IMG/VR virus record: IMGVR_UViG_3300025789_000018
Reading direction: 5' to 3' (one strand)
DNA: 64,000 nt
From: a virus
Lineage: Duplodnaviria; Caudoviricetes
Shown: piece by piece, positions 1-64,000 of the stretch
How positions within the stretch are numbered: the first letter of the stretch is position 1
Layout: each line of letters begins with the position of its first letter
Notes under the pieces: generated by a model
What the model was told of the DNA's origin: nothing
Seen by the model: only the letters and a program-made list of their open reading frames with translations
Database searches by the model: none
Translations under genes and position numbers: made by a program

Positions 1-1
1 T

Positions 2-481
2 TTTATATCCATTCTGATTAATGAGATTGTGTACAATATCACGTTTTCTTACGGCAGGATCACCAGGCTTATTACCAGCCCTGCGAACATGCACTTTATT
101 TATATCTACTCCATACTTCTTCATAAACTCGGCAAACTTTGGCTGATCGTCAAAGTCTGCCCGAGCAGTTAGTATCTCAACCTTACCGCCATTATTATGA
201 ATGGCTTTCATCTTAGCAAGCATCTTACGAATAGGTTTACCCGTTTGATGCAACTTGCTAGATGATCTAAAGTCAGAGAAGTCATATGAATGACCTGGAT
301 CTAACTTATGCGTATTGAACTGTTGATTACTTAAAGACTTCACTCGCTTGCCATGTTCATCGTTTACATGAATAGCGAGTGAACCTGGATCGTGAGTAAA
401 CAAAGTTTCATCCATGTCAAAGGCATGGAGTGTGTTTTGTGACTCGACAATGAAGTTTTTAAAGTTCGTTACGTTGTTCAT
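2..481 (-). CDS. HAD-superfamily phosphatase-like protein (partial, runs off window start)
   Basis: Not in ORF track. My translation is MNNVTNFKNFIVESQNTLHAFDMDETLF...VEILTARADF..., with DxDxT motif I and a LTAR motif II. No stop before base 1. TATAAGTA lies upstream at 486-493. Confidence 0.7.
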   Translation of the reverse strand, partial: MNNVTNFKNFIVESQNTLHAFDMDETLFTHDPGSLAIHVNDEHGKRVKSLSNQQFNTHKLDPGHSYDFSDFRSSSKLHQTGKPIRKMLAKMKAIHNNGGKVEILTARADFDDQPKFAEFMKKYGVDINKVHVRRAGNKPGDPAVRKRDIVHNLINQNGYK

Positions 482-508
482 GTTCTACTTATAAAACATG
501 TTCATGTA

Positions 509-865
509 TCAAGTATTGCTTGCAAGAAACTTTTCAATACGCAAGGCGATTGCTTCATCTGGATCTTGAGAATAATGAATAATAGCAGCCTGTGCAAGCT
601 TTAGAAGTTTGATAATGTCATCTTGCACTGTCTCTTTTACCAACTCGATTTCATCTTTGTAGATATAAACCGAAAGGTCATGATGACCAAAATAACCAGA
701 ATCAAACTTTACCCGATAATATATCCCATCAGTTTGTCCATATGGATCGATTTTTTCAGTGACAGTACCCAGACTACCGACATCAAGTCCATTATCAGGT
801 TCGTCAATATAGCCCGTTGCCGAACTGGTAAGCTTAACTCGATCACCAACATTAAACATAATCAA
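509..865 (-). CDS. hypothetical protein (early, 118 aa)
   Basis: ORF with GGAG SD, directly downstream of the promoter at 910-937. Confidence 0.7.
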   Translation of the reverse strand: MIMFNVGDRVKLTSSATGYIDEPDNGLDVGSLGTVTEKIDPYGQTDGIYYRVKFDSGYFGHHDLSVYIYKDEIELVKETVQDDIIKLLKLAQAAIIHYSQDPDEAIALRIEKFLASNT

Positions 866-909
866 TCTCCATTTTGTATCAGAGAGAAGCTTTGTCTCTC
901 TATATTCCC

Positions 910-937
910 ATCATAGCTGATTCGTGGAATAAGTCAA
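910..937 (-). promoter_or_regulatory. sigma70-type early promoter TTGACT-N8-GAATC-N3-TATGAT
   Basis: Minus strand reads ttgact tattccac gaatc agc tatgat, followed by an AGAGAG..CTCTCT hairpin and the SD of 509..865. Confidence 0.8.
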
Positions 938-1494
938 GCAGTTTTGAGCCATTTCATAATGTTTTCAGGTGCAGTCTCGCCGTATGGATCATCATCGACA
1001 TTGTGACCAAAGCCAGGTTCAATGAACCACTTTTCGATCTTGCCGTTGTTTACCACTACAGCATAACGCCAGGAACGTGTGCCAAAGCCAAGATTTTCCT
1101 TATTCACTAGCATCGACATACCACTGGTAAATGTACCAGAACCGTCTGGAATGACCTTGACCTTCTGAAGCTGTTGTGACTTGGCCCAAGCATTCATTAC
1201 AAAGGCATCATTGACTGAGATGCAATATACATCATCAATGCCTAGTGCCTTGAAGTCTTTATAGTTTTCTTCGAAACCAGGAAGCTGATATGTCGAACAA
1301 GTAGGTGTAAAGGCACCAGGAAGAGAAAATAGAACTACGCGCTTGTTTGCAAAATAGTCAAACGAAGTCCTTTTTTCCCAACGATAAGGATTTGGTCCTT
1401 CAATCGAATCGTCACGCACACGAGTCTTGAATACTACGTTTGGAACGACTTCTGGTAGATACTCTTCGGGATCATACTGATGTGTCTGGTACAT
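934..1494 (-). CDS. peroxiredoxin, Prx5/PrxV type
   Basis: VVLFSLPGAFTPTCS active-site motif, ISVNDAFVM, RSWRYA. Confidence 0.92.
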   Translation of the reverse strand: MYQTHQYDPEEYLPEVVPNVVFKTRVRDDSIEGPNPYRWEKRTSFDYFANKRVVLFSLPGAFTPTCSTYQLPGFEENYKDFKALGIDDVYCISVNDAFVMNAWAKSQQLQKVKVIPDGSGTFTSGMSMLVNKENLGFGTRSWRYAVVVNNGKIEKWFIEPGFGHNVDDDPYGETAPENIMKWLKTA

Positions 1495-1497
1495 ATT

Positions 1498-1896
1498 TTA
1501 TCCTTTCATAATACGTTCACGTAGCCCAGAAGAACTATAGTTATGTTCGCGTCTGTTATAATAAATCTCAATGCCTGGCATATATTTGCCAGTAAAAGTT
1601 TTAGACTCATACTCTTCTCCTACAAACCGAATATCAATCTTCTGGGTGAGTAGAAGATTATATAGGTCACCTTCAGTGGAGTATGGAATGATTTTGTCTA
1701 CATATTTACAGGCATTTAACTGTGACCAACGTTCATATACATCTTGAACTGGCTTATTCTTTTCTGGACGATCAATCGTAGGATCAGTCTGAAGTGCTGC
1801 GATAAGAAAATCACAGTGTTCTTTAGCTTCTTCAAGCATAAGAACATGACCCGAATGAAACAGATCAAAGCAGGAACATGTAATACCAATCTTCAT
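1498..1896 (-). CDS. cytidylyltransferase (TagD/glycerol-3-phosphate cytidylyltransferase-like)
   Basis: FDLFHSGH (HxGH) motif, ER..QL..CKYVD, C-terminal YSSSGLRERI. Confidence 0.85.
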   Translation of the reverse strand: MKIGITCSCFDLFHSGHVLMLEEAKEHCDFLIAALQTDPTIDRPEKNKPVQDVYERWSQLNACKYVDKIIPYSTEGDLYNLLLTQKIDIRFVGEEYESKTFTGKYMPGIEIYYNRREHNYSSSGLRERIMKG

Positions 1897-1914
1897 AACA
1901 ATCCTTTATTTCAC

Positions 1915-2076
1915 TTAGACCTTTTCAGTGTCATCAATCACCACTTCAAGACAGACATTATCTCTGCCATAGATTAGGTCCAGACTTTCAGCAAGCTTTA
2001 AAGCAGCTTTATAATCTTCGACCAGACATTCAACAACCATTTCGTAATCTGCGTTCAATGCGTATACGTGAAACAT
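1915..2076 (-). CDS. small hypothetical protein (53 aa)
   Basis: Not in track. MFHVYALNADYEMVVECLVEDYKAALKLAESLDLIYGRDNVCLEVVIDDTEKV with AAAGGAA SD; fills the gap between tRNA-Asn and 1896. Confidence 0.6.
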   Translation of the reverse strand: MFHVYALNADYEMVVECLVEDYKAALKLAESLDLIYGRDNVCLEVVIDDTEKV

Positions 2077-2094
2077 GGTAGTTTCCTTTTTAAA

Positions 2095-2171
2095 TGGCTC
2101 CCTAGATAGGATTCGAACCTATAACGACAAGATTAACAGTCTTGTGCCCCTACCGATAGGGCCCCTAGGGA
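2095..2171 (-). tRNA. tRNA-Asn (GUU)
   Basis: Full cloverleaf: TCCCTAG/CTAGGGA acceptor stem, CAAGA-CTGTTAA-TCTTG anticodon arm, TTCGAAT T-loop, encoded CCA. Confidence 0.92.
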
Positions 2172-2179
2172 ATATAACT

Positions 2180-2650
2180 CTACTTATAACGCTCGTTGAT
2201 GAATGCAAACCACTTGTGATAGAGCCCGACTTCTTTGCCGTAAGCTTCTACCTCCCAAGGCGAATCAAAATAGTTATCTTCATGCCGCTTGGGCTTCCAG
2301 ATTTCGCCTTGCCACTTGCTGCTGATCTTTAGACCACCCCTCGTAGGGATCACGATACCGCGTTGAAGTTCATTCTTAGCGTGTTGCTTAACATGGACCA
2401 TTTCGTGCGCTAGAGTTTTAATCATACCGTCGATCTTCTGGCGCTTGAGACGAATCGTGAACCACCGAGGATTCCTAGTGCCCTGCTCATCAACACATTC
2501 GCCTTCGGCGTCTAGATTTGTTTCAATCTCCAGATCAATGGATAGATTGCGAACCATACGAGGATCCATCAACTGGCGCGCAAAAAACTCTGCTGCCTCG
2601 GTGAGTTCCTCAGCTTTGGTCGCATTGATACCTGATACGTGAACTTCCAT
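2180..2650 (-). CDS. putative zinc metallopeptidase-like protein (HExxH)
   Basis: TLAHEMVHVKQ and downstream PWEVEAY motif. Confidence 0.65.
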   Translation of the reverse strand: MEVHVSGINATKAEELTEAAEFFARQLMDPRMVRNLSIDLEIETNLDAEGECVDEQGTRNPRWFTIRLKRQKIDGMIKTLAHEMVHVKQHAKNELQRGIVIPTRGGLKISSKWQGEIWKPKRHEDNYFDSPWEVEAYGKEVGLYHKWFAFINERYK

Positions 2651-2674
2651 TTCATCTCCATCGTCTATGATCTG

Positions 2675-2703
2675 AACCTATCATGATTCGCGATGAATGT
2701 CAA
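2675..2703 (-). promoter_or_regulatory. sigma70-type early promoter TTGACA-N8-GAATC-N4-TAGGTT
   Basis: Minus strand reads ttgaca ttcatcgc gaatc atga taggtt, upstream of the GGAG SD of 2180..2650. Confidence 0.7.
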
Positions 2704-2707
2704 GTGG

Positions 2708-2944
2708 TTAATTTGGCAACCGAAGGCCTTCAGGATTGATAGGCTCAAGGGTCTTGAACCCCCATTCGACACGACCATCTTCGAGGCGAGGAAGTTCTTG
2801 ATCTTTCTTCCACTTGAGCCAACCGTTTCCGTAACCGTTGAACCCCCAGTGGCGAGAGAACCACTGACCATCCTCGCGGACAGCAGCATGAATGTGACGG
2901 CCGTAGGAGTCATGCCCCATGAACGCTTCGATTGCCTTTGCCAT
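2708..2944 (-). CDS. hypothetical protein (early, 78 aa)
   Basis: ORF starts inside the 63-bp promoter/RBS repeat. Confidence 0.7.
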   Translation of the reverse strand: MAKAIEAFMGHDSYGRHIHAAVREDGQWFSRHWGFNGYGNGWLKWKKDQELPRLEDGRVEWGFKTLEPINPEGLRLPN

Positions 2945-3004
2945 AACGAATCACCTTTCTCACTAACTACATTCTCAATGTAGCTGATTCTGAAAAAATG
3001 TCAA
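2942..3004 (-). repeat. 63-bp exact direct repeat copy 1 (promoter + stem-loop + SD + ATG)
   Basis: Identical to 3200..3262. Contains TTGACA-N8-GAATC-N3-TACATT, the CTACATT/AATGTAG hairpin and GAAAGGTGA SD. Confidence 0.95.
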
Positions 3005-3010
3005 GAGATA

Positions 3011-3202
3011 TCAGAAGCGTTCAGGACCGCCACAGATGCCTACCGCAAAGGGATACCAAGCGGTAATCGCAGCAATGGCAACGAACGGAATAGCGATGAA
3101 AAACTTAATCAACGCAATGGGATGCATAAAACTAACGAGTTCCTTGAACCCAAAGAGTTCTAGGGCAACCAGAGCGAATGCAATAGCAAAAATCTTAATC
3201 AT
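3011..3202 (-). CDS. small membrane protein (early, 63 aa)
   Basis: Two hydrophobic segments; start lies inside repeat copy 2. Confidence 0.7.
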   Translation of the reverse strand: MIKIFAIAFALVALELFGFKELVSFMHPIALIKFFIAIPFVAIAAITAWYPFAVGICGGPERF

Positions 3203-3262
3203 AACGAATCACCTTTCTCACTAACTACATTCTCAATGTAGCTGATTCTGAAAAAATGTCAA
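3200..3262 (-). repeat. 63-bp exact direct repeat copy 2 (promoter + stem-loop + SD + ATG)
   Basis: Identical to 2942..3004. Confidence 0.95.
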
Positions 3263-3444
3263 TCGGTAATGTCAACTTTGTGGCAAAAAAATGCAGGGGT
3301 GGCTCCATTGAAACCACCTCCTGAGTTTAAGAAACGACAGATAGATTTCACCTTGTCTTCCTCGGCTGAGGAATAGATGGTAAACCCAGTGGTTGTCTCA
3401 AAAATGTGGTACTTACCATCGAACGTTCTGATTCTGTATATCAA
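3259..3444 (-). CDS. hypothetical protein (61 aa)
   Basis: Start overlaps the gp41 stop (ATGA). Confidence 0.65.
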   Translation of the reverse strand: MIYRIRTFDGKYHIFETTTGFTIYSSAEEDKVKSICRFLNSGGGFNGATPAFFCHKVDITD

Positions 3445-4886
3445 GTCATTCTCAATCCGCTAAAATCTTTACGGCCGGCAGCCTTAGTCATCCACTTCAT
3501 ATTGTCTTCTTCGTTGGCACGAATACCGACCTGAGTGTTGTCCATTACCGGCTTGTCCTGATACTTATCTTTCTTAGGACCTTCTAGAATATTCTCTTGC
3601 TCAGAATCATCCACATCATGAAAACGCATCTTAGACTTGTTTACACCGATAACGAACCTCTTGTTTTCATTGATATCGCTATAGCGGTTCTTCAACTGCT
3701 TGACAAGGATCTGGTTCATTTCAGCCAGTTCATCTGTTACCATCAGAGCAAACATGAAGTCTACTGTTGCAGGCAAGCCAAATGATTCAGAGGTGTTGTC
3801 TAGCCCAAGATCAGAAGAGTTATAACCATCACGATTTGACTGTGTAGCCGTGATGATTGGTAGATCAAACTCAACCGCAAGACCACGTAGTTCTTCGGCA
3901 ATCGACTTGATGTACATATAACTATTTACAGAACCACCCATCTTCATACGTGTAGAAGCACAAATGTTTAGATAGTCAACGTAGATTACATCTGGTTTGA
4001 AGTTCTTCTTAATACGAAGTTCTTGCAATAGATGCCGGAAGTGTGCAGCACCAGCAGATGATGTTGGATACTCCTTGATAATCAACTTGCCTTGTGTTGA
4101 TGACTTGATTCGATTGATCTTCTTGTTGAAAGAATCTTTCGGTAGATCACGAAGTTCGTCCATCGTGATATTCATCAAGTTGGCGTCAATACGTTCTGCA
4201 ATCCGCTCTTCGGACATTTCCATGGTGATATAGAGAACGTTCTTGCCCATGTCCAGATGATTCGCTGCACAGTGCGTCATAAACATCGTCTTACCAACGC
4301 CTGTGGACGCTAGAATACAAGACAACGTTTTCTTAGATACACCACCCTTAGTAATCTTATTGAAATACTTCAGGTCAAACTCTAGCTTCTCTTCCTTCAG
4401 ATGGTAGAAGTCATACCTCTGTTCAGCATCACCAAGAAAGTCATGCCCGATGTTTGTATCAAAAGAGACTGCCAGAGCCTCAGTTAGAATCTCTGGCAAT
4501 GCTCCTTTACCGCGTTTGTCATCTTTGCCATCAATGATCTTGATGGAGTCCATGATTGCATTATAGACGGCTCGTTCTTGACAGAACTTCTCCGTTTCGT
4601 TAAACAACCAATCAATGGACGTAGCCAAGTCTGCATTGAATGTCTGTACAGTATCTTTGCAGATTGAATACTCATCTTCACTAATATTTGTGAGAGACAA
4701 GATTTCAGACTGCAAAGCTTCCTTTGTAGGCACCCTGTAATAAGTCTTGACATACTTGTCAATAAGTCCAAACACGATCTTGTTAGGCCGTGTTTGGAAG
4801 TATTCGGTCTTCAGGAATGGGATCACCTTTCTGCAATATTCTTCATTATAAAGTAGATGTGAAAAGATTACCTGTTCTTCAATCAC
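3441..4886 (-). CDS. gp41: replicative DNA helicase (T4 gp41-like, DnaB family)
   Basis: Walker A ASTGVGKT, VLYITMEM, IYVDYL, TATQSNR, QLKNRY. Confidence 0.95.
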   Translation of the reverse strand: MIEEQVIFSHLLYNEEYCRKVIPFLKTEYFQTRPNKIVFGLIDKYVKTYYRVPTKEALQSEILSLTNISEDEYSICKDTVQTFNADLATSIDWLFNETEKFCQERAVYNAIMDSIKIIDGKDDKRGKGALPEILTEALAVSFDTNIGHDFLGDAEQRYDFYHLKEEKLEFDLKYFNKITKGGVSKKTLSCILASTGVGKTMFMTHCAANHLDMGKNVLYITMEMSEERIAERIDANLMNITMDELRDLPKDSFNKKINRIKSSTQGKLIIKEYPTSSAGAAHFRHLLQELRIKKNFKPDVIYVDYLNICASTRMKMGGSVNSYMYIKSIAEELRGLAVEFDLPIITATQSNRDGYNSSDLGLDNTSESFGLPATVDFMFALMVTDELAEMNQILVKQLKNRYSDINENKRFVIGVNKSKMRFHDVDDSEQENILEGPKKDKYQDKPVMDNTQVGIRANEEDNMKWMTKAAGRKDFSGLRMT

Positions 4887-5035
4887 TTAACATCCTCCTT
4901 ATAGTCAATAAGTCTCACGAACTCTTGACGCTTTTTATAGTGCCAACCCATCTTGCTAATCCAACCAGTGCCTGGATTAGATCCTTGTTCATTCAAATAT
5001 TCTTTGAACTTAACTTCAAACTCTTCTTTAGTCAA
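4883..5035 (-). CDS. small hypothetical protein between uvsX and gp41 (50 aa, TTG start)
   Basis: Not in track. MTKEEFEVKFKEYLNEQGSNPGTGWISKMGWHYKKRQEFVRLIDYKEDVK; overlaps the uvsX stop and the gp41 start. Confidence 0.5.
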   Translation of the reverse strand: MTKEEFEVKFKEYLNEQGSNPGTGWISKMGWHYKKRQEFVRLIDYKEDVK

Positions 5036-6093
5036 TCCGCTTCTCCGTAGATGTCCGAGATATCTTCATTAGATACCATATCTTCCTGTGCAAGTCTATA
5101 GTTATCCTCAATATACTTGCGGAAAGATTTTGATTTCAAAACAGGAAGCCAGAAATCTTTGATGTCTGTATCTGCACGGCGATAGTTCTTTGGTAGAACT
5201 TCGCCAGTTTCCATGTCAACTTGCTGATACCAACCGTTCTTTGGCTTAATCACATGACCAGAATCTAGAGCAACATCTAGTAGACCAGACCATGTTGAGA
5301 TACCACCTTCAAAACGAACTTCAATAGGAATCTTGGACTTTTCACGAACATGGCGTGACTTTTCAACATTGATGATGAAGTTGTAACCAGTGACTTCGGT
5401 GCCATCTTTCTCTTGTTGACGACCAATGATGAAGATTGTATCAGCAGAATAATAGATACCAGTACCACCAGATACGACGGCCTTTGAGTACATTTCTTGT
5501 GTCTGATATGTGTGATTCACAACGACCATTGGAATGTCTTTGATGTTTAGATGTGGCGTAATCATACGAAACACAGACTTGATCTGCTTCGCCCGTGACA
5601 TATCTGCAACAGACTTGCCATCCTTGGCATCATCAACTTCTTTCTTAGAAGCCAAGTTACCAACAGAGTCAACAAAGATGATTACCTTGTCGCCACGAGA
5701 AATCACTTCAAGTTGCTGCATAACATCAAACTTGAACTGTTCAACGTCGGTGATTGGACTATGAATAACACGAGTAGTATCAATGCCAATGGTTTCAAAA
5801 TACTTCTTACCAGCACCAAACTCCGAGTCGTAAAAGAGGCAGATAGCTTCAGGATATTTGTCAAGGTACGCTTTGACTTCTAGAAGACAGAAGAATGACT
5901 TGAAGTGCTTTGATGGACCACACCAGAGAGTTAGACCTGGTGTAATACCACCGTCTAGACTACCTGATAGTGCAACATTGAGCATGGGAATGGAAGTCTG
6001 AATCATGTCCTTCTTATTAAAGAACTTGGAATCCGATAGCACATCTGCTTCCTTGATTGTGCTTGCTTTACGTAGTTTGTCTAGAATGCTCAT
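5032..6093 (-). CDS. uvsX: RecA-like recombinase
   Basis: GPSKHFKS P-loop, FYDSEFG, IIFVDSVGNL, SGGTGIYYSAD; start moved to ATG 6093 behind an AAGGAG SD. Confidence 0.95.
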   Translation of the reverse strand: MSILDKLRKASTIKEADVLSDSKFFNKKDMIQTSIPMLNVALSGSLDGGITPGLTLWCGPSKHFKSFFCLLEVKAYLDKYPEAICLFYDSEFGAGKKYFETIGIDTTRVIHSPITDVEQFKFDVMQQLEVISRGDKVIIFVDSVGNLASKKEVDDAKDGKSVADMSRAKQIKSVFRMITPHLNIKDIPMVVVNHTYQTQEMYSKAVVSGGTGIYYSADTIFIIGRQQEKDGTEVTGYNFIINVEKSRHVREKSKIPIEVRFEGGISTWSGLLDVALDSGHVIKPKNGWYQQVDMETGEVLPKNYRRADTDIKDFWLPVLKSKSFRKYIEDNYRLAQEDMVSNEDISDIYGEAD

Positions 6094-6135
6094 ATAATCT
6101 CCTTGGTTTAAACCAGTATTCACTGTATCACAAAA

Positions 6136-6387
6136 TCACTTCTTAGGCAATGTTTTTCCAGCGATCTTGTATAGTTTCTTGCGAAACTCTTCAATCTTTG
6201 CAGCACGATTTGGCCAATGGATGACATCTTTGTCTGCATCCTTGGCTAGATTGTCTAGTAGTGGTGTGATAGCTTTGAGTAGCTTGTCAATCGTTTGATC
6301 GTTCTTTGTTGTCTTAGAGACAATAATCGGTGCTGCAATATCTTCCGATGTGGTCGATGTGAAGCCAAAATCAAAATCTTCGTCCAT
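6136..6387 (-). CDS. hypothetical protein downstream of DNA polymerase (83 aa)
   Basis: MDEDFDFGFT...; TAATG overlap with the gp43 stop. Confidence 0.7.
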   Translation of the reverse strand: MDEDFDFGFTSTTSEDIAAPIIVSKTTKNDQTIDKLLKAITPLLDNLAKDADKDVIHWPNRAAKIEEFRKKLYKIAGKTLPKK

Positions 6388-8894
6388 TAGCTGAAAAAGT
6401 CCTCTAGTGTTGCGATCTTCTCTGACTTCCAACCAATCACATCCAGAATGCCCTGTAGTGGTGCAATGAACGCTTTATCAAACTGCATTGGATAGTCGAT
6501 GTACTTCTCCAAATCAAACTCTGATGGCAACTCAGATGGACAGGAGATGACATTTGTTCTAGCGGGATTAGGTGTTTTCATGTAACAGAACTTCACCTTA
6601 TCACCGTTTGTTATCTGCTCGTATTTATTACCTAGTCCATGACGCTCTAGCATACGATTGTACAGAATACTGCCACGAACATGAATAGGAGTACCAGAAG
6701 CATACGTTTCAATGTCTTTGGTTTCATACTTGTCTAGATCACTGACACCACGAGGGAATGCCACTTCCTCAAAAGGCAACTGTGTAAACATTTTACGAAA
6801 ATCTGCGATGAACGTTTGCAGTGTCGTTTCACTTTCGTTCATGACAAGATTTAATGCCTTCTTAATGTTATCACGACAAGATTGTGGTGTTGATGATTTG
6901 ACCGCTTCAATGCCAGACATCTTTAGCTTTGCCGAATCGTATGCAACCCCTTCTTGATTCCAGACGTTTAGGATGTATCGCTTCTTTGCTGTCCAGATGG
7001 CTTTATCGGCAATAGCTTCACGCTTCATGAACATCTTTTGTGCATATGCATTCATCCGAACAGATAGTTCCAGATATGCTTTATCGATGAATGGTTCAAT
7101 CTTACTAAGGCAAAACTTATCTAGAACTTCAACGATCTTCTTTGTGTCCGTTTCATCTGGCATGATCTTGTCGACCAGAGGTGCTAGTGTCACATAGATA
7201 GAATCTGTATCTGATGCAATGATATAATCATAGTCTGTCGTACCACATAGCTTGTTCAAGTATTCATTCATACGATCAGCAATCCAGCGGATGGAAAGCT
7301 GGCCAGACATAGTAATAGCTTCAGCGTGGTTGATGTCATACCAACGGAAGTATTTGTTGCCAAGTGCGCCATAAGCGGAGTTTAGCTGAATCTTCTTCGC
7401 CATCTGTAGGTTGTTGAGCCGTGCAATCTCTTTAGCAAGCTTAGGATCTTTGGTCTTTTCATACATCTTCTTGGCTTCGATCATCTGCTTCTTATAGACA
7501 ACACGATCATCATACATCTTGGCCATGATAGCACCAAGAAAGCCCTGCTTGTCTTTGCGATATACACAACCATTGGCTGCATAAGAGTATTCAGAGCCTT
7601 GCAACCCAGTGTCTCTAACTCTCAACAGTTGATCGATGCTTAAGAAGTCCCACATCTTTTCAACAAACGTCTCGGGTGAGATGTTGTATTGTTGAATCAA
7701 ATGTGGGTACAGAGAGTTAAGGTCGAATGAAACCATCCAACGATGCATACCTGTTTTTGGATCTTTAACATAACCACCAACAAGACTATCATCACTACGA
7801 CCAGATTTCTTCTGATTGCCTACAACGATATTTCGTTGCATCAGATAGTTGTGGATGATTACGTCCCACTGGCGCACAGATGCTAGTGTATCCTGATAGT
7901 TTACCTTTGCGTCATAAGCAATAGCAAACACCAGTTCAATCAGTTTCATCTTATCTTCTAGCCGATCAACGATATGAACGTCATGAATGTTGTATTCAAC
8001 GTAAAGCTGAAAGTTTCTTTCATACAAATCTTGTAGACTTGTGTAACCTTGTGCTTTATAGTCTAGCTTCTGATCACCAAGTTCGACCTTGGCAATATGA
8101 TCCAAACGATAGGATTCCTGTGATGTGTATGTAAACTTCTTGTAAAGTGCCATCCAGTCAAGTACAGTGATGCCCATCATGTAGTATGATGTCATCTTAC
8201 GTCCCTTGATTTCAACATCATACTCGCGAAGCATTTGCCATGGGCTAAGACGCTTCGCAGCATCTTCTCCTAGAACCATCCGAATGCGACCAACAAGATA
8301 GGGAACGTCAAAAAACTCTACGTTCCAACCAGTCAGCACATCTGGGCTATAATCATAGGAGTTCCAGATATCTAGAAACTTCTGAAACAGTTGGTATTCA
8401 TTTTTGCATTTGTAGTAGGTGATGTTGTCTTCGTGTGGTGTATAATCTCCACAACCAAACACCGCTTTCTTACCATTGCGCGAAATGGTAATAGCAGTCA
8501 CTTCATTTGGAGTTGTTTGAATGGCAGTAGCAATATCTACATCGCCAACCACAGTTTCGATATCAAGACTGACAACAGAGATTGCAGAAGGATCGTACTT
8601 GATTTCACCTGGAAATGTGTCATACATGAATGGATAGATGAAATGAGTCATGCCATAGATTGGCATTCCATCGATGTTTTCATATTTTTTCTGAAACTCT
8701 TTTGCATCATCAACCGAATCGAAGTCGATCTTACCCACAGGAGAACCATGGATGTTTTTATACTTCGTATGTTCTGTTGTAGGAATAAACAGATATGGCT
8801 TATAGTTGACAACTTGCTTTACTTGTTTGCCGTTTTGAATGCCGCGTACATACATCTTGCCGCGCTGCATGAATGTGTTTGTATAATAATCCAT
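6387..8894 (-). CDS. gp43: family B DNA polymerase
   Basis: Exo DIET, SFDLNSLYP, KIQLNSAYGALGN, SDTDSIY, C-terminal clamp-binding LEDFF. Confidence 0.97.
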   Translation of the reverse strand: MDYYTNTFMQRGKMYVRGIQNGKQVKQVVNYKPYLFIPTTEHTKYKNIHGSPVGKIDFDSVDDAKEFQKKYENIDGMPIYGMTHFIYPFMYDTFPGEIKYDPSAISVVSLDIETVVGDVDIATAIQTTPNEVTAITISRNGKKAVFGCGDYTPHEDNITYYKCKNEYQLFQKFLDIWNSYDYSPDVLTGWNVEFFDVPYLVGRIRMVLGEDAAKRLSPWQMLREYDVEIKGRKMTSYYMMGITVLDWMALYKKFTYTSQESYRLDHIAKVELGDQKLDYKAQGYTSLQDLYERNFQLYVEYNIHDVHIVDRLEDKMKLIELVFAIAYDAKVNYQDTLASVRQWDVIIHNYLMQRNIVVGNQKKSGRSDDSLVGGYVKDPKTGMHRWMVSFDLNSLYPHLIQQYNISPETFVEKMWDFLSIDQLLRVRDTGLQGSEYSYAANGCVYRKDKQGFLGAIMAKMYDDRVVYKKQMIEAKKMYEKTKDPKLAKEIARLNNLQMAKKIQLNSAYGALGNKYFRWYDINHAEAITMSGQLSIRWIADRMNEYLNKLCGTTDYDYIIASDTDSIYVTLAPLVDKIMPDETDTKKIVEVLDKFCLSKIEPFIDKAYLELSVRMNAYAQKMFMKREAIADKAIWTAKKRYILNVWNQEGVAYDSAKLKMSGIEAVKSSTPQSCRDNIKKALNLVMNESETTLQTFIADFRKMFTQLPFEEVAFPRGVSDLDKYETKDIETYASGTPIHVRGSILYNRMLERHGLGNKYEQITNGDKVKFCYMKTPNPARTNVISCPSELPSEFDLEKYIDYPMQFDKAFIAPLQGILDVIGWKSEKIATLEDFFS

Positions 8895-8949
8895 ATCACC
8901 TCAACTGTTTAGAATCTCTCAATGGCTCATCTTACACCAAAGCGAGAGA

Positions 8950-9702
8950 TTAGTAAACAGATAAATGTCGATCTTGCATTTTTATCAGATATTCGTTTAG
9001 CTTATCAATGTAGCCCATATTACGTAACTCCTTAAAGAGGAGGTTCTCAACAGAAAGTTCACCAGATTTGTGAATACCAGAAGAACGCATATTGCGGATC
9101 TTGATCTTGAGGCGCTTAATGTCCTCGCTATGGTCACCAGTCTTTGTGAGAACATCTTCGATCTGTTTGATTAGATGTTCAAGTCTATTCTTAAAGCCTG
9201 TGTCATTGTGAAAGTCACCTGGCTTCTCTTTTCTTGGCTTGAACAGCCACTTGTCTTGCATTAGAGAGTAGACACCACGATTTGCTTTAGGTGACACCAA
9301 CTTCTCTCTATAACTCTGCGCATATAGTTCAACAGGATATCCCATGACAGTCAGCGATGGATGTTTGTATCCCCATAAAAGTTTCTTATCATAAAGATAA
9401 TCATCAAGATACACGCGGTTGATACCTGGAATCTTTGAAATGTTGATCAGTAGATGAACGTCTAGATCGGAATGTGGTGTATAGTTATAGTTTGCATTGC
9501 CACCAGTGAACACGATGTCTTTGATAGCATCTTCTGGAATATTGGCAAACACAGCAAACATTCTACCAATCAATAGAAGACGTTCTTTGATGTTCTGCTT
9601 TAGTTCATCACCATCCCAGATAAGAGGATTCAACTCATCATGATACTGAAACGTAAGAGAGATATCTTCTCTTAGAAAGTGACCAAACTTGTGCATTGAC
9701 AT
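8950..9702 (-). CDS. Pol-beta superfamily nucleotidyltransferase
   Basis: GGNANYNYTPHSDLDVH (G-x-..DxD) and PVELY third-acid motif. Confidence 0.75.
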   Translation of the reverse strand: MSMHKFGHFLREDISLTFQYHDELNPLIWDGDELKQNIKERLLLIGRMFAVFANIPEDAIKDIVFTGGNANYNYTPHSDLDVHLLINISKIPGINRVYLDDYLYDKKLLWGYKHPSLTVMGYPVELYAQSYREKLVSPKANRGVYSLMQDKWLFKPRKEKPGDFHNDTGFKNRLEHLIKQIEDVLTKTGDHSEDIKRLKIKIRNMRSSGIHKSGELSVENLLFKELRNMGYIDKLNEYLIKMQDRHLSVY

Positions 9703-9705
9703 TCC

Positions 9706-10188
9706 TTATAGATTTTGATAAGGATCATAGTTGGCATCTGGGTACCATGAACCATTGAAGAGTTTGTTTTGATCTTTTACAGAAACAAACTGGACATGAT
9801 CCATGTCCTTGAATGTATGTACTGCTTTAGGAGTGCCCCAATCTGCACCAGAGATAAGACCGTGCTTTGTTGCTAGTCTGCAAAGGAACGTATAGTCGCC
9901 TTCAAATGAAGGTTGACCATTGACCAGCTTTACGATATCACAAGCAAGCCCATAGTGATGTACACCAACATTCTTCAGCTTCGTGGCATGTTGATTGAAG
10001 AGTTGTACCTGGCGTTCATCTGAGCGATAAGTTTCTAGGATCTTTAGTGGTTGACCAGCAGCAGCAGATTCTGCCATAAGTGCCTCGACTTTGGCTTTGA
10101 ACGCTGGGAATAACAAGTCTAAAGAGTTTACCATGTTTGTTGTATGAAACAATGGGCTCTTTTGGATTACATCTGTGTAGAAACTCAT
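9706..10188 (-). CDS. endolysin, M15 (L-Ala-D-Glu-type) peptidase
   Basis: ETYRSDERQ, HHYGLACD, DMDHVQ zinc-binding pattern; late promoter upstream. Confidence 0.8.
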   Translation of the reverse strand: MSFYTDVIQKSPLFHTTNMVNSLDLLFPAFKAKVEALMAESAAAGQPLKILETYRSDERQVQLFNQHATKLKNVGVHHYGLACDIVKLVNGQPSFEGDYTFLCRLATKHGLISGADWGTPKAVHTFKDMDHVQFVSVKDQNKLFNGSWYPDANYDPYQNL

Positions 10189-10206
10189 CGCTATAGTCCT
10201 TGAAAC

Positions 10207-10235
10207 AAAAAGAGAGGGACAATATGCCCCTCTCT
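10207..10235 (-). terminator. intrinsic terminator overlapping a late promoter
   Basis: AGAGAGGG/CCCTCTCT 8-bp stem followed by a U-run on the minus strand; TATAAATA at 10235-10242. Confidence 0.75.
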
Positions 10236-10244
10236 ATTTATAGA

Positions 10245-10286
10245 TTATCCTAGATAATCCCATTCGTCCTCAGTATATGGCCACAT
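10245..10286 (-). CDS. micropeptide MWPYTEDEWDYLG (13 aa)
   Basis: Strong AAGGAGA SD at correct spacing; not in track. Confidence 0.45.
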   Translation of the reverse strand: MWPYTEDEWDYLG

Positions 10287-10297
10287 AGACAATCTCC

Positions 10298-10393
10298 TTA
10301 TAGTGCAAGAAGATTATACATAGTGATCAAACATAGACCTGCAATGGTAAACCCTGCAACTCTTGATACAGGGACGATGTATTTTTCTAGCAT
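10298..10393 (-). CDS. small single-pass membrane peptide (31 aa)
   Basis: MLEKYIVPVSRVAGFTIAGLCLITMYNLLAL; ATG abuts the hsp20 stop. Confidence 0.5.
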   Translation of the reverse strand: MLEKYIVPVSRVAGFTIAGLCLITMYNLLAL

Positions 10394-10939
10394 TTATTTT
10401 CCTTCTCTTTCAGCCAGATATTCTGCGGTAGAAGAAGATTTTTTTGTTGTATGGATATCATGTTTGTCTTGAATGTCAATCTTCTTCGGTTTCTTATGTT
10501 CTGGAATGACATACTCCAGACCAACGCGAAGAATCCCATTTAGAAGTTCTGCGCCAGTGATTTCAACATGATCAGCAAGTGTGAACTGGCGCGTAAATGG
10601 ACGCATTGCCAATCCTTGATGTAGAAATAGTGGCCAAGTCCATTCGCCTTCTGAATCTTTCTCAGAAGATTCACCTGACTTGACATTGCCCTTAATAGTT
10701 AGTTTACCATCAGAGAGTTCAACGTCAATATCTTCGCGCGCGAAACCCGCAACTGCCACTTCAATGACATACTTGTTTTCATCAATCTTTTTGATGTTGT
10801 ATGGTGGGTAGTTCGTAGAAAGCTTTGCTGTCTGCTCTGCCGCTGATGCTAGTTTCTGTACTAGAGGATCAAAGCCAACAAAAAACTTATCTATTTCTGG
10901 GGTAAAAGCAAAGCTTGAGCCGTAAAAAGTGTTAGCCAT
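10394..10939 (-). CDS. hsp20: small heat-shock protein Hsp20 (IbpA-like)
   Basis: YPPYNIKK, VAVAGF, HQGLAMRPFTRQFTLADHV, NGIL; start at ATG 10939 after AGGAG. Confidence 0.93.
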   Translation of the reverse strand: MANTFYGSSFAFTPEIDKFFVGFDPLVQKLASAAEQTAKLSTNYPPYNIKKIDENKYVIEVAVAGFAREDIDVELSDGKLTIKGNVKSGESSEKDSEGEWTWPLFLHQGLAMRPFTRQFTLADHVEITGAELLNGILRVGLEYVIPEHKKPKKIDIQDKHDIHTTKKSSSTAEYLAEREGK

Positions 10940-10999
10940 ATTAGTTCTCCTATTTAAGCGAGAGTTGATGTAATGTCTACCCATTTGGCATAGACGAGT

Positions 11000-11007
11000 T
11001 ATTTATA
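11000..11007 (-). promoter_or_regulatory. T4-type late promoter TATAAATA
   Basis: Exact gp55 consensus upstream of hsp20. The same motif also occurs at e.g. 10235, 16120, 28304, 34871, 35624, 37069, 45011, 46748 and 49860. Confidence 0.8.
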
Positions 11008-11210
11008 AACGTTTCCACTTACTGCCGAGAAGAATCCTGGTCTTCATTCTGAACCACCAGGATTTCTCTTCTCTAAACTTTAACACGATTGCATTAGGAT
11101 CACCAAATACAACCCACTCCCATATGAAGGGTGGTAGCTTCGGTGTAGGCGTCCATACTGGTTCCCATGGTTGCATAATGTATCATCCTGAAAGTTTGTC
11201 TTTGTATAAT

Positions 11211-11606
11211 CTAACGTTTTCCTATATTATATTTTGTTACAAGATTCCAATCATGCTTTTCTTTGTATGATAAAATCTTGATTTGATTTAGTGGAGTGAT
11301 TGGTTCTTCTGTTTTCTTTGGTTCAACAATAGTGAGTAAACCCCACTCTGCCAAAAGATTGATGATTGTGTTTCTACGACCTTCATCTGTATCCGAGAAA
11401 TCAGTTGGTTTGCCATCAAGAGCAAACAACTCTTTGAAGTGAACGATATAGTATTTCTTCTGCTTATGCAGAATATGACAGGACTGATACAGGATCTTGT
11501 CCTTACGTGAAGCGATCCCAATGCGAGTCAACGTTTCTTTAATCTTCAAGAAATCGTCTGGCTCTTTTAGGGTTACCTCTACTAGAGCCTCTACTGTCAG
11601 TTTCAT
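11211..11606 (-). CDS. regA: translational repressor RegA
   Basis: FLKIKETLTRIGIAS, LYQSCHILHKQ, YYIVHFKELFALDG. Confidence 0.95.
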   Translation of the reverse strand: MKLTVEALVEVTLKEPDDFLKIKETLTRIGIASRKDKILYQSCHILHKQKKYYIVHFKELFALDGKPTDFSDTDEGRRNTIINLLAEWGLLTIVEPKKTEEPITPLNQIKILSYKEKHDWNLVTKYNIGKR

Positions 11607-12082
11607 TTTGTTCCACCCTTACTTAATCTTTTCTTTATATTTTTTACCTGTTCGGATGACAATACAGACAACGCAACTTCAGCTTTTCGGTCCGAGTAAC
11701 CGAATGCTTCTTTGATGATGTCTAGATCGGCATCTTTTTCTTTCTTAGGCCATTTCGACTTCCGAAACTTTGGTCTAACAGTATTTAGTAAAAAATCGTA
11801 TTGAAGTTTCTTGTCTAGGTGATAGTATTGGTTAACAAGGTTTGCTAATGTTGCGGTATCATGAAACAAAGATAGCCCGCGGTTGACAATCCAAGGATTG
11901 TATTCTTTCTCCACTTGCGCTGGATCGTGTGGTCCGTTGAATAGGTTCTTATGTGTATTGATACTGTCGATGAAATCGAAGGGGCTGTAGATCGCTTTAG
12001 GCCTAAAGTCCTCTTCTTCAACCTCTACAATATCACTGGCAAGATTCATTACATCGAATACACTGTTCACTTGAAATCGCAA
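11603..12082 (-). CDS. gp62: clamp loader small subunit
   Basis: PFDFIDSIN, YNPWIVNRGLS, QYDFLLNTVRPKFR; position between gp44 and regA. Confidence 0.88.
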   Translation of the reverse strand: MRFQVNSVFDVMNLASDIVEVEEEDFRPKAIYSPFDFIDSINTHKNLFNGPHDPAQVEKEYNPWIVNRGLSLFHDTATLANLVNQYYHLDKKLQYDFLLNTVRPKFRKSKWPKKEKDADLDIIKEAFGYSDRKAEVALSVLSSEQVKNIKKRLSKGGTK

Positions 12083-13005
12083 TCTGCCATGATCGATAGA
12101 ACGAACGCAGCGGTATTGATTTCCTGATTGGCGACAAATGCAGACTTGTATTGAAACTCAGCTAGGTGAAGGATCAGTTGACCAATAGAGTTGTCTTTAA
12201 CAATATCTGCAATGTTATCGTACATATCACGAAACAGTGTGGTGCTATCAATGTCAGTGTTCTCTCCTACCCACTTACGAGCAGCAAAGAAGTTCTTTGC
12301 TTTCAGTGCAACAAGAAGTGTCTTATAACTATCAGACCCACTATTACCAAGAATACTCTTGTCGATATTGCCTGTCGCGGAATGCCTCTGAAGTTCATTT
12401 AGAACCCTCCTCCAATCTGGAAAGTGACGATTGATCAACTCAGCGATTACAGGCTTATCATACGTAACGCCTTCAGCATCTAGGATACCAGAGATACGCT
12501 TCATAAACTGAACCGCAAGAACGGGCTTATCTTTCTTGGCAATGTTAAACTCAACAACAGAACACCGAGAATGTAGAGGTGCGATAAGCCGATTCTTAAA
12601 GTTGCATGTCAGAATGAAACCACAGTTACGGCTAAACTCTTCCATGAAGTTACGAAACGCTGGCTGCACTTTGTCAGCAGACAGATAATCTGCCTCGTCA
12701 ATGATGACGTATTTACGACCACCCTTGAACGAGACAGACGATGCAAAACCAGTGATTTCATTTCGAAGAACATCGATACCAGCATTCAACGAACCGTTGA
12801 TGATGATATAATCACAGTCCAGTTGCTCTAGCATTGCACGAGCAACGGTGGTCTTGCCTACACCAGGACCACCCGTGAGTAGTAGATTTGGGATGTTCTT
12901 TTGATCAACAAACTGTTGAAACGTTTCTTTTAGATCAGCAGGAAGAATACAATCTTCAATCGACTTTGGCCGATATCGCTCCACCCACAAAAAGTCTTCA
13001 AGCAT
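12067..13005 (-). CDS. gp44: clamp loader large subunit (AAA+)
   Basis: LWVERYRP, GGPGVGKTT, IIDEAD, PLHSRC. Confidence 0.96.
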   Translation of the reverse strand: MLEDFLWVERYRPKSIEDCILPADLKETFQQFVDQKNIPNLLLTGGPGVGKTTVARAMLEQLDCDYIIINGSLNAGIDVLRNEITGFASSVSFKGGRKYVIIDEADYLSADKVQPAFRNFMEEFSRNCGFILTCNFKNRLIAPLHSRCSVVEFNIAKKDKPVLAVQFMKRISGILDAEGVTYDKPVIAELINRHFPDWRRVLNELQRHSATGNIDKSILGNSGSDSYKTLLVALKAKNFFAARKWVGENTDIDSTTLFRDMYDNIADIVKDNSIGQLILHLAEFQYKSAFVANQEINTAAFVLSIMADCDFK

Positions 13006-13099
13006 AATATATTCCTTTCAAACAAGATTCATTATAAGTAGATGTAGGTCACGATGTAACAGCATCTACCTACTCTAACGCTTTTACGGAGCATCAGCT

Positions 13100-13648
13100 A
13101 TGTTTATATATAAGATCACGAACAAAGTCAATGGTAAAACATACATTGGCAAAACATCAAAGTCTATCGAAGAGAGATTTCGTAGACACTTCTATCATCA
13201 CAAAACAGGAAATACACATCTATATAGAGCCATGAGAAAATATGGATTCGATAGTTTTTCTGTAGCAATGATCGAAGAAACTTCTCAACTAAATGAGAGG
13301 GAGATATTCTGGATCAAAGAACTTCAGCCCGAATATAATATGACTAAAGGTGGAGATGGTGGCGATTCATCTAAATCTCTCACTTTCATAAAATCAATAG
13401 AAGTGTATCATAAAAACAAATCTAAAGAATCTTATGCTACATATGGAATGCTAGGTAAAAAACAATCACAGAAGTTCTTCGAATCGATCAAGAAATCTAA
13501 CAGTTGTCCAGTAATGTGTGAAGGTGTCCAATATTCTTCTGTAGGTGAAGCAGAAAAAGCTTATCCTGGTATCAATCTAAGAAAAAGATTGGACAACCCA
13601 AAATATCCACATTTCTATCGTTTGCGAGAAAGAACCAGAAGAGGTTAA
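13100..13648 (+). mobile_element. free-standing GIY-YIG homing endonuclease (Seg-like), antisense between gp45 and gp44
   Basis: MFIYKITNKVNGKTYIGKT, RFRRH, LNEREIFWI, YNMTKGGDGG; own TATAAGTA promoter at 13033. Confidence 0.88.
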
Positions 13649-14301
13649 CTGAAGGAAGAATCTTTCTCTGTCGCAATGAAGTATGTAACACCAGTCGCAG
13701 TAAACTTTGAGATGCCCGCCTTTGAGATTGATACATCATAGTCATTAGGAAGAAGCTTAAGATTTTCATTCTTAAAGATAGCATTGAATACAAGATTGGT
13801 AGAACCTACCACGATGCTGTACTTGTCCTTCGAAGGATTCTTGCTATCATCAGCCGATAGATAGATGTTTTCACCATCACCAGAGATGATTGTTTCTGGA
13901 AGACCAAGAACACCAGCAGCCTTTTGAACCTTAGTGAGGTCTTCTTGGGTGATAGATAGATTGATTTCAGCAGCAGGGAAGTTTAGATCCTTTGCGGGTG
14001 AAGTAACGAACGTTGATGGATCAGCGTAGGTGTATACTAGCTTACGCTTGTCTGAGGCAATAGTAGCCTGTGTTTCACCGAAGTGGATTTCTGGCTGATC
14101 AAACAGCAATAGCGCACCAAGAAACTTTGATAGATCATAGATTGCAAAGTCACGGTCAAAGGTTTCTTGAACTTCTGCACTCGCCATCACAGTCTTTTGT
14201 GGTGAGATAGTGCGAATCATATTACCAGAGCGAAACAGAATGCCGTGATTGATTGACGAAAAGTTCTTGAGGACAGTAAGGGTATTTTCACTTAGCTTCA
14301 T
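13645..14301 (-). CDS. gp45: sliding clamp
   Basis: MKLSENTLTVLKNFSSIN, FAIYDLSKFL, FKNENLKLLPNDYDVSIS. Confidence 0.95.
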   Translation of the reverse strand: MKLSENTLTVLKNFSSINHGILFRSGNMIRTISPQKTVMASAEVQETFDRDFAIYDLSKFLGALLLFDQPEIHFGETQATIASDKRKLVYTYADPSTFVTSPAKDLNFPAAEINLSITQEDLTKVQKAAGVLGLPETIISGDGENIYLSADDSKNPSKDKYSIVVGSTNLVFNAIFKNENLKLLPNDYDVSISKAGISKFTATGVTYFIATEKDSSFS

Positions 14302-14385
14302 AGTATCATCCTTTTCAATGTGGTGTTTCCAAAGATCACCTTGGAAACACCGTTATAACAAACCTATAGGCAGAAGTCTAGACTT

Positions 14386-15348
14386 TTATCCCTTTTTGCC
14401 CAACTTTGATGGATCAGCAGTAGCAGCAGCGCCAACGGCTGCTAGATCAGCGAGTGAACCACCAAACACGTATGAACCAACATGCTGTAGCTGAATCCAT
14501 GGAGCAAGCCATACCTTTAGACCAATCTTACGTGCCCACTGGCAGAACATATAGTCTTCTGATAGATAGCGATTCGAGTATTCAAAACCAAAAGCAGAAT
14601 GCTTTGCATCGTCAAGGAACGCGACAACTTGTTCCTGAGTAGCCTTAGGATTCTTCTTGTAGAACTCACGAATCTCATTGCTGATATGCGCGTGCTTGTT
14701 GTCGATAAGTGCATCAAACAAGCAAGGGATTTCACGCGAACCATCAAATGCGGCTGTGCGAACGTGGTCAGGGCGATACATCAGATGTGGGTATTCGGTG
14801 GTCATCTTTTCGAGAGCCGAACGCTTGATCATCATAAAGCCAGTACCAGATTCTAGAACTTCGGCGGGTTCAGCGATCTTGATTTCGTTCTTGCCATTAG
14901 CAGGATTGAAAACATAGTCACCAACAAACTTTTCAAGAACACTGGCATCCTGATCGGCAAAGCCCTTATCAACAGCCATCTTGATCTTTTCCCATGAGAT
15001 GCACTTCTTAGGATATGGACCACAAAGGATGTCGTATTCTGATTCTTCACTCATCAGAGCAAGCATCGTCATTACGTCATTGGAGTTAAAGCCAATGTCT
15101 GAGTCGATGAACATCAAGTGTGTGCAGTCTGACCGAAGGAACTCATCTACGCAGTAGTTACGAGCGCGGGTGATAAGTGATTCGTTGAACAGATAGTAAT
15201 ACTTGACTTCAACACCATAATGAACGGCTAGTGCTGATAGATCGTTTGTGCTACGACAGAACATGCCTGCACATGCACCACCATACATTGGAGTTGCAAC
15301 AAATAGTTTACGCTTGCGTAGTTCTTCAATAGGTACCTTAACTTCCAT
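14386..15348 (-). CDS. GT-A-fold glycosyltransferase-like protein
   Basis: LFVATPMYGG, ESLITRARN, LMFIDSDI (DxD), YLSEDYMFC, LQHVG. Confidence 0.65.
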   Translation of the reverse strand: MEVKVPIEELRKRKLFVATPMYGGACAGMFCRSTNDLSALAVHYGVEVKYYYLFNESLITRARNYCVDEFLRSDCTHLMFIDSDIGFNSNDVMTMLALMSEESEYDILCGPYPKKCISWEKIKMAVDKGFADQDASVLEKFVGDYVFNPANGKNEIKIAEPAEVLESGTGFMMIKRSALEKMTTEYPHLMYRPDHVRTAAFDGSREIPCLFDALIDNKHAHISNEIREFYKKNPKATQEQVVAFLDDAKHSAFGFEYSNRYLSEDYMFCQWARKIGLKVWLAPWIQLQHVGSYVFGGSLADLAAVGAAATADPSKLGKKG

Positions 15349-15355
15349 ATTATAT

Positions 15356-16060
15356 TCACCTTTCTTTTACAAAGCGACCATTTTGGTCTTGTTTTGATAA
15401 TCTTTTTTTAGCTTCATTACTTTTTATGCCAACATATAGTCCTTTATTGTTGAGGAATATTTCCCTATCGATCTTCAATATGTTTCCATCCAAATCTACA
15501 CAGACAACTTTACTCTTATTGTTGTAACCAAGTTTGGTTCCAATATCTTTCGCTGCAAGTCTTCTTATTTGTGACTGTTCATGTCCAAATATTTCTTCCC
15601 AAGTCTTATCTTTTTTCGCTAAAGATTGTTTTTGTTTGGTGTGTTCAGATCGTTTACACCCAAAAGATGGGTTGTGTACACCAAACATACGAACTTTTTT
15701 TCTTGATCCGGACGCATATGCAGAAACTAAACTATCAGATATGAGGGATTTTGTATGATCGGAAGTAATAAATCCACATCCTCTACCACCATATCTACCG
15801 TTTTCTGATTTTAGATTTGCCCACTCTTTGGATTGAACTATGTCATTTTTTTCTGAGAAGATCAAAGCAAACGTTGAACATAATTCCTGATCATCAAACC
15901 CAAAAATTTCTAAAGTTGTCTGTGTGGATTTATGTTTCTTTAGATGACGTATCCAATATTTTCCTGATCCTCTATATCTGAAAGGATCAGTATTCTCGGT
16001 TTTGCCGAAATATTTGAGTCCGCAATGTGTGCATTGTTTGACATAGAGATAAATAGTCAT
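15356..16060 (-). mobile_element. GIY-YIG homing endonuclease (CxxC subtype)
   Basis: IYLYVKQCTHCGLKYFGKT, YRGSGKYW, WANLKSENG, NUMOD-like basic repeats. Confidence 0.85.
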
Positions 16061-16144
16061 GCTGGTAACTCCTATATAGTTCTAGAGTAGTCGGAGGCGG
16101 CAACCTCGTGGACTACAATTATTTATATAGGAGTACATTTATAG

Positions 16145-16630
16145 CTATCTCTTATGCTCTAGATCGTGTACGTACAAAGCTATAATAGCATAATGTATTA
16201 CTTTCATCAAGTCTTTTCTCCAATCGTCTGTAGATCCTTTTTGACCGTAACGACCAGAATACTTATCAACATTGCCTAGACAAAATCCTAGTCCACGACC
16301 ACGATCAATCGCAATTTCAGTTGATTGTATGTTGCCTTGCGCATAGTGTTCGCCATACGTCTTATCGATATAATCGGCGATTTCTTGAAGTGCTTTGTCT
16401 TCGTTGTATTTATAATCGATTTTTGATGGTTGTATTCTACGAAAAAACTCTTCATTAGTTTCTCCATTATATTGATTATGTTGTTTTTTCATTTCTTTAC
16501 GATTAAGTTCATCTGCCAAATATGTGTCGATTGGGCGTTTATACGGGCTGTCTGCTACCTGCCGTCTTACAAAGTCCTCCCAAGTTTCTATTCCAAGACC
16601 AACTGGATTTAATCCATCACTTTCACTCAT
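16145..16630 (-). CDS. conserved phage protein (DUF3310-like)
   Basis: YKYNED..L, TYGEHY, GFCLGNVDKYSGRYGQKG, DLMKVIHYA. Confidence 0.65.
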   Translation of the reverse strand: MSESDGLNPVGLGIETWEDFVRRQVADSPYKRPIDTYLADELNRKEMKKQHNQYNGETNEEFFRRIQPSKIDYKYNEDKALQEIADYIDKTYGEHYAQGNIQSTEIAIDRGRGLGFCLGNVDKYSGRYGQKGSTDDWRKDLMKVIHYAIIALYVHDLEHKR

Positions 16631-17079
16631 TCTTCACCTTCCATTTCATATTGCAGATAAATCACACCCGCTTCTTCAAGAATGTCTTTAGCGAGTTTTG
16701 TGGATTCTTTCCAGTGTTCAGGCAGATTCTTAGGAACTTCTGCAATAACAGTTCTGATGCCAACTTGAATGATACCTTTGCAACATTCAGAGCATACAGG
16801 TAAACCATACACGTATAGTTTGGCTCCGTCAAGAGATATTCCATTTAAACATGCATTATAGATGCAGTTCATTTCTCCGTGAACGACATACTTATACTTC
16901 GTTTCACGATCATTCAAGCGATCATCATCTTTGATACCTCTTGGAAAGCCATTGTATCCAGTTGCCAGGACATTTTGATTTTTTCCAATAGCAACAACAC
17001 CAATCTGTTTAGATGGATCTTTTGACCAAGTTGAGATATTCTTAGCCGTATCCAAATGACGGCGTGTCCACTTATGCAT
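16627..17079 (-). CDS. cd: dCMP deaminase
   Basis: TGYNGFPRG, VVHGEMNCI, PVCSECC zinc motifs. Confidence 0.9.
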   Translation of the reverse strand: MHKWTRRHLDTAKNISTWSKDPSKQIGVVAIGKNQNVLATGYNGFPRGIKDDDRLNDRETKYKYVVHGEMNCIYNACLNGISLDGAKLYVYGLPVCSECCKGIIQVGIRTVIAEVPKNLPEHWKESTKLAKDILEEAGVIYLQYEMEGEE

Positions 17080-17993
17080 TATACAGTTTCTTTCTTCAAA
17101 CGAACTAGTTTCATTCCGTAGTTGTCTACTTTAGGTAGTGACTTCAGATCAATGTCTTTCTTCATAATCAACTGGTTCTTCTTGAATGGACCATAGTCAA
17201 CGTAATGATGCCATCTACCGTAGCGAAATACCATGCGGGCCACGTCTGGATGCATGTCTACGAGCATTTGTGACTTGTTGATTGTTCCCTCTGGATTAAG
17301 CTGGCCATCTCTCCATTGAGCCTTGTCTTGTGTGCCTTCAGCATGATAAAACTCAGCAGTGTTACCACCTTTGACAGTCTGTGTTGCAGCTTTGCCTTGA
17401 AGAAAAGCATTAAACTGAATAGTACAATCACCATCTTTCAATACACGAAGGCAGATATCAGTATCTTCGTTGTAACGACCACGCCAGCGATGCTTACAAT
17501 CATTTCGGATAAGCAATGTGGAATAGATACGAGTGTTTGTTACAAAGGCAGGATACTTCTGATTTGGTGCAATAAAGAAACGATATTGAAAACCAGAGAT
17601 AGGAACATTCTCATATCGGTCAACAAAGTCTTCAGCAACTTTGAAGATCACACCAGATTCAACGCGAATACGACTGTTTTCATGGAGACGATAAAAGTCT
17701 GTGATGTTGTCGTCCATTACCCAGTGACTAGTTGCACCAATAGAGATAGAATGATCCCAGCACCAGTTTCTAGCGCGACCTGGTCCGTCGCCGTGATTAC
17801 TGAAAGGTGCAACTAGAAGAGTGACATACTCACGGATGCCAAAGTTGTCTAGTGCTTGTTCATACAAAGCTTCATCCTGTGGTTCAATCGCAATGTAATG
17901 TGGCACTTTCATTCGTGCCAATGAACGAGAGGTCAGCATTGATTCATGCCGACCTTTACTAATGATATAGACAGGATATTTTGGATTAGTCAT
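17079..17993 (-). CDS. putative glycosyltransferase, TAGT/GREB1-like family
   Basis: YPVYIISKGR, ARNWCWDHS, HWVMDDNI, RGRYNEDTDICL, GGNT; start MTNPKY overlaps the partner stop. Confidence 0.65.
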   Translation of the reverse strand: MTNPKYPVYIISKGRHESMLTSRSLARMKVPHYIAIEPQDEALYEQALDNFGIREYVTLLVAPFSNHGDGPGRARNWCWDHSISIGATSHWVMDDNITDFYRLHENSRIRVESGVIFKVAEDFVDRYENVPISGFQYRFFIAPNQKYPAFVTNTRIYSTLLIRNDCKHRWRGRYNEDTDICLRVLKDGDCTIQFNAFLQGKAATQTVKGGNTAEFYHAEGTQDKAQWRDGQLNPEGTINKSQMLVDMHPDVARMVFRYGRWHHYVDYGPFKKNQLIMKKDIDLKSLPKVDNYGMKLVRLKKETV

Positions 17994-18336
17994 CAGTTTC
18001 AATCCACCTACGAAGTGCATTTGCATCACGATCTAGCTTTGGATGCCAGATGCTTTTTGTTTTGATAGTAAGATGCTGATCGATCAACTTGGCAAACTCT
18101 TCATAGTCTTCTTTGTTACGGAAGCTTACGTAAATCTGTTTATATGGTGGATTAGTATCTTGCTTGAACTCGGGCATTCCTACCCAATGTTTCTTCCACT
18201 TTACATCATCTTGCTCCAAAGTTTCGTCTTCAGGCAAGAATGCATCAAGAGTAGATACACCATAAGAGATGTTCTTTGAGTCAATCAGACTTTCGTATTC
18301 TGTAGATTCATCAACTACAGGCTTATTGTCTTCCAT
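17986..18336 (-). CDS. hypothetical protein coupled to the TAGT-like gene
   Basis: HWVGMPEFKQ, VSFRNKEDYEEFAKLIDQ, TKSIWHP; overlaps the downstream start. Confidence 0.7.
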   Translation of the reverse strand: MEDNKPVVDESTEYESLIDSKNISYGVSTLDAFLPEDETLEQDDVKWKKHWVGMPEFKQDTNPPYKQIYVSFRNKEDYEEFAKLIDQHLTIKTKSIWHPKLDRDANALRRWIETDD

Positions 18337-18349
18337 AATATACTCCGTC

Positions 18350-18865
18350 TTATGCGATAGCTAGTTTCTTATTGATTTTGTTGAACGCTTTCTGTTGTTT
18401 GAAAGCCTGTTCTTTGTGGATCAAACTAGCGCGATTGATATGAACAATGCCGTTTAGATGATCTAGTTCATGTTGAAACACACGAGCAGTTAGACCTTCA
18501 AACTTTTCTGTTCTCGTTTCGCCGTTAGGCATAGTAAAGCGAACTTTGATCACAGCTGGACGCTTGATCTTTACCGATAGCCCAGGATGACTTAAGCAGC
18601 CTTCTAACATATACACTTGCTCGGCGGAAGAGTCAACGATTTTTGGGTTGAAACATGCAAGAATCTGTTCGCCATTGATGACAAATGCACGATAGGGCAG
18701 ACCGACCTGATTCGCAGCAAGCCCCAAGCCTTTGTTCTCAATCATAGTCTCAGCTAGATCACGAGCCAACTGAATAGGATCAGTAGGTGGATTGCTGAAA
18801 TCAAAATATTCAAGTTCTGTTTTGAGAATAAGATCGTTCTTATCTACAAGAGGTAGAATAGCCAT
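18350..18865 (-). CDS. def: peptide deformylase
   Basis: GLGLAANQVG, EGCLS, QHELDH - the three PDF motifs. Confidence 0.95.
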   Translation of the reverse strand: MAILPLVDKNDLILKTELEYFDFSNPPTDPIQLARDLAETMIENKGLGLAANQVGLPYRAFVINGEQILACFNPKIVDSSAEQVYMLEGCLSHPGLSVKIKRPAVIKVRFTMPNGETRTEKFEGLTARVFQHELDHLNGIVHINRASLIHKEQAFKQQKAFNKINKKLAIA

Positions 18866-19242
18866 CAGTTTACTCCTAGGATTGGCTTAAGATTTGGTCG
18901 AACATAGTTTGGTCCTTTGATGATCTTGCCATCTTCGCGATGAACAGGCTTACCATCTTCACCAAGCTTGGTCATGTTACTATTGTGTACTTCTGCTAGA
19001 CAAGCATCTAGATCAATGCCAAAAGCAACACCAGCACCGTAGGTGACATATAGAATGTCAGTCAGCGCGTCTGCTACTTCTACCAAGTTCTTGTCCTTGA
19101 TCGCATCCTTAAGTTCCTGAAACTCTTCGCGAATCAGTTCTACGCGAAGTTTAATAACGTCTTTTGCAGGAAACCCTGGAGTATCTGGAGCATCTTGACC
19201 AAATACTGTAGTGAACTCTTTTACTTTTTCAAAGTTAGTCAT
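18865..19242 (-). CDS. MazG-like/all-alpha NTP pyrophosphohydrolase
   Basis: [36 protein letters not shown]. Confidence 0.85.
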
Positions 19243-19335
19243 GCTATTCCTCACATTAAAATTTATATAAATATATTGTGGTTCACGATATTACCAGTAT
19301 CCAACCACTCTAGTCCTCGTACAAGGAGTCCAGCC

Positions 19336-19914
19336 ATGAATACTTATTACGTCTATGCATATATCAGAAAATCTGATAACACACCATACTACATAGGTAA
19401 AGGGAAATCAAGAAGAATGTACGAAAAACATTCTGTTTCTATTCCCAAAGATAAATCCAAAATAGTTTTTCTAGAAACAAATCTTTCAGAGATTGGGGCA
19501 TTCGCATTAGAACGTCGATATATTAGATGGTATGGCAGAAAAGATTTAGGAACAGGCATTCTTCGCAATAGAACGGACGGAGGAGAAGGATGTTCCGGAA
19601 GAATTATGAGCGAAGAACACAAAATCAAAGTCTCTATAACTGGCAAGAAAAATAAAGGCAAAAAACATTCTGCCGAAACTATAGAAAAAAGAGCAGCGAA
19701 ACTAAGAGGCATTCCGCAAAGTTTAGAATTAGTAAGAAAACGAACAGGGCCCAGGATAGGCACAAAGGTGTCCGACGAAAGCAAACTAAAAAACTCGATA
19801 TCAAACAAAAATAGACCTAAAGAGTTATGTCCACATTGTTTAATAATTGCGTCTAAGGGTAATATTCTTAGATGGCACTTGGATAAATGTAAACAAGCTA
19901 CTCGACAACCATAA
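19336..19914 (+). mobile_element. GIY-YIG homing endonuclease with NUMOD3-like repeats, antisense downstream of gp46
   Basis: [37 protein letters not shown]; own TATAAATA at 19266. Confidence 0.87.
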
Positions 19915-21619
19915 CACTGAAATTTCTCTTCTTCTCAAAACGAATGATGTTAGTGAATTTGTCCATCAGTGATGCTCCCTTATGTGAAATGATGAACACA
20001 TTGGTGTCAGCCGTTACGCTGCTTAGAATCTTGAAGAACTCATCTGTACCACTAGTATCCAAAGAACTATCAAAAACCTCGTCCATAATCAAAAGATTTG
20101 TGCTGACGCTGTTACGAAGTTTTGCCACTGCTCTCCATGTAAACAAAATAGCTAAATCCAGGCGCATCTTTTCGCCTTCAGAGAATGACGCATAAGAGAA
20201 CTCATCACGAAACCGCGACTTAATCTTTTCATCAAAACTTTCATCAAGTTCAAACTGGACAAAGAAGTCCATTGCCGCAAGATACTTGTTGATTAGCTTG
20301 TTCATGACAGGAACATATTGCTTGATGATCTTGGTCTTGATACCACCATCTTTCAGCAGAACAGCAGCAGTACCCAACAAAGAACGATTTTCGGTTAGTT
20401 CTTCAATAAGTGTGTGAACGTCTTTCAGTTCTTTCTTGGCTTTGTTTAGATCAACAGCATCCGTCTCTACCTTAGTCTGCTTATTACGAAGTGCTTCAAT
20501 CTCTTTCTGCAACTCGCTGTTATACTTCTGGTACATACGAATCTTGTTGTTGCGGTCTGTTATCTCTGCATTATATTCTGAGATTTGATTGCTAATATCA
20601 ACAATCTCTTTCATTCGTGTATTGATCTTCGCCTGTTCTTCTGATAGTTTAGTTAAGGCTGTGTCTAACTCTTCTGCACTGGCAATCTTTGTGTTTAGAT
20701 TTTCTTCCTTGAAAACAGGATCAATGTCTTGTGTACAAGTCGGGCAGTGATCGTGAGTATGCAGAAACTTGATATGCTTGTTATGATCGGTCAGTTTGAA
20801 CTTCAACTCAGAGTGAAGCGTGGTGACCTTGTTCAATCTATCCGTAATAGATTGCTCATCGCCAATATTGAGTTTCAAATCGTCAATCTGTTCGGAGATT
20901 TTGTCAATCTCGGCATTTGCAGTCTCGATCAGAGTTTTATGTTCGTAAATCTTGCCGTGCTTGATGTCGATCAAGTCTTCATTGTTTTGCCGAAGTGATT
21001 CGATATGCTTCTTATTCAAATCAATCTTTTGTTCACAAAGAGCCAGTTGTGTGTTGGCATCCTTTAGTGCATCTTTGTTGTCTTGAATACGTGTCTTCAG
21101 TAGATTGTTCATCGTTGAGAAAATCTGGATATCCAGAAGGTCTTCAATGAAGTCACGTCTAGCTTGTGCTGGCAACTGCATGAAAGGAACAAAGGTAGAA
21201 GCACCGAGCGTGATGATCTGTGAGAATGACTTATGAGACAGCTTCAGGATATTCTTCTCCAGAACGTCCTGATAGTCACCAGACTTGGCTTCTTGATTCA
21301 GTAGAGAACCATCAACAAAGATTTCAAAGACGTTTGGCTTGATGCCACGTCGAACCAGATACTCTTTCTTACCAATAGCGAACTCGATTTCAACAAGCAA
21401 GTTCTTGCCGTTGATCGCATTCAAGAGTTGTGGCTTATTGATCTTGCGAAAGGGTTTACCATAAAGAGCAAACGAAATCGCTTCGATAAAGGTGGACTTA
21501 CCAGCGCCATTTTCACCGACAATCAGAGTTGATGCGGCTTCATTTAGTTTGACTTCTGTAAAGGTATTGCCCGTTGAAAGCAGGTTCCTCCAACGTACTA
21601 CTTTGAATAGAATCATCAT
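19898..21619 (-). CDS. gp46: recombination ATPase (SbcC/Rad50-like)
   Basis: [13 protein letters not shown] zinc hook, FSEGEKMR signature, LIMDEVFD. Confidence 0.95.
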
Positions 21620-21625
21620 TATACC

Positions 21626-21880
21626 TTAGTTTAGATTTATCTTAGGCGGTTCAACAAAGATATATCCCACATCTTTCAAATACTCGATTTGATCATTTGT
21701 TGCTTTGATTGCTGGATAAACTGCCGATCTTTCATAGCTATGATTGAAAGCCCATAGTTGATATATCTCTGCACCACATTTCAATGCATGGAAGCAAAAC
21801 TCACCCAAACTTTTTTTTGAAAGATTGATGCGTTTGCCGTCATGCTCATGGATGTGATATGAGTTTTTATCTTTATGCAT
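21626..21880 (-). CDS. hypothetical protein (84 aa)
   Basis: Fills the gap between gp47 and gp46. Confidence 0.6.
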   Translation of the reverse strand: MHKDKNSYHIHEHDGKRINLSKKSLGEFCFHALKCGAEIYQLWAFNHSYERSAVYPAIKATNDQIEYLKDVGYIFVEPPKINLN

Positions 21881-21886
21881 ATTACC

Positions 21887-22948
21887 TCAATCGATGCTCA
21901 TGGCTTCATCATACAAGGAACGTATCAGATTGTCAAGAGATTTCTTGTCCACATCCAGTTCAAGATTGTCTGTGTATTTCCGCAAAATAGTCAATGTGTC
22001 TTCTGCTTCATCCACAATATCTTCATCGGTTTCAAGGTTGAGATTCAAGTTATCATCAACAACCTGGATGTTTGCTGGGCTAGATTTCTCCATCGTATCA
22101 ATGAACATATCAAACCAATAGGGATTGTTCTTGTTCTTGACGATCACTTTTACGTATGTGTTTCTGTATGGGCTATAGTCAATGTCTGTAAAGTCTGTCA
22201 GTTTTGCATTCGAATCATCATAGACAAACTTGTAGAACATGCGGAATGGATTCTCCACAAAGGTCGCTGTGCGCGTTTCTGTATCAAAGATATGGAAACC
22301 CTTAGGATCGTTATAATCGCTCCAAGTCATCTCATATGGGCAACCAAAGTATGTTATATTGCCTTTAGTTGAGCGGTGATGAAAGTGACCAGAGCCAACA
22401 AAGTCAAACTTCTGAAAGACGCTGGAATCCATACCTTCATGACCAGTATCACCTTTGTACATGGAGAAACCACCAAGTTCTAGGTGACCAAATGCAACCT
22501 GTGCATCAGTCGATTTAATCAGATCCATTGTTTGCTTCTGATTGTCTTCGCAGATCCAAGGAAGCAGCAGCGTCTTCATGCTGCCTAGTTCAATCTCCGC
22601 GGGTTTGGAGATGACTTTGATGTTGTCATAGTCTGATAGCAGAAGGTCTAGAGCATTCATCTCCAGAGTGTTCTTGTAGGGGATTACATGGTTTCCAACT
22701 AGCGTAATCAGAGACATATTATTATCACGGATCTTATCAAACCAGTATGAACGAGCGCGTGACAATGTATAGAAACTAATGTACTTCCGACGGTCTAATG
22801 TATCACCAGTGTCTAGAATAAGATTGATGTCGTGTTCCTTGAGGTATGGAAAGAAGAACTCAGAATAGAAGTTCTCCATCATGTCATGGAACACAACACT
22901 GTCACCGCGTACACCAAAATGCTGATCGGTAATAATAGCAAACTTCAT
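21887..22948 (-). CDS. gp47: recombination nuclease (SbcD/Mre11-like)
   Basis: ITDQHFG, TGDTLD, LVGNH, FGHLE, SGHFHH. Confidence 0.95.
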   Translation of the reverse strand: MKFAIITDQHFGVRGDSVVFHDMMENFYSEFFFPYLKEHDINLILDTGDTLDRRKYISFYTLSRARSYWFDKIRDNNMSLITLVGNHVIPYKNTLEMNALDLLLSDYDNIKVISKPAEIELGSMKTLLLPWICEDNQKQTMDLIKSTDAQVAFGHLELGGFSMYKGDTGHEGMDSSVFQKFDFVGSGHFHHRSTKGNITYFGCPYEMTWSDYNDPKGFHIFDTETRTATFVENPFRMFYKFVYDDSNAKLTDFTDIDYSPYRNTYVKVIVKNKNNPYWFDMFIDTMEKSSPANIQVVDDNLNLNLETDEDIVDEAEDTLTILRKYTDNLELDVDKKSLDNLIRSLYDEAMSID

Positions 22949-22951
22949 GTA

Positions 22952-23131
22952 TTACTTTCCATCATCTAGATATGTCGATAGCGCATGTTCATGACCAACA
23001 AACCAAGCTGCTTTCAACCAAGCCCTAAGTTTGTTGTAGTCTTTTTGATCTAGCATCGAAAAATCATCATCCAATCTATCTTCACGAATAGAGAAGCATT
23101 CAGCTTCATTTAACCAATGTTCAAATGTCAT
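22952..23131 (-). CDS. small hypothetical protein (59 aa)
   Basis: Not in track. MTFEHWLNEAECFSIREDRL...AWLKAAWFVGHEHALSTYLDDGK. Confidence 0.6.
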   Translation of the reverse strand: MTFEHWLNEAECFSIREDRLDDDFSMLDQKDYNKLRAWLKAAWFVGHEHALSTYLDDGK

Positions 23132-23135
23132 ACAC

Positions 23136-23207
23136 TCACTTCCACATATTTATGATTGTACCTATAGCAAACATTACACTACCCGCAAGATAAAACCAGT
23201 TTGCCAT
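23136..23207 (-). CDS. hydrophobic micropeptide (23 aa)
   Basis: MANWFYLAGSVMFAIGTIINMWK; fills the gap exactly between 23209 and 23131. Confidence 0.4.
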   Translation of the reverse strand: MANWFYLAGSVMFAIGTIINMWK

Positions 23208-23208
23208 C

Positions 23209-23424
23209 TTATACAATCTTTCGTTTCTTTGGCTTTGCCAACTCTTCTTGTGCTTGTTTCTTGTCATAGAACTTTACCGCATCATCGCAGTAGTCTCTGA
23301 TATTCATCAAGGTGCGCTTGTAGTTGTCACGAATATAAACATTGTTCGTTGGATCAAACAGGTTCTTCACAACGGCTTCTACGCCTGCGGGAATGTTATT
23401 TTTGTCTGTCTTCATCTTAGTCAC
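23209..23424 (-). CDS. hypothetical protein (71 aa)
   Basis: Coupled to the gp55 stop. Confidence 0.7.
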   Translation of the reverse strand: MTKMKTDKNNIPAGVEAVVKNLFDPTNNVYIRDNYKRTLMNIRDYCDDAVKFYDKKQAQEELAKPKKRKIV

Positions 23425-23986
23425 TTTCTATGAACTTGTCAATACCTTTTTTCACCTTTGGCTTTTTCTCTGCGGTCTCAGCTTTACGTTCTGCTATTTT
23501 CTTTTCATAATCAGACACAAAGCTGGTCATGTTATCAGTGTTGTTCATTTCTGTAGAGTTAGGATTATCCGAATCTCCATACTCTGTAGCAGCACCGACT
23601 AACACCGCATTCTCAAAGGCTTTATACTTAATGTACGTTTGCTTCTTCTCTTTCTGAATACGAAGGACGTAGGCATTATATATGATACGAGTAAAGTATG
23701 CGAAGGGATTGTTCGACTTGTCTGGATTGAAGTTGTGCATGTAGCTGATGCAGTTTTCAATGCCATCTGAAATCATTTCTTCTTTATAAGAATAGTTGAC
23801 AAAGTTACCCTTGGTGGCTAGCTTAGTTGCGATCTTGAAGATACATACACCAATATACTCAGGGATTCTTGGTGCTGGTAACCCTGCTTCTAGCGCATCT
23901 TGCTTTTTCTTACGATAATCAATCAGTGCATTGTAGAATGATTTGTTGTCAACATAATGCCTGCTGGTATCTTTAGGTCGTGCCAT
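23417..23986 (-). CDS. gp55: late-transcription sigma factor
   Basis: HYVDNKSF, YIGVCIFKIA, YSYKEEMISDGIENC, NPFAYFTRI. Confidence 0.95.
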   Translation of the reverse strand: MARPKDTSRHYVDNKSFYNALIDYRKKKQDALEAGLPAPRIPEYIGVCIFKIATKLATKGNFVNYSYKEEMISDGIENCISYMHNFNPDKSNNPFAYFTRIIYNAYVLRIQKEKKQTYIKYKAFENAVLVGAATEYGDSDNPNSTEMNNTDNMTSFVSDYEKKIAERKAETAEKKPKVKKGIDKFIESD

Positions 23987-24044
23987 AATATATTCCTTTT
24001 TCTCTTGACTTTTTCCACAGCTTGTATATAATAAGCAATGTGCT

Positions 24045-24398
24045 TTAATGAATACTAGAACTTAGTGGTATTAGAGATTGATCATCATCTTCAGATTGAT
24101 ATCTCATTGATACATTCTTCTCATAGAATGTAACTACTTCTTGCTCTAGATTAGATACGAATATAACATGTTTCTTATCTAAAGTAAAGAGAATATTGAC
24201 ATCATCGAAAGGATTCAATGAGGTAAGATAAGCTTGAAACTTACCAGTGTCTTCTTCGTAATAGCGATTCGCGACCATTGGATACTCAACAACATATCCA
24301 GTTTCAGTCTCAGTATCGAACCTAGACATTACCAACTCTCCTGTTACCAACTTTAATAGAATGTGTGTTGGAACAGGTTCTTTAGATGTCGATGTCAT
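24045..24398 (-). CDS. conserved hypothetical protein
   Basis: LLKLVTGELVM pattern; start moved to ATG 24398, which overlaps the end of the uvsW C-fragment. Confidence 0.65.
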   Translation of the reverse strand: MTSTSKEPVPTHILLKLVTGELVMSRFDTETETGYVVEYPMVANRYYEEDTGKFQAYLTSLNPFDDVNILFTLDKKHVIFVSNLEQEVVTFYEKNVSMRYQSEDDDQSLIPLSSSIH

Positions 24399-24706
24399 AA
24401 ATCTTGAAAGCAAACTCTTCTTCTTCATAAATCTTCTTTCTCTCTTTGAGATGTTGCATAGTATAGTTCTGTTTGGACTTCCATGAAAGGTCATCTGCTA
24501 TATCAAAAAGAGTAACAGAATCTTTTATGTTTGACTTTCTTAACCCTCGACCAATAGACTGAAGTGTTTTGATCTTGGACTTGCCTGGTGATGCAAAGAT
24601 GATATTGTGAATGTTCTTGATGTTAACACCCGTGGAGAAACGTACCAGAACTGGCTACGATAATCGCGCCATGTTCAACCTCCTGTCCCACTTTATTTGG
24701 TTTCAT
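24382..24706 (-). CDS. uvsW: UvsW helicase C-terminal fragment (motifs V-VI), contains an apparent +1 frameshift
   Basis: Not in track. MKPNKVGQEVEHGAIIVASSGT then, in the +1 frame, FSTGVNIKNIHNIIFASPGKSKIKTLQSIGRGLRK...LFDIADD. Length is 325 nt (3n+1). Confidence 0.8.
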
Positions 24707-25364
24707 TTTTCTTATTCTTTCTTCTCTCTAGCATCATTGCTTTGAATGCAGGATCTTTCCAACGCTCTTTTAGTTTGCTACCGTCAGAACCTCTTTTTGG
24801 TCTATTTTTCATTTTTTCTAGATATTCAGGATCTTTCCATTTTTCTTTCAACTTATAGCTAGCGTCTTGTCTCTTATCTATATCACCATTCACTTCCGAC
24901 ATGGTTGTGACAAATCTACTATAAAAAACTTCGTCTGAGTATCGGTTTTTCATATATTCTGTGTGTTGCTTATGTCTCTCTTCCGACCAACTCATATTCT
25001 GCACTCTAACGTTATATTCTTCTGGTGTTAGATTCTTCCATTGTTCTCTAAAAAATACACTAAGATTTTTGCTGTGCAATCTTTTGATCCATCCATACTC
25101 TTTATTACACAAACGTCTATCACTATTATGATACATTAGCATTGTTGTCGCATATATCAGCTTAGGATTATTTGGGTGCATTTTTATCAAAAGCTGATGG
25201 GCAACATAGTGTTCTTCTGGTGTTAGCTTCACAAGATTGCTGGAATCATCAGTGCCACCTAAACATTTAGGAACAATGTGGTGTTTTTCATAATAATCAT
25301 CTACATTGATGCATCTAGTCTTTCCACGTTGTACTAACTCTCCGTAGATTCTCGTGTAGTCCAT
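24693..25364 (-). mobile_element. HNH homing endonuclease (MobE-like) inserted in uvsW
   Basis: YEKHHIVPKCLGGTDDSSNLVKLTPEEHYVAHQLL; TATAAGTA at 25399-25406. Confidence 0.9.
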
Positions 25365-26692
25365 ATAACTTTGCCTATCAATGTTGACGCCTGTATATTA
25401 CTTATACATTTACTGGTGTCAACATCATCATTTTCTGTAATGTTGTCAATTTTTTTCGTTGTACCATCCATTAGAGGTACGTTTTGGCCATCTTTTATTT
25501 TGAGAATGAAGTCATCAAAGTGTAATGATATCACGGTGTTTGTCTGTGTCTCTACCAGTTTACGTATTTCTTCGCGAACGTCACCGTCAACACCGCCATA
25601 GATGAAATGTATAGGTCTATCGCCAGCAGCATCATTGATTGCTTTATACAAGTCTTTGCCGTGCTTCTCCACGTATTGAAAAAGAAGTAGAGTATTACCT
25701 TTTAGAGATAGAGCAAGGTTCTTAACAAACTTGTTACGTGCTTGATTGCCAACAATGAAATCCATTTCCTGTTTGTAGTCATTGTCTTTGTTGACTTTAC
25801 GAACTTCTTCTGCGTACTTTAAGACAAGTATCTTAATCTTCAGTTCGGCCAAATGCTTCTGTTCTATTAGATCAGCCGTTGATGCAACACGCTTTGCTGT
25901 ACCAAATAGCCCTTCTAGTACCAGCTTATTCGTTTCAATGCCGTCTAGTGTACCAGTGAAACCAAACCGATGTTTGCAGTTGACAAGATTGTCCATGATT
26001 GCAGTAAGAGATTTAGCTTTGAAAAGATGACATTCATCACCCATTACCACATCATACTGTGAGAACCAAGACTTTGGTTGCTTATAGATTGACTGCCATG
26101 TTGAAATAGTAAACATAGCATTAGTCTTCTTATCAGCACCAGCAGTGATCTTGTGTACTAGTTCATCATAGCCATAAGACTTAAAATCATCTGCTAACTG
26201 ATGAACCAAAGAAATAGTTGGTACAATGATTAGAGTTTTTTTAGCGTAATACTGTGCGATCATATAAATGATCAATGACTTACCAGAAGCGGTAGGAGAC
26301 AGTAGGAGCGATCTTGTCTTACGTACTGCATGTGCCAGTGCAGCTAACTGGTAATCGCGTGGTGCGAACGGGAGGTTTAAGGATTGAGCAAAATCTTCAG
26401 CTTCCCTTAGTGAAAATGGTGTTTCGTTAAACTCATCACTAAACTGGACATCATATCCACGATTACGAGCGAATGCTAGAACGTTTTGAAACAATCCTGC
26501 ATAGACGGTCTTTGTCATCACATTGAACAAACGAATCTTGCCGTCCCATAGTCTTTGTCTGACTAGAGGATGAAACTTGGCATTTGGTACCATGAACGTA
26601 AAGTATTCTGACAACTCCATAGCTAGACCGCTTTCACAGTCTACTCTGATGTGTACCTCGTTTACCTTTGTGATGTATAATGTGTCTGTCAT
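25334..26692 (-). CDS. uvsW: UvsW SF2 helicase N-terminal fragment
   Basis: WDGKIRLF, SPTASGKS, GDECHLFKAKSL, GFTGTL; helicase similarity ends near REEIRKLVE. Confidence 0.92.
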   Translation of the reverse strand: MTDTLYITKVNEVHIRVDCESGLAMELSEYFTFMVPNAKFHPLVRQRLWDGKIRLFNVMTKTVYAGLFQNVLAFARNRGYDVQFSDEFNETPFSLREAEDFAQSLNLPFAPRDYQLAALAHAVRKTRSLLLSPTASGKSLIIYMIAQYYAKKTLIIVPTISLVHQLADDFKSYGYDELVHKITAGADKKTNAMFTISTWQSIYKQPKSWFSQYDVVMGDECHLFKAKSLTAIMDNLVNCKHRFGFTGTLDGIETNKLVLEGLFGTAKRVASTADLIEQKHLAELKIKILVLKYAEEVRKVNKDNDYKQEMDFIVGNQARNKFVKNLALSLKGNTLLLFQYVEKHGKDLYKAINDAAGDRPIHFIYGGVDGDVREEIRKLVETQTNTVISLHFDDFILKIKDGQNVPLMDGTTKKIDNITENDDVDTSKCISNIQASTLIGKVIWTTRESTES

Positions 26693-27126
26693 TAGTTTCC
26701 GTTTTTAAATCTCTGCCACTCAATATAGTTGCGAACTATGAACCCACGCTCTGTGACGTTCTTGATGATCGACTCAAGCAATGCGGTCTTTTCTTTTTGA
26801 TATGAAATCTTAAGTGTTAAGTTGATAATGTCTTGATCTGAATCGATATGCATCGGAATATCAGACTTAAGAATGGCGCGAGGATTTGGTTTCCATCCAC
26901 TTTCTTCCAGTGTTTCTCGGTCTAGTGTACCCATGAAGTATTCAAACTTCAGGTGATACAACTGCTTATAATCTGCTTCTAACTTCCGAAGCTGTAGTCG
27001 TTCGTTTGAGAATACCTTGTAGTATTTATGATGTAGTTTTGGGATATTTACTGCAACCTGATCAATCGCAGTGGTATCAATCTCTGAGTCTTCTGCCCAG
27101 AGGTCATAGATTTCTTCAAGCTTCAT
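26692..27126 (-). CDS. uvsY: recombination mediator
   Basis: W..DSEID, IPKLHHKYY; canonical position next to uvsW. Confidence 0.85.
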   Translation of the reverse strand: MKLEEIYDLWAEDSEIDTTAIDQVAVNIPKLHHKYYKVFSNERLQLRKLEADYKQLYHLKFEYFMGTLDRETLEESGWKPNPRAILKSDIPMHIDSDQDIINLTLKISYQKEKTALLESIIKNVTERGFIVRNYIEWQRFKNGN

Positions 27127-27137
27127 GAATATAAACC

Positions 27138-27656
27138 TCAAGTTAAGCGGGTGTATGTGTACTCGCGATATGAAAACTCTGCTGTAGCCGTAACGTAGTT
27201 TACATCAGTTTCAGTGGAATCAAATCTGAAACCCGACAGTGAAATGGGGTTGACATCACTAAATGTGATCTTAAGATTTGGATTCATTGTACCATTCAAT
27301 ACAATCAAGTCCGCGTCTACCAGAACACCGAAACCGTTTGGTTGTGCATTCAATGCTGCATACTGATTGAAACTCTCTGGAGTACCAATACCAGTCATCC
27401 AGTCATAGATTTCAAAGTAGTTGTACATGTCTTCATCGATCTTGAATGTCAACGAGAATGTATCAAACGTCAATGGAGTACCTGGCAACTGCATCTTACC
27501 GAAAGGTGTCTGTTGATTTCTGCTAGTGCTTAGACTGATGCGAGGAAAATCAAAGCTTTGGGCAAAGTAGTCAACATTTGGATTCTTGGTGAGATTAAAC
27601 TTATAACCAAGCGGGCTGAGAAAGTCGATTGATACAGGTTGAGTTGGATTTGTCAT
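27138..27656 (-). CDS. gp3: tail completion/tube terminator protein
   Basis: FLSPLGYKF, FKIDEDMYNY.EIYDW, PISLSGFRF, ATAEFSY. Confidence 0.8.
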   Translation of the reverse strand: MTNPTQPVSIDFLSPLGYKFNLTKNPNVDYFAQSFDFPRISLSTSRNQQTPFGKMQLPGTPLTFDTFSLTFKIDEDMYNYFEIYDWMTGIGTPESFNQYAALNAQPNGFGVLVDADLIVLNGTMNPNLKITFSDVNPISLSGFRFDSTETDVNYVTATAEFSYREYTYTRLT

Positions 27657-28276
27657 AAAACATCTTTCTTTTTGTATGGACCTCGTTTGATTCCAGTTCG
27701 CGCTAATCCGCTTTTTCTTCCTGCTTCATTCATCAATTCTTTTGGTCTAGATTTTTGTGCGATAGACTGTTTTTCTTTCCAAACATCACCTCTATTTCTT
27801 GCATTTTCCCTAAACGCGCATAGAGTAGCTTCCGAATACACTCCAGTTTTTCCTTTATTCCAGGGCTCTTTACCAAGTAGGATTTTAGATTTATTATCTT
27901 TCCATTCCTGAGTACGCTCGTATTTGCCCATTTTTGCGCTATTAGATTTAGGCTTCCTCATCTTCTGCCTGGTCTCTTCGGTGTGTTGCCATCCTGATAT
28001 TCTGCCGGCGCTTATATTCTCTACGATCAGATTGGCCCATTCTTTAGATTCTACTATATTATTATCTTCGGAAAACTTGATTGCAAAATCTCTAGCTTCT
28101 TCCTCGTCATAAAACGAGAACAACTCTAACGTTTCTTGTTTAGAATTGTGTTTTTTTAGATGATCTTTCCAGTAGATTCCAGAACCCGTATATGATATGG
28201 GATCGGATCCCATTGTTTTACCGAAATATCTCAGTTCGCAGTGTGTGCATTTTTTCACATAAAGATGTATTGCCAT
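27653..28276 (-). mobile_element. GIY-YIG homing endonuclease (CxxC subtype)
   Basis: IHLYVKKCTHCELRYFGKT, YTGSGIYW, WANLIVEN, HTEETRQKM; TATAAATA at 28304. Confidence 0.85.
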
Positions 28277-28345
28277 GCTGTTACCTATCTGTTTTTACTT
28301 CACTATTTATATCAGATTCACCGTCAAATGTCTAGAGTTTTATGC

Positions 28346-28373
28346 TTGACATTTTATGCGAATCGTGTAATAT
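28346..28373 (+). promoter_or_regulatory. sigma70-type early promoter TTGACA-N8-GAATC-N3-TAATAT
   Basis: ttgaca ttttatgc gaatc gtg taatat, upstream of the GAAAGGA SD of 28403. Confidence 0.85.
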
Positions 28374-28402
28374 GATGATATAGACAGTGAAAGGACAAGA
28401 CA

Positions 28403-28753
28403 ATGAAGCCACTCATTCACGCTAAAGTTTCGGTAAAACGTCATGGTGGTTGTGTAGAAGATTATCTGCCCATTCACAACTTTATCGACTCATCAAAGAT
28501 TTCTATGCCAGATGTACGCCACCGTGCTATTCTGCATAGTTCATTTGGATGCTATCTCGCTGAACAGATGTTCGGTACATACATCACCAATGCTCAAGGC
28601 AAAGATGTGTCTGTACGCGACATTGCAGAAGAACACATTCAAGAAGACTTGGGCTTCATTCCCACTATTGAAAACTGGTTAGAAGAGATTCCACTAAAGC
28701 CTTGGATGTCTGGTGGAGCAAAGAAGCGTCGTGAAGAAAGGCTAGTTGACTGA
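28403..28753 (+). CDS. conserved phage hypothetical protein (His-rich)
   Basis: PLIHAKVSVKRHGG, RHRAILHSSFG, RDIAEEHIQEDLGFIP. Confidence 0.8.
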   Translation: MKPLIHAKVSVKRHGGCVEDYLPIHNFIDSSKISMPDVRHRAILHSSFGCYLAEQMFGTYITNAQGKDVSVRDIAEEHIQEDLGFIPTIENWLEEIPLKPWMSGGAKKRREERLVD

Positions 28754-28832
28754 TGACTTATAGTAATCAAGAAATCTATGAAGTTACTCCCAAAGAAGTT
28801 GTGATTACCAAAACTGTTTATGAAAGGATTAA

Positions 28833-29411
28833 GTGATGAGTGCTTTTGATAATATTACCAAGAAGATCGCTGAAAAGAACTCTGAAATCGATGCGCTTAA
28901 GAAGGCGTACATGAAGGAACTTCAGTCGTCATTCAATGAAATCATCAAGTTGTTCTTTGAGGAATGCCCCAAGGTTCAGGCTGTTGTTTGGTCGCAGTAC
29001 ACTCCATACTTCAACGATGGTGAAGAATGTGTATTCAGCATCAACGAACCGCATTTTATTGTTGAAGGCTTCGATCCTGATGATCTGAAGGATCCTTATG
29101 AATACGAAGATGATGATGAATACAAGACTTTGCAGTATAGCAGTTATCAGACTCTTGAAGAAATCCTGATTCGTTATAAAAATGAACTTGCTAAGCCACA
29201 TGTAAGCGATTGGGTTAAAGGATACTATCCAACGTATATTGCTCAAGTCGAAAAGCAGTTTGAAGAATTTCCTGAATACCACAATAAGATTTTGACGTTT
29301 GTTAAGTTGCTGAACGATAATGAAGATGTACTGCAGGAAGTCTACGGCGATCACGTTGCTGTCTACCTGACTCCAGAAAAGGTTATCGTTGAGGAATATA
29401 GTCACGATTAA
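28833..29411 (+). CDS. conserved phage hypothetical protein
   Basis: WSQYTPYFNDGEECVF motif; acidic. Confidence 0.8.
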   Translation: MMSAFDNITKKIAEKNSEIDALKKAYMKELQSSFNEIIKLFFEECPKVQAVVWSQYTPYFNDGEECVFSINEPHFIVEGFDPDDLKDPYEYEDDDEYKTLQYSSYQTLEEILIRYKNELAKPHVSDWVKGYYPTYIAQVEKQFEEFPEYHNKILTFVKLLNDNEDVLQEVYGDHVAVYLTPEKVIVEEYSHD

Positions 29412-29414
29412 GGG

Positions 29415-29442
29415 TTGACATTTTTAGCGAATCGTATATAGT
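29415..29442 (+). promoter_or_regulatory. sigma70-type early promoter TTGACA-N8-GAATC-N3-TATAGT
   Basis: ttgaca tttttagc gaatc gta tatagt. Confidence 0.85.
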
Positions 29443-29529
29443 GGGAATATAGAGAGCGAACGAGTGGTCTTTCGCAGATTGGCAGTCGCCTAAGTGGACC
29501 TCGCTCTCATATTTTTTTGGAGATTCGCT

Positions 29530-29745
29530 ATGAAAGTTTTTGGTGCTGCTCTGTTCATTTTCGGCGGTCTTCTGATTGCTGGTTCTGCCAGTGCTGATGA
29601 TTACTGGGAAGCATGTCGCCACGCTGTAGATTGTGTTGCAGGTGATCCTCCCAGTGGTCTAGTACAAATCGCTGAGTTGACTTTTGGATTGATCTTTGCT
29701 ATCGTTGGATGTCGTTTTCTGATGCTTGGCTTTGATCAAGACTAA
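29530..29745 (+). CDS. small two-TM membrane protein (71 aa)
   Basis: MKVFGAALFIFGGLLIAGSASADD...FGLIFAIVGCRFLML; GGAG SD. Confidence 0.65.
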   Translation: MKVFGAALFIFGGLLIAGSASADDYWEACRHAVDCVAGDPPSGLVQIAELTFGLIFAIVGCRFLMLGFDQD

Positions 29746-29769
29746 TAAATATATCTATTAGAGGAGGTC

Positions 29770-29937
29770 ATGATGTTGGTTAAGCAGTATTCTCTACCTA
29801 CTTTTAAACAAGGATATCGTGCTATCTCCAATACACGAAGCGAACTTATGAAACGATATCGTGCTGGTCAGAAGTTGGATGTCGAAGAGAAAGACTGGCT
29901 GGACTGGTCTGATATCGCGCTGGATCAAACTAACTAA
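29770..29937 (+). CDS. small hypothetical protein (55 aa)
   Basis: Not in track. GAGGAGG SD; MMLVKQYSLPTFKQGYRAISNTRSELMKRYRAGQKLDVEEKDWLDW... Confidence 0.65.
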   Translation: MMLVKQYSLPTFKQGYRAISNTRSELMKRYRAGQKLDVEEKDWLDWSDIALDQTN

Positions 29938-29944
29938 GCTTTAT

Positions 29945-30023
29945 GCGCTGGTATGCCGCCTGACTTCTAATCAGGAGAAAGCTAACTGGACACATGGGGG
30001 TTCGAATCCCTCCCAGCGCGCCA
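29945..30023 (+). tRNA. tRNA-Arg(UCU)-like RNA lacking a D-arm
   Basis: GCGCTGG/CCAGCGC acceptor stem, CCTGA-CTTCTAA-TCAGG anticodon arm, GGGGG-TTCGAAT-CCCTC T-arm, GCCA end; only 7 nt where the D-arm should be. Confidence 0.75.
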
Positions 30024-30051
30024 GATTCTATATTCAATATTTCTTAGGGCT

Positions 30052-30261
30052 TTGATTATGATTGAAGGGTTGAACTTATGTATTCGAAGCACCGAAACTA
30101 TCAATAAAGGCATGGGCGGAAGAGATATGCCTTTGTATTATCTTAAAAAGTGTAAGACTGCACTTGAAGTTGCGACAGTCGCATTAGAAGAAGCATATGC
30201 TTCTGATGATGCAACAGAAATGCGACATATCATTTCTAATGCTCTGGAAGCTTTAAAGTGA
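30052..30261 (+). CDS. hypothetical protein (69 aa), 3' end overlaps a tRNA
   Basis: ORF in track; weak SD. Confidence 0.45.
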   Translation: MIMIEGLNLCIRSTETINKGMGGRDMPLYYLKKCKTALEVATVALEEAYASDDATEMRHIISNALEALK

Positions 30262-30314
30262 AGCCAGCCGCTCATAACGGCTAGAAGGCGGGGCAGTACC
30301 GTCACGGAGTACCA
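30241..30314 (+). tRNA. tRNA with CAU anticodon (Ile2 or Met), non-canonical
   Basis: GCTT/AAGC D-stem, AGCCG-CTCATAA-CGGCT anticodon arm, GGCGG-GGCAGTA-CCGTC T-arm, ACCA end; 74 nt. Confidence 0.7.
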
Positions 30315-30331
30315 AAAAAGAAAGTTTGTAA

Positions 30332-30408
30332 GGACCCTTAGCTTAGTAGGCTAAAGCATTCGACTTTTAATCGAAAGATCCTGGGTTCGAGTCCCAGAGG
30401 GTCCACCA
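30332..30408 (+). tRNA. tRNA-Lys (UUU)
   Basis: Canonical 77-nt cloverleaf, TTCGA-CTTTTAA-TCGAA, encoded CCA. Confidence 0.95.
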
Positions 30409-30571
30409 AACTAAGTGAAGGTAATTTATGATCAAGATCATACTTGTTGTGATGTTAATTTCGGTTGCAATAGCTATCATCAACGGTATATGTGATAAGG
30501 ATGATAATACTGCTGGTTGGAGTTAGCAACAAGGATACTGGTGAAAATCCAGGCGGGTCCACCAATTTAAT

Positions 30572-30646
30572 GCGCGATTAACTCAGCGGTAGAGTGCTGT
30601 CCTGACTCGACAGATGCCGGAAGTTCGATCCTTCCATCGCGCACCA
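30572..30646 (+). tRNA. tRNA-Val (GAC)
   Basis: 75-nt cloverleaf, CTGTC-CTGACTC-GACAG, A73, encoded CCA; unusual U37. Confidence 0.85.
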
Positions 30647-30649
30647 ATA

Positions 30650-31231
30650 TTATTGTGAAACTCTAAAAGCAGAACTTACACCCAAGGTAAACTTGTGTTC
30701 GCTATAGCCAATGTCAAACTGTAGATTCTGTTTCTTAGGTGGAACCCATGAAACATAGATGCCAGTTTTGACCTTTGTGTCATAGTAGACAGAAGGCATG
30801 ATTGTAAGTGTATCTGTTGGTGTAAAGTTGTATTCAGTCACATATGTCTGTGAATGTTTAGCAATCTGAACATCTGTACCAAAGTAAAAGTATTTGTTAA
30901 AAACATACTTTGATGGCACTTCAATGAAAACACCATTGTTATTATCGTATCCTAGCTTGGCTGATAAGTCAAACTTGTGATTATAAATGATAGCATACTT
31001 TGCACCAAAGCTGGTGTTATCTTTGGATACTTCTAAGTCCTTTGCAATAGCCATTCTAAACTCATAACCATCAGTACCTATTTCAGCCTGAAAAGTTTTA
31101 AGTGGAATGACGTCAGCATCGATACCTACGCCTGGTCTATCAGCATTGATCTGTTGATCTTCCGCGAGTGCTGGAGCAGAGAACAGAAGTGTTAGTGCTA
31201 CTATTACTGCTTTTGTTCTACGTAGCCACAT
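30650..31231 (-). CDS. secreted/outer-membrane beta-barrel-like protein
   Basis: Signal peptide ending ALA|ED, INADRPG motif, alternating aromatic beta strands, C-terminal LGVSSAF. Confidence 0.6.
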   Translation of the reverse strand: MWLRRTKAVIVALTLLFSAPALAEDQQINADRPGVGIDADVIPLKTFQAEIGTDGYEFRMAIAKDLEVSKDNTSFGAKYAIIYNHKFDLSAKLGYDNNNGVFIEVPSKYVFNKYFYFGTDVQIAKHSQTYVTEYNFTPTDTLTIMPSVYYDTKVKTGIYVSWVPPKKQNLQFDIGYSEHKFTLGVSSAFRVSQ

Positions 31232-31566
31232 CCTGCTTTGTCCTCATGGAGTGATGTTAGTTCGACATGCATTGCTTTGATTTCAGCAAACTCGGCCAAG
31301 ATCGTTTCGTGATCTTGCTGGCTTCTAGCTTCTGTCTTTCTGGCTTGAACTTCTTGACCTACCATGATTACACTAAGTAGAACTAGTTGAAGAAATGTCT
31401 GTGCGATCCATGAGATTGTAGCTGCAAGCCCAGCGTGAATAGCGTCTGGTAGACTGATTAGAGCCAACAAAGCAAACGCATAAGCACACCACATGGTGCC
31501 TACTGTATCTGTAAGGGTCACTGCAACCATGTCGTTGAACTTAGTGATGTTATCTTTGATAGACAT
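31204..31566 (-). CDS. membrane protein (DUF1003-like)
   Basis: Two TM segments, WIAQTFLQLVLLSVIMVGQ. Confidence 0.6.
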   Translation of the reverse strand: MSIKDNITKFNDMVAVTLTDTVGTMWCAYAFALLALISLPDAIHAGLAATISWIAQTFLQLVLLSVIMVGQEVQARKTEARSQQDHETILAEFAEIKAMHVELTSLHEDKAGCGYVEQKQ

Positions 31567-31611
31567 GATTATACTCCCTTTTTATTATTATTTATGATTT
31601 AGAGAGTTTGT

Positions 31612-31696
31612 GCGGGCGTGGGGGAATTGGTAGACCCGCGAGACTTAAAATCTTGTTGCTTCGGCAGTGCTGGTTCGATTCCAGTCGCCCGTACCA
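31612..31696 (+). tRNA. tRNA-Leu (UAA)
   Basis: 85 nt, CGAGA-CTTAAAA-TCTTG, long variable arm with TTCG loop, encoded CCA. Confidence 0.95.
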
Positions 31697-31712
31697 AATA
31701 AGTAACGAATAC

Positions 31713-31786
31713 TGCCCTTTCGTCTAATGGTAGGACCACGCCCTTTGAAGGCGTTAATCTTGGTTCGAATCCAAGCGGAGCATCCA
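31713..31786 (+). tRNA. tRNA-Gln (UUG)
   Basis: ACGCC-CTTTGAA-GGCGT, canonical T-arm, encoded CCA; the acceptor stem has two mismatches. Confidence 0.8.
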
Positions 31787-31795
31787 AAGTTTAAA

Positions 31796-31827
31796 GGGGA
31801 GTAGTTTTGCTACTCCCCCTTTTTTTA
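31796..31827. terminator. bidirectional intrinsic terminator
   Basis: GGGGAGTAG/CTACTCCCC stem with a T-run on plus and an A-rich flank, between convergent transcription units. Confidence 0.85.
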
Positions 31828-32604
31828 TTTACGGATTGTCCAAGCGTCTGTAGCTAACTTGGGATCTTCTAGATATCTTGCTGGAATCCAGAAGTGGCCA
31901 TCGTCGCCCCAGTCTGTTCCCCAAGAGTTGCGTACTTCATAGTATGGTTCTACTTTACCATCTGCACCATGCGCACTAGGATCAAAGTTATTATCATAAC
32001 CAATGACTGTGACAGCATGACCACCTAAGCATTGTGTCCAGTATTCTGGCATTGCAATAACACCAGATTGTGCAACTTCTGGCGATTCAAAGTCTTGATA
32101 GATTTGAATGCCAATAATGAATGGGAATCCATCAGATAGACATTGACGATATTCGATACCACTACCATCTGCTAGAGATGAGTAAGCAGAAATCTTGTTC
32201 TCCAATGCTTCTTGAACTTCGATTGCAGGAGGAGCAACAGCGAACTTTGAGATATCGTATGGCCAATCTTTTTCTAGACCAACACCTTGTAGATTTAGAA
32301 CCTTGATTGCATCGCGAAGAAATGCACCAGAGTCATGCTCGACTGTGCCTTCTAGAACTCGCTCTTGATAATAAAGTGCTAGTCTTGAATATGGACCACC
32401 ATCATGAACAAAGGTAAAGGCTGCTGTGGCTGCTTGTGCAGAACAAGAACCTAGTTCGCCTTGATCGTATGGCTTTTCTTTAAACTTGCTTCTAAGACTG
32501 ACCTTATCTGGTAAAGGTGCAGCTTTAGGAGCATGAATCGCACTAAACTTCCAGTCTCTAGGATCATATGGGTCTTTAATGTAACCATATTTTCTGGTAG
32601 GCAT
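31825..32604 (-). CDS. papain-like C1 cysteine peptidase
   Basis: DQGELGSCSA (Gln/Cys), GGHAV (His), RNSWG (Asn). Confidence 0.9.
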   Translation of the reverse strand: MPTRKYGYIKDPYDPRDWKFSAIHAPKAAPLPDKVSLRSKFKEKPYDQGELGSCSAQAATAAFTFVHDGGPYSRLALYYQERVLEGTVEHDSGAFLRDAIKVLNLQGVGLEKDWPYDISKFAVAPPAIEVQEALENKISAYSSLADGSGIEYRQCLSDGFPFIIGIQIYQDFESPEVAQSGVIAMPEYWTQCLGGHAVTVIGYDNNFDPSAHGADGKVEPYYEVRNSWGTDWGDDGHFWIPARYLEDPKLATDAWTIRK

Positions 32605-32618
32605 GTGCTTTCCTTTTC

Positions 32619-34832
32619 TTATGACATCGCTTCCTGTGCGATGATGTGAACACCAACGTTTGCTGCGTTAGATCCTGTTGTAATAGCAACAGTCAACTGG
32701 TCAGTTAGGTTACCAGCAACAGTGTTATAGAGTGGGAAGAAATATGATAGATCGATTTCTTGTAGACCAGAACCACCAGCAGGAGCAGTGAATGCGAACA
32801 CAACTTCACCACCTGTCATCGCTGTAGCCGAAACGTCTCTCATTGCAAACGAGTAGTTTGACCCAAGACCGATAGAGTTTACAGTAGCACCATTAGCGAA
32901 TGTAATACCATTTGCCTGTGTGATTGTACCAGCAGTTGTGTTTGATGTTGTGGTGTTTGCTAGTGTGTAGAACTGCGCACCAGTCAATAGAATAGGGCTT
33001 GAAGTTGTTGACGTAATCAACTCAACAATACACTGAGCATCGGCTGATAGATACATCTTCTTTGGTAGTAGCTGACCACGATTGATTAGACCAATCTGGA
33101 AAGGAGTACCAGTCATGGATGCAGTATTTGCAATAGGTGCACCAGTGATAATATTGCCATATGTAATGACTGTTGAGTTACTTGAAGTGATACGTCCAGT
33201 TAACCCTGTGTTACTTGTTCCTTGTGCAGGAAAGTAAATGTGGCGACCAGTAAATGTATTGTTAGTATACGTGTTGACTTGTGCACCTGTTTGTGTTACA
33301 GTAGCAGGAGCAGATAGTGTATATGCTGTTGTGTTCACAAAAGATGTAACTGTAGTAGCAGGAATGCCCGTTAAGTTTGACGTAACTGTTTGCCCAACAT
33401 AAACGTTTGCTGTACTACCAGAAGTGATAACAACAATATTATTACCAGAAGTATAGTTACCGATCAATGATGATGTTTGAACACCATCAAATGAGGTATT
33501 TGCTGTTGTAAAATAAAGTGTTGAGTTTGTGCTTGTCGAGTTGATAGCATTAAATGTTGAGTTACCACTCATTTCGATAGTTGCCATTGGGCGACTTGCC
33601 ATAGTAAGAACAGGATAACGAGCAGTAGATCCAGAAATCGTTCTCTTAGGTGCAGTGTTTGCCATACCATATGGATATGTAAAGCCGCGTTGGTCATCTT
33701 GTCCGCCTTCAATAACAACAGAAACACCATAGTGAAACATATCGTTCTGTGAAGCAGTTACGCCAATATTGCGCTGTTCATAACGAACTGGAAGGTTACC
33801 AGTACGTGACCATGGGCTTTCTTGTGCTGGAATAACAATATTTCCAGTTTGTGGATTTGTCGTATTGATCGGACCTTTATTGCCGAAACCGATGTAATGT
33901 AGAACAATCCATTCACCATTGATGACTACACCCCAGCGTACCATACCAGCCCCGTACCAAGTATATTCTTGCCAGATCATCTGAATACGTGACCAATCAA
34001 GAGAGTTGATTGTAGCTTGATCACCATTCCATGCTGGAAGAGGAACGCGATAGTCTGTTGGAACACCTGCGTTGGTGCCGTGATTTACTACACCTGCTTG
34101 ATTGACATCTGAGCGAACGACACAAAACATACCAAATGGATTGGCTTGTGTTGTGAACTGATAGCTGGTACCAGTTGTCGTTGAAGTTGTTGGTGAACTG
34201 ATAGCAACTGCGGTACTATTGATGATATTTTGCACAACTGTTGTATATGGAATGTTTAATGTTCCATTAGTATCTTTAACAGTAACACTTGGATTGATGT
34301 TTGGTCCAGTTACTGGCATACCAATGTACATAGTAGCAGTGCTTGACAAACCAGTAATAAGATTTGAGTTTGCTGTACTGTTACCGGTAAATGCCGTAAT
34401 AGAGTTTGCATACACAGGATCACCTTGTTCCAGGAACACACCATTGCCATCATCGAAGAAACCTACGCGCTGGCGCTGATTTGTCTGTGCTGCACCAAAG
34501 TTCATAGCAGTTGACATGATCATAGTCTTGCCTGGCTGATAACGATGATATGGGCGTGTCTGGCGAATAGTTACATCACCACTTGCTGTGCCGAGACGCA
34601 TACGAACACCACCAGAACCTGGTAGTTGCTGAATAGAAGAGTTGCCTGAAGGACTAATAACATAGTTTTCCCAGCGCATTGGCTGCGCGCCATATTCAAA
34701 GTCTGCTTCGTAAATATTCTGGTGACGCGAAGTGCGAACGCGCCCTAGATTGTCCATCGAACCAAAAGTTGGTTTAGACGAGATACCTACTGGCTGAATT
34801 ACAGAGTTGTTTGCTGGTGTTTTAAATGTCAT
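32619..34832 (-). CDS. large virion structural protein (putative)
   Basis: Beta-rich Thr/Asn/Gly protein; late promoter at 34871; AGGAG SD before ATG 34832. Confidence 0.65.
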   Translation of the reverse strand: MTFKTPANNSVIQPVGISSKPTFGSMDNLGRVRTSRHQNIYEADFEYGAQPMRWENYVISPSGNSSIQQLPGSGGVRMRLGTASGDVTIRQTRPYHRYQPGKTMIMSTAMNFGAAQTNQRQRVGFFDDGNGVFLEQGDPVYANSITAFTGNSTANSNLITGLSSTATMYIGMPVTGPNINPSVTVKDTNGTLNIPYTTVVQNIINSTAVAISSPTTSTTTGTSYQFTTQANPFGMFCVVRSDVNQAGVVNHGTNAGVPTDYRVPLPAWNGDQATINSLDWSRIQMIWQEYTWYGAGMVRWGVVINGEWIVLHYIGFGNKGPINTTNPQTGNIVIPAQESPWSRTGNLPVRYEQRNIGVTASQNDMFHYGVSVVIEGGQDDQRGFTYPYGMANTAPKRTISGSTARYPVLTMASRPMATIEMSGNSTFNAINSTSTNSTLYFTTANTSFDGVQTSSLIGNYTSGNNIVVITSGSTANVYVGQTVTSNLTGIPATTVTSFVNTTAYTLSAPATVTQTGAQVNTYTNNTFTGRHIYFPAQGTSNTGLTGRITSSNSTVITYGNIITGAPIANTASMTGTPFQIGLINRGQLLPKKMYLSADAQCIVELITSTTSSPILLTGAQFYTLANTTTSNTTAGTITQANGITFANGATVNSIGLGSNYSFAMRDVSATAMTGGEVVFAFTAPAGGSGLQEIDLSYFFPLYNTVAGNLTDQLTVAITTGSNAANVGVHIIAQEAMS

Positions 34833-34904
34833 GAAAATCTCCTGGTACACGCATAAGTCATTTGATACTGTATTTATATCAACAGATCATTAGACATAAA
34901 GAAA

Positions 34905-34930
34905 GGGGGAGAACCTTTCGATTCTCCCCC
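34905..34930 (-). terminator. intrinsic terminator downstream of gp23 and the endonuclease
   Basis: GGGGGAGAA/TTCTCCCCC 9-bp stem followed by TTTCTTT on the minus strand. Confidence 0.8.
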
Positions 34931-34964
34931 GAAGGTTTGTAATATATTTTATGTTATAGATTAC

Positions 34965-35558
34965 TTATGTAGATTCGACTTTTGATTTTCTAATCTGTTT
35001 GTATCCTGGTGTATTGCCACGTTGCTTTCTGCCTTCAGCGTATGCAAGTTTCAAAGATTCAGATTTCTTTCTCTTGGTTTCTTCTGATTGCTTTTTGCCT
35101 TTTTGTGCATTGCTCATATTAACAAGCATCTCTGGTGTTTTGATGTATGATCGAGAACGTTTAGTTTCTTTGATTTTATCTTTTACTTCCTGTGGTCTAG
35201 GTCCGTTTGATTTGCCTGTTTTGGCTTCTGATATCTTTTGACCCACTGTTTTTATTTTATCTTCCTCTGTTGTCCAATGTCCGTTTAAATGTTTTGTTAA
35301 GTTGTAATACTTTTTGCCAAGTTGATCGTCTGGTATCATCGTTAGATATTCATGTTCTATGTTTAACAAATCTTGACGATTTGTATATACTCTGATGATG
35401 ATTCTGCGTTTGAAGTCCCTCTTTCTTCTATTATAGGAGTTTCTCATCCACGTAGAACTACAGATGTAGCTGTCATCTTCTTTGCCCCAATGAGAACCAA
35501 TGTAATATCTTTTGTGCTTACGATCAAACCAAATGTAAACGAAACCATATTTCTGCAT
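34965..35558 (-). mobile_element. GIY-YIG homing endonuclease downstream of gp23
   Basis: YGFVYIWFDRKHKRYYIGSHWG, YICSS, EHEYL, YYNL, NUMOD3-like repeats. Confidence 0.85.
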
Positions 35559-35643
35559 ACAAAAATGCTCCCTTGATGTTATCGCGGGAGCATTAATGCT
35601 ACTTTAGAATACTCTCGCAAGAGTATTTATATAAAGTGTATTT

Positions 35644-37032
35644 TTAAATGATGTTTGCGACAACGAAACGACGGTAGAAAACGTTCTGATTTTGAACGAG
35701 CGCACCAGTTGTAGTTGAAGCAGCACCGTTGATTGCACCAGCAGCGAATGGGTTAGCGACCATGCCGTAGCGTGTCTTGAACCCGATCTTTGGCTGGAAG
35801 GTATCCTGACCAACTGCACGAACCATCTGTAGTGGAACGTATGGGCAGTAGAACACACCAGCATCAAATGCTGATGAACCCTTGTAACCGACAACGGCGT
35901 AGTTACCACCAGCATATGGATCGATATAGACGCGAATGCGACCATTTAGGACACCAGCAAAGGTGTTGCCTGTATCGTCAACCTGGAGGTTGTTGCTGTT
36001 TAGAGCAGGAGCGTAGTCAAGAACACCGGCCATCTGTAGAGCAGAAGCAACGTCTGATGAACAGATTAGGATGTTACCTTTACCACGACGAGTTGCCTTG
36101 GCAATAGCGTTAGCTTCACGTTCGATCTGGAACATTAGGCCCTTGAACTTTTCAACTGACCAACGGCCGTTTGAGTCAACGTCAAGGTCGAATACGCCTG
36201 GGTTAGTAGTATCAACAGCACCTGGGGCTGAAGTTAGAACAACTGTACGAACGACTTCACGGTTGATTTCAGCAAGGATTTCAGCAGAAAGAATGGTTGA
36301 AAGTTCTGTTTCTGCATCTAGACCATGGATTGCTTTTAGATCCTGGGCTAGTTCGATTGAATATTCAGCCTTTAGAGCGCGTGAGTTTGCAGTAACAGTA
36401 ACCTTATCGATTGAGAAGGCCATCTGAGCAAAATCGTTGCCTAGTGTGGTTGAACCTAGCTGTTCAGCATATGAGGTCTGCATACCACCTTCAAAGTTGT
36501 AGGTCTGTGAGTTACCTGAAACAATGACAGTGTTTGAAACGCCATAGACGCCACCAAGATCGCTTGAAGCACCACCGACAACCTGTGTGTTACCAACAGT
36601 TGTATTAGCAGTGATAGAAGCGTTTGAGCCGTAGTATGATGACTGGGCAGTGTTTGGTTCGTAGTAGAACGCATCGTTGCCAGCCTGGTTTGAATACTGT
36701 GGACGTAGAGCGAAGATTAGCCCAGTTGGACCAGTCATTGGCTGAACACCGCAGATGTCATAAGCGATTAGGTTAGGCATCGCACGACGAACTAGTGAGA
36801 TAAGCACTGGATCGTAGTTTAGTGAACCACCTGAAACGTTAGTTGGGGCTGAGTCTGAAGTTTCTAGAAGTGACTGCATTGAGCCTTGGGCACCAGCTTC
36901 GCGTAGAGCGGTTTCGGTGTTTTCAAGTAGCTGTGCAACAACCGAACGCTTGTGTGCATCTTGGATCTTTGGAAGATCAGGATGTTCAAGCACTGGGCCC
37001 CACTTTGATTGGATCTGTTCGTTGAGTAACAT
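35644..37032 (-). CDS. gp23: major capsid protein
   Basis: DPVLISLVRRAMPNLIAYDICGVQPMTGPTGLIFA, YCPYVPLQ, FQPKIGFKTRYG. Confidence 0.98.
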   Translation of the reverse strand: MLLNEQIQSKWGPVLEHPDLPKIQDAHKRSVVAQLLENTETALREAGAQGSMQSLLETSDSAPTNVSGGSLNYDPVLISLVRRAMPNLIAYDICGVQPMTGPTGLIFALRPQYSNQAGNDAFYYEPNTAQSSYYGSNASITANTTVGNTQVVGGASSDLGGVYGVSNTVIVSGNSQTYNFEGGMQTSYAEQLGSTTLGNDFAQMAFSIDKVTVTANSRALKAEYSIELAQDLKAIHGLDAETELSTILSAEILAEINREVVRTVVLTSAPGAVDTTNPGVFDLDVDSNGRWSVEKFKGLMFQIEREANAIAKATRRGKGNILICSSDVASALQMAGVLDYAPALNSNNLQVDDTGNTFAGVLNGRIRVYIDPYAGGNYAVVGYKGSSAFDAGVFYCPYVPLQMVRAVGQDTFQPKIGFKTRYGMVANPFAAGAINGAASTTTGALVQNQNVFYRRFVVANII

Positions 37033-37079
37033 TGTGTTCTCCCTTTTTCTTTCTATTTGGGTTACAGTTATTTATATTT

Positions 37080-38375
37080 TTACTTTTTTGCAGATTGCGA
37101 AATTGCTCTCATGTATACTGACATTGGTCCAGATACGTCTGAATGATCATCGTCATCAGTTTCATAGTCTGTTGCTTCGGTCAAAGCGACTGTTTTCTTT
37201 CCACCTTCAGTTGGGAAGTAGGTCTCTTTGATTACACCAAGCTTCTTAGTGAACTCAGTCACGTCTGAATATTCGATGCCTTCAACAAGTGAACGAAGCT
37301 TTTCTTGTTGTGTTAGAGGAAGTGTATCAACTGCTTCTGCGAATACTCTATCAACTTCTAGAGAATCGACATAATCCTTCAACTCAACATTTTCTTTAAC
37401 AACTGAGTTGACGCGGCTTTCAAGATCAATCACTTGCTGTGATAGTTCTTCGATAACATCAACTTTGTCTTCTGGAATATCAACATAGTTTTGTTCAAAT
37501 AGATCCTTAAGACCATGAATGAAGCCTTCAACGACTTCAGCCTTTAGACCTGATTCAATAGCAATCTCATTATCTGCAACCCATTGTTCGACGGCATATG
37601 AGAGATACTTGTCAACGTTCTCTGATAGTTGTTCAATCTTGTCTGCTAGGGCTTCAACTAGATTTGATTCAAACTCTTCTTCGATGCGGGCAACTTCAGC
37701 GTATAAACGCGCATTAACAGCAGCTTCAAAAATGGTACGTGCTTTTTCACGTACTTCTTCTGATAGTTCTTCACCACCAAACATGATGTCTAGGTCTTCA
37801 GCAGCGATAGTAGCGGCTGATGAACCCTTAGCTGATGTTGGTGAGAGATGCATTTGTGCGATAGTTTCGCCGTCTGACATATCGTCCTTGGCCATTGCAC
37901 CAGGATTACGGCGAGTAGCTTTGGCTTTTGATGCATCGTGCTTGAAGTTGTCGTCGGTTAGACCCTTGAAGATATCACCGATCTTCTGTGTTGGCATACC
38001 TGAAACGTGTGCCATAAGAGCATTGATAGCTTCTGCTTTAGTAGCAAACTGTGGCATTGCTTCTTGACCACCTGATAGCTTATCAGCATCACGACCTTTA
38101 TGACCATCCTTACCTAGTGGATCGGCTGTGTGGCTGATACCATCGGAAGCGGCGAACTCTTGTAGATTTTCTTCTTTCATTGAACATACCTTTGCGTAGT
38201 GGCGTTTTCCGTGAGCAACAGCAGCAGCGTGTGGATGACCTTCATTAGCATCTTCTACTTCATCATAGATATGCTGATGGGCTTCTTCTTTTGACATGCC
38301 AGATTTATGTGCATGTCGGGCTGCCTTCTCTGCGATATCGCGAAGATCCTTATCTTGAATGGTCTTTTCTTCCAT
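37080..38375 (-). CDS. gp22: prohead core scaffold protein
   Basis: ELSEEVREKARTIFEAAV, YLSYAVEQW, LKDLFEQNYVDIPEDK; extended N-terminus. Confidence 0.9.
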   Translation of the reverse strand: MEEKTIQDKDLRDIAEKAARHAHKSGMSKEEAHQHIYDEVEDANEGHPHAAAVAHGKRHYAKVCSMKEENLQEFAASDGISHTADPLGKDGHKGRDADKLSGGQEAMPQFATKAEAINALMAHVSGMPTQKIGDIFKGLTDDNFKHDASKAKATRRNPGAMAKDDMSDGETIAQMHLSPTSAKGSSAATIAAEDLDIMFGGEELSEEVREKARTIFEAAVNARLYAEVARIEEEFESNLVEALADKIEQLSENVDKYLSYAVEQWVADNEIAIESGLKAEVVEGFIHGLKDLFEQNYVDIPEDKVDVIEELSQQVIDLESRVNSVVKENVELKDYVDSLEVDRVFAEAVDTLPLTQQEKLRSLVEGIEYSDVTEFTKKLGVIKETYFPTEGGKKTVALTEATDYETDDDDHSDVSGPMSVYMRAISQSAKK

Positions 38376-38408
38376 GACTATTGCTTCCTTTTATTTACTA
38401 TATGCTAT

Positions 38409-39086
38409 TTATAAAAATGTTTTCGTCGCGAGAGAACTTAGATAGTTTTCGAAAAGACGCATTTGATTATTAGAAATCTCCGTCATCGACATCTTCTTTA
38501 GTTCTTTTTTGGTTTCTTCTAGTTTCTCTGCGGCTCTCCAAGAACCAGCAGCAACGTCATAAACCCATTCAACGTTTTCCATTACGCCACGAACGAATGC
38601 ATTGTGTGCGGAAGGATCAGCAACAATATCAGCAGCAGTGGCAAGCATAAAGTCATCTTGAACGCGCATGATGCCATCGACTGATTTTAGTGTTCCCATG
38701 CCACGCGATGAAACGCCTAAGTTTGCGCCTTCATCTAAAAGATTCTTTACAATCAATCCCATTGGTGTTTCTGTGATCTTTGCTTTACCAATGAAGTCTG
38801 ACCCTTCTTGGCGAAGCGACTTGATCATCATGCAAACACGATCTAGATTGATTGATGGACCAGCAGGATGACCTAGTTCACCGTATGCGCGATTTGTTTC
38901 AATAAGTTCTTTTGTGTAACGAGCGACTTCTTTAGCAAGAACTTTTGACTCATAGATACGACCGTTCTTGTTAGGGCGATCACCCATGAGAAAAACACCT
39001 TCAACATGATATTGCTTCTTGCCACCTTCAGTGGCTTCTTTTAGAACATCAAGTTTGCTGTCTAGCATTTCGCAAATGAGTTTCAT
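38409..39086 (-). CDS. gp21: prohead protease
   Basis: NKNGRIY, YGELGHP, LGVSSRGMG, DIVADPSA. Confidence 0.95.
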   Translation of the reverse strand: MKLICEMLDSKLDVLKEATEGGKKQYHVEGVFLMGDRPNKNGRIYESKVLAKEVARYTKELIETNRAYGELGHPAGPSINLDRVCMMIKSLRQEGSDFIGKAKITETPMGLIVKNLLDEGANLGVSSRGMGTLKSVDGIMRVQDDFMLATAADIVADPSAHNAFVRGVMENVEWVYDVAAGSWRAAEKLEETKKELKKMSMTEISNNQMRLFENYLSSLATKTFL

Positions 39087-39087
39087 C

Positions 39088-40224
39088 TTACTTTACTCCG
39101 TGTGCTTTGCGAATCTTAGCGAGTATTGCACCAGCAACCTTTTCGCCGCTCTCTTTTGAACCGTATTTCTTACCAGCTTTAGCAGCAATCATAGCAAAGC
39201 TTTTGCCTGGTTTGCCCAAGTCTTTGCCTGCGCGACCAGCTTTAGCTGATAGGACTTCTTCTTTAGCTAGTGCTTGCTCACCGTTGTTTTTGAAAGCAGT
39301 TGGCTTTGCTGTATCGGTGTTGTCTTTGTTTTCTGAACCGTCATCGTCTTCATCGTCACTATCTTCGTCCTTAGTGTCCGAGATATGCTTTGCGACTGAG
39401 TTGACAAAGTTCTTGGCTAGTTCTAGTTTTTCTAGAACCCAATCAGGAAGCTTTGCGTTGTCTTCAATGTTTTCGTATAGTTCGGCGGCTTGTGTGGCAA
39501 TCACTTCAAGATTGTCACGAGCGGCAGTTACAGTTTCGTCTGCACCTTCGTCGCTGTCATCGTCGCCAGCATCTGAATCTGTGTTCTTGTTGCTGCCGTC
39601 TTTGCCCATTCCTGGCTGATCTGATGAAGATGATTGACCTGACCAACCTGGGCTGTCTGAAGTTGCTGGAGCAGGAGCCATTGGCTCACCTAGTTCTGAT
39701 AGATACGCTTCACTGGTAACAACCTGTGGTGGAATCTTTACATGATGCTTCTTTTGTTGCGGTTCTGATGTATCATCACCAGCAACTTCTGAGGTTTCAT
39801 GCTCTGAACCATGCGTAGACATTGCACCTTTCTTTTGTGCATTGACTGGTTCTACCTTTACCTTACGTGCAGCCATAGCAACTACAGATTCGGCAACTTT
39901 CTTTTTGATTTTTTCTTTGTTTGTTTCGCCATGTCCGTTACGATATGCAGCTTCGTCTTGGCCAGTTTCATAGTCGGCGCGGCGAGTTGTATCATCTTTT
40001 ACGCTACCACCATCAAAAGTGTCTTCATTTTCTTTTGGAGACATATTTGGCTGATTGCATCTAAGTGTTGGATGTGCTGCACCAAACTTCTTAATGCCAG
40101 CTTTAGCTGCATCACCAAGAACGTAGTTGGCAATGTCTTCAGCAGGAGCCTTGACTAGTTTACGAGCCAAGTCCTTAGGCTGATTTGGAATCGCCATCTT
40201 TGATTTGTTGTCTTGGTCAGCCAT
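39088..40224 (-). CDS. acidic prohead core/internal protein (gp68 position)
   Basis: Position between gp67-like and gp21; acidic, low complexity. Confidence 0.6.
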   Translation of the reverse strand: MADQDNKSKMAIPNQPKDLARKLVKAPAEDIANYVLGDAAKAGIKKFGAAHPTLRCNQPNMSPKENEDTFDGGSVKDDTTRRADYETGQDEAAYRNGHGETNKEKIKKKVAESVVAMAARKVKVEPVNAQKKGAMSTHGSEHETSEVAGDDTSEPQQKKHHVKIPPQVVTSEAYLSELGEPMAPAPATSDSPGWSGQSSSSDQPGMGKDGSNKNTDSDAGDDDSDEGADETVTAARDNLEVIATQAAELYENIEDNAKLPDWVLEKLELAKNFVNSVAKHISDTKDEDSDDEDDDGSENKDNTDTAKPTAFKNNGEQALAKEEVLSAKAGRAGKDLGKPGKSFAMIAAKAGKKYGSKESGEKVAGAILAKIRKAHGVK

Positions 40225-40225
40225 A

Positions 40226-40387
40226 TTAGTCCTCTGTGTTAAAAAACTTCTTTGCTACTTCAATCTTCTTATCGTCTAGGATTTCTGCAACGCGATCCTT
40301 TAGAATAGAATCAACGGCTGCTTGAACTCCGACGATATTACCGTCAATAGCAAAGTTAACGATATCTGATGAATCATAGTCTGACAT
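40226..40387 (-). CDS. small prohead core protein (gp67-like, 53 aa)
   Basis: Not in track. MSDYDSSDIVNFAIDGNIVGVQAAVDSILKDRVAEILDDKKIEVAKKFF; lies immediately after the portal gene. Confidence 0.7.
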   Translation of the reverse strand: MSDYDSSDIVNFAIDGNIVGVQAAVDSILKDRVAEILDDKKIEVAKKFFNTED

Positions 40388-40430
40388 AATATTCTCCACT
40401 TTTTGATTATTCTTATTTATATTTATAGTA

Positions 40431-42032
40431 TTACTGACTTAGCTGAGGTTCTTCTGGCCCACTTTGTTGTTGTCCAGGAGGTCCAGCTGGTGCACCAGAT
40501 CCGTCATCAGGCATTTGTGGCTGAGGAAGTTGTGCTTGAAGTTCCATTTGTTGTTTCTGCAACTCAAAGTTCTTCTCTACATCTTCTTGCATTTCAATCT
40601 GCATCTGTGCAATATCATCATCTGATAGCTGTAGGATCTGCTTCTGTACCCACTCTTCTGAGTAATACTTACCAACATATGGATCAACTAGAGCAAGTGT
40701 ATTGATTCTGTTTGTAATGATTTCAGCTTGCTTCAACTCTGCGAAGTAGTTGTCAACCTGAAAGTCAAAGTGAATCTTATTGTGAATGTCTTTCCAGTCT
40801 ACGTCTGAAATAACACCAGTTAGAATAAGCTGCTTTTCAAGTGTCTTGTAGAATAGTTCTGCAAACTTGGTACGAAGGCGAAGAATGAACTTCTGAAACT
40901 TCAACTCATCGCGGCTGATTTCAGATGAACGCCCTAGATTGAATCCAGAGTCGCTGATCATGCGAGACACAGGAACGTTTAGCGACTGATAAAGTTTCTT
41001 TTCAAAATATTCAACGTCGGCTAGTTCGCCTAGGTTCTGACCTGAAGGCAATGTAGTAACCTGAGTACCACCACCATCAGCACGGCGAGGGAACCAGAAG
41101 TCTTCTAGCATCGTCATAAACTTACGATCATCACGAATGTTGCCTGTCGTGGCATCGTAGATCAAGCGGTTTTTGTGCTTGACCATGATGTCGCGAACAT
41201 ACTGCTCGGCTTTCATTTTTGGTAGATTGCCAACATCGATTGAGAAGATACGACGCTCTGGCGCACGAGAGATACGGTAGATGACCGTAGCGTCTTCTAG
41301 AATACGAAGCTGGTTAAGTGGCTTGATTGCTTTGTGTAGATAGCCAAGGACGATTTTATTATCTTTATCGACCACACCAGATGTGACGTGGACGATTGAG
41401 TCCTTGGCGATCTGTAGCCCCTGATTGTCCATACCGGTAGCAGAAGCGCCTTTGAAGCCGCGTTCATTATACATGTAGAACTCTGAGTCTGTTACGTTAG
41501 TGTAAATCTGACCTTTACGAACACGCTTGACTGGACGGATCTTTCTGATCTTACGTGGGTCAATATAGCGTAGTTCTTTGATGCCTGAACGAGGATCATT
41601 GATGTCGATCATCACGTGGTAGTATAGACGACCATCAACGTACCAACGCTTGAAGATTTCGTAGCCGTAGTTATTAAAATCAAATAACTCTGAAACTTTT
41701 TCCCATTCTTGAGAAATGCGTTCTTTGATATTGTCGGCATATTCTAGATCGTCTAGATTGATTTCGACAATCTTTTTATTGTCTTCTTTGACAATCGCTT
41801 CCGAAACGATATCATTAACCGCCAGTTCTACTTCTGGCTGAATAGACATTTCGCGATACTTGGCAACGATTTCGGCTTCAGTTCTAGCAGAACCTTCTAA
41901 GTCGAGATACGTACCGTAAGTACCACCAGCAGAAACAACTAGAGCCCCATCATCTGTCTCTCTAGGAGCAAATGATGGGATGTCTAGTTGTTCTTCTTCT
42001 CTCTTGAATTCCCAACCAAATAACTTTACCAT
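40431..42032 (-). CDS. gp20: portal protein
   Basis: WYVDGRLYYH, ELRYIDPRKI, YRISRAPERRIF, EDFWFPRR. Confidence 0.97.
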   Translation of the reverse strand: MVKLFGWEFKREEEQLDIPSFAPRETDDGALVVSAGGTYGTYLDLEGSARTEAEIVAKYREMSIQPEVELAVNDIVSEAIVKEDNKKIVEINLDDLEYADNIKERISQEWEKVSELFDFNNYGYEIFKRWYVDGRLYYHVMIDINDPRSGIKELRYIDPRKIRKIRPVKRVRKGQIYTNVTDSEFYMYNERGFKGASATGMDNQGLQIAKDSIVHVTSGVVDKDNKIVLGYLHKAIKPLNQLRILEDATVIYRISRAPERRIFSIDVGNLPKMKAEQYVRDIMVKHKNRLIYDATTGNIRDDRKFMTMLEDFWFPRRADGGGTQVTTLPSGQNLGELADVEYFEKKLYQSLNVPVSRMISDSGFNLGRSSEISRDELKFQKFILRLRTKFAELFYKTLEKQLILTGVISDVDWKDIHNKIHFDFQVDNYFAELKQAEIITNRINTLALVDPYVGKYYSEEWVQKQILQLSDDDIAQMQIEMQEDVEKNFELQKQQMELQAQLPQPQMPDDGSGAPAGPPGQQQSGPEEPQLSQ

Positions 42033-42074
42033 TACAATTCCTTAGTAGACGTTTTATAATCTACTTATATGTCA

Positions 42075-42629
42075 TTATTGTGTAGATAGTGTTGATGTTG
42101 TACCAGAAACATTGTAGTAATCATATTGGAATGTAACATTGAACTCTTCAATCTGATCAGTTGCATTCCAATCTAGACCAATAGCAGTGATATCTTGTGG
42201 ATAAATGCCATCGAATGTATAGGTACGAATTGTATTACCTTGACGGTCATACTGGTTTACAATAGCAGTAGATTTGTATGCTAATGTATCATTAAATCCA
42301 GCAGATCGAATGTTGGTCTGTAGAGAGTTGATCGCATTTGACCAATTCTCCAAGGCGTCACGAATTAGAAAGTCTTCATCGTTGACTACAGTTACTTGCC
42401 ATGGCTGAAACTGACGGTCGCCCGCTAGATTGATTTTACGACCAAAATAAGGAACTTGATAGTTTCCGAGTGAAACTTCTGGAATAGAAGATGCCTTTAC
42501 AAGGAAAGGCACCTTAATGTCGGCAACTGTAGTTGCTGGATTAGTAAACTGTACGCTGAATAGCGACTGTCTAGCGCCTCCATATGTAAGTTGCGATTTG
42601 AAGTTATTGATATCAAAACTCTGAGCCAT
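42075..42629 (-). CDS. gp19: tail tube protein
   Basis: GGARQSLF, GRKINLAGDRQF.PW, IEEFNVTFQYDY. Confidence 0.95.
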   Translation of the reverse strand: MAQSFDINNFKSQLTYGGARQSLFSVQFTNPATTVADIKVPFLVKASSIPEVSLGNYQVPYFGRKINLAGDRQFQPWQVTVVNDEDFLIRDALENWSNAINSLQTNIRSAGFNDTLAYKSTAIVNQYDRQGNTIRTYTFDGIYPQDITAIGLDWNATDQIEEFNVTFQYDYYNVSGTTSTLSTQ

Positions 42630-42653
42630 TGTTTATTCTCCTATTTCTTTCTA

Positions 42654-44960
42654 TTAAAACTGTCCAACGATTTCAGAGAAATCAACACCTGACCTTACGG
42701 CGACGAAGTTCAACTGGATATAGTTGATTGATCGTGCTGGTTTAATATAAATGTCGCCAACGAACTGATTTGCATTGATGACAGCAGGAGTATTGTTCGT
42801 AGAATCGCATACTACCTTAAAGTCTTGAATGCCTTGTAGCCCTTGAACTTGCTTCAAGAAAGGAGTGACAAGCGAAACAAACTGTGCTTGCGTGAATGAG
42901 TTGTTGAACTCAAATAGCAAGTTCTGTGCGGCTTGTGATATTGTCTTTTCAAGAATAATGAATAGACGACGGACGTTGATACGATCAAAGGCAGATGGAT
43001 TTGATAGTGTTTTATCACCATTCAAGATTGTGCCCTGACCTGGGAATGTCACAACTGGATTGACGCCTAGTGGATATAGAATATCGCGATCTGCTTTAGT
43101 TGGATTATAAGAAAGTTTAACGATATTCTTGATCTGGCCACGATTGAAACCAGCAGGTGACCACCATGGATCGCGAACATTATCGGTAAATACGCATAGA
43201 CCAGCGATGTCTCCATTTAGTGGAACATAACGATATACGTCATTGTACTTGTCGTACTGATATTTGTAGCCAGAATCCATGACACCATATGAAGATGCTG
43301 TTAAGCCAGCACGGAAGTTTTGAACAGAAGCAAGTTCATTACCTACGTTGTTGACAACTGATGAAGCATTTGGTGAAATGAACACAACGCAGTCCATACG
43401 TGGCTGAGCAATGTTCTGGATTAGATAGTTGCCAAGTAGCGTTCTATTTGTTTCGTCTGATTTCCCGGTCATTAGAAGAGAAATCGAAGCGCGTTCGGTT
43501 GACTTATAAAGATCATAAGCGGCAGTGATTGCACCGATGTTTGATCCAACATTGCTTTCTGAGAAGCCATCTTGACCGCCAGCAAAAGCGATAGTTGTAG
43601 GAACAACATCAGTTAGTGTTGTCATATTGGCTGAAGTATTGGCATATGAAGCAGTTGGCAGGTTTGTTACCCAAACATAGTTTGAGTTTTGATTTAAAAC
43701 ATTTAGATAGTAGCTAGTTGCGCCGTCAACGGTTTTCGCATCAGTTGCGCGTGATAGCCCCTGAAATACTTCTAGGATTTGCCCTGGAACACCAGTAAAC
43801 TTGCCTAGTGTATCTGCGACAACAACGTGAATGCTATCGACAGCAGCACTATTGCCATAGTTCTGACCGTAGTAAGAAACCGCTGGTGCGCCAGTTACAG
43901 AACTGTAATACTGCCATAGACGACCAACATTGCCTGATGCAACATATGGAGTTGATAGTGTGTATGGAGTATAGAATGAAACGTTTAGGAACTCTTGTGC
44001 AGCCTTGAATGTTGCTGAACCGGTTGATCCTGTGAATGCGCTTGATAGAACAACTGATGTTGAACTTGGAACTGAAACAATAGTTGTGTTGTTAGCAAGA
44101 CCAGCAATAGAAGCACTTACAGAGAAACCAATGAGAGCATTTGACATTCCACTTAGGCCAGTAACAGTATTTGACGAAGCGGTAAAAGTTGCGCCAGCAT
44201 TGATGACTAATGAAGGAGCAGTGCCTTTTGATGCAACTTGTAGTGTCTGTGTACCAATTGATGAGTTGCCAGCAGTAATCCAATCGCCAACAGTCAATGC
44301 TTGATATGCGGCATATGATGCTAGGTTAGCAGCAACAGTAGCAGCATTGATGATTACTGAAGTATCGTTGAATGATAATACAGCAGTATTTGAGTTGAAA
44401 GCGAATGTGGTATTTGAGATATTCACCAAGTTTGATGAATATGCGTTAGCAGTATCAACCGTTGAGATTGTAAGGCTGCTACCGATTGCACCTGGATACT
44501 TTGCAGTATAGAGATATGTTGGATTTGAAGAAAACTGACCATTGTTTGCAGCAGTATTATATGCTGTCTGGTTTGTGATATTGAAGTTTGCGTTAACGTT
44601 CGAACCCCAATATGTATTACCAGCAACGTTAGCAACAATAGCGCCACTTGTATCAGCGATAGCACTAAATGTACCATAACCGTCAGTTGTAGTATCTGTT
44701 GTGTTAGCAGCGCGACTTACGTATAGTGAGTTACCATAAGCAAGGAAGTTTGCGGCTGTGAAAAATGTTTCGGCATTAAGATTGGTTGGTTTACCGAATC
44801 TTTTCCACAAAGTTACTTCAGAATTTACTAGAACTAACTGACCGATTGGTCCCCAGCGGAATACACCAGCAATAGCGCCAGTTGTAGTCGAAACGGTAGG
44901 TACTGTTGTGGTTGCATCGTATTCGGTTACGCTTACACCTGGACTGACTTGAATTGCCAT
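42654..44960 (-). CDS. gp18: tail sheath protein
   Basis: SPGVSVTEYD, WGP, WWSPAG.NRG, FDRINVRRLF, YIKPARSINYIQLNF. Confidence 0.97.
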   Translation of the reverse strand: MAIQVSPGVSVTEYDATTTVPTVSTTTGAIAGVFRWGPIGQLVLVNSEVTLWKRFGKPTNLNAETFFTAANFLAYGNSLYVSRAANTTDTTTDGYGTFSAIADTSGAIVANVAGNTYWGSNVNANFNITNQTAYNTAANNGQFSSNPTYLYTAKYPGAIGSSLTISTVDTANAYSSNLVNISNTTFAFNSNTAVLSFNDTSVIINAATVAANLASYAAYQALTVGDWITAGNSSIGTQTLQVASKGTAPSLVINAGATFTASSNTVTGLSGMSNALIGFSVSASIAGLANNTTIVSVPSSTSVVLSSAFTGSTGSATFKAAQEFLNVSFYTPYTLSTPYVASGNVGRLWQYYSSVTGAPAVSYYGQNYGNSAAVDSIHVVVADTLGKFTGVPGQILEVFQGLSRATDAKTVDGATSYYLNVLNQNSNYVWVTNLPTASYANTSANMTTLTDVVPTTIAFAGGQDGFSESNVGSNIGAITAAYDLYKSTERASISLLMTGKSDETNRTLLGNYLIQNIAQPRMDCVVFISPNASSVVNNVGNELASVQNFRAGLTASSYGVMDSGYKYQYDKYNDVYRYVPLNGDIAGLCVFTDNVRDPWWSPAGFNRGQIKNIVKLSYNPTKADRDILYPLGVNPVVTFPGQGTILNGDKTLSNPSAFDRINVRRLFIILEKTISQAAQNLLFEFNNSFTQAQFVSLVTPFLKQVQGLQGIQDFKVVCDSTNNTPAVINANQFVGDIYIKPARSINYIQLNFVAVRSGVDFSEIVGQF

Positions 44961-45036
44961 TGTTATCTCCCTTACACTTATCTTGGATTATGAATATGCT
45001 TCCTTTGATGTATTTATAAAAACACAATACTAGATG

Positions 45037-46182
45037 CTACATCATCAACCACTGTCGGAAGGATGACTCGAAATCATCACCCGAATTGGGATCTTCCCAT
45101 GCTTCATCAACATAACCAAATGGCACAAGATTTTCTTCAATAAGTCTCTGGTTGTTGGCCAAAACTTCAAGTCTTGCATCGTTGTTGCTTAGTTCTTTGA
45201 AATAGTCTTGATGTACTAACCAAGAGAACAGAACGCAACACATAACAAGGTCATCATGACTTCCTTCTTCGGCTTGATACTTTGCATTGTGTTCAACAAA
45301 GCGATACATTTCTTGAAGAAGATCATAGTCATTGATTATCAGTTTATCATTCTCAACCAAACTCTTAAAGTTGGCACAACCAATACGCTTGACTTGTGTT
45401 GTGGTACGAACACCCATAGCAAAACGAACACCGCCCATAGTGCCGCCGATCTTCTGGCCAGCGCGACCTTTAGTCTTTGTTGATAGTACGTTTTCATATT
45501 CTAGATCGTGCTGTAGAATGTCCACCACCTGTTGACCGACGTCATTGATTTCAACTAGAACATATGCATCATTGTAATGTCGCGACACGTTGTAGATGAT
45601 CGTAGGATAAACCAAAGATTCGATTTCATTATTACGATATTTTGCTACCACTCGATATGGTACGTCTGTGATGTCAAACACAATGAATGCAGAATAATCG
45701 ATACCAGAACCACGGGAGGTATCAACCACAGTTGCATATACACGAGACTCATCCACATCTTCGTACATATCAACATCATTATTTGTTAGAATAGGATCAA
45801 TGTAAGTAAGTTGTGCTAGTTTGTTACCATCAATCAGTGTATTAGATGAACCAAGGAACTCTGTATTGTGTGACACAACATCATTAGAGTAGTATGTTTC
45901 AGATTCTTCAACGCCTACTGGATCATAAACTATATATGGTCCTTCTGTAAGTAGCGTAATCTTAGATATTTTTTTCCCAGTTATTGTTTGTCCTATTGAC
46001 AAATCTTTTGCAAAAGAAAATCCACTATCTGTCAAAAAGACATGTTTAGGTGATACTCTAATAAACGTATCATCAAAATCAAAGCGAATCAAAGTATCTG
46101 TAGTTTTTGACACCACACCAGAAAAATCTTTATATCCTAAAGGAGTTTTTATTCTGTATCTTGTGTTTTCTTTATACTGCAC
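45037..46182 (-). CDS. gp17: terminase large subunit C-terminal part, preceded by a 106-aa C-intein
   Basis: Intein end VYDPVGV...DVVSHN|T, then TEFLGSSNTLI, VDTSRG, HDDLVM nuclease domain. Confidence 0.92.
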   Translation of the reverse strand: MQYKENTRYRIKTPLGYKDFSGVVSKTTDTLIRFDFDDTFIRVSPKHVFLTDSGFSFAKDLSIGQTITGKKISKITLLTEGPYIVYDPVGVEESETYYSNDVVSHNTEFLGSSNTLIDGNKLAQLTYIDPILTNNDVDMYEDVDESRVYATVVDTSRGSGIDYSAFIVFDITDVPYRVVAKYRNNEIESLVYPTIIYNVSRHYNDAYVLVEINDVGQQVVDILQHDLEYENVLSTKTKGRAGQKIGGTMGGVRFAMGVRTTTQVKRIGCANFKSLVENDKLIINDYDLLQEMYRFVEHNAKYQAEEGSHDDLVMCCVLFSWLVHQDYFKELSNNDARLEVLANNQRLIEENLVPFGYVDEAWEDPNSGDDFESSFRQWLMM

Positions 46183-46726
46183 TGAAACTTTTACCTGTTA
46201 CTAGTTTTCTAATACATGCAGATGTTACGCCATATTCTTCTGCATACTTTTTACTAAATGCTTGTTCATATGATAAAACTTTACCATTCTTTTGAACTTT
46301 ACCCACTCCATCAATATATGGTCTAGTGTTGTATAGTTCAAGTATAGCGTCAACATTTTCACCAAGTTTGCTGTGATAAACTTTACCTCTCTTTGCTTCA
46401 CTTGCTTTAGGTAAAGAATATCCACTGATGCCTTTATTCCAAGGTGTGGTTCCCTTTTTTACACCGCCAACACCAGGTCTTTTCTTACCTTTTTGTATAT
46501 CACTAATATATGTCGGAGACATACCCATTCGTTTTGCTATCATTACACAAGCGCCATAGTCACCCTGCGAATAGTGTATATCATAGTGTTCTTGTATACT
46601 CACGCAAGTAAGATTCATGATATCATTATTGGCATGGTTACCATCAACATGATGTATTTCATATGATCTACCTTCTGTATCTCTCGGAATAGGACCATAC
46701 TCTTTTTCATATATTTTTCTATGCAT
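46172..46726 (-). mobile_element. HNH homing endonuclease between the two gp17 halves
   Basis: YEIHHVDGNHANNDIMNLTCVSIQEHYDIH; own late promoter at 46748 and AGGAG SD. Confidence 0.9.
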
Positions 46727-46773
46727 AAAAATCTCCTAGTTCTATTGTATTTATAAAACCAAGAAACTCTATC

Positions 46774-47655
46774 TCAAAGTGTATTATATAGTTGACTTAT
46801 AGGAATGCACATATATTCATTTGTTGTTGTATCGTAGACATCTATCATAGTTTCTTCTGCAACACATTCAAATTCCTGTCTCCACTGACGTTCACTGGTG
46901 TTTTTGATATATTCATCTTTGAATGCTTCGTCGCGACCAGGAACGTCTCTCCAGTTAACAGAGCAGCGAACGTATGTGTTACGCCCTTGTTCTGAATCGG
47001 ACCACAACTTATAGAATAAGTTCATCCCATTCGGTGTTGAAGTGATGATAACTTTAGTTGTCTTACCTGAAGTGATCGTAGGATAAACTGAAGCGAAGAA
47101 TGATTCTTGAATGTTGTTGGGAACGAACGCAAACTCATCAAGATATAGAAGTGAGAACGTCTTACCACGAACAGCAGAACCACCTGTGGCTGATGCAAGT
47201 GCCTTTGATCCGTTCTCTAGTTCAATGTCGCCTTCATTCCAACGCTTCACGCCTTGCTGTAACCAGTTGGGAAGATGTTCAAACATCAACTTCACACGGT
47301 TAAGGATTTCTCGTGCCTGCATGTCTTTGTTGGCAAGAATAGCAATAGCATAGTTTTTATTGAAAAGAAGTTTATGAAGCATGTAAGCGCAAACTGTAGT
47401 TGTCTTACCGCACTGGCGAAGTAGTTTACAAATAGAGAAACGATTTGTCTCAAATGTATTGACCATATTCTCCTGAAATGGCCAAAGATTGAAGTTGATT
47501 AGACCGTCGTCAACACTAACAATCTTACAGTATGTTTTGATAAAGTAAATCTGATCTTCAGCACATCTTTTAAACTCTTTTACCTTATCTAAATCCCACT
47601 CAACAGGAACGTTGACGGCTTTTAGATTTTGGTTATTATTATAGTATTCTGCCAT
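46774..47655 (-). CDS. gp17: terminase large subunit N-terminal part, ending in a 30-aa N-intein
   Basis: RQCGKTT, LYLDEFAF, ITSTPNG, RQEFE|CVAEETMIDV...LYNTL*. Confidence 0.92.
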   Translation of the reverse strand: MAEYYNNNQNLKAVNVPVEWDLDKVKEFKRCAEDQIYFIKTYCKIVSVDDGLINFNLWPFQENMVNTFETNRFSICKLLRQCGKTTTVCAYMLHKLLFNKNYAIAILANKDMQAREILNRVKLMFEHLPNWLQQGVKRWNEGDIELENGSKALASATGGSAVRGKTFSLLYLDEFAFVPNNIQESFFASVYPTITSGKTTKVIITSTPNGMNLFYKLWSDSEQGRNTYVRCSVNWRDVPGRDEAFKDEYIKNTSERQWRQEFECVAEETMIDVYDTTTNEYMCIPISQLYNTL

Positions 47656-48092
47656 TATTCACCTTTGAGCAGTTTGTGCAACTCAGCGGTTGTTCCCACA
47701 AATAGGTTGTTAGTTACATTACCAGTAGTCTTTTCTGCTTCTTCTGGTGTTTTGTCCATCTTCTGGATCTCTTTGACTTGCTTGCTTAAGTTCAATAGCT
47801 TCTGGTTAGCTGTCACCAAGCCATTCACCAATGTGCCAACAACTTCGTATGCAGATGCCGACTGAGACTGCTTTGCGAACTCCAGCATGTCGGTGAGTGC
47901 TTCCTGACCAGCTTCGATGATGTCATAGAGATTCTTACGCGCAAAGTCGTAATCGTTCTCTGCATTGGTTTGCGATTCGTCTTGAACAAGAATAGCCTGT
48001 GTAGGCAACTTCTTTGTCGGAAACCCAACCGAGTCGTTCATTGGGCTAAGGCCTAGTTTTTGTGAAATGATTTGATTATTCGCTATTTTCAT
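47655..48092 (-). CDS. gp16: terminase small subunit
   Basis: DYDFARKNL, AYEV, NNLFVGTTAELHKLL. Confidence 0.9.
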   Translation of the reverse strand: MKIANNQIISQKLGLSPMNDSVGFPTKKLPTQAILVQDESQTNAENDYDFARKNLYDIIEAGQEALTDMLEFAKQSQSASAYEVVGTLVNGLVTANQKLLNLSKQVKEIQKMDKTPEEAEKTTGNVTNNLFVGTTAELHKLLKGE

Positions 48093-48095
48093 ATA

Positions 48096-49109
48096 TCACC
48101 CGATGTTTGTAAACCAATCGTAAATGAAGCCATAGTTGCTGTTAGCTTCAATCTGAGACAGTGGAATAGAAATAGATGCATTGCTTGTTGGATTGCCATT
48201 TGCATCAAGACCAGGAGTAATCTGTACATATTCTGCAATAAGAGAGTTGCCAGAAGTTGTAAAGGTTACGTTAGAGTTTAAACCAGTATATATGTTGCTA
48301 AGTGAAACCGATGTCGTATTTACCGCGGTTACTGTTGTATTTGCTGGCAATCCTTGAACGTTTGCTGTAATCCTAGAACCAACATCGATAGCATCAATAT
48401 CGGCATTTGTAAAGATTGTGTTACTGCCGTTACTGATTGTGCCAACAAAAGTATCACTATCACCAGATACACGGAAGTTGATATCAACAGTATTGATGAC
48501 GCCCTGTGTTGAGATTGGACCAAAGATATAGCCTTTGAGAACGAACTGAAGTTCCCAAATGATAGCATAGCGGTCATTGAAACTGGCTTCGTAAGTATCT
48601 TCATACTGAATGTTTTTTAAAACAACAGGAATATCCATCACAATACCCATTTCTGGAATGAGATTGATCGCTGTTGTCCACTCTGGCTTGAAGAATGGCA
48701 AAATCTGTTCTACAATGCGACAAGCATCATCGGCGTTTCTAGCAAGAATCGATAGATCGATGTTAAAGTTGTACGGAACAGGATTGTACTGATACCCGAG
48801 TGTGTTGCCCATATTTGTTAGATTGACATTCTTGCCAACCGTGTTTAACTTACGCGATGAATCGTATTCAACACTTTTGATTTCAAAAGACATTCTAGGT
48901 AGAACCTGATTGACCTGGCGTAGCAAGTCTGGGTTCTCTTGAAGTCGAACGAGATAACGATCTTTTGGACCATATGATAGTGGCACTTTCAGCGTATCAA
49001 CAGCATCTCCTGCTTCATTGACGCGATCAATGAGAATGTCATTGAACAACGAACCAAACAGAACAATATACTTTCTGATACTGCCAAAATAAAAGTTGTT
49101 GCCAAACAT
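48096..49109 (-). CDS. gp15: tail terminator/sheath stabilizer
   Basis: FGSLFNDI, KVPLSYGPK, LPRMSFE, PVPYN, EQILPFF. Confidence 0.93.
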   Translation of the reverse strand: MFGNNFYFGSIRKYIVLFGSLFNDILIDRVNEAGDAVDTLKVPLSYGPKDRYLVRLQENPDLLRQVNQVLPRMSFEIKSVEYDSSRKLNTVGKNVNLTNMGNTLGYQYNPVPYNFNIDLSILARNADDACRIVEQILPFFKPEWTTAINLIPEMGIVMDIPVVLKNIQYEDTYEASFNDRYAIIWELQFVLKGYIFGPISTQGVINTVDINFRVSGDSDTFVGTISNGSNTIFTNADIDAIDVGSRITANVQGLPANTTVTAVNTTSVSLSNIYTGLNSNVTFTTSGNSLIAEYVQITPGLDANGNPTSNASISIPLSQIEANSNYGFIYDWFTNIG

Positions 49110-49828
49110 TAAATCACATCTCCGAATGGATTGGTTATACTAAAGTCCACAAACGTATTTGCCAAAGCTACAAACTCTTCATTCTGTGTTGATGGATCGA
49201 TTTCATCTAGAACAAAAGTTTCGTTGACAATATCATAACCAGCTTCGGTAATAAGATCGTAACTTGCTTCGGTGAGATACCAGAAGTTACTGTCTGCCAC
49301 TGAATAGTTCTGTTGGATCGAATCGATGTTTGCGATGCCAGTGTTGAACTGTTCCGAATCGTAGTTGAACTTCTCTAGCTGCAACTCAAAGTATTGTAGC
49401 GATCCAGTCTGGTAGAAGGATCTTTCATGTTCAACGAACTTGATTTCAAAAATACCAGTTGTGAATGGAAAGTAAACAAGATCACCTTCTTGTGGGCGAA
49501 TCAAGTTGTATATGCTACCAATGTCTTGTGCGAACCTGCGACGACTCACCGATAGTGTAAGTTTGTCTGCTACGTTTAGACCGAACTTGCTGAGTAGATC
49601 GCCTTCACCTTGGAAACCTTCATAATCATTAATATACATTTCAAGTGGAATAGCCACGTTAAATGAAGACGTTGGTGCTTCATCAAATAACTTATCAATA
49701 TAGTTTGTTGTTCTCGGAAGATAATAGCAATCGATACCAAAAATCTGAATCATTTCGTCTGCTAGATTCTGTAGCAGATTCTGCTCAGGATTGTAATCAG
49801 AGTTTCGAAAGAAAAACGATGTCGGCAC
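49109..49828 (-). CDS. gp14: neck protein
   Basis: EQNLLQNL, GIDCYYLPR, GDLLSKFG, RPQEGDLVYFP, FEIKFVEHE; GTG start. Confidence 0.93.
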   Translation of the reverse strand: MPTSFFFRNSDYNPEQNLLQNLADEMIQIFGIDCYYLPRTTNYIDKLFDEAPTSSFNVAIPLEMYINDYEGFQGEGDLLSKFGLNVADKLTLSVSRRRFAQDIGSIYNLIRPQEGDLVYFPFTTGIFEIKFVEHERSFYQTGSLQYFELQLEKFNYDSEQFNTGIANIDSIQQNYSVADSNFWYLTEASYDLITEAGYDIVNETFVLDEIDPSTQNEEFVALANTFVDFSITNPFGDVI

Positions 49829-49928
49829 TTTTGATGATCCTAAAGATTGTTTTATGTTCTATTTATAGAATATCTATTGACAATCTTTAGGATCAGTGTA
49901 TACTCAGTAATGTACTGTAAGATATAGG

Positions 49929-50633
49929 TTAGGTAGTATATCCAGCATCTATTAGTGTATTCCACTTTTCAGTGTTTGGTTTAGCCATCTTTCTGATGCC
50001 ATCTTTGTACAATGCTCGTCTGCCACTCATAGAATCTGATTGTTTCTTTTTTTGATCTTCACTCTTCGGAACATCTTTCATTCTATTAGAAACCGAAACT
50101 CTATGATTTTCAGATTTATTATACTCAATCATTCTTTCTCTGGATGCCTGTATATCCTCTTGTGTTTGAGGAGGAAGTATTCTTTTTGACATCCCTATAT
50201 TAAACTTTTCAATATATGAAGGATTGGATTTCTGTTCTAAAGCTTTTCTTCTTATCTTTTCTTTATGTTCTTTTGTCTTAGCAATGCCTTTGCCCGTTGT
50301 GTTCTTTTGTATTTTGGTAAGAACTCCCTTTTCATAATCTATAAACTTTGCTGTGTTTCCACCATCTAATCCGTTCTCTTCTCTTAAGTTTGCCCATAGA
50401 TCAGATTCAACTATATTATTTTCTTTTGAGAACTTTAAAGCAAACTCTGTCGCTTCATGTTGATTTTTGAAATGAAACGTTTCTAGCGTAATATGCTTTG
50501 CATTATGTTTGCTTAAGTGTGATTTCCAATAAACACCAGAACCGCCATATGCATATGGATTATCTTGCTCTGTTTTGCCAAAATACTTTAAATCACAGTG
50601 AGAACACTGTTTGACGTATAGATAAATATTCAT
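49929..50633 (-). mobile_element. GIY-YIG homing endonuclease (CxxC subtype) between gp13 and gp14
   Basis: IYLYVKQCSHCDLKYFGKT, YGGSGVYW, WANLREENGLDGG; TATAAGTA at 50692. Confidence 0.87.
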
Positions 50634-50733
50634 GCTGATTCTCCTGCATAGAGTTAGTGTGGGTGGATGCTCTAACATCGTGACCCACAACTACTTATAC
50701 AAATAGAAATCTTCAATCATATCACAGACGGGT

Positions 50734-51474
50734 TTATCCGATCATGTCCGCGCAAGGCAATGACCACGTGGTATACATCTCTTGTTCTAGCCTATCAATC
50801 TCTTTTTGAGCATCATCTCTGATCTTATCACCGTTAAACTTGTTTCCACCTGGTAGATTGATACCTGTATACTTTGTTAAGTTGTCGCCCCATTGACGCT
50901 TGACTAGTGCAGCAGCATATTGTGTCAACCAACGATCTGACCATACTCCACCATATACGGTTGGATCAATGATCTGATATGCTTCAACGATTAAGAAGCT
51001 TCCTGGTTGTACAATGTCCCAAGCCATATCTAGATATAGAATGTTGTTGTAACGATTGAAGCGAAGTGGCTGTTGACCGACTAGAAGCTGTTCAAGAAAC
51101 TGAATATGCTGCATAGCAAGATAGTATGGTACCATCGTTGTAGCAGTCAAGTCATATAGATCGTTCAATGTGATCTGATAACGAATGTTGAACAGATTAT
51201 TTGATGACAACGATTCACCAACAGGGAATAGATTGACTGCACCAATGATGTTCGATGGTAGAGTGATATACTGATTTTCAATATCAGTTGGAGTTACCTG
51301 ATACTTGTAATAGGTCTTTTCAGAACCTTCGAAGTGATAGTCCCAGAAGAATGTCAAAGCTTCATCAATACGATCAGAAACTTGATCGTCATCAACGTTG
51401 ATATCAATAACAGGCGCACCTAGACGGCGAAGAATGTAATATTTAAATTCATCCCTATTAGTAGGTATTGACAT
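50734..51474 (-). CDS. gp13: neck protein
   Basis: LRRLGAPVIDINVDDDQV, DYHFEG, KRQWGDNLTKY, LPGG. Confidence 0.93.
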   Translation of the reverse strand: MSIPTNRDEFKYYILRRLGAPVIDINVDDDQVSDRIDEALTFFWDYHFEGSEKTYYKYQVTPTDIENQYITLPSNIIGAVNLFPVGESLSSNNLFNIRYQITLNDLYDLTATTMVPYYLAMQHIQFLEQLLVGQQPLRFNRYNNILYLDMAWDIVQPGSFLIVEAYQIIDPTVYGGVWSDRWLTQYAAALVKRQWGDNLTKYTGINLPGGNKFNGDKIRDDAQKEIDRLEQEMYTTWSLPCADMIG

Positions 51475-52075
51475 TTTCTATATTCCTCTTTGTCTTATAC
51501 TTCTTGTTGTTTTCACCAACTTCTGGTCTAATCTTTCCGTGCATAGGATTATTAACGCCAGACATTCTTTCAGACATTTTACGTTTTCTTTCCTCTGACC
51601 ATTTTGTTCCTTTCATAGGATTGTTGGTCAGTGCTTTTTGTCTTCTTTTTTCTATTATGTCCGGTCTTTTATTGAACTCTACAGTATCTGGTCTTTTTCT
51701 TCCATACATAGGATTCTTTTCACCTACGTGTTGTCCTGTTCTGGTTTTACTTATATTGCTTTTAACTTCTTCTGTAAATATGACAGCACGACCGTCGTGT
51801 TTGTTTAACCACACATTATTGGTTTCTCTAATTTTCAATCTTCTTAAAACTTTATGTTCCCATTCTATAGAATCTTTAGCATCTTTGAACGTTTTTCTTA
51901 TCTCGAACTCAAAAGAATCGTCGCCATATTCTTTTCTTAGTGATTTAACGACATTAGAAGATGTGAAATACTTTGTCCAGAAATCGTCAGGATGACATCC
52001 TTCTTTATATCTTACACCATAATAGAACATATTTGTCGGTATATGATGTAGTAAGTAGGTATATGGTGTTGTCAT
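51458..52075 (-). mobile_element. GIY-YIG homing endonuclease inserted in the 5' end of gp13
   Basis: PYTYLLHHIPTNMFYYGVRY, YFTSS, WEHKVLRRL, WLNKHDG, KNPMYGRK repeats. Confidence 0.85.
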
Positions 52076-52143
52076 ATAACAGGAGCGCCAAGTCTTCTGA
52101 GTAGATAGTATTTGAACTGTTCTCTTGAGTTTGGAACTGCCAT
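52072..52143 (-). pseudogene. orphan duplicate of the gp13 N-terminus (23 codons)
   Basis: MAVPNSREQFKYYLLRRLGAPVI* versus gp13 MSIPTNRDEFKYYILRRLGAPVI. Confidence 0.85.
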
Positions 52144-52174
52144 TGCTTCTTCCTATTGTTTATTGTTATTTATG

Positions 52175-52489
52175 TTATAACCATTGACCAAGAAGATCAT
52201 CAACATGTGGCATAGGATTACGATATAAGTTCAATATGACTGTATTGTCTTCTAGTGCTTTGATTTCGTGATGTTGTTTATCATCGGTGTAATATAAAAA
52301 ATCTCCAGTATTGGCTTTATATAACCACTCTTTGTCTGGACCATATGCTTCTATACTGCCGTTGATAACAACTGTATCATGATAGTTCTTTGGTCCATGT
52401 TGATGCATCTCTAATACATCTTCAGCTTTTGCGAATACCATTTTTAGCCAATATACATTTTCATGTTTTTGGAATTGAGATTTGATCAT
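52175..52489 (-). CDS. cupin-like protein
   Basis: LEMHQH..NYHDTVVINGSI, HHEIKALEDNTV. Confidence 0.6.
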   Translation of the reverse strand: MIKSQFQKHENVYWLKMVFAKAEDVLEMHQHGPKNYHDTVVINGSIEAYGPDKEWLYKANTGDFLYYTDDKQHHEIKALEDNTVILNLYRNPMPHVDDLLGQWL

Positions 52490-53127
52490 TATGAGTATGT
52501 AAAAGTAACTTGTCCAGCAGCACCAGCACCGCCTACGTTTCCGTTAGGATTACTAAAGTTACCGCCCGCACCACCACCACCTGGCGGATTACCAGACGAT
52601 CCTTTTGTAGTCTGAGTAGCGCCACCGTTAGGAGATGCCGCGCCATTTGATGTTTGTCCACCACCACCGCCGCCTGATGTATTAACGTCTCCTCCACTAG
52701 CTGTTCCTCCTGTGCCCTGAAATGCAGTACCAGATCCAGCAGCACCACCAGTGCCACCGTTTGCAGTCAGAGAGAAAGAAGTAGTAAATGTATTCTGAGA
52801 AGATGTTGTCGTTCCTCCTGTGCCTCCAGCTGCGGAACTGCCGGCGCTACCAGCAGTTCCAACTGCATAGTTTAACGTTTGACCCCAGTTTGAAGAAGTT
52901 AGAGATATAGTTTTTTTTGAGTAAGCACCTGCTCCGCCGCCACCGCCAGGTTGAGTTATACAAATATTGCTACCATGACCACCACCACCGCCAGCACCCC
53001 AAGTTTCAATAACTACTTGTGATGCTCCAGTAGGAATAGAATCAGTTCCACTGCCTGATGTGTATGTTCTTGTTACTGGCGGAAAGTATTTCTTCGAACC
53101 AAGAAACGCCATCTGAATACCACTCAT
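52489..53127 (-). CDS. glycine-rich fibre-associated protein (adhesin-like) 1
   Basis: WGAGGGGG and multiple poly-Gly blocks; follows fibre 53129..56584. Confidence 0.7.
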   Translation of the reverse strand: MSGIQMAFLGSKKYFPPVTRTYTSGSGTDSIPTGASQVVIETWGAGGGGGHGSNICITQPGGGGGAGAYSKKTISLTSSNWGQTLNYAVGTAGSAGSSAAGGTGGTTTSSQNTFTTSFSLTANGGTGGAAGSGTAFQGTGGTASGGDVNTSGGGGGGQTSNGAASPNGGATQTTKGSSGNPPGGGGAGGNFSNPNGNVGGAGAAGQVTFTYS

Positions 53128-53128
53128 A

Positions 53129-56100
53129 TTATGATACTCCTGCTCCACCAACAAACCATCTATCAACAGCAACACGAATGCAAGTTGCAGTTGCACCAGC
53201 AACTAGAGTTCTGCTTCCTGTTGTTGTAGTTCCCGCTAACTGGATTGTAACGTTACCAGCACCAGCAATCGTAAGTGTGGCAGTATTGCCATTGATTATG
53301 CTGATAGCAGCACCATTCGCCCAAGCAACTGTGGCGTTATTGGCAATAGTGTATGTCAAAGTTCCTGTATTGGCTGCATTGAAGATATGACCACCAGAAT
53401 CTGATGCTGCTGTTGTATAGCTTGTATTCTGAATATTCTGTGGAATATCTCTGTAGCCAACTGCATATGCACCAGCACCATAGTTGACTGTTGTGCCTCC
53501 ACCAGTGAATGCTTGGTTACCAGAGATTGTGTAGTTGCCTGAAGTGTTGACATAGCTTGCAGCCGCAACACCACCGAGATTTGTTGCATTGTTTGATGTC
53601 AACGTAGCTACATTCGCAGCAAGTGTTGAGTTTAGTTGATAAGAAGCTGCTGAGACACCACCGAGATTTGTTGCATTGTTTGCAGTGCCAGCAGTAAATG
53701 ATAGTCCTGTACCAGTTAGACCTGAACCAGAACCAGTAAATGTAGTTGCCGTTACTGTGGTAAATGTAGCAGAGTTTGCGGTAGTACCACCAATAGCAGC
53801 AGGAGAAGCCCAAGAATATCCTGCAAACAAAGTAGCATTCGCCGCTGTACCACTAATACCTAAGCCGTTTGTTGAGTTTGCATAAGCTTGGCTTGTATTC
53901 GCGACAGCATTAGCAACAGCATTTGTGAATGCGGTAGCTGCAATAGTTGCTGCATATGATGTTGCGTTTGTGTAAGCTGCCGAAGCATTGCTTGTGATAG
54001 CTGTATTGACAGTTCCTAATGAAACACCACCAAGCTGTACTGCATTTACACTCGTTACACTAGCGCCATTACCAGAAATGTTATTAGCATAAAGATTCCA
54101 GACAAAGCTTGTGTTGCCTAGATTTAGATTATTCGCAGCAGGAATAAACGCAACGTTTGATTGCCATGCAGGAATAGCTGAGTTGTAAATCAAGTTAGCA
54201 AATGTGCCAACAACAATACCAGCATTGTTTGATGTAATGGCATTCGTTGCACTGTTCGCAAGTACAAGATTTAAATCATTTGTTGTGATAACAGTTGAGT
54301 TGATGAATGTTGTAGTACCAGCAAGTGTTAGATTTCCAGTGACAGTCAAGTTACCAGAAACAGTAGCACCACCCGAGACGTTTAGACTTGCTGCATTTAG
54401 TGTGGTAAAGTTTGCTGTGTTTGCTGTAGTTGTACCAATAGAACCTGGAGCAGCCCAAGCAGCACTATTGAGCGTGAAACCATTGGTCGAGTTTGCCCAT
54501 GAGCCAGGATTTGTTGTTGCAATATATGCTGTATTGACTGAAACACCAGTGGCTGATACTGCAATACTGTTATCCGCATTTGCAACATAGACTGTGCCCG
54601 ATGATGTGATAGTACCACCATTCAAGCCATTGGCAAAAGCAATAGATGTGACTGTTCCTGGATTTGTTGTTACTGTACCCCAATAAACACCACTGATCGA
54701 GTTCGACATTAGAACTTTGCCAGAAGCACCAGACAATGCACCGTTTGCTAGAACAATCGAGGTTGTGCTGAATACAAAACCATTTGCAATAGTATTGCCT
54801 GTGAATGTTGTATTGCCTGCAATCGTGAAAGCGGCTGTTGTGTTTACGATGTTTGTTGGAAGCTGTGCATATGGCAAAGTACCAGATGACATGTTTGATG
54901 CATTGGTATAATAACTAGCTGGCTGACCATTGAAGTTGGTTGAGTTATTTGCAGTAAGTGTTGCTACGTTTGTAGATAGACCAGCAGTTGTCTGATAGTT
55001 TCCTAGATTTGCTGATAGTTGTGCGTTAGATACAACATTAGCGGCTGATACAGAACCTACAAAGTTTGCGCTATTTGATGTGCCAGTAAATGTTGTTGAG
55101 TTGATCGTAGCATTGACAGATGCGTTGCCGATAACGATTGTGTTTGTGTTTACAGCAACACTATTCGCTGCTGTTCCAACATAAACATTTGACGACGCAT
55201 TAACAAAGCCAGCATTTAGATTGCCAGAGACAGTTGTTGCTATTACGTTTGTGACGTAAATATTTGACCAAACATAACCAGTATTACCGAGTGTGTATGT
55301 GACGTTTGCTCCAGGAATGAAACTACCATTAGCAACGACTGTGTTTGAGTAAGTAACTGCACCAGTAACGTATAGATTGCCTGATACTGTAACATTAGCA
55401 GAAAAGGTAGAGTTGCCTGTGACGTTCAATAGACCACCGACTGTGACATTAGCAGTAGCATTTACCTGAGCAGTATTGACTACTATAGCAGCAACGTTAG
55501 CTGTAACTGTTGTTGCCGAAACTGTTGTCGCAATAACATTCGCTGTGACTGTGGTACCAACCAAGTTAGCATTGACTGTTGTTGCATTCAACGTTGTGGC
55601 ATTTACAGTTGTTGTATTGACGTTGCCTACGTTGGCGAGACCAGTTACTGTGATTGTCCCTGGAGTAAGAGTAGTAACGACAGATGTATTGCCAAGAACA
55701 ACTGATGTTGTATTTGCTGAGAAACCATTTGTAGTACCGATTGTGCCAATAAGCAATGCGCCTGTAGCATTTGCAACAGCTACACCAGAAGAGTTGATTA
55801 CAACATTACCAGCAGCAACAACACTAGCATTTGACGCATAGACTGTTGTGGTAGAAACGTTTGCCGTTGCATTAACAATCGATGTGACCACCGCTGTTGA
55901 GTTGATTACTGAGTTGGCAGTTGAGTTGCCAATAACAACGTTTGATGCGGTTAGAACACCACTTGTGTTTGTTGTTAGATTATAAAGTGCTTCTACAACT
56001 GAGTTGCCATATCCATAAACTGTGCTATTACCAACATTGGCAGAAGATGAGTTGATTAGATATACACTGGTGTTTACCCCACCAGCCGCAGTAACTAAAG

Positions 56101-56584
56101 CGTCATATGTAGAGTTGCCAAAGCCATATGCTGTGGAGTTACCTGTAAAGAAGTGTGTTGTATTGATCTGTGTGTTTACGGTACTGTTACCTAAAGTAAC
56201 TAGTGTTGCGTTTGCAGAGAAACCTTGAGTTGTTCCAATAGTTGAAACAAGAAGAGATCCAGTAGCATTTGCAACAGATACGCCAGAAGAGTTGATAACA
56301 ACATTACCAGCAGCAACAACACTAGCATTTGTGGCATAGACTGTAACAGTGTTGACATTGATTGTAGAGGTAAGAGAACCAGTGACGTTTACGTTTGCAC
56401 CAGCATTCACTGTACCAGTGATTACAACGTTGCCTTGAACGTTTGCTGTACCAGTAACAGTAAGAGCAGCATCGGGAGAAGTGTTATTGATACCTACGTT
56501 AGTCGTACCACCCACAGCATAGATTAGACTGCCATTAGCGATGATACCATTCTTTGCGATGAATGTTGAGTTAGTAGATGACAT
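53129..56584 (-). CDS. long tail fibre / receptor-binding protein
   Basis: 1151 aa, N/T/A/V/S/G-rich with internal repeats, NVGI..TSP.A.L.V.G motif. Confidence 0.75.
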   Translation of the reverse strand: MSSTNSTFIAKNGIIANGSLIYAVGGTTNVGINNTSPDAALTVTGTANVQGNVVITGTVNAGANVNVTGSLTSTINVNTVTVYATNASVVAAGNVVINSSGVSVANATGSLLVSTIGTTQGFSANATLVTLGNSTVNTQINTTHFFTGNSTAYGFGNSTYDALVTAAGGVNTSVYLINSSSANVGNSTVYGYGNSVVEALYNLTTNTSGVLTASNVVIGNSTANSVINSTAVVTSIVNATANVSTTTVYASNASVVAAGNVVINSSGVAVANATGALLIGTIGTTNGFSANTTSVVLGNTSVVTTLTPGTITVTGLANVGNVNTTTVNATTLNATTVNANLVGTTVTANVIATTVSATTVTANVAAIVVNTAQVNATANVTVGGLLNVTGNSTFSANVTVSGNLYVTGAVTYSNTVVANGSFIPGANVTYTLGNTGYVWSNIYVTNVIATTVSGNLNAGFVNASSNVYVGTAANSVAVNTNTIVIGNASVNATINSTTFTGTSNSANFVGSVSAANVVSNAQLSANLGNYQTTAGLSTNVATLTANNSTNFNGQPASYYTNASNMSSGTLPYAQLPTNIVNTTAAFTIAGNTTFTGNTIANGFVFSTTSIVLANGALSGASGKVLMSNSISGVYWGTVTTNPGTVTSIAFANGLNGGTITSSGTVYVANADNSIAVSATGVSVNTAYIATTNPGSWANSTNGFTLNSAAWAAPGSIGTTTANTANFTTLNAASLNVSGGATVSGNLTVTGNLTLAGTTTFINSTVITTNDLNLVLANSATNAITSNNAGIVVGTFANLIYNSAIPAWQSNVAFIPAANNLNLGNTSFVWNLYANNISGNGASVTSVNAVQLGGVSLGTVNTAITSNASAAYTNATSYAATIAATAFTNAVANAVANTSQAYANSTNGLGISGTAANATLFAGYSWASPAAIGGTTANSATFTTVTATTFTGSGSGLTGTGLSFTAGTANNATNLGGVSAASYQLNSTLAANVATLTSNNATNLGGVAAASYVNTSGNYTISGNQAFTGGGTTVNYGAGAYAVGYRDIPQNIQNTSYTTAASDSGGHIFNAANTGTLTYTIANNATVAWANGAAISIINGNTATLTIAGAGNVTIQLAGTTTTGSRTLVAGATATCIRVAVDRWFVGGAGVS

Positions 56585-56635
56585 TTCGGTTCCCTCTCCC
56601 CGATTGATATTCTACTTATTTATAACAAACAAACA

Positions 56636-57295
56636 TTATGAATAAGTAAACTGAACTTGACCATTGGCACCAGCACCGCCAGGGCTACCAGATGAACCAC
56701 CAAAGTTCCCACCAGCACCACCACCACCTGGTGGATTACCAGCGCCCCCACTAGTAGTTTGCGCAGAGCCACCTGGTGTTGTGCCATTTGGTGCAGCAGC
56801 GCCCGTTAAAGTCTGTCCGCCACTACCATTACCTGATGTGTTTGTATCACCACCAGAAGCTGTACCGCCCGCACCCTGATTACCGGTACTACTTCCTTGA
56901 ATGCCTCCCGAACCTCCAGTTGTCAATAGCGAAAATGATGTTGTAAATGTGCCCTGTGCTGTATTAGATGATCCACCAATACTACCAGGGCTTGCTGTTC
57001 CAGATCCACCTGCGCCACCTGCGCCGACTGAATATGTGAAAGTTTTGCCCCAGCTGGTCGAAGTTAGTGCAAACGTTTTTTTCGAATAGCCACCAGATCC
57101 GCCACCACCACCAGCAGTAGTGATACATAAACTAGAACCATGCCCACCACCACCGCCAGCGCCCCACACTTCAATAATAACCTGTGATGTGTTTGTGGGT
57201 ATTGTTTCAGTTCCTGTGCCTGACGTGGTGTACTTGTGTACGGTTGTAGAGGTTCTTCTCTTTTCAAGCCCAATCATAGATGGCATAATAAACAT
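56636..57295 (-). CDS. glycine-rich fibre-associated protein (adhesin-like) 2
   Basis: Paralogue of 52489..53127; TAATG overlap with fibre 57295..59295. Confidence 0.7.
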   Translation of the reverse strand: MFIMPSMIGLEKRRTSTTVHKYTTSGTGTETIPTNTSQVIIEVWGAGGGGGHGSSLCITTAGGGGGSGGYSKKTFALTSTSWGKTFTYSVGAGGAGGSGTASPGSIGGSSNTAQGTFTTSFSLLTTGGSGGIQGSSTGNQGAGGTASGGDTNTSGNGSGGQTLTGAAAPNGTTPGGSAQTTSGGAGNPPGGGGAGGNFGGSSGSPGGAGANGQVQFTYS

Positions 57296-59295
57296 TAAGC
57301 AGTATCTCCACCAAGTACCCAAACAGCCGCGGCACCAGCATTTGATCTTACGTACACTGTTGCTAATGCCCATTGACCACCAGTATTTGCACCAGTTGAT
57401 CTATGAAAGAATGTTGTACCAGCAGCGTTAGCAAATGTAACGTTGCCTGTATTTACTTGAACGATTGTGCAAGTAAACCCAGCGGGCGCACTATTTGGAA
57501 GTGTTACGGTTGCAGCAGCAGTATTGTTTATTTCAAGTATTTTACCAGAATCCGTATTTGCAAGAGTATAAGCTGTTACTGATTGTAAGTTTACGTTTGC
57601 AAGGAACCCTGTGATAATAGAGTTAGAGAACGTGGTCGCTGCGTTAGTGATAACCACGTTCTGTGTTGCATTTCCTACAGTAACGTTTGCTGTTGCGGTG
57701 TATATAGCAGCATTCACTACACCAGTTGTATTTGCTACGAATACACCAGATGTATTTGCGATTACGTTAGATGATGCTAGATTAGATGATGTCGTTACAA
57801 ACAACGTTGCTGTGTTTGTTTGACCAGTAATGTTGATTGCAGCAGTATTTACCAATGTAGAGTTAGCAGTAAATGTTGTGCTAACGTTGATAGAGCCTGT
57901 CGCGTATAACTTTGTAAGATTTAATGTACCAGATGAATCATTTTGTGTACCATTGCCTAGTGACAATGACGCGGCAGCAGAACGAGAAATACCCGAATCA
58001 TTATTCCAAGATACTACTTGACCAGCAGCAACATTTACATAACCTGTTGTGGTTATACCTGTTGAGTTGGCAATAAATGAAGTACCGACAGAGTGTACAG
58101 CAGCGTTTACTACACCAGTTGTATTGGATACAAAGACACCGGCAGTATTAGCAATAACGTTAGATGACGCCAAGTTTGCTGATGTTGTTACAAACAATGT
58201 TGCTGTGTTTGTTTGATATATCACGTTTAATGAAGAAGCATTGACCAGCGTAGAGTTGGCAGTAAGTGATATGCCTAGACCAGTTGAGTTGGCAATATAG
58301 AAACTATCACAACCAACCGCATATTTGTTGGTGGTAGTGATATTAGTTCCATTTGCTGGATTCTGAAAATATGTTCCAAAAAGATTCGTTACATTGTAAG
58401 TATTTAATGACGCAAGCGTTTGCGTAGCAAAATAGTTCATATACAAGGAATTGATATTGCTTGTCCCGAACGTATCTGTCCAAGTGGCGGGAAATTGACT
58501 TAACGAGAAGCTATAGTTTATAGCACCGGAGTTAACCTGACCACCACCAGGAAATAAAGTAGTTTGACCGGCAAGTGTAACTGTACAGTTGGCATTTGCG
58601 GTTACTGTTCCGATTGCAATCGCAGTAGTTGTACCAGATCCGTTTAGGGCTCCCATCGTGATGGAGAGTTTATTTCCCGATGCGAGTGTGCCGCCACCAA
58701 TATATATGGTTTGGTTTGCTGAAGATTGACCTAGAGTGATTGTTCCCCGACCTGTTGTTCCACCAATCGTTATTAAGCTTGTAGAGTTGCCAGTAACAAA
58801 AAAACCTGAGTTGACAGTCAAGTTGGAGTTAAATATTTGTGTGTTTGTCCAAGTATATTGTGCAGCAGTATTAATACCACTAACAGTGCCCCAATAAACA
58901 TTGCCGACACCATTAGATGTCAGAACCTGGCCTACTGTGCCTTGTGATCCTGTCGAATCGATGATCTTAGAACCAGATGCAAAGGTTAAGTTAGCAGTGG
59001 ATGTTAATCCAATGTTTGCTGTTGCAATGTAAATAGCAGCGTTTACTACACCAGTCGTATTGGATACAAAGACGCCGGCTGAGTTGATCGATACGTTACC
59101 ACCAGATACGCTGTATGATGGAGCATTTGCGCCCACTACCAACAAGTTTGTGCCGTCAGATGTATAGAGAATCTGATCTGGCATATTCAACGCAAGACCG
59201 CCAGCATTGATATACTGACTGTTGGTTGAAACCGTAGTATTAGGTTGTCTACCAGCAACAGATGTGCGGAAGACTTGCAACACAGTATTGGCCAT
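57295..59295 (-). CDS. tail fibre protein
   Basis: N-terminal VLQVFRTSVAGRQP/ELA-type motif, DSTGSQGTVGQVLTSNG, repeats shared with 59549..62833. Confidence 0.75.
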   Translation of the reverse strand: MANTVLQVFRTSVAGRQPNTTVSTNSQYINAGGLALNMPDQILYTSDGTNLLVVGANAPSYSVSGGNVSINSAGVFVSNTTGVVNAAIYIATANIGLTSTANLTFASGSKIIDSTGSQGTVGQVLTSNGVGNVYWGTVSGINTAAQYTWTNTQIFNSNLTVNSGFFVTGNSTSLITIGGTTGRGTITLGQSSANQTIYIGGGTLASGNKLSITMGALNGSGTTTAIAIGTVTANANCTVTLAGQTTLFPGGGQVNSGAINYSFSLSQFPATWTDTFGTSNINSLYMNYFATQTLASLNTYNVTNLFGTYFQNPANGTNITTTNKYAVGCDSFYIANSTGLGISLTANSTLVNASSLNVIYQTNTATLFVTTSANLASSNVIANTAGVFVSNTTGVVNAAVHSVGTSFIANSTGITTTGYVNVAAGQVVSWNNDSGISRSAAASLSLGNGTQNDSSGTLNLTKLYATGSINVSTTFTANSTLVNTAAINITGQTNTATLFVTTSSNLASSNVIANTSGVFVANTTGVVNAAIYTATANVTVGNATQNVVITNAATTFSNSIITGFLANVNLQSVTAYTLANTDSGKILEINNTAAATVTLPNSAPAGFTCTIVQVNTGNVTFANAAGTTFFHRSTGANTGGQWALATVYVRSNAGAAAVWVLGGDTA

Positions 59296-59329
59296 ATGGC
59301 ACCTCTAAGTCAACTGGTATGTACCAGTA

Positions 59330-59536
59330 TTAAAAATCTTCTTCAGTCTTCTTTGCTACTGACTTCTTTCCTGCTTTATCTAAAGCAATCCGAAGCTTTT
59401 CGTTCTCAATATTTAGTTCTTCAATCGCCTTTGTTTTGAAATGAGAGTCCGTCTCTAGAAACAAGACTCTCGTTTGCAAGTCGATTAATGTAGCTTTCAT
59501 CTTTTCAATATAAACAGTGATAAACTCTTCAGTCAT
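59330..59536 (-). CDS. small coiled-coil protein
   Basis: Heptad pattern; sits between fibre genes. Confidence 0.65.
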   Translation of the reverse strand: MTEEFITVYIEKMKATLIDLQTRVLFLETDSHFKTKAIEELNIENEKLRIALDKAGKKSVAKKTEEDF

Positions 59537-59548
59537 AATATATCCTTA

Positions 59549-62500
59549 TTAGAATGTCCCGCCGTCGATACCTCCGAATGCTGGGATATTATTTAGAATC
59601 TGTAGAACAGTGCCGTTAGCACCAGCAGATGCTAGGCCAACTGGTCCAGAGCCGTTACCATAGAGAACAGCAGCAGAAGTTAGTGTCAGTAGACCAGTAC
59701 CACCAGAACCTGCTCCAAGAGCAGTGGCAAGCGATAGTGTGTTAGCAGTGATGTTGACATTGACAGTCGAATTCGCTGTGATCGTAACACCAGACTGAGT
59801 TGATGTGACACCAAGGAATGACAATGGCATTGGTGACTGAGTAGCACCAATCGTCGCACCAAATGGCGTTGTGTTCGCTGGATATGATGGGTTAGAAATC
59901 TGATTGTTTGAAACAAATAGTGAGAAGCTATTTGAAGATGCAACACGAGCCAAGCCATAGAATGCTGTATAATAAGCATTCGCAGTACCAACAGAACTTG
60001 TACCAGAAGCAACCTGAGACATAATCAAGTTGGTCGAGTTGACCACAGTAACAAATGTGTTCGCAGGAATGTTTGTACCAGTGATCAACTCACCGACATA
60101 GAAGCCAGCAGTTGTTGTCATCTGTACGTTAGCAGAGTTTAATGTTGTATTCGCTGTAATGTTGGTTGCAGACTGAATAGGCGCACTTGAAATGAATCCA
60201 GTGTCTATTACGTCGGCTGTGGTATTATATGCTATACCTGATGGTGAAACATAGTTAGGGCTATTTTCATCAGCAAGACCAATGATATTGTCATTGACGT
60301 TTAGATTGGTAGTATTGATTGAAGCAAGTGTGCCTTGGACATATAAGTTGCCAGAAATAATGGCATTCTGTACGCTAAGATTTGCTGATGTAGCTGAAAC
60401 GTTACCGCCAGTAAACTGAAGAACTGAACTATTAACGTTGAAACCGTATGATGTTGCAACTGATGTTGTATTGATTGTTGTATTGCCAAGAGTGTTAGCA
60501 ATCGCAATGTTTGTTGGACCTGTGACTGTTGAGTTACCAGAAACATAGCCAGCAGTAGATACGTTTGTCGTTGGAGTAACAGCAGAACCAACCGAAGAGT
60601 GTATATTGGCTTGGACAACACCAGAAGTGTTGGCAACGAACACACCAGAAGTATTAGCAATAACGTTAGATGATGCTATATTAGCTGATGTCGTAACGTA
60701 TAATGTTGCTGTATTGATTTGATTTGTGACGTTTAGATATGAACCAACAGTAAGTGATGATCCAAAGTTAACGGCACCAGAGATGTTTGCAGTACCAGTG
60801 ACGGCAAGTGTAGCATTAGGTGCAGTATTGCCAATACCAACGTTGCCGCTGTTTGTGATACGCATTCTTTCATTGGAAGCCAACTGACCACCAGTAAAGA
60901 AGTTGATGTAGTTTGTGCCACCACCTAGAGATGCAACACCGATCGACAAGTTTGTATTAGCAGAATATAGATAAGCATCTGATGGCTGGCTGATCGTCCA
61001 AGAAGAGTTCGACCAGTTGACACCGACCATACCAAAGTCAGCGAAGTTATTGCCAGAAGGTCCATTACTATCAAAGACAATAAAGTCTGTCGATGACTGT
61101 GTGCCTGTGTTGGCATTCCACATAACCATTTCGACATAGCTGTTTTGATTACCAGCAAACTCTGCGATAGATGAATCACCAGCATTAAAGCCAATAACAA
61201 CATTCATATAACTGTTGCCAGTAGCTAATACAGAAGTATTGGCGAGAGATCCACCACTTGATGTGCCGTATGAACCAGCTTTAAGTGCAAATGCGTTAAC
61301 AACACCTGTAGCATTTGCGACAAACACACCAGAGGTATTTGCGATTACGTTAGATGATGCGATATTGGCTGATGTAGTGACAAAAAGTGTTGCGGTATTT
61401 GTTTGACCAGTAATATTAACGGCAGCAGCATTAACTAGTGTAGAGTTAGCAGTAAATGTGGCACCAGTCTGTACTGTAGTCGCATTTACTGTGCCAGTGG
61501 TCCAAACGCCTGTTGCATTAAGCTGTACGGCTGATGCGATATTAGCTGATGTTGTTGCATAGATCGTAGCAGCATTCACCTGACCAGATACGTTGATGTA
61601 TGGACCAGAGAAACCAGTAGTTGCATAGATCGTACCAGCATTTACTGTAGCAGTATTGACTGATGAACCCTGAACAACTGTTGAGCCTATTGCCAATGTT
61701 GTCGATGATAGGTTAGCAATAGATGCACCACCCGTACCACTGATTACCTGAACAAAAGTAGAACCAGTGTTTGATTGTACAACAATATTAGCACTTGATG
61801 TGATTGAACTGTTGCCGATTGCAAGACTTGCTGATGTTAAGTTTGCAACAGATGACGAGTTCTGAATGGTAAACTGTGGCGCACCAGAGATTGTGTTATT
61901 ACCGTAAGAAACAGAAGTTGTACTGTTTGTTGTGATTGTAAAAGATGGTGCAGTTGATGTATTACCAGCAACAGAAATCGATGTTGTGTTGATCTGTACG
62001 TTACCAACGTTGGCATATACACCAATAGAAACGTTAGAACTAAAAGTAATAGTGTTCTGGAATGTCTGAGTATTTGACCAGTTCCAGTTGTTTGCAGCGA
62101 TCTGGGCACCAGTTAGACCAGCAGAAGCAGCAGCCCAGTAAGGAGCGCCTGTGGCACCATTTGTTGTTAGAACATAACCAGCAGTACCAGTTGAACCGTT
62201 AGCATTTAATGGAATACCAGAAATAGTGACCTGAGTTGTATTTGCAACAAAAGTCGCACCATTTGTGCTGAGTGAGTTTGCTTGGACTGTGTTGGCCGCA
62301 ATCGCAGTTACAGAACTATTACCACCAGAGAATGTGATGCTGTTTCCAGAGAACGTCTGGTTATTTGTCCATGTATATGCAAAGCTAGTGTTAGCACCGC
62401 CAGAAGCGATCTTACCAGAGACATATGTGATAATAGCTTGTGATGTTACAAGTTCTGAACCAGAACCGCCACCAGATGCATTTGCACCAAGTATTGATGA

Positions 62501-62833
62501 TGATGTTGAGTTAGAAATAGAAGTGATTAGAACGTTTGATGGAGTCAAAGCAGATGTTGTGATCATCAACCCTGAAGTCAGTGTATTTGAAATGAATGAG
62601 TTGGCGTCAACGACTACCGTAGCATTAGCGGCAAGAGTACCAGGCGTAACTACGTTATTGACATATCCGTATTTGGTACCACCAATGAGCAAAGCAGTTG
62701 TACCAACGCCAGTCTGAGCGCCGATGAAGAATCCGTTTGATGAATACGAATAAGCAAGTTCACCGCCATTCAACGTAGTAGTTGGTGTAGCTGATGTGTT
62801 ACTACGTCTGATTTGAACGATTGTATTTGACAT
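59549..62833 (-). CDS. tail fibre/virion structural protein
   Basis: VQIRRS..., GELAYS, ERMRITNSGNVGIGNTAP, C-terminal IDGGTF. Confidence 0.75.
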   Translation of the reverse strand: MSNTIVQIRRSNTSATPTTTLNGGELAYSYSSNGFFIGAQTGVGTTALLIGGTKYGYVNNVVTPGTLAANATVVVDANSFISNTLTSGLMITTSALTPSNVLITSISNSTSSSILGANASGGGSGSELVTSQAIITYVSGKIASGGANTSFAYTWTNNQTFSGNSITFSGGNSSVTAIAANTVQANSLSTNGATFVANTTQVTISGIPLNANGSTGTAGYVLTTNGATGAPYWAAASAGLTGAQIAANNWNWSNTQTFQNTITFSSNVSIGVYANVGNVQINTTSISVAGNTSTAPSFTITTNSTTSVSYGNNTISGAPQFTIQNSSSVANLTSASLAIGNSSITSSANIVVQSNTGSTFVQVISGTGGASIANLSSTTLAIGSTVVQGSSVNTATVNAGTIYATTGFSGPYINVSGQVNAATIYATTSANIASAVQLNATGVWTTGTVNATTVQTGATFTANSTLVNAAAVNITGQTNTATLFVTTSANIASSNVIANTSGVFVANATGVVNAFALKAGSYGTSSGGSLANTSVLATGNSYMNVVIGFNAGDSSIAEFAGNQNSYVEMVMWNANTGTQSSTDFIVFDSNGPSGNNFADFGMVGVNWSNSSWTISQPSDAYLYSANTNLSIGVASLGGGTNYINFFTGGQLASNERMRITNSGNVGIGNTAPNATLAVTGTANISGAVNFGSSLTVGSYLNVTNQINTATLYVTTSANIASSNVIANTSGVFVANTSGVVQANIHSSVGSAVTPTTNVSTAGYVSGNSTVTGPTNIAIANTLGNTTINTTSVATSYGFNVNSSVLQFTGGNVSATSANLSVQNAIISGNLYVQGTLASINTTNLNVNDNIIGLADENSPNYVSPSGIAYNTTADVIDTGFISSAPIQSATNITANTTLNSANVQMTTTAGFYVGELITGTNIPANTFVTVVNSTNLIMSQVASGTSSVGTANAYYTAFYGLARVASSNSFSLFVSNNQISNPSYPANTTPFGATIGATQSPMPLSFLGVTSTQSGVTITANSTVNVNITANTLSLATALGAGSGGTGLLTLTSAAVLYGNGSGPVGLASAGANGTVLQILNNIPAFGGIDGGTF

Positions 62834-63177
62834 TAGAAGTTCCCGCCATCGATGCTAGTTATGTTTAAGTTATTTGGAGATTCCAGAATAAACTTTTCTT
62901 CTTCAGCATTATATACGAGAGTATTACCATCAGACTCGTCAAGTAGTTCAACGTCTAATAGACCACGTAACTCATTTGCGGCAATCAATGCATCATTTCT
63001 TATTACAATAGGTGTCGCGTTTGTTGAAAATCGAATAGGATTAGTTACTGGAGCAGATACTTCTGCTTCAATGTTTTCATGTTCTGCACCAACCTTAACC
63101 GATTTTGGTGCAAATGTATTTGTTCCGATTTTAATATTCGAATTGCCCGTAGGGCTAATTCTTACATTAATCGCCAT
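62833..63177 (-). CDS. hypothetical virion-associated protein
   Basis: LRGLLDV, DGNTLVYN, IDGGNF, shared with fibre-associated motifs. Confidence 0.6.
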   Translation of the reverse strand: MAINVRISPTGNSNIKIGTNTFAPKSVKVGAEHENIEAEVSAPVTNPIRFSTNATPIVIRNDALIAANELRGLLDVELLDESDGNTLVYNAEEEKFILESPNNLNITSIDGGNF

Positions 63178-63523
63178 ATGTCACTCCAGAAAGATGAGTG
63201 ACTTCAGGTGTAACTGTCAAGATGCCTTCAACAACTCGGACAATGTTATTGCTTGTGTCGATGGTGATTACGTCATAGACATACCTACCATACCACAAAG
63301 CCGCAGTTGTGTTTGCGTCTAGTGATAACTCAATGATTCCATTTGTTGGTTGAGGTATCGAAACATTAAATGATACAGAGTTGGAAGACGTATACCACTT
63401 GCGAACTTGTGCCTGGGCAGTGTAGCCAGTCAAGTCTAATGGTTGACCACTATCGCCAGTCAAGTTCAATGTTGTATTGAACGTTGTGCCTTGATCTAAA
63501 ATGATGTCTGCATGGGCCGCCAT
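63167..63523 (-). CDS. virion structural protein (baseplate/fibre-associated)
   Basis: IILDQGTTF, PLDLTGYTAQAQVRK, GRYVYDV, RVVEGILTVTPEVT. Confidence 0.7.
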   Translation of the reverse strand: MAAHADIILDQGTTFNTTLNLTGDSGQPLDLTGYTAQAQVRKWYTSSNSVSFNVSIPQPTNGIIELSLDANTTAALWYGRYVYDVITIDTSNNIVRVVEGILTVTPEVTHLSGVTYGD

Positions 63524-63526
63524 ATT

Positions 63527-64000
63527 TTATCCTTTTACCGATATTTTATTATAGTTGTGTTTGCATTTGTCACCGTGCCATCTAGTCATATTTGGCGCAT
63601 CCACCATTACGTGACAATATACACATTCTTCTTTAGGACGAACGTAACCCATACTATATGCAGATTTTCTATTTTTCAATTTCAATTTTTGTTCTTCTGT
63701 TCTAGTTTTACCCAGATTTTTGCCAATCATAGAAATTGATCTTTTATGTTTATGCTCTTCTGATTGATTTTTGCCAAAATTAGGATTATTACTTCCTTTT
63801 AGAGATTCGCTTATTCTTTTTTTAGATTCGGATGTATGTAATTTGTCTAAACGAGGATGCTTTCTGCCGCCGGCGTCAACATTCCAATTTTGATTTCTCA
63901 TCCAATTATCATCTCCGAAATGACGACTACTCGATGGATCAATTGATATGTTGTCTGTTTTATTTAGAAAGTTGGCGCGATTGACAACATTCATTCTTTT
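63527..64000 (-). mobile_element. homing endonuclease C-terminal part (NUMOD3-like repeats), truncated by the window end
   Basis: HTSESKKRISES, NPNFGK, SEEHK, C..C...N.TRWHGDKCK; frame stays open to 64000. Confidence 0.7.

Follow-up and report, generated by a model that had tools for sequence, protein, structure and literature searches.

A position-locked GANTC box in early-promoter cassettes of uncultured freshwater T4-like phages

Six promoters of the window and their shared box

The stretch of phage DNA analyzed here (64,000 nucleotides, referred to as the window) raises the question of why its sigma70-like promoters carry a GANTC site at one fixed place between the -35 and -10 hexamers. 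A first-pass annotation had listed six such promoters, had described two of them as an exact duplication, and had suggested that early transcription may depend through this site on host (or phage-encoded) GcrA and on adenine methylation. All six were found at the positions it had given, and each reads TTGAC(A/T)-N8-GAATC-N3-TAnnnT (N3 or N4 at 2675-2703). When the 64-kb window was scanned against background, as the annotation had proposed, TTGAC-N9-GANTC had 6 matches where 0.75 (sd 0.91) were expected, a count that none of 100 shuffles reached. All six box-bearing promoters (6/6) are intergenic, and each is aimed at a small ORF or a tRNA.

On the minus strand, the first promoter (910-937, TTGACT-N16-TATGAT) has its GAATC box at 919-923, with TGATTCG on the template strand, and faces ORF 509-865, with a leader hairpin (AGAGAG..CTCTCT) downstream of the promoter. 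The second (2675-2703, TTGACA) has its box at 2685-2689, also with TGATTCG on the template strand, and is aimed at ORF 2180-2650 and a tRNA-Asn gene (2095-2171); its -10 is ATAGGT if the gap is taken as N3 and TAGGTT if it is taken as N4. The next two, on the same strand, lie in cassettes at 2942-3004 (copy A) and 3200-3262 (copy B), which are identical over 63 nt from TTGACA to ATG, confirming the duplication. In copy A, the promoter (2977-3004) has a spacer box at 2986-2990 with TGATTCT on the template strand, and the leader contains a further box, TGATTCG at 2948-2952 (about +21), an SD sequence, and the ATG (2942-2944) of ORF 2708-2944. In copy B, the promoter (3235-3262), spacer box (3244-3248), and leader box (3206-3210) are followed by the ATG (3200-3202) of ORF 3011-3202, and a terminator-like hairpin with a T-run (3298-3318, minus strand) is immediately 5' of the cassette.

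On the plus strand, a promoter at 28346-28373 (TTGACA-N16-TAATAT; box 28360-28364) faces a DUF6915 gene (28403-28753), and a promoter at 29415-29442 (TTGACA-N16-TATAGT; box 29429-29433) faces ORFs 29494-30261 and tRNA-Lys/Val genes (30332-30646), with a leader hairpin (GCGAA..TTCGC) downstream. Both have CGATTCG on the template strand, and the opposite-strand heptamers of the six (TGATTCG, TGATTCT, and CGATTCG, each twice) are those that had been reported. The description of the spacers as otherwise unrelated does not hold, as they have in common a run of T behind the -35 and a C preceding GAATC; similarity between the cassettes extends beyond the spacer to the +1 region and leader. A weaker sense-oriented sigma70-like site on the minus strand (24599-24626, TTAACA-N16-TATCAT) is without GANTC and is the sole candidate exception in the window.

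Conservation of the box across a freshwater clade

The motif extends beyond the window and is characteristic of one clade of T4-like phages, uncultured and from fresh water, which is represented by 79 IMG/VR stretches; of its 59 distinct cores, 57 contain GA(A/T)TC. A promoter scan of seven clade contigs (561 kb), made without regard to GANTC and with the -10 as the point of alignment, placed GA(A/T)TC exactly 3 bp 5' of the -10 in 38 of 59 strong, sense-oriented intergenic sigma70 promoters. The earlier statement that all sense-oriented early promoters carry the site thus holds for the strong promoters of the window, but not for the weaker site at 24599-24626 or for every promoter of the relatives; in the clade, about a third are without it. 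The 3-bp gap is constant with both 16- and 17-nt spacers, and its occurrence by chance is expected at ∼0.4% per promoter. Information content is 0.8-1.3 bits per position at -21 to -16, compared with 0.1-0.4 bits at other spacer positions.

Both GAATC and GATTC occur as the core of the box, and the central base is always A or T. GATTCG is present in 65 of 76 distinct promoters, 92% on the template strand, where the consensus is HGATTCG; 48 of the 76 upstream boxes fit YGAKTCK, and 24 are AGATTCG, which does not match the Y position. By hexamer numbering, the upstream box is centred at -18, and in many copies it adjoins a TGn extended -10. Around +20 (about +19 to +23), a downstream YGAKTCG-type site is present in 26 of 53 promoters, with YGAKTCG itself in 25 of the 26, mostly on the non-template strand. 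This +20 box overlaps the ribosome-binding sequence AGGTGAT, so its conservation may be partly translational. A further class has GAATC 5' of the -35, which gives overall box positions of -40, -18, and +21. Core promoters are close to consensus, so no activator should be needed. In the complete relative G007, about a third of the strong promoters are boxless and drive other genes, such as primase.

Based on these results, the GANTC box is a separately selected, position-locked cis-element with biased flanks, and it is real and clade-wide. Motif counts were only at background in more remote relatives, namely G002-G006 and phages DLP_6, phiM12, Cr30, Mosig, and Melnitz. For GAWTC-N3-TAnnnT, Cr30 has a mild excess (15 compared with 3 in the control), and its intergenic copies are not promoter-like. 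A cassette scan of 185,579 species genomes returned one match, in a gut Acetatifactor MAG, which is about the level of chance and gives no host clue, and a literature search for TGATTCG returned primers only.

Elsewhere in clade genomes GANTC is depleted. Of 16 comparable palindromes, it is one of the four with the strongest depletion in 7 of 7 clade contigs (lowest or second in 5 of 7), with observed/expected ratios of 0.73-0.91. Depletion was rejected as a host marker because Mosig (0.76), Melnitz (0.87), and DLP_6 (0.90) are depleted too, as are Cr30 (0.82) and phiM12 (0.62); only G005 (1.05) is undepleted. GANTC density is higher in intergenic than in coding DNA, by 1.3-fold in the window and 2-2.6-fold in G007 and G008, and YGAKTCG makes up 31-43% of intergenic GANTC sites in the clade compared with 10-18% of coding ones, a contrast that was not consistent in six control phages. 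Genomes that bear CcrM likewise have GANTC depleted in coding and enriched in intergenic DNA (PMC3973325).

Cassette shuffling and candidate readers of the box

The cassettes behave like known shuffling elements, the promoter-early stem-loop cassettes (PeSLs) of T4-type phages (Arbiol 2010, PMC2839356; Comeau 2014, PMC4122927). Like PeSLs, they combine a conserved sigma70 early promoter, a ribosome-binding site, and a start codon, are repeated before small ORFs (with a leader conserved clade-wide), and lie in plastic regions, where they bound the insertions, deletions, and exchanged modules that distinguish close relatives. Relative G001 has an insertion of a 1.1-kb module immediately following the promoter-leader at 28346-28402; in relative G010, modules 2671-3010 and 2996-3262 are in reversed order; and the upstream neighbors of the DUF6915 gene differ between near-identical contigs. 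A terminator-promoter composite of the PeSL type is present at copy B (hairpin 3298-3318); a simple scan for upstream hairpins detected none at the other five copies. The published PeSL consensus is limited to three elements (-35, -10, and stem-loop), with no conserved spacer box or GANTC reported (PMC2839356, PMC4122927), whereas the clade cassettes carry a conserved GANTC spacer box.

We propose that each of the six sites is one copy of a mobile cassette for early promoters, typical of the freshwater T4-like clade, that runs from CTTGACA through a spacer of 16 or 17 nt, TAnnnT, and a short leader to a ribosome-binding site and ATG. In this proposal, the box is most likely the docking site of a small monomeric protein, which acts with sigma70 RNA polymerase and favors these promoters. 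The best candidate for this reader would be host GcrA, the alphaproteobacterial sigma70-domain-2 cofactor for m6A-methylated YGAKTCG. GcrA-loaded holoenzyme would be captured preferentially by phage early cassettes, which would make early expression dependent on the S-phase GcrA of the host and on GANTC methylation of the incoming DNA. We regard this proposal as plausible but unproven and hold it tentatively; what we infer in it is which protein reads the box, what methylation does, and to which class the host belongs. A broader version, in which the early regulon of the clade is built on GcrA boxes and gated by CcrM-type m6A acquired in the previous host, coupling infection to the cell cycle, is possible but doubtful; if true, it would be the first case of a phage programme that depends on an epigenetic sigma cofactor.

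Published GcrA sites have the consensus TGATTCG/YGAKTCK and fall in zones near -20 and +2 to +30 (Haakonsen 2015, PMC4647560; Wu 2018, PMC5887438; Wu 2023, PMC9976885). The reach of GcrA has been modelled as a spacer centre of -20+/-1 (or -30+/-2), with positions upstream of -35 out of reach, and binding of Agrobacterium GcrA is strictly methylation-dependent. The clade promoters resemble the GcrA/CcrM promoters of Caulobacter crescentus in their GANTC core within TGATTCG/YGAKTCK (48/76 upstream boxes fit YGAKTCK and 25/26 downstream boxes fit YGAKTCG), in the short, monomer-sized site, in the placement of sites in the -35/-10 spacer and again downstream within +5 to +30, and in polarity, the template strand carrying GAKTCG at the upstream box, like PcsM, and the non-template strand carrying it at the downstream box, like PmipZ. 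At its approximate position of +19 to +23, the downstream box falls inside the published zone. In contrast, the gap to the -10 hexamer is 3 bp here and 5 bp in PcsM, which places the upstream box 2 bp nearer the -10 and, by hexamer numbering, its centre outside the modelled -20+/-1. Unlike the Caulobacter promoters, those of the clade have near-consensus cores, include some GAATC sites 5' of the -35, and belong to phage early cassettes rather than cell-cycle genes. The arrangement is also absent from Caulobacter phage Cr30 and Sinorhizobium phage phiM12, T4-like phages of GcrA-bearing hosts. The GcrA-type reading of the first-pass annotation is partly supported, by the position-locked, selected GANTC, the YGAKTCK flanks, the PcsM polarity, and the +20 site, and is weakened by the -18 centre, by Cr30 and phiM12, and by the boxless third of clade promoters.

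A search for gcrA- and ccrM-type genes, also proposed earlier, gave no support for a phage-encoded GcrA together with a CcrM-type GANTC methylase: neither 11 clade contigs (∼0.8 Mb) nor those ORFs of the window that were scanned had a match to PF07750 (GcrA), and a CcrM-type methylase was not found in the clade contigs searched. Matches to PF01555 were rejected as CcrM, as they are enzymes of other classes with SPPY (gamma-class motif order) or NPPY. Clade methylases are sporadic and of other types, with Dam-like D12 enzymes in G009 and G010 only and none from the two families searched in G007, which is rated complete; virion DNA may therefore be unmethylated. Twenty clade-specific conserved ORFs were found, and none of the ten scanned in Pfam has a recognisable DNA-binding domain. 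A sub-threshold SWIM finger was the sole DNA-binding hint among these ten, and the clade-specific genes yielded no candidate for a phage-made activator, which favors the GcrA reading. The window also encodes a TET-associated glycosyltransferase.

T4-type phages are thought to win early transcription by strong sigma70 promoters, to which T4 proper adds MotA/AsiA. At T4 middle promoters, a MotA box centred at -30 replaces the -35, and sigma is appropriated by MotA/AsiA; to our knowledge, most environmental T4-like phages are without these proteins. As at T4 middle promoters, a promoter class in the clade is distinguished by a short asymmetric box whose spacing to the -10 is fixed, and host sigma70 polymerase would act with a cofactor (the reader being putative here). 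Unlike T4 middle promoters, the clade promoters have an intact -35 TTGACA and a box at -18, and PF09114 and PF09010 were absent from G007-G011 in searches run without a positive control. The clade promoters do not have this MotA-dependent layout.

The box could instead bind another sequence-specific protein, such as a MotA-like phage activator of delayed-early transcription, a phage repressor that switches the early cassettes off, or an injected virion protein, its match to the GcrA consensus being coincidence or convergence. We consider this rather unlikely. The departures from GcrA geometry and the failure to find gcrA and ccrM in clade contigs are in its favor, box positions of -40, -18, and +21 would suit a promoter-blanketing operator set, and the boxless promoters of G007 make a two-class programme possible in which they fire first. 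However, MotA/AsiA were not found (with the same caveat of no positive control), the clade-specific ORFs scanned offer no recognisable DNA-binding domain, a 6-7-bp asymmetric site is small for a typical phage repressor, and chance is unlikely to give exact TGATTCG/YGAKTCG in 25 of 26 downstream sites. A phage protein as the reader would make this a new analogue of sigma appropriation.

It is improbable that the box has no dedicated reader and is kept through copying and homogenisation of cassettes by recombination, as in PeSL behavior, possibly while tuning how sigma region 3 or the beta-prime zipper contacts the spacer directly. Repetition of cassettes together with leader and start codon (the 63-nt exact copy), their place at the borders of indels and module swaps, and the adjoining TGn are as this explanation would have it. 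Copying does not account for a box that is fixed while adjacent spacer positions are almost free, that keeps its distance to the -10 over two spacer lengths, that retains GATTCG on one strand in both GAATC and GATTC variants, and that recurs as the same heptamer in other contexts and in inverted orientation, in genomes otherwise depleted of GANTC. Restriction or modification (a HinfI-type system, DNA-hypermodification enzymes, a site-specific recombinase, or a homing nuclease) is a very improbable origin of the sites: modest genome-wide depletion and the glycosyltransferase are compatible with it, but promoters would be purged of a restriction target rather than fixed for it, base-pair-exact spacing to the -10 points to transcription, and no GANTC-specific enzyme was identified. 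The position-locked spacer box in mobile early cassettes points to an unrecognised layer of control. If GcrA is the reader, phage take-over would hinge on the methylation of host DNA and on the state of the cell cycle, and from sequence alone the box would mark uncultured phages as having alphaproteobacterial hosts.

Host clues in clade genomes

Several genes were considered as clues to the host. The cyanophage marker psbA was absent from G007-G011. Peroxiredoxin was set aside as a host-like gene, as it resolves only to "viruses/Pseudomonadota", and DUF6915 was rejected because it is found in phages of many phyla. A permuted tmRNA is present in G007 and G009, with a score of 71.8 bits for alpha_tmRNA in G007. 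ARAGORN also detected permuted tmRNA in Stenotrophomonas phage DLP_6, Methylophilales phage Melnitz, and Pelagibacter phage Mosig, so this feature is not diagnostic of the host and was rejected as a marker in favor of a phage-lineage trait. The contigs that encode the capsid protein are all metagenomic, and clade DNA was found in freshwater metagenomes only.

Box promoters in the window and across the clade

The six sigma70-like promoters proposed by the first-pass annotation are all present in the window, at 910-937, 2675-2703, 2977-3004 and 3235-3262 on the minus strand and at 28346-28373 and 29415-29442 on the plus strand. All six are intergenic and directed at small ORFs or tRNA genes, and TTGAC-N9-GANTC occurs six times in the window against 0.75 expected. 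The template-strand heptamers read as claimed (TGATTCG, TGATTCG, TGATTCT twice, CGATTCG, CGATTCG), and two promoters are indeed an exact duplication, with 63 nt identical from TTGACA through the ATG (2942-3004 and 3200-3262). The leader of these two copies terminates in AAAGGTGATTCGTTATG, and the +1 region is conserved among the cassettes (AATATAGAGAG-like). The spacers had been called unrelated apart from GAATC; GAATC is fixed, but a T-run after the -35 and a C before GAATC are also shared. A near-perfect sigma70 promoter without GANTC (TTGACT-N16-TATAAT, 24005-24032, plus strand) runs antisense into ORF 24045-24494, is kept in the related contig G001 (18123), and could be the promoter of an antisense RNA or of a small gene missed in the ORF calls.

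When IMG/VR was scanned with an extended promoter pattern, 79 stretches matched and many contigs carried 2-6 copies; of the 59 distinct promoter cores, 57 contain GA(A/T)TC. Closer analysis used seven clade sequences totalling 561 kb, among them G007 (171.6 kb, rated complete), which has only ∼70% identity to the window in shared genes. Strong intergenic sigma70 promoters were then sought in these sequences blind to GANTC. Among the sense-oriented ones, GANTC lay exactly 3 bp upstream of the -10 in 38 and was missing from that position in the other 21. Several promoters without the box differ from it by one mismatch (AAATC, GAATA, GGTTC). The distance from box to -10 is constant for 16- and 17-nt spacers alike, and in 53 distinct promoters positions -21 to -16 (CGAATC) hold 0.8-1.3 bits each, compared with 0.1-0.2 bits at -26 to -22 and 0.2-0.4 bits at -15 to -13. 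In more distant relatives and cultured T4-like phages, motif counts were at background only.

Of 76 distinct box-bearing promoters, 75 have A or T at the box centre and 65 have GATTCG on one strand, the template strand in 92%. By heptamer, CGATTCG leads with 30, followed by AGATTCG (24) and TGATTCG (11), and a few end in T; the A-type occurs where the adjoining bases make a TGn extended -10. A downstream GANTC cluster at about +19 to +23 is present in 26 of 53 promoters, and 25 of these 26 sites are YGAKTCG (TGATTCG 18, CGAGTCG 3, TGAGTCG 2, inverted 2), for which the chance expectation is about one in eight. In a third cluster, of 6-7 promoters, GANTC sits 2 nt upstream of the -35. These data confirm the original observation and extend it to the clade.

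Mobile cassettes and genome-wide GANTC usage

Promoter cassettes bound two rearrangements that separate near-identical relatives. In G001, the promoter-leader 28346-28402 is followed immediately by an inserted 1.1-kb module (window 27001-28780 versus G001 20248-23188), and in the clade member G010 two cassette-bounded small-gene modules are in swapped order (window 2671-3262 versus G010 53274-53848). The DUF6915 gene has differing upstream neighbours in other contigs, and a terminator-like hairpin precedes one of the six cassette copies. In their module borders the cassettes resemble the promoter-early stem-loops (PeSLs) of T4-type phages. The papers on PeSLs describe no spacer box.

Across the clade, YGAKTCG accounts for 31-43% of intergenic GANTC sites compared with 10-18% of coding ones, and six control phages showed no consistent contrast of this kind. 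Of 16 comparable palindromes, no more than three are more depleted than GANTC in any clade contig, and in 5 of 7 contigs GANTC is lowest or second; its density is higher in intergenic than in coding DNA (1.3-fold in the window, 2-2.6-fold in G007 and the clade member G008). G005 (L206-L214), a related freshwater T4-like genome without the motif, has 1170 GANTC sites compared with 519 in G007 (2.25-fold) at an identical GC of 42.1%; of this pair, only the GANTC-poor G007 has box promoters. CcrM-bearing Alphaproteobacteria likewise show published GANTC depletion overall and enrichment in intergenic DNA. The box is a selected cis-element, and the mobile early-promoter cassette that contains it is of a known type.

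Candidate readers of the box

The reader of the box is most likely a small cofactor that works with the sigma70 polymerase. GcrA, which the first-pass annotation had proposed, is the best-fitting known candidate, a tentative assignment that we place somewhat below an even chance. Its published motif is TGATTCG, more broadly YGAKTCK, with sites placed narrowly near -20 or spread from +2 to +30, and also at -30 ± 2. The phage boxes match the Caulobacter GcrA promoters in strand polarity in both zones. In the PmipZ scaffold, a Caulobacter GcrA promoter, AGAGTCG and TGAGTCG lie downstream of the start on the non-template strand; the PcsM cryo-EM scaffold has the sequence TTGACA-CCCGGGC-GAATC-CCTGC-TATAAT. 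The box-to--10 gap is 5 bp in PcsM, compared with 3 bp for the phage upstream box, which therefore centres at -18, outside the -20 ± 1 modelled for GcrA. The GANTC sites upstream of the -35 also lie beyond the modelled reach of GcrA, and the box arrangement is lacking in Cr30 and phiM12, whose hosts have GcrA. An isolated intergenic TTGACC-N7-GAATC-N5-TAATTT in the 159550 region of phiM12 (L178) has the exact PcsM geometry.

Those departures from GcrA geometry would fit a reading by some other phage or host protein, which we consider somewhat unlikely; on the phage side, no DNA-binding domain was found in ten clade-specific conserved ORFs scanned, and MotA and AsiA were not found in clade members G007-G011 by searches that had no positive control. 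Conservation of the box without any reader is quite improbable in our view; the strand polarity and constant spacing argue against it. A phage-encoded GcrA or CcrM, also looked for, did not materialize: searches for members of the GcrA family came up empty in 11 clade contigs and in the scanned window ORFs, and no CcrM-type methylase was found in the clade. Methylases occur only sporadically in the clade and belong to other classes; none from the two families searched is present in G007. Agrobacterium GcrA bound methylated probes only.

Phage genome and host clues

The window (∼40% GC) is part of a T4-like myovirus. It encodes the gp23 capsid protein (35644-37032), portal, sheath, terminase, family-B DNA polymerase, UvsX, UvsW, UvsY, a gp41-type helicase, clamp and clamp loader, and RegA. 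Genes for DUF3310, a dCMP deaminase and a TET-associated glycosyltransferase (E 3e-45) are grouped at 16145-18029, which points to predicted hypermodification of the phage DNA; such modification could also influence any GANTC-reading protein. Hsp20 (10394-10984), a peptide deformylase (18350-18865), an outer-membrane beta-barrel-like protein (30650-31231; match weak in the window, clear in G007) and a papain-family peptidase (31825-32604) are also encoded.

The capsid protein shares only 60-67% identity with its counterparts in cultured phages, whose hosts vary widely (Stenotrophomonas DLP_6, Sinorhizobium phiM12, Pelagibacter Mosig, Caulobacter Cr30, Methylophilales Melnitz and cyanophages), and all DNA matches came from freshwater metagenomes, across many studies. 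psbA was not found in G007-G011. Three leads to the host failed: GANTC depletion is not host-specific, a species-genome scan gave a single match attributed to chance, and permuted tmRNA follows the phage lineage, whatever the host class. This two-piece tmRNA is present in G007 (L132 14720-15093; 101.8 bits to Rfam tmRNA_permuted, 71.8 bits to alpha_tmRNA), in the clade member G009 (L151 11933-12338; best clan match beta_tmRNA, sub-threshold), and in DLP_6, Melnitz and Mosig. The window has five tRNA genes (Asn, Lys, Val, Leu, Gln), mostly for A/U-ending codons, and from this codon preference of the phage tRNAs we infer a host GC above that of the phage. Clade members carry a single cluster of 23-25 tRNA genes (L138 5259-13427 of G007; L144; L159).

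Follow-up and report, generated by a model that had tools for sequence, protein, structure and literature searches.

A covarying two-hairpin module at the head of homing endonuclease genes in T4-like phages, possibly framed by facing late promoters

The locus described here, a 64,000-nt stretch of phage DNA (the window), raises the question of what one and the same folded element does in front of four nuclease genes, and on which strand it acts. All four sites were found exactly as an earlier note on this DNA had described them, each with a TATAA[AG]TA box, 3-4 nt, a first hairpin (HP1), and then YCTA, GGAG, CAGC, and ATG (Table 1). A covariance-model scan of the window returned the four copies at 57-71 bits and everything else at or below 16 bits. 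The 11-mer GTRGNNCACGA occurs six times in the window against 0.45 expected; two of these matches, at 2455 (-) and 4142 (+), fall within coding regions, have no hairpin, and were set aside as chance. Late-promoter boxes number 25 in the window, compared to 6 expected. The description of the four genes as GIY-YIG genes is backed by a Pfam GIY-YIG match for the product of copy 1 only; copies 2-4 are nuclease-like by PHROG match, NUMOD3, or paralogy.

Table 1. Positions of the parts of the four module copies in the window
Copy	Feature	Position	Strand	Remarks
1	Forward late-promoter box TATAAGTA	13033..13040	+	3 nt 5' of HP1
1	HP1	13044..13073	+	6 bp, CAC bulge, 4 bp, 6-nt loop, 1-nt bulge; 70.7 bits (covariance model)
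1	TCTA, HP2 (ACGCT/AGCAT), CAGC	13074..13098	+	HP2 holds AG of the GGAG Shine-Dalgarno (SD) sequence, 13088-13091
1	GIY-YIG homing endonuclease ORF	13100..13648	+	182 aa
2	Forward late-promoter box TATAAATA	16120..16127	-	
2	HP1	16087..16116	-	69.4 bits (covariance model)
2	TCTA, HP2 (GAACT/AGTT(A)C) with SD, CAGC	16061..16086	-	
2	Inverted late-promoter box GATAAATA	16048..16055	+	Codons 2-4 (ACT ATT TAT C); 5 nt from GCTG
2	Nuclease ORF	15356..16060	-	234 aa; NUMOD3, weak phrog_314; N-terminus IYLY...YFGKT
3	Forward late-promoter box TATAAATA	19266..19273	+	
3	HP1	19278..19308	+	7-nt loop; 57.4 bits (covariance model)
3	TCTA, irregular HP2 region with SD, CAGC	19309..19334	+	
3	Inverted box AATAAGTA	19341..19348	-	Opposite strand; codons AAT ACT TAT T
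3	Nuclease ORF	19336..19914	+	192 aa; phrog_314, 3e-12; YVYAY...YYIGKG
4	Forward late-promoter box TATAAGTA	50692..50699	-	
4	HP1	50659..50688	-	70.4 bits (covariance model)
4	ACTA, HP2 (ACTCT/AGAAT) with SD, CAGC	50634..50658	-	
4	Inverted box GATAAATA	50621..50628	+	Opposite strand; codons AAT ATT TAT C
4	Nuclease ORF	49929..50633	-	234 aa; paralogue of copy 2, 54% identity over 108 aa

The module is widespread at the head of homing nuclease genes in freshwater T4-like phages. The window itself was traced, among the datasets listed, to freshwater DNA metagenomes only. Two IMG/VR scans yielded 188 unique copies, 160 of them accompanied by an ORF of at least 130 aa, and complete viral genomes carry between 1 and 13 copies. 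Among 79 downstream ORFs, any one of which may match more than one family, 38 matched NUMOD3, 17 HNH (PF01844), 7, 3, and 2 three other HNH families, 6 GIY-YIG, and 5 SegE-type GIY-YIG; HNH genes thus carry the module likewise, and it is not specific to GIY-YIG genes. Free-standing homing endonuclease cassettes are recognized by a nuclease domain together with presence/absence polymorphism between close relatives, and both were found here, with cassette insertions and deletions distinguishing the window from a 97-99% identical contig. In cultured phages, neither megablast with window positions 12000-20000 nor blastn with a 90-nt leader gave a match, and the covariance model, run on six of them, returned nothing in DLP_6, phiN3, phiM12, S-BM3, and S-CBWM1 and one weak match in Caulobacter phage Cr30. 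A tblastn search with the copy-2 nuclease recovered only two Vibrio phages (34% identity).

The central proposal of the earlier note, a conserved covarying structure travelling with homing endonuclease genes, was borne out by free-position pairing and covariation tests. When the 5' arm of stem 1 was left free in an IMG/VR pattern scan, 103 of 115 matches were perfectly paired at all six stem-1 pairs and at both free stem-2 pairs. HP1 is 98.8-99.1% paired across 87 distinct sequences, with double changes at 9 of 10 pairs; the covariation score reaches 0.50 (0.16 in shuffles), and 92.6% of cells are paired compared to at most 52% with the partners slid. Two details required correction. The bulge, taken to be an invariant CAC, is CRC (among 89 copies sampled independently, 57 have CGC and 32 have CAC), and pairing of CTCT with GGAG is not conserved, being broken by ACTA in copy 4 and by CCTA variants; it was dropped because a second covarying hairpin (HP2), absent from the earlier note, accounts for the covariation instead. 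HP2 holds half of the SD sequence (AG of GGAG) and is closed at its base by CUA/CAG pairing; the first anchored HP2 parse was noisy, owing to an optional C in the regular expression, and the hairpin is established by covariation, strand pairing, and RNAalifold.

The earlier note did not recognize the element as a named family, and no Rfam 15 family matched it at or above the gathering score. Scanned at gathering scores, the window gave six tRNAs only, and in E-value mode the best overlap at two leader loci was the S15 leader, with 21 bits against a gathering score of 39.5; known ribozyme and riboswitch families in Rfam matched neither strand. A K-turn reading of the CAC bulge was rejected, the next pairs being, from sequence, Watson-Crick G-C and A-U and not sheared G·A, as was pseudoknot pairing of CAGC with the HP1 loop, since the complementarity that this requires is not kept among the loops (CGGCAA, CGCCAA, TGGGGA, and others).

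Which strand carries the selected fold can be read from the mismatches, an A·C on one strand being a G·U on the opposite strand. Among 43 distinct stem-1 arm pairs, 24 are perfect, 18 contain one sense-strand A·C, none contains a G·U, and one has another mismatch (binomial p = 7.6e-6 for A·C versus G·U, with the reservation that the module sequences are mutually related and the counts not fully independent). By orientation relative to the upstream neighbour, the counts are 14 A·C to 0 G·U in inverted cassettes and 7 to 1 in co-oriented ones. At the base of HP2, the CUA/CAG pairs read C-G, U-A, and A·C on the sense strand and C-G, U-A, and G·U on the antisense strand, where they lengthen the hairpin (HP2') to 8 bp; in the window, the HP2 region forms an 8-bp helix including two G·U pairs on the minus strand of copy 1 and a 9-bp helix on the plus strand of copy 4. 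HP1 is equally stable on both strands (-9.2 versus -9.3 kcal/mol), whereas the core as a whole is more stable antisense in 78 of 82 copies (mean -17.2 kcal/mol, compared to -13.5 kcal/mol sense), and RNAalifold recovers HP2 as a consensus helix on the antisense strand only. The pairing statistics show selection for the fold to act on the opposite strand to that of the nuclease mRNA, where the stem-loop is also stable.

These data bear directly on the reading in which the element is a sense mRNA leader, as the earlier note had it, and which we now regard as unlikely. HP1 would then be a 5'-terminal hairpin acting as a stabilizer or protein-binding operator, and HP2 would partly mask the SD sequence, attenuating translation in cis. 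Such a role is suggested by the position of HP1 at the predicted late start, by its equal stability on this strand, by a conserved 3x1 internal loop resembling a protein site, and by the inclusion of the AG of GGAG in HP2; however, the fold is not optimized on the sense strand, as the one-sided stem-1 mismatches indicate, and sense-strand HP2 averages only -2.6 kcal/mol, contains conserved A·C mismatches, and escapes RNAalifold. HP1 loops, moreover, occur both ways round (six reverse-complement pairs), as would follow from use of both strands. The invariant nucleotides are the same in front of unrelated nucleases, so that autoregulation by the cognate endonuclease of each copy is unlikely.

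The likely mechanism changed from that of the earlier note with the recognition of a second, inverted late-promoter box (TATTTAT), missing from that account, in codons 2-4. The forward box lies 3-5 nt 5' of HP1 in 79 of 83 copies; on the opposite strand, NATAAATA was found in 65 of 83 copies, 5-7 nt from GCUG, mirroring the spacing of the forward box to HP1, and in about 20% of copies, including copy 1 of the window (TTTATATAT), the reverse box is missing or degenerate. TATTTAT is conserved across different reading frames and in HNH genes, forcing an MxIY N-terminus, and its distance from CAGC is constant even where the ATG lies upstream of CAGC. A perfect reverse box also occurs without a forward box in L027 (twice), L062, and L132. 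A T4 late box spans -13 to -6, which places both predicted starts at the ends of the core, so that the two late transcripts would overlap exactly across it.

We therefore favor, with a probability of about one half, the reading that each of the four sites carries a copy of a portable ~95-bp head module, which belongs to free-standing homing endonuclease genes of T4-like phages with a TATAAATA-type late promoter, and that this module combines facing late promoters with antisense control. Its proposed order is a forward late box, a 3-5 nt spacer, a core of 55-60 nt, a 5-7 nt spacer, and an inverted late box in codons 2-4, the core comprising HP1 with its CRC/Y internal loop and HP2 with CUA/CAG at its base. 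A candidate opposite-strand promoter at the 5' end of the target, as in systems of face-to-face promoters, is present as judged from sequence, and transcription from both promoters is predicted on the same grounds. The reverse promoter would yield a structured antisense RNA consisting of 5' GCUG, HP2', HP1', and a U-rich tail, which probably restrains the nuclease, whose synthesis would be held low by RNA-RNA pairing over the leader and SD sequence, by convergent-promoter interference, or by both. The predicted antisense RNA stops short of the AUG.

On average, 5.9 of the first 10 nt of the tail after HP1' are U; termination there is doubtful because the U runs are only 2-4 nt long, and HP1' was not called in a simple terminator scan. 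Compared with their upstream neighbour, 104 cassettes run in the opposite direction (inverted) and 58 in the same one (co-oriented); in the inverted ones, the first ATG of the neighbour follows beyond HP1 at a median distance of 59 nt. In these inverted insertions (about two-thirds), the antisense transcript would run into the neighbouring phage gene, which would thereby gain a late promoter and a stable 5' leader. More tentatively, the module may represent an undescribed class of mobile-element control module, in which strand-symmetric late promoters surround a two-hairpin core and the antisense transcript is the functional RNA; it might serve both as a self-limiting regulator of the nuclease and as an orientation-independent adaptor sparing the neighbour gene, and recombination at the module might bring it in front of unrelated nuclease genes. 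In the antisense-RNA model, the conserved CRC/Y internal loop has no assigned role.

The inverted box could also act within RNA, by gating of read-through transcripts as in T4 gene e, I-TevI, segB, and Aeh1 mobE (PMC3014915, PMC2988022). The box AUAAAUA would pair with UAUUUAU of codons 2-4, forming a helix (P0) that closes a three-way junction around the SD sequence and AUG, and late transcripts, which lack the 5' strand, would be translated. Most copies show complementarity between the box and codons 2-4, in 71% of copies five or more upstream-downstream pairs are part of the minimum-energy fold of the read-through RNA, two in-helix positions pair above shuffled partners (0.42 versus 0.25 and 0.47 versus 0.32), and TATAAGTA is matched by TACTTAT in L002 and L075. 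We nevertheless consider gating quite improbable. Predicted SD-AUG accessibility differs little between read-through RNA (0.43) and late RNA (0.49), and the CTAAATA and TATTTAG variants do not covary. In addition, the reverse box persists in cassettes without a forward box, 64% of cassettes receive no sense read-through from the operon because they are inverted, and the antisense-strand pairing bias is left unexplained. Between the base 5' of the forward box and the base 3' of TATTTAT, no covariation was found (0.33 versus 0.27 expected).

Insertions relative to the 97-99% identical contig start precisely with the promoter box, and their junction carries a 6-bp repeat, a pattern that would also suit a DNA-level signal. 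In that case, the strand opposite the nuclease gene, when single-stranded in the course of replication or recombination, would fold into a hairpin or cruciform arm that marks mobility, recombination, or a cassette boundary. DNA hairpins, too, tolerate G·T better than any other mismatch, so that the strand bias fits single-stranded DNA equally well, and loop inversions are typical of DNA hairpins; however, two boxes, each one promoter-to-start distance from an end of the core, fit transcription and not DNA folding, no candidate structure-specific enzyme is linked to the module, and we know of no requirement for an element-borne hairpin in GIY-YIG or HNH homing, which makes this reading very improbable.

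To our knowledge, the control of free-standing homing endonucleases in phage hosts has been described only for a handful of T-even genes. The module would offer a single, highly conserved solution that environmental T4-like and jumbo phages have in common for hundreds of nuclease genes unrelated to one another, and a general rule thereby becomes testable. Absent from Rfam, this RNA motif bears the marks of selection on the opposite strand to that of the following gene, and does so with rare clarity. If the antisense RNA of the favored reading is real, it would constitute a widespread family of phage-encoded regulatory RNAs, and these selfish genes would carry their own insulation, giving a promoter to the displaced neighbour. 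In metagenomic phage contigs, the module is also a good marker by which late promoters and homing endonuclease cassettes can be annotated.

Among the closest known systems, the T-even genes I-TevI, I-TevII, I-TevIII, segB, and Aeh1 mobE combine a late promoter with hairpins sequestering the ribosome-binding site (PMC2988022, PMC3014915). In the module, as in these genes, a late promoter directly precedes a homing endonuclease gene and there is RNA structure where translation starts; the theme of a nuclease kept low and late is common to both. The T-even genes, however, have one stable SD hairpin with the late start inside it, whereas both hairpins of the module are located entirely 3' of the predicted late start, which is spanned only by the weak helix between the box and codons 2-4, with modest covariation. 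Furthermore, the SD hairpin of the module is weak on the mRNA strand, its fold being optimized on the other strand, and the module has a second, inverted late box in the coding start and is common to many nuclease genes unrelated to one another. T4 seg and mob genes, for their part, contain embedded promoters from which neighbouring genes are transcribed (PMC2988022).

The PeSL cassettes of T4-type phages, composed of an early sigma-70 promoter and a terminator stem-loop (PMC4122927), are also short repeated modules that flank variable genes and accompany gene shuffling. They differ in not being tied to nucleases, while the module has late promoters on either side of a two-hairpin core; identification of the module as a PeSL was rejected, since a late box precedes the hairpins and the consensus differs. 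In cyanophage S-PM2, the CfrI antisense RNA (~225 nt) runs over a homing endonuclease gene and joins it to psbA (PMC2984593), and it thus shares with the module an antisense RNA over a homing endonuclease gene in a T4-like phage. No common sequence or structure was found between CfrI and the module, the covariance model being blank in cyanophages S-BM3 and S-CBWM1.

IS10 RNA-IN/RNA-OUT and P22 sar-ant are systems of face-to-face promoters with 5'-overlapping antisense RNA. They resemble the proposed module in that a short antisense RNA with a stable fold, overlapping the ribosome-binding region, restrains a selfish element or a phage gene, and in that the antisense promoter is located within the 5' end of the target or directly behind it. 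The module, which is known from its sequence, would differ from them in having phage late promoters on both sides, in an overlap that ends before the AUG, and in a transcript that may enter the neighbouring gene.

The window derives from a T4-like phage, whose portal protein shows 58% identity to that of Stenotrophomonas phage DLP_6, followed by Caulobacter Cr30 and the Sinorhizobium phiM12 group, and whose DNA is present in many freshwater metagenomes. The motif TATAA[AG]TA, found 25 times compared with 6 expected and nearly always on the gene-coding minus strand, is, judged by its sequence, the T4-type late promoter. All four leader sequences match the reading given in the earlier note exactly. 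In each copy, the late box is followed by a 3-4 nt spacer, the first hairpin (HP1), YCTA, a stretch containing the Shine-Dalgarno (SD) GGAG, CAGC, 0-1 nt, and ATG; within HP1, a 6-bp outer stem and a 4-bp inner stem are separated by a CAC bulge that faces a single pyrimidine, and a loop of 6-7 nt caps the hairpin. The four copies score 57-71 bits with the covariance model, compared with at most 16 bits in the rest of the window; two additional 11-mer matches were rejected as chance occurrences. The assignment of all four genes to the GIY-YIG family stood clearly for copy 1, while copies 2-4 encode nucleases or nuclease-like proteins on other evidence (see the table).

The first IMG/VR scan, whose pattern prescribed nothing beyond the bulge, CTA, GGAG, and parts of the 3' arms and so left stem 1 free throughout its 5' arm and stem 2 free at its inner positions, identified at least 111 loci. 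Among the 115 matches listed, 103 are perfectly paired at all free positions, and nearly all are preceded by (N)ATAAATA. The covariance model recovered further variants outside the reach of this pattern, including the outer stems GTCTGT/ACAGAC and GTCCGT/ACGGAC, the inner stem GGTA/TACC, and a CGC bulge. Among 87 distinct, mutually related sequences, HP1 is paired at 98.8-99.1%, with double changes at 14 of 15 modelled pairs and a covariation score of 0.50, compared with 0.16 after shuffling and at most 0.12 with partners slid. The perfectly paired matches and the double changes uphold the covarying structure, whereas the supposed invariance of the CAC bulge did not survive a second scan, anchored on the commonest HP2 (second hairpin) sequence alone, which sampled HP1 without bias: its 89 additional distinct HP1 versions carry CGC in 57 and CAC in 32 cases, opposed by C (75), T (13), or A (1). 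Over all loci there are at least 188 unique modules, related to one another in sequence, so that counts overstate independence; complete viral genomes carry 1-13 copies. T lies directly 5' of HP1 in 176 of 187 modules, which places A right after HP1' on the antisense strand. Rfam contains no match to the module, which the earlier note did not recognise as a named family.

Among the 188 modules listed, 160 are followed by an open reading frame (ORF) of at least 130 aa, which, together with the Pfam matches, confirms the association with homing endonucleases. The ORF is short or absent behind 18 modules, of which about ten retain clear nuclease remnants and five have none; one (L215) was discarded as an artefact of the module search, its full ORF lying further downstream. 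Intact modules whose nuclease ORF is truncated, frameshifted, or gone occur at L110, L015:8814-8872, L029:2484, L160, and L193, and at L139, L151, L175, and L228; the leader can outlast its gene. In a Pfam scan of 79 downstream proteins, allowing multiple family matches per protein, NUMOD3 was found in 38, HNH (PF01844) in 17, three further HNH families in 7, 3, and 2, GIY-YIG in 6, and SegE-type GIY-YIG in 5; nucleases of no fewer than two unrelated catalytic families thus use the module.

Downstream of HP1, the CTCT:GGAG pairing suggested previously is broken by copy 4 and by CCTA variants, and HP2 takes its place: the five bases 3' of CTA pair with AG of GGAG and the following three bases, and CTA pairs with CAG at the base. 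Many compensatory versions occur (e.g., ATACT/AGTAT, TATCT/AGATA, GAAAT/ATTTC, GCGTC/GGCGC) in alignments that are imperfect. Shortly downstream of the start codon lies TATTTAT, as ATG-NNT-ATT-TAT, ATG-ATA-TTT-AT, ATG-TAT-TTA, or behind ATG-TCC-AGC-N6. Since it occurs in several reading frames, in both HNH and GIY-YIG genes, and at a constant 5-7 nt from CAGC even when ATG lies upstream of CAGC, both motifs are nucleic-acid elements and not protein constraints. TATTTAT is the late box reverse-complemented: 65 of 83 copies carry NATAAATA on the other strand at 5-7 nt from GCTG, which mirrors the 3-5 nt between forward box and HP1. In L027 (two copies), L062, and L132, the inverted box in codons 2-4 is perfect, but no forward late box is recognizable; ATGACAACAA, which may represent another promoter type, lies upstream of both L027 copies.

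HP1 is nearly devoid of G·U pairs, and where its pairing departs from Watson-Crick, the nuclease mRNA strand has A·C, equivalent to G·U on the opposite strand. Of the 43 distinct arm pairs of stem 1, 24 match perfectly and 18 have a single A·C; G·U occurs in none, and the remaining one has a different mismatch (binomial p = 7.6e-6, the sequences being related). A·C outnumbers G·U by 14 to 0 in cassettes (module plus nuclease gene) inverted relative to the upstream neighbour and by 7 to 1 in co-oriented ones, which makes the bias a property of the module and not of the surrounding operon RNA. The same holds for CUA/CAG and HP2 position 2, which form A·C in the sense direction and G·U in the antisense one. 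HP2 thus amounts to a weak helix of 3-5 bp in the mRNA (mean -2.6 kcal/mol), whereas the antisense strand incorporates it into a helix of 8 bp; RNAalifold recovers it on the antisense strand alone. The whole core, i.e., the folded part between the two boxes, averages -17.2 kcal/mol antisense compared with -13.5 sense and is more stable antisense in 78 of 82 copies; the four window copies share a two-hairpin antisense shape more stable by 0.7-2.6 kcal/mol. A plain mRNA leader acting on the sense strand fits these data in part, with HP1 at +1 and the SD within HP2, but neither the strand bias nor the low stability of HP2 in the mRNA agrees with it. Moreover, HP1 loops occur in both orientations in IMG/VR loci (e.g., L027, L047, L012, L102), forming six reverse-complement pairs (TTGCCG/CGGCAA, TTGCAG/CTGCAA, TTGGCG/CGCCAA, TTGACG/CGTCAA, TTGAAG/CTTCAA, TTACCAG/CTGGTAA); the loop appears to flip with the stems unchanged, which fits the use of both strands.

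T4 late boxes occupy positions -13 to -6, which would place the forward start at HP1 bases 1-3 and the reverse start at the G of GCUG. We infer that both boxes fire and that the two late transcripts would overlap over exactly the 55-60 nt core. The predicted antisense RNA would read 5' GCUG, HP2', one purine, HP1', and a tail rich in U (on average 5.9 U per 10 nt). This RNA, the head-on promoters, or both may hold down nuclease synthesis by covering the leader and SD. Similar antisense-RNA logic holds down the targets of IS10 RNA-OUT and P22 sar. A precedent in a T4-like phage is CfrI of cyanophage S-PM2, an antisense RNA that runs across a homing endonuclease gene (PMC2984593).

The classic T4 device, in which the box pairs with codons 2-4 in read-through RNA, is possible and compatible with the other readings. 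This pairing appears in the minimum-energy fold of 71% of copies, and the two inner positions pair above shuffled partners (0.42 vs 0.25 and 0.47 vs 0.32); however, the predicted accessibility of SD-AUG is nearly unchanged (0.43 vs 0.49), variants of the box show no covariation, a perfect reverse box persists in cassettes that lack the forward one, and two-thirds of cassettes lack co-oriented read-through. A single-stranded DNA hairpin of the antisense strand is also possible and compatible with the pairing data, but leaves unaccounted for two promoter boxes lying one start-distance from the core ends.

The proposed antisense transcript could plausibly also serve the neighbouring gene. In inverted cassettes (104 of 162), a median distance of 59 nt separates HP1 from the first ATG of the neighbour lying beyond it, and these neighbours, including those of copies 1 and 3, would receive from the reverse box a late promoter together with a 5' leader that is folded. 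Such an arrangement would match T4 seg and mob genes, which are known to carry promoters for neighbours (PMC2988022).

Whole cassettes distinguish the window from G001, a contig 97-99% identical to it. In G001, two further cassettes, each a leader with its nuclease gene, occupy positions where the window has no insert. One of them begins precisely at the TATAAATA box and has the 6-bp repeat GTCTTT at each junction; the other immediately follows tRNA-Gln, of which the G001 version has a strongly diverged 3' half. The window tRNA cluster includes a tRNA detected by Rfam (40.9 bits) without an ARAGORN call. At the copy 2 locus, G001 has a different gene (213 aa, DRSGSM motif in the N-terminus) in place of the nuclease cassette, and the adjacent gene is only 72% identical. 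An HNH homing endonuclease cassette of the window, missing from G001, has a late box and no structured leader; thus, some nuclease genes do without the module.

Coordinates of modules, cassettes, and associated features
Feature	Coordinates	Strand	Remarks
Copy 1	window 13033	+	clear GIY-YIG enzyme
Copy 2	window 16127	-	NUMOD3 present
Copy 3	window 19266	+	PHROG homing endonuclease
Copy 4	window 50699	-	paralogue of copy 2 gene
Neighbour of copy 1	window 12067-13005	-	inverted cassette
Neighbour of copy 3	window 18865-19254	-	inverted cassette
Copy 2 locus	window 15368-16157; G001 9777-10413		
HNH cassette	window 24649-25540; ORF 24693-25364	-	phrog_655, 1.6e-49
Late box of HNH cassette	window 25399-25406		
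tRNA (Rfam)	window 29945-30020		tRNA cluster 29945-31786
G001 extra cassettes	G001 4894-5606 and 26415-27005		empty window sites ~11203 and ~31786-31796
Cr30 copy	KF301602.1 136932-137006 (locus L122 1501-1575)		diverged, CGC bulge, 28 bits
Cr30 homing endonuclease	137003-137800		annotated; preceded by the Cr30 copy

We class the module as a putative regulatory RNA heading homing endonuclease genes, with what its sequence suggests is an unusual two-faced, antisense-optimized architecture. It differs from PeSL cassettes, which are early promoter plus terminator units (PMC4122927). With the T-even nuclease hairpins it shares a common theme, but not their defining feature, a late start inside the SD hairpin. 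Among the cultured phages tested by the covariance model, no copy was found in DLP_6, phiN3, phiM12, S-BM3, or S-CBWM1, and Caulobacter phage Cr30 alone carries one, making it a possible laboratory system for the module.

What the first reader, a model, noticed from the sequence alone, without database searches (positions are those of the whole stretch)
29945..30023. D-armless tRNA-Arg(UCU) with a D-loop-like motif displaced to the 3' side of the anticodon arm
Seen: strong acceptor, anticodon and T arms plus an encoded CCA, but only 7 nt (TATGCCG) between the acceptor and anticodon stems. A 20-nt insert (AGAAAGCTAACTGGACACAT) follows the anticodon arm and contains AGCT-AACTGGA, which looks like a D-loop with its GG. 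ATG(29953-55) can pair with CAT(29993-95). All stems are intact, which argues against random decay. Inference: a topologically rearranged tRNA that may rebuild the elbow from the variable region, or a tRNA mimic/decoy for synthetases or anticodon nucleases.
Basis: partly seen in the sequence, partly recalled or inferred. Interest (0 to 1): 0.72.

Follow-up and report, generated by a model that had tools for sequence, protein, structure and literature searches.

The report
Rewired phage arginine tRNA gene
This 79-base gene in a T4-like phage is a conserved arginine tRNA (anticodon UCU) whose D-stem strand and D-loop lie after the anticodon arm instead of before it; this non-cloverleaf layout is shared by well over a hundred phage contigs, and I found no paper describing it.

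Summary
Window 29945-30023 (+) has perfect acceptor, anticodon (UCU) and T arms, an encoded CCA, a 7-nt linker where the D arm should be, and a 20-nt insert carrying a D-loop-like UAACUGGA. It is not a decayed gene. Pattern scans found the same layout in more than 145 viral loci (124 unique sequences). Every one has an arginine anticodon, the stems change in a compensatory way, and an invariant GGA is present even where the search did not require it. A short helix between the linker and the bases just 5' of the D-loop motif covaries (100% and 99% paired, four pair types each), and so does the R15:Y48 tertiary pair. The best reading is a working tRNA-Arg with tRNA positions 10-21 moved to the variable region, which keeps the L-shape and the ArgRS determinant A20. 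ARAGORN finds 7 of 124, and the members in Caulobacter, Microbacterium, Streptomyces and Sinorhizobium phage records are unannotated. Eight literature searches found no description. This scan has reported the same family on other genomes at least a dozen times. One later check of that claim partly failed, and I do not know which part.

The parts
29945..29951 (+). Acceptor stem, 5' strand (GCGCTGG)
   Evidence: Pairs 7/7 with 30013-30019. All seven pairs show double changes across the family.
29952..29953 (+). U8 and A9 equivalents
   Evidence: TA stands at this position in every member listed by the scans before any filter on it. My later parser required it.
29954..29958 (+). Linker TGCCG, playing the part of tRNA positions 22-26. 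G29955 and C29956 form the short D-type helix.
   Evidence: nt11 with the base just 5' of U13 is paired in 100% of 90 class A members, with 4 pair types. nt12 with the next base is paired in 99%, with 4 types. 0 of 2000 shuffles reach either value. Tool count on A3: CG44/GC6/UA3 and CG38/GC9/AU5.
29959..29975 (+). Anticodon arm: stem CCTGA/TCAGG, loop CTTCTAA, anticodon UCU at 29966-29968
   Evidence: The stem is 99% paired with double changes at all 5 pairs. The loop CT.NNN.AA occurs in 103 of 124 members.
29976..29979 (+). Purine-rich spacer AGAA after the anticodon stem (position 44-45 region)
   Evidence: AGAAAG is conserved in the window's subclass. Its role is inferred only.
29980..29983 (+). 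AGCT, equivalent of D-stem strand 10-13. G29981 and C29982 pair with C29956 and G29955. A29980 opposite C29957 and T29983 opposite T29954 are mismatches.
   Evidence: Matches GCTC(10-13)+AGCTGGA of ordinary phage tRNA-Arg(UCU) in alignment A5.
29984..29990 (+). Relocated D-loop AACTGGA (A14 29984, A15 29985, G18 29988, G19 29989, A20 29990)
   Evidence: GGA is present in all 55 subclass members found with a pattern that did not require it, and in 67 rearranged members of the ACG-anchored scan.
29991..29995 (+). CACAT, the link to the T arm. T29995 is the Y48 partner of A15 (Levitt-type pair).
   Evidence: R15 with the last base of the insert: AT 116, GC 5, GG 2, GT 1.
29996..30012 (+). T arm: GGGGG / TTCGAAT / CCCTC
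   Evidence: In the subclass scan, which did not fix the T arm, the loops are TTCGAGT, TTCGAAT, TTCGACT and similar, and 54 of 55 T stems are 5/5 paired.
30013..30023 (+). Acceptor 3' strand CCAGCGC, discriminator G30020, encoded CCA 30021-30023
   Evidence: CCA is encoded in 44 of 55 subclass members. Close relatives differ only at the discriminator, A instead of G.
29415..29442 (+). Promoter-like site TTGACA-16-TATAGT upstream of two small ORFs and the tRNA cluster
   Evidence: Consensus scan, 11 of 12 matches. Consensus only; the number of such sites does not exceed the shuffled expectation.
30332..31786 (+). Ordinary tRNA genes of the same cluster: Lys 30332-30408, Val 30572-30646, Leu 31612-31696, Gln 31713-31786
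   Evidence: ARAGORN and Rfam.
31796..31818 (+). Terminator-like hairpin (10 pairs) followed by a T run, just after tRNA-Gln

Best explanation
It is a working phage gene for tRNA-Arg(UCU) with a rewired core. Compared with an ordinary tRNA, the segment for positions 10-21 (5' strand of the D stem plus the D loop) lies after the anticodon arm. The 7-nt linker left behind supplies U8, A9 and the opposite D-stem strand (22-26). Proposed working, all inferred: the RNA is transcribed with the neighbouring tRNA genes and trimmed to its encoded CCA. The acceptor and T arms stack as usual. The linker (G29955, C29956) pairs with G29981 and C29982, making a short helix that closes around the anticodon arm and stacks on it, as the D stem does in a normal tRNA. 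The relocated loop AACUGGA reaches the T loop with G18 and G19. U8:A14 and A15:U48 tie the core together. The host's arginyl-tRNA synthetase then reads A20, C35, U36 and G73, and the charged tRNA decodes AGA. What is shown is conservation, covariation and the sequence-level identity elements. Folding, charging and decoding are inferred. Why the rewiring was kept is unknown.
For: The gene is under selection. A relative (L010) is 83.7% identical in the upstream flank but 79/79 identical in the tRNA. The window's own subclass, found with a pattern fixing only linker and spacer, gives 55 unique tRNA-like sequences. They have 41 different acceptor strands, 27 anticodon stems and 11 T stems. All acceptor stems are 7/7 paired, all anticodon stems are 5/5 paired, and 54 of 55 T stems are 5/5 paired. 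On alignment A3, 96.2% of cells are paired, 18 of 21 pairs change on both sides, and 0 of 500 shuffles reach this. Slid controls give 33-46%. The D-type helix covaries in class A. In the 8-nt-linker class it is a 5-bp helix interrupted by the D-loop as a bulge (10-48: GC13/AU11/CG1; 13-37: GC21/AU2/GU1/UA1). Tertiary partners are kept: R15:Y48 is AT 116 and GC 5, and GGA is invariant where not imposed. All 70 members from the scan that set no anticodon carry Arg anticodons. So do all 124 unique members (ACG 65, TCT 40, TCG 13, CCT 5, CCG 1). A20, C35, U/G36 and A/G73 are the bacterial arginine identity set, and A20 is the main ArgRS determinant (PMC9976931). The window has A20, C35, U36 and G73. 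Members sit in tRNA clusters (median 9 tRNAs per locus). Where an ordinary tRNA-Arg is nearby (64 loci), it has a different anticodon in 55. AGA is 19% of Arg codons in this phage's large genes. The acceptor and T arms are almost the same as in ordinary phage tRNA-Arg(UCU). E. coli's translation machinery accepts even a fully D-armless tRNA (PMC11551756).
Against: In this window the D-type helix has only two Watson-Crick pairs, flanked by U.U and C.A. The third pair forms in only 49% of class A members. The predicted folding energy is not unusual (z = -0.69). In 9 loci an ordinary tRNA-Arg with the same anticodon sits beside the rewired one, which hints at a non-redundant role. The host is unknown, and so is the reason for the rewiring.
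Confidence: 0.68

Rival explanations
1. It is a working tRNA-Arg whose rewired core was selected as counter-defence. The altered D region would hide it from a host (or phage-made) nuclease or modifier that attacks ordinary tRNA-Arg, while ArgRS, EF-Tu and the ribosome still accept it. This is a special case of the best explanation, with a stated reason for the rewiring.
For: The family is almost confined to viral contigs and to phage-like tRNA islands in MAG contigs. In 9 loci, including Microbacterium phage Zooman, a rewired and an ordinary tRNA-Arg with the same anticodon stand side by side. Phage tRNAs are known to rescue translation from tRNA-cutting defences (titles and abstracts of PMC11555353 and bioRxiv 10.1101/2025.02.04.636281, seen).
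Against: I found no described defence that targets tRNA-Arg through its D arm. The anticodon loop, the usual nuclease target, is unchanged from ordinary tRNA-Arg. No linked nuclease or defence gene was seen next to the element. One origin followed by spread could explain the distribution without any such benefit.
Confidence: 0.17
2. It is a tRNA mimic or decoy that is not used in translation. For example, it could soak up an anticodon nuclease or ArgRS, or serve another enzyme that takes tRNA-Arg.
For: The architecture is unusual, and ARAGORN finds only 7 of 124 members. A same-anticodon ordinary tRNA-Arg co-occurs in 9 loci. There is no expression or charging evidence either way.
Against: A decoy has no need for five anticodons that track the arginine codon boxes, nor for anticodons that mostly complement the neighbouring ordinary tRNA-Arg genes (55 of 64 loci). 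The full acceptor stem, discriminator, CCA, T arm and A20 are all kept. The mascRNA model scores only 16.6 bits against a threshold of 42.5.
Confidence: 0.12
3. It is a decaying tRNA pseudogene produced by a recent deletion and insertion in a normal tRNA-Arg.
For: The normal D hairpin is absent, the Rfam score is lower than for the neighbouring tRNAs (40.9 against 47-76 bits), and ARAGORN does not call it.
Against: The tRNA is identical across relatives whose flanks have diverged. 55 subclass members and 124 family members have intact, covarying stems and an invariant core. A family model separates them sharply from ordinary tRNAs: 84 bits against 21 or less in the window, and 83.4 bits for a non-seed member.
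Confidence: 0.02

Closest known systems
Ordinary bacterial and phage tRNA-Arg(UCU) (Rfam RF00005), for example the annotated genes of Pseudomonas phage PA5oct (EST35_0403), Caulobacter phage Ccr10 (tRNA22) and Stenotrophomonas phage RAS14
   Same: The acceptor stem, T arm, discriminator and CCA are nearly identical. The anticodon loop CTTCTAA is the same, and so is the D-loop sequence type (A-R-C-T-G-G-A with A20).
   Different: In the ordinary genes, positions 10-21 precede the anticodon arm and form a hairpin with 22-25. Here they follow the anticodon arm, and the helix they form with the linker encloses that arm.
D-armless mitochondrial tRNAs, for example mammalian and Ascaris mt-tRNA-Ser (review PMC7609411), and the synthetic D-armless 'mini HisT' used by E. 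coli (PMC11551756)
   Same: A short connector stands between the acceptor and anticodon stems, and there is no D hairpin. These cases show that translation can use non-cloverleaf tRNAs.
   Different: Those tRNAs lose the D loop and its contacts with the T loop. Here the D loop (G18, G19, A20), a canonical T loop, and U8/A14/R15/Y48 are all kept, so a normal elbow is expected. Those are organellar or man-made, whereas this is a natural phage family for bacterial hosts.
Class II tRNAs with a long variable arm (Leu, Ser, bacterial Tyr)
   Same: Extra nucleotides lie between the anticodon arm and the T arm. Rfam aligns the insert there.
   Different: A class II variable arm is its own hairpin and coexists with a normal D arm. 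Here the insert forms no hairpin, pairs with the linker, and there is no D hairpin.
Permuted tRNA genes of the red alga Cyanidioschyzon merolae (recalled from my own knowledge, not looked up)
   Same: The segments of the tRNA lie in a non-standard order in the gene.
   Different: Those genes place the 3' half before the 5' half and are restored to the normal order through a circular intermediate. Here the 5' and 3' ends are in the normal places, and no single cut-and-join would restore the cloverleaf order.

Membership tests
tRNA (Rfam RF00005; canonical cloverleaf elongator tRNA) | Score at or above the curated gathering threshold of the tRNA covariance model | tested here: met
   40.9 bits against 29.
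tRNA (Rfam RF00005; canonical cloverleaf elongator tRNA) | 7-bp acceptor stem, discriminator, 5-bp T stem with T loop TTCRANY, and 5-bp anticodon stem with a 7-nt loop carrying U33 and a purine at 37 | tested here: met
   Read directly from the sequence. The stems covary.
tRNA (Rfam RF00005; canonical cloverleaf elongator tRNA) | D-arm hairpin (positions 10-25) between the acceptor and anticodon stems | tested here: not met
   Only 7 nt lie there. Rfam's alignment deletes the D arm, and ARAGORN makes no call.
Bacterial tRNA-Arg (substrate of ArgRS) | Identity set A20, C35, U/G36, A/G73 (PMC9976931) | tested here: met
   A29990 follows G18 and G19. The anticodon is UCU and the discriminator is G30020. 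This is a sequence-level test only.
Bacterial tRNA-Arg (substrate of ArgRS) | The RNA is expressed, processed and aminoacylated with arginine | not testable with these tools
No wet-lab data were available.
Rewired phage tRNA-Arg family (defined in this scan; I found no published name) | Linker of TA plus 5-6 nt, whose nt 11-12 pair with the two bases just 5' of U13 | tested here: met
   G29955-C29982 and C29956-G29981. The family covaries at both pairs.
Rewired phage tRNA-Arg family (defined in this scan; I found no published name) | D-loop-like U-A-R-N(0-3)-G-G-A placed after the anticodon arm, with R15:Y48 kept | tested here: met
   TAACTGGA at 29983-29990, with A15 (29985) and T29995.
Rewired phage tRNA-Arg family (defined in this scan; I found no published name) | Arginine anticodon | tested here: met
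   UCU here. 124 of 124 unique members carry Arg anticodons.
Rewired phage tRNA-Arg family (defined in this scan; I found no published name) | High score with the family covariance model R1 | tested here: met
   84.2 bits, but the window sequence is in the seed, so it matches by construction. The non-seed Zooman member scores 83.4 bits, and ordinary tRNAs score 34 bits or less.
D-armless mitochondrial-type tRNA | Loss of the D loop and of the D-loop/T-loop elbow contacts, with a degenerate T loop | tested here: not met
   G18, G19 and A20 and a canonical T loop TTCGAAT are present and conserved.
Class II tRNA (long variable arm) | The variable region forms its own stem-loop beside a normal D arm | tested here: not met
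   The insert forms no stable hairpin, and there is no D hairpin.
mascRNA / tRNA-like mimic (RF01684) | Score above the family threshold | tested here: not met
   16.6 bits against 42.5.

The most novel reading that the evidence does not exclude
The rewired core is an adaptation, not an accident. It would let phages supply arginine tRNAs that ArgRS and the ribosome accept, but that escape a host or phage factor which recognises the ordinary D-arm region of tRNA-Arg. That would make this a structural, rather than anticodon-loop, route of tRNA-based counter-defence.
Probability: 0.17. Interest if true: 0.92.

Novelty: new variant of a known kind. Interest (0 to 1): 0.8.

Why it matters
The cloverleaf is treated as universal outside organelles. 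[quoted passage not shown] A large natural family of tRNAs for bacterial translation, with core segments in a different order but all tertiary partners kept, would give an unplanned test of which connections in the tRNA core matter. The family could supply ready-made orthogonal-looking scaffolds. It would also show that phage tRNA sets are under-counted, since ARAGORN found only 7 of 124 members and the four cultured-phage records inspected leave them unannotated. It raises a clear question: why arginine only? One lead is that A20 in the D loop is the main ArgRS determinant, which is unique among tRNA families (PMC9976931). Cultured phages of Caulobacter, Microbacterium, Streptomyces and Sinorhizobium carry members, so the question can be tested directly.

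Tried and rejected
(2) Close named relatives: blastn of 601 nt against the phage collection hit only the tRNA part, in three records. The phage itself has no near relative there; its major head protein is at most 67% identical to named phages.
A9 and the last T never vary, and nt10 changes without compensation.
(4) A bulged-AAA model, in which C29957 pairs with G29977, fits only some subclasses by eye and was dropped. 
(5) The pseudogene, class II variable arm, permuted-gene, intron and mascRNA-like readings are rejected (see the membership tests). 
(6) Thermodynamics alone is uninformative (z = -0.69).
(7) Flanking small ORFs 29494-29745, 29770-29937 and 30052-30261 have no PHROG match, and 28403-28753 and 28833-29411 match only families of unknown function. 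No linked enzyme was found.
(8) Eight literature searches and three papers searched for key terms gave no description of this layout. Subscription-only papers were not searchable.
The 9 family hits (8 unique sequences) are all in MAG contigs, and the 8 loci I scanned are dense tRNA islands.

Full report
**Observation.**
- The 7-bp acceptor stem is GCGCTGG/CCAGCGC.
- A 7-nt linker, TATGCCG, follows it.
- The anticodon arm is CCTGA-CTTCTAA-TCAGG, with anticodon UCU at 29966-29968.
- A 20-nt insert, AGAAAGCTAACTGGACACAT, follows the anticodon arm.
- The T arm is GGGGG-TTCGAAT-CCCTC, followed by discriminator G and an encoded CCA.

Rfam's tRNA model matches at 40.9 bits (threshold 29). It deletes the D arm and places 17 nt as an insertion in the variable region. 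ARAGORN does not call the element, although it finds five ordinary tRNAs in the window. The predicted folding energy is unremarkable (z = -0.69).

**Setting.** The window is part of a T4-like myovirus. It encodes a DNA polymerase, an SbcC-like nuclease subunit, a helicase, a major head protein, a portal and a tail sheath. G+C is about 40%. The head protein is at most 67% identical to those of named phages such as Stenotrophomonas DLP6, Sinorhizobium phiM12 and Pelagibacter Mosig.

The element opens a plus-strand tRNA cluster (Lys, Val, Leu, Gln) set among minus-strand genes. A promoter-like site lies at 29415-29442 and a terminator-like hairpin at 31796-31818. These are consensus matches only. 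AGA makes up 19% of arginine codons in the 24 largest ORFs, and 24% in the structural genes.

**Selection on the gene.** An IMG/VR record 99% identical over 1.3 kb carries the same element. A more distant relative (L010) is 83.7% identical in the 530 nt upstream, yet its tRNA is identical at all 79 positions. It also lacks the Lys/Val block that follows in the window.

**The family.** I ran four pattern scans of viral contigs.
- Scan 1 required the anticodon loop UCU followed by a long gap to the T loop. It found five distinct sequences with the same layout in unrelated contigs.
- Scan 2 required the D-loop-like motif 4-14 nt before the T loop and set no anticodon.
- Scan 3 required an ACG loop followed by a long gap and set no D-loop motif. 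It gave 96 unique hits, of which 67 were rearranged members. All 67 carried U-A-R-N(0-3)-GGA.
- Scan 4 fixed only the window's own linker and spacer. This complete list covers 76 contigs and gave 55 unique tRNA-like sequences.

The 55 sequences from scan 4 have these properties:
- They contain 41 different acceptor strands, 27 different anticodon stems and 11 different T stems. All acceptor stems are 7/7 paired, all anticodon stems are 5/5 paired, and 54 of 55 T stems are 5/5 paired.
- All have Arg anticodons (TCG 27, TCT 24, ACG 3, CCT 1).
- All have GGA in the D-loop-like motif and T loops of the form TTCRANY.
- 44 of 55 encode CCA.

Over all loci I parsed 124 unique members: ACG 65, TCT 40, TCG 13, CCT 5 and CCG 1.

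**Structure.** On a 53-sequence alignment of the 7-nt-linker class (A3), 96.2% of cells pair. Eighteen of 21 pairs change on both sides, no shuffle out of 500 reaches these values, and sliding the partners drops pairing to 33-46%.

Besides the three classical stems, two pairs link the linker to the bases just 5' of the U that precedes the D-loop motif:
- Columns 11-38 are CG 44, GC 6 and UA 3.
- Columns 12-37 are CG 38, GC 9 and AU 5.

In 90 unique members these two pairs are 100% and 99% paired, with four pair types each. The shuffle mean is 0.57, 0 of 2000 shuffles reach the observed value, and slid controls give 0.43-0.48. A third pair forms in about half of the members. In the window that position is C.A.

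In the 8-nt-linker class the helix has five pairs. Its 3' strand is split by the 8-nt U-AAYUGGA, which therefore lies as a bulge (A4). The pair counts there are:
- 9-49: AU 23.
- 10-48: GC 13, AU 11, CG 1.
- 11-47: CG 20 plus three other types.
- 12-38: CG 25.
- 13-37: GC 21, AU 2, GU 1, UA 1.

In both classes the helix encloses the anticodon arm. The base after the first A of the loop motif covaries with the last base before the T stem, as the R15:Y48 Levitt pair does: A:U 116, G:C 5, G:G 2, G:U 1.

**Comparison with ordinary tRNA-Arg.** I aligned the element with ordinary phage tRNA-Arg(UCU) genes that share almost the same acceptor and T arms. The insert's AGCT-AACTGGA-CA corresponds to positions 10-21 of those genes (GCTC-AGCTGGATA). 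The linker's TGCC-G corresponds to positions 22-26.

The simplest description is that segment 10-21 has moved from before the anticodon arm to the variable region. Helix geometry makes this plausible, and this step is my inference. In a normal tRNA the strand 22-25 runs on into the 5' strand of the anticodon stem. The strand 10-13 lies in line with the 3' strand of the anticodon stem and is followed by the D loop. The rewired order makes those spatial neighbours covalent neighbours.

**Function.** The bacterial arginine identity set is A20, C35, U/G36 and A/G73. A20 in the D loop is the main determinant for ArgRS, and this is unique among tRNA families (PMC9976931). The window has all four.

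Other points bear on function:
- The loops CUUCUAA and CUACGAA are those of ordinary tRNA-Arg (for E. coli, from my own knowledge).
- Members lie in tRNA clusters, with a median of 9 ARAGORN tRNAs per locus of at most about 15 kb.
- In 64 of 145 loci an ordinary tRNA-Arg is also present. It has a different anticodon in 55 and the same anticodon in 9.
- E. coli's synthetase, EF-Tu and ribosome accept even a D-armless tRNA, with PNPase as the obstacle (PMC11551756).

I therefore read the element as a working tRNA-Arg(UCU) with confidence of about 0.68. Nothing here shows expression or charging.

The restriction to arginine is most simply explained by one origin in a tRNA-Arg. Later anticodon changes would then have been limited by the C35/A20 identity rules. 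This is inference.

**Distribution.**
- In the species-genome collection the same pattern mostly hit ordinary class II tRNAs. The 9 family hits (8 unique sequences) are all in MAG contigs. The 8 loci I scanned are dense islands of 13-25 tRNA genes, as in large phages.
- ARAGORN finds 7 of 124 members, 4 of them as tRNA-Arg.
- A family model (R1) gives 84.2 bits to the window element, which is a seed member. It gives 83.4 bits to a non-seed member, and 34 bits or less to every ordinary tRNA it matched.
- Cultured phages carry unannotated members: Microbacterium phage Zooman (two), Streptomyces phage TunaTartare, Caulobacter phage Ccr10 and Sinorhizobium phage Phosso.

**Novelty.** Eight full-text searches, plus term look-ups in a 2020 review of non-canonical tRNAs, a 2023 identity review and a 2024 paper on non-canonical folds, gave no description of this layout. 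Papers outside the library could not be searched.

The scan's own notebook shows the same family reported on other genomes at least a dozen times, with the same reading. I reached my reading before looking at those notes. One note says that a later check of the same claim 'partly fell', without saying which part. I therefore claim only what I tested here. In particular I do not claim that the family is strictly phage-only, nor that every gene finder misses it.

Noticed in passing
window 30241-30314: The scan's notes hold a separate first-reader finding of an odd CAU tRNA with altered D and T loops, overlapping the end of ORF 30052-30261. ARAGORN does not call it, and Rfam's tRNA model gives no match even at E up to 10.
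   Followed up: partly
L005 5423-5510; L006/L008/L016; L009; L013; L136/L141/L221: Some phage tRNA genes have a normal D arm and an arginine anticodon (UCU or ACG) but a long variable arm of about 17-25 nt, which looks like a class II layout with an Arg anticodon. They could be relatives or intermediates of the rewired family, or tRNAs of another identity reading Arg codons.
   Followed up: no
L148, L149, L170, L174 (ACG-anchored hits): A further odd tRNA-like type has a CTACGAA loop without a good 5-bp anticodon stem. A helix CTGCC/GGCAG seems to enclose that region, and a normal T arm, acceptor 3' strand and CCA follow.
   Followed up: no
window 30024-30642 versus L010: A relative keeps the rewired tRNA-Arg unchanged but has about 154 nt where the window has 619 nt (a small ORF, the CAU tRNA-like stretch, tRNA-Lys, tRNA-Val). 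This is an insertion/deletion polymorphism inside the tRNA cluster.
   Followed up: partly
L343 (Microbacterium phage Zooman, OK040793 89043-89340): An annotated ordinary tRNA-Arg(ACG), an unannotated rewired tRNA-Arg(ACG) and an annotated tRNA-Arg(CCG) lie in a row. A second rewired copy lies at 95033-95111.
   Followed up: partly
L318 (MAG contig JAJFLM010000305.1): A tRNA island holds a suppressor-type tRNA (anticodon UUA), six tRNA-Leu genes and four tRNA-Gln genes beside a rewired tRNA-Arg(ACG).
   Followed up: no
window 30650-31566 (-): Two minus-strand ORFs (193 and 120 aa) without any PHROG match sit inside the plus-strand tRNA cluster, between tRNA-Val and tRNA-Leu.
   Followed up: no

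Follow-up and report, generated by a model that had tools for sequence, protein, structure and literature searches.

A T4-like phage terminase gene fractured around a free-standing HNH gene by a probable split intein with threonine at the +1 position

How might a phage obtain a whole large terminase (TerL) from a gene that is broken in two by an endonuclease gene? The question is raised by a locus in the virus record IMGVR_UViG_3300025789_000018, of which 64,000 nt (the window) were analyzed. The host is an uncultured T4-like phage, and the three genes concerned all lie on the minus strand (Table 1). An earlier note on this DNA had described them as a fractured terminase, and re-reading of the open reading frames and the sequence shows its coordinates to be correct to the base. 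The two terminase parts flank a cassette of 1002 nt (46866-45865) comprising IntN, a spacer with a promoter and a hairpin, the HNH gene, and IntC. The reading that we favor, with a probability of about 0.8, is that a T4-like phage had its TerL gene fractured by a mobile cassette near the ATPase/nuclease boundary, and that the halves are rejoined by protein trans-splicing.

Table 1. Features of the fractured terminase locus, with positions in the window
Feature	Position	Strand	Details
TerL-N gene	47655..46774	(-)	293 aa = 263 extein residues + 30-aa IntN; ends RQEFE, then CVAEETMIDVYDTTTNEYMCIPISQLYNTL and the stop
TerL N-extein (T4-type large terminase ATPase domain)	46867..47655	(-)	263 aa, C-terminal end ...WRQEFE
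IntN	46774..46866	(-)	30 aa (CVAEETMIDVYDTTTNEYMCIPISQLYNTL), codons 46866-46777, TGA stop 46776-46774
Late promoter element of T4 type, TATAAATA	46748..46755	(-)	covers hairpin stem top and loop
18-bp hairpin in IntN-HNH spacer	46728..46770	(-)	3' arm 46745-46728 holds the HNH Shine-Dalgarno AGGAG
Free-standing HNH_3 endonuclease gene, putative homing endonuclease	46172..46726	(-)	184 aa
TerL-C gene	46182..45037	(-)	381 aa, GTG start
IntC	45865..46182	(-)	106 aa = TerL-C residues 1-106, ends SHN
TerL C-extein (nuclease domain)	45037..45864	(-)	275 aa + stop, begins Thr+1 (TEFLGSS...)

The exteins are readily recognized. TerL-N matches Pfam Terminase_6N (E 5e-25), and its extein carries Walker A (CGKTT) and Walker B (LYLDE) motifs, as read from the sequence; TerL-C matches Terminase_6C (E 5.9e-15). 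In an alignment with T4 gp17 the break maps between T353 and A354, which we take to be near the boundary of the ATPase and nuclease domains. Because the break is so close to a domain boundary, the two halves might in principle function in non-covalent association, with intein halves that are a mere dimerization module or have lost splicing. Such a two-chain terminase would resemble Aeh1 NrdA, which is split by an HNH gene and is functional without an intein, as described in PMC2677866.

The intein residues argue otherwise. IntC matches PDB entry 6dsl_B (CatC, from a solved engineered consensus TerL intein) over query residues 3-111 with an E value of 2.7e-10, at a low identity, roughly a third over the aligned region. 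Its catalytic residues are S44-P-K-H47 in block B, D87 in block F, and H105-N106 in block G, followed by Thr+1; the SPKH, VYDPVGV and VVSHN stretches to which the earlier note had pointed are all there, with TEFLGSS next. The locus thus has each residue that defines a class 1 intein, namely (T/S)-x-x-H in block B, Asp in block F, the His-Asn pair, a Cys, Ser or Thr at +1, and a Cys or Ser at position 1, here Cys1 directly after RQEFE. The sizes of IntN and IntC, which are encoded in separate open reading frames with their own stop and start, also fit a split intein. Together, the CatC match and the intact catalytic blocks bear out the proposal that the terminase is broken by an intein that is split atypically, having a short IntN and a long IntC, around an HNH gene.

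Conservation extends these observations beyond a single sequence. Cys1 and Thr6 of IntN are invariant in four diverged loci (this one, L027, L028 and L029), and in the latter three IntN is likewise 30 aa with the same end position. Among 138 representatives of the family, the block B His is present in all 138 and its Ser/Thr in 137, the block F Asp in 136, the penultimate His in 135 and the Asn in 137; the catalytic residues are also kept in 11 clade members. Cys1, S-x-x-H, the block F Asp, His-Asn and the +1 nucleophile have thus been kept across ∼50% divergence, which argues against a pure docking module, since such a module has no need of them. Nor does TerL itself require a nucleophile at +1, because the aligned residue of T4 gp17 is Ala; Thr is nonetheless invariant there in 11 clade members. 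One substitution is in keeping with two unspliced chains: seven residues past the block F Asp there is a Ser, as opposed to the His found in nine of 10 clade relatives, at a position that varies in the wider family (G, D, N, K, H, T). Taken together, we regard a two-chain terminase as unlikely.

A prediction of the IntN-IntC complex is consistent with docking of the two parts. The score is 0.78, compared with 0.01 for the best of three controls; the mark used is one that 51 of 78 solved complexes attain, as do two of 108 mismatched pairs. Contact agreement between runs is 82% or higher, the partner has a pLDDT of 78 or higher, and in the predicted interface residues 264-267 would adjoin IntC residues 42-44, 85-86 and 104-107. 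However, the like complex 6DSL has already been solved, so the prediction may have passed on account of likeness and would then not be independent evidence. A search of PDB sequences with an IntN query of 36 aa returned no match, probably because the query is too short. The 64-kb window holds no further copies of the intein or of the HNH gene.

Relatives with and without the cassette give a view of what splicing would have to produce. The same arrangement is present in seven IMG/VR contigs that are complete over the match (L001-L004, L006, L007 and L013) and in two further, truncated ones (L005 and L014). All nine have identical IntN and splice-junction peptides and TerL-C proteins that are 99% identical, and the 90%-identity protein cluster is present on 12 contigs. 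At the same site, three contigs (L008-L010) have no cassette, with precise boundaries, and their TerL is 538 aa long, which is 263 plus 275 and equals the length predicted for the spliced protein. The C-terminal half of L008 has 99% protein identity to the C-extein, and DNA identity in the C-extein is ∼95%. It is precisely in the codons for -1 and +1 that the close relative without the intein departs from the present locus, encoding Cys-Cys compared with Glu-Thr here; the L008-type junction is TGT|TGT and the L012-type junction GAA|ACA. The more distant L012 (75% identical) encodes an uninterrupted TerL that reads QEFETEFLGSS, which is the ligated junction forecast in the earlier note. Removal of the in-frame insertion therefore restores the contiguous sequence of the homologues L012 and L008. 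A megablast search of GenBank/INPHARED gave no near-identical phage. The record nearest to this one, G001, is a fragment of 18% completeness that lacks TerL.

The carriers also bear on whether the phage is defective and its terminase gene dead, or whether the locus is an artefact of assembly or sequencing. All of the data are metagenomic, and nothing specific beyond that favors such an origin. Against it, the identical peptides and near-identical TerL-C recur in nine independent contigs, and the layout is kept in distant lineages, where it is evolving under constraint. In the three lineages L027-L029, IntC is only ∼50% identical and the three-gene layout is retained; rough dN/dS values of 0.12-0.36 for IntC and 0.17-0.34 for HNH are similar to those of the exteins, and give rough support only, as dS is saturated. 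We judge a dead gene or an artefact to be extremely improbable.

Removal of the cassette could also be imagined at the level of RNA, as a group I intron with an HNH open reading frame, or the ribosome could bypass or read through it, in either case with no protein trans-splicing. Phage group I introns are a common home of HNH genes, and TerL-N and TerL-C do share a frame here, the cassette being equivalent to 334 codons. The shared frame was considered as a hint of read-through and set aside, as it is not conserved: in L029 the cassette is 1036 nt, which is not a multiple of three. Searches of both strands of 44800-47900 at E ≤ 1 gave no Rfam match to a group I intron or any other RNA family. 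Moreover, IntN and IntC are recognizable, conserved protein sequences, which would be pointless if excised as RNA, and the HNH gene is served by a promoter and a ribosome site of its own. These considerations make an RNA-level or bypass solution very unlikely.

The gene within the cassette matches Pfam HNH_3 (E 6.8e-12) and, weakly, HTH_3, as well as PHROG 12324, annotated as "intron-like DNA endonuclease" (E 7e-27). Its HNH motif, EIHHVDGN...NL...H, is intact, and H25, H26, N38 and H47 are invariant in four Thr+1 loci. Orthologues occupy the same place in L027-L029 (50-53% identity) and in the Cys+1 locus L031 (43%). The 47-nt spacer between IntN and the HNH gene contains an AGGAG ribosome site (46739-46735) 8 nt upstream of the HNH ATG, on one arm of a hairpin with a predicted ΔG of -19.9 kcal/mol (z -4.87); none of 200 shuffled sequences folded equally well. 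Single-sequence folds give equivalent hairpins with other stem sequences in L028 and L029 and no evident hairpin in the L027 spacer, so that one is seen in three of the four loci. RNAalifold found no consensus structure in a MAFFT alignment of the four spacers, in which the hairpin arms are not aligned with one another, which accounts for this result. The late promoter element is invariant in the spacers of all four diverged loci. In the window its motif, TATAAATA, occurs 17 times against 3.35 expected, with 16 of the 17 on the coding (-) strand, and the folds at the other late-promoter sites differ from that of the HNH leader. At the far end of the HNH gene, its stop and the IntC GTG start overlap by 11 nt, and an HNH/IntC overlap is kept in L027-L029 too; in the TerL-C frame a stop lies only five codons upstream of the GTG.

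These elements suggest how the three proteins, TerL-N-IntN, the HNH endonuclease and IntC-TerL-C, would be made late in infection. HNH is probably translated only from transcripts begun at the late promoter within the hairpin, since longer ones would fold and mask its ribosome site. IntC-TerL-C and HNH are probably coupled in translation, given that the GTG of the former overlaps the HNH stop. The 30-residue IntN would then dock into IntC, itself nearly complete, to give the full HINT fold, and class 1 trans-splicing would proceed through a Cys1 thioester, attack by Thr+1, cyclization of Asn106 and an O-to-N shift. The expected product is a seamless TerL of 538 aa with the junction QEFE-TEFLGSS and QEFETEFLGSSNTLIDGNK as its junction peptide. 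HNH may be the homing nuclease of the element; we propose that its homing explains why the element is present in some near-identical phages and absent from others. We infer that packaging depends on trans-splicing; an essential packaging motor that relied on a selfish element in this way would be a clean natural example for phage biology. The intein-plus and intein-minus alleles among closely related phages, nine contigs against three at one site, allow direct comparisons of homing, of co-conversion and of what the element costs.

What distinguishes this intein is its joining residue. A search of metagenomes yields 1342 cluster representatives of the family at E ≤ 1e-3. Cys is the +1 residue in 130 of the 139 readable top matches. 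The clade to which this intein belongs, as taken from a quick tree, has 15 members, 14 of which carry Thr. Judged by these sequences, Thr+1 is a real, clade-wide variation, and in the literature searched we did not find it characterized for the TerL split-intein family. To our knowledge, all characterized TerL inteins leave a Cys at the junction. Long matches in the family were also examined as possible contiguous maxi-inteins with an HNH domain, and proved to be TerLs with at least two mini-inteins and no HNH fusions.

Split inteins with a short IntN are prized for semisynthesis. As a nucleophile, Thr+1 is usually slower than Cys. A relative with Thr+1 and a native Glu/Thr-Glu-Phe extein context would broaden the choice of scar; it would still need Cys1, and it may be slow. 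The suggestion that a natural Thr+1 split intein would be a useful tool variant therefore holds in part: the Thr+1 variation is real, but Cys1 is still required, so that the intein is not a cysteine-less tool, and the arrangement was published in 2009 (PMC2677866). More speculatively, the Thr+1 clade (∼15 representatives) could be a naturally efficient Cys1/Thr+1 split intein whose HNH has made itself undeletable, since translation of IntC-TerL-C would depend on that of HNH through the conserved stop/start overlap. We hold this doubtful; if true, it would offer an IntN of 30 aa, small enough for synthesis, and a Thr junction free of cysteine.

The locus is a further case of a published arrangement, regulation and intein family, from which it differs in having threonine rather than cysteine as the joining residue; it is of modest tool interest and leaves the general understanding of such systems unaltered. 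The atypical TerL split inteins AceL, GOS and Cat (Thiel 2014; Bachmann and Mootz 2015; Stevens 2018, PDB 6DSL) have IntN of 25-37 aa and IntC of 104-115 aa according to PMC11766414 and PMC13014065, the sizes being from the former. They share with the present intein, to which they are homologous, the host protein, a T4-type large terminase, and a short IntN with a long IntC. The review (PMC11766414) gives AceL as Cys1/Cys+1, which agrees with the Cys+1 given in the earlier note, and GOS as Ser1/Cys+1, in contrast to Thr+1 in the present intein. Cys1 is common to AceL, Cat and this intein, and Cat has the same block B S-x-x-H. AceL and GOS TerL are split after the first helix, as stated in PMC13014065; here the position follows only from where the CatC alignment starts.

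The gene layout resembles that of the fractured genes which Dassa et al. described in 2009; among these is a gp17/terminase locus, from Lake Gatun, whose split point is unusual (PMC2677866). There too, three open reading frames lie on the same strand, with a non-coding spacer of 27-51 nt (47 here), an overlap of 6-69 bp between the endonuclease gene's 3' end and the start of IntC (11 here), and a hairpin bearing TATAAATA upstream of the endonuclease gene (PMC2677866). The same paper describes the Aeh1 nrdA gene of Gibb and Edgell, an essential T4-like phage gene split, as TerL is here, by a free-standing HNH gene, mobE, with a late promoter inside a hairpin that sequesters the ribosome-binding site and an overlap with the downstream half. 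Aeh1 NrdA lacks an intein, and its halves come together without a covalent link, whereas here complete intein halves flank the HNH gene. The endonucleases of the Dassa loci are GIY-YIG or Vsr-like, in contrast to HNH_3 here and in L027-L029 and L031, and PMC2677866 itself predicted that HNH enzymes would be capable of the same fractured-gene role.

The large terminase gene (TerL, gp17) is spread over three ORFs that follow one another head to tail on the minus strand. The coordinates that the earlier note had assigned to them all proved correct when checked against the ORFs of the window. The third ORF could not begin at an earlier ATG, GTG or TTG, since its frame is closed by a stop just five codons before the GTG.

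Layout of the interrupted terminase locus, as read from the window
Feature	Position	Strand	Description
TerL-N ORF	47655-46774	minus	293 codons; residues 1-263 are a T4-type large terminase ATPase half (Pfam Terminase_6N, E 5e-25)
IntN	3' end of ORF 47655-46774, after RQEFE	minus	30 residues from Cys, then stop; read from the ORF
Spacer	between IntN stop and HNH gene	minus	47 nt
Late-promoter element TATAAATA	46755-46748, within spacer	minus	invariant in all four diverged loci
HNH_3 endonuclease ORF	46726-46172	minus	184 codons; AGGAG ribosome site; Pfam HNH_3, E 6.8e-12
IntC-TerL-C ORF	GTG start at 46182	minus	11-nt overlap with HNH stop
IntC	first 106 residues of third ORF		ends VVSHN; next Thr, EFLGSS
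C-extein	after Thr-EFLGSS	minus	terminase nuclease half (Terminase_6C, E 5.9e-15)

By sequence, IntC matches one solved structure, 6DSL chain B ("Consensus engineered intein CatC"; E 2.7e-10, residues 3-111). The Cat sequence is a consensus drawn from the atypical split inteins AceL-TerL and GOS-TerL (PMC11766414), and on its sequence the window intein is a member of this AceL/GOS/Cat family. An IntC profile built from ten clade members and searched against 1.84 billion proteins (E<=1e-3) matched 1342 cluster representatives. In the 138 of the best 150 matches that were aligned, the block B His is universal, and the block B Ser/Thr (137), block F Asp (136), penultimate His (135) and terminal Asn (137) are nearly so; the window IntC keeps all five. 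Its sole departure lies seven residues past the block F Asp, at a position that varies across the wider family: it carries Ser, and His is present in nine of ten close relatives. IntN has 30 residues, the same end point and an invariant Cys1 in four lineages. When IntN with nine residues of extein was modelled in complex with IntC, the prediction scored 0.78, against 0.01 for the best of three controls; among solved complexes 51 of 78 attain this mark, and among mismatched pairs 2 of 108 do. Contact agreement between runs was at least 82% and partner pLDDT at least 78. Residues 264-267 are predicted to lie against IntC residues 42-44, 85-86 and 104-107, which would bring together both splice junctions and the catalytic blocks. 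As a like complex is already solved, the score shows likeness rather than independent proof.

The close relatives L008-L010 precisely lack the 1002-nt cassette, and their C-extein protein is 99% identical to that of the window. Their TerL is 538 aa long, equal to the sum of the window's two exteins (263+275). Within 45 nt on each side of the insertion point, nearly all differences between L008 and the window fall at the -1/+1 codons (TGT|TGT in L008, GAA|ACA in the window) and at three adjacent silent sites. The kind of joint that the earlier note predicted also occurs in nature: the uninterrupted 543-aa TerL of a 75%-identical relative (L012) reads WRQEFETEFLGSS, identical to the predicted ligation product. 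Judged from these natural alleles, removal of the cassette restores a terminase. Together with the CatC match and the retained catalytic residues, the uninterrupted alleles support the proposal of an atypically split intein in the terminase around an HNH gene.

In the alignment with T4 gp17 the break maps to T353|A354, near where the ATPase domain of gp17 meets the nuclease domain. At the position matching +1, T4 has Ala, indicating that the terminase itself needs no nucleophile there; Thr is invariant in the window's clade and Cys is found in most others, the pattern that selection for splicing would predict. We consider protein trans-splicing that restores the 538-aa terminase the most likely mechanism, with a probability of roughly 0.8. 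The main rival, a two-chain terminase held together by inactive intein halves, appears improbable to us.

Three diverged Thr+1 loci (L027, L028 and L029) carry the same three genes, with an IntC only 49-52% identical to the window's, a TerL-N of 294-298 aa including the 30-aa IntN, and HNH_3 orthologues of 191-203 aa (50-53% identical) whose stop overlaps the IntC start, as in the window. The divergence of intein and HNH is roughly on a par with that of the exteins. Approximate dN/dS estimates (0.12-0.36 for IntC, 0.17-0.34 for HNH) fall inside the extein range and are only indicative because synonymous sites are saturated. Nine independent IMG/VR contigs share the arrangement, and their junction peptides are identical, which makes an assembly artefact or a dead gene very unlikely.

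Cassette-plus and cassette-minus alleles coexist among closely related contigs, several of which carry neighbouring IMG sample numbers; a shared habitat may or may not follow. At the DNA level, the flanking genes of the window and L008 are mostly about 88-99% identical and the C-extein 91-99%, whereas the whole N-extein (46867-47655) is only 70-85% identical, a sharply delimited block that runs from the TerL start codon to the site of intein insertion. One N-extein type occurs in all cassette-plus contigs and the other in all cassette-minus contigs, as would be expected if the cassette travelled with the upstream extein by co-conversion or nuclease-gene-bounded recombination. L008 also has an extra 284 bp (3929-4211), with no ORF longer than 48 aa, between the small-terminase-like gene and TerL, at the point where the diverged N-extein tract begins; in the window these genes overlap (ATGA at 47655).

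The window nuclease falls in PHROGs family 12324 ("intron-like DNA endonuclease") and shows a weak helix-turn-helix match besides HNH_3 (Pfam). This nuclease type is not confined to the Thr+1 clade: L031, a Cys+1 relative, carries an HNH_3 orthologue (43% identical, E 1e-48). Another Cys+1 relative, L032, has a NUMOD3 nuclease. In L031 (2290-2397) the TerL-N ORF continues past the IntN end as ...DLYMML-ECEFLG*, a tail that repeats the -1 Glu and the +1 to +5 residues CEFLG of the extein junction and may be a footprint of the nuclease gene's entry into the intein.

The window contains 17 copies of the T4 late-promoter element TATAAATA (3.35 expected), and 16 copies are on the coding strand. The spacer copy sits at the top of an 18-bp hairpin (dG -19.9 kcal/mol, z -4.87) that holds the HNH Shine-Dalgarno in its 3' arm. 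In L028 and L029 the spacer folds into a hairpin of the same design whose stem sequence differs; in L027 such a hairpin is not plain. Of the 16 endonuclease 5' leaders that Dassa et al. examined, 10 have this promoter-in-hairpin design (PMC2677866), and it is reported for Aeh1 mobE, as relayed by that paper. Read-through transcripts would fold and hide the HNH ribosome site, and transcripts started at the late promoter would miss the 5' arm and leave HNH translatable. The IntC-TerL-C start is non-ATG in the window and several relatives and overlaps the HNH stop in every case, which suggests that its translation is coupled to that of HNH. The same geometry precedes a non-nuclease gene: directly upstream of the structural gene starting at 49828, an element at 49860-49867 (minus strand) is enclosed by an inverted repeat with perfectly matching arms of 15 bp, GATCCTAAAGATTGT...ACAATCTTTAGGATC (49830-49900), and the 83-nt stretch folds at -23.2 kcal/mol. 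Two overlapping TATAAATA elements, 6 nt apart, lie at 40414-40427 (minus strand), upstream of a gene starting near 40360.

The fractured genes of Dassa et al. 2009 (PMC2677866) have the same arrangement; among them is a gp17/terminase locus from Lake Gatun that is split at an unusual point and has a long C-part. The arrangement and the intein family are already known, and we would not expect the locus to surprise a specialist; what differs from the described cases is the nuclease type (HNH_3 here, GIY-YIG and Vsr-like there) and the +1 Thr. Of the +1 residues in 139 readable top IntC matches, 130 are Cys, 6 are Thr and 3 are Ser. A quick tree places the Thr+1 TerL inteins among Cys+1 sequences as one group of 15 (SH-aLRT 94) with one nested Cys+1 sequence. 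The Cys1/Thr+1 pairing is common across inteins generally, at about 12% of cases in a survey as quoted by a review (PMC11766414). The literature that could be searched, which lacks many subscription papers, yielded no characterised Thr+1 member of the atypical TerL inteins. The locus is of value as a Thr+1 candidate tool and for homing studies, where it offers neatly paired natural alleles with and without the cassette. Finally, five T4-type TerL proteins from metagenomes, 840-1020 aa long (P0019, P0022, P0023, P0027 and P0028), contain two to four separate stretches of the same intein family at different sites, including the Walker B region and the EFLGSS site.
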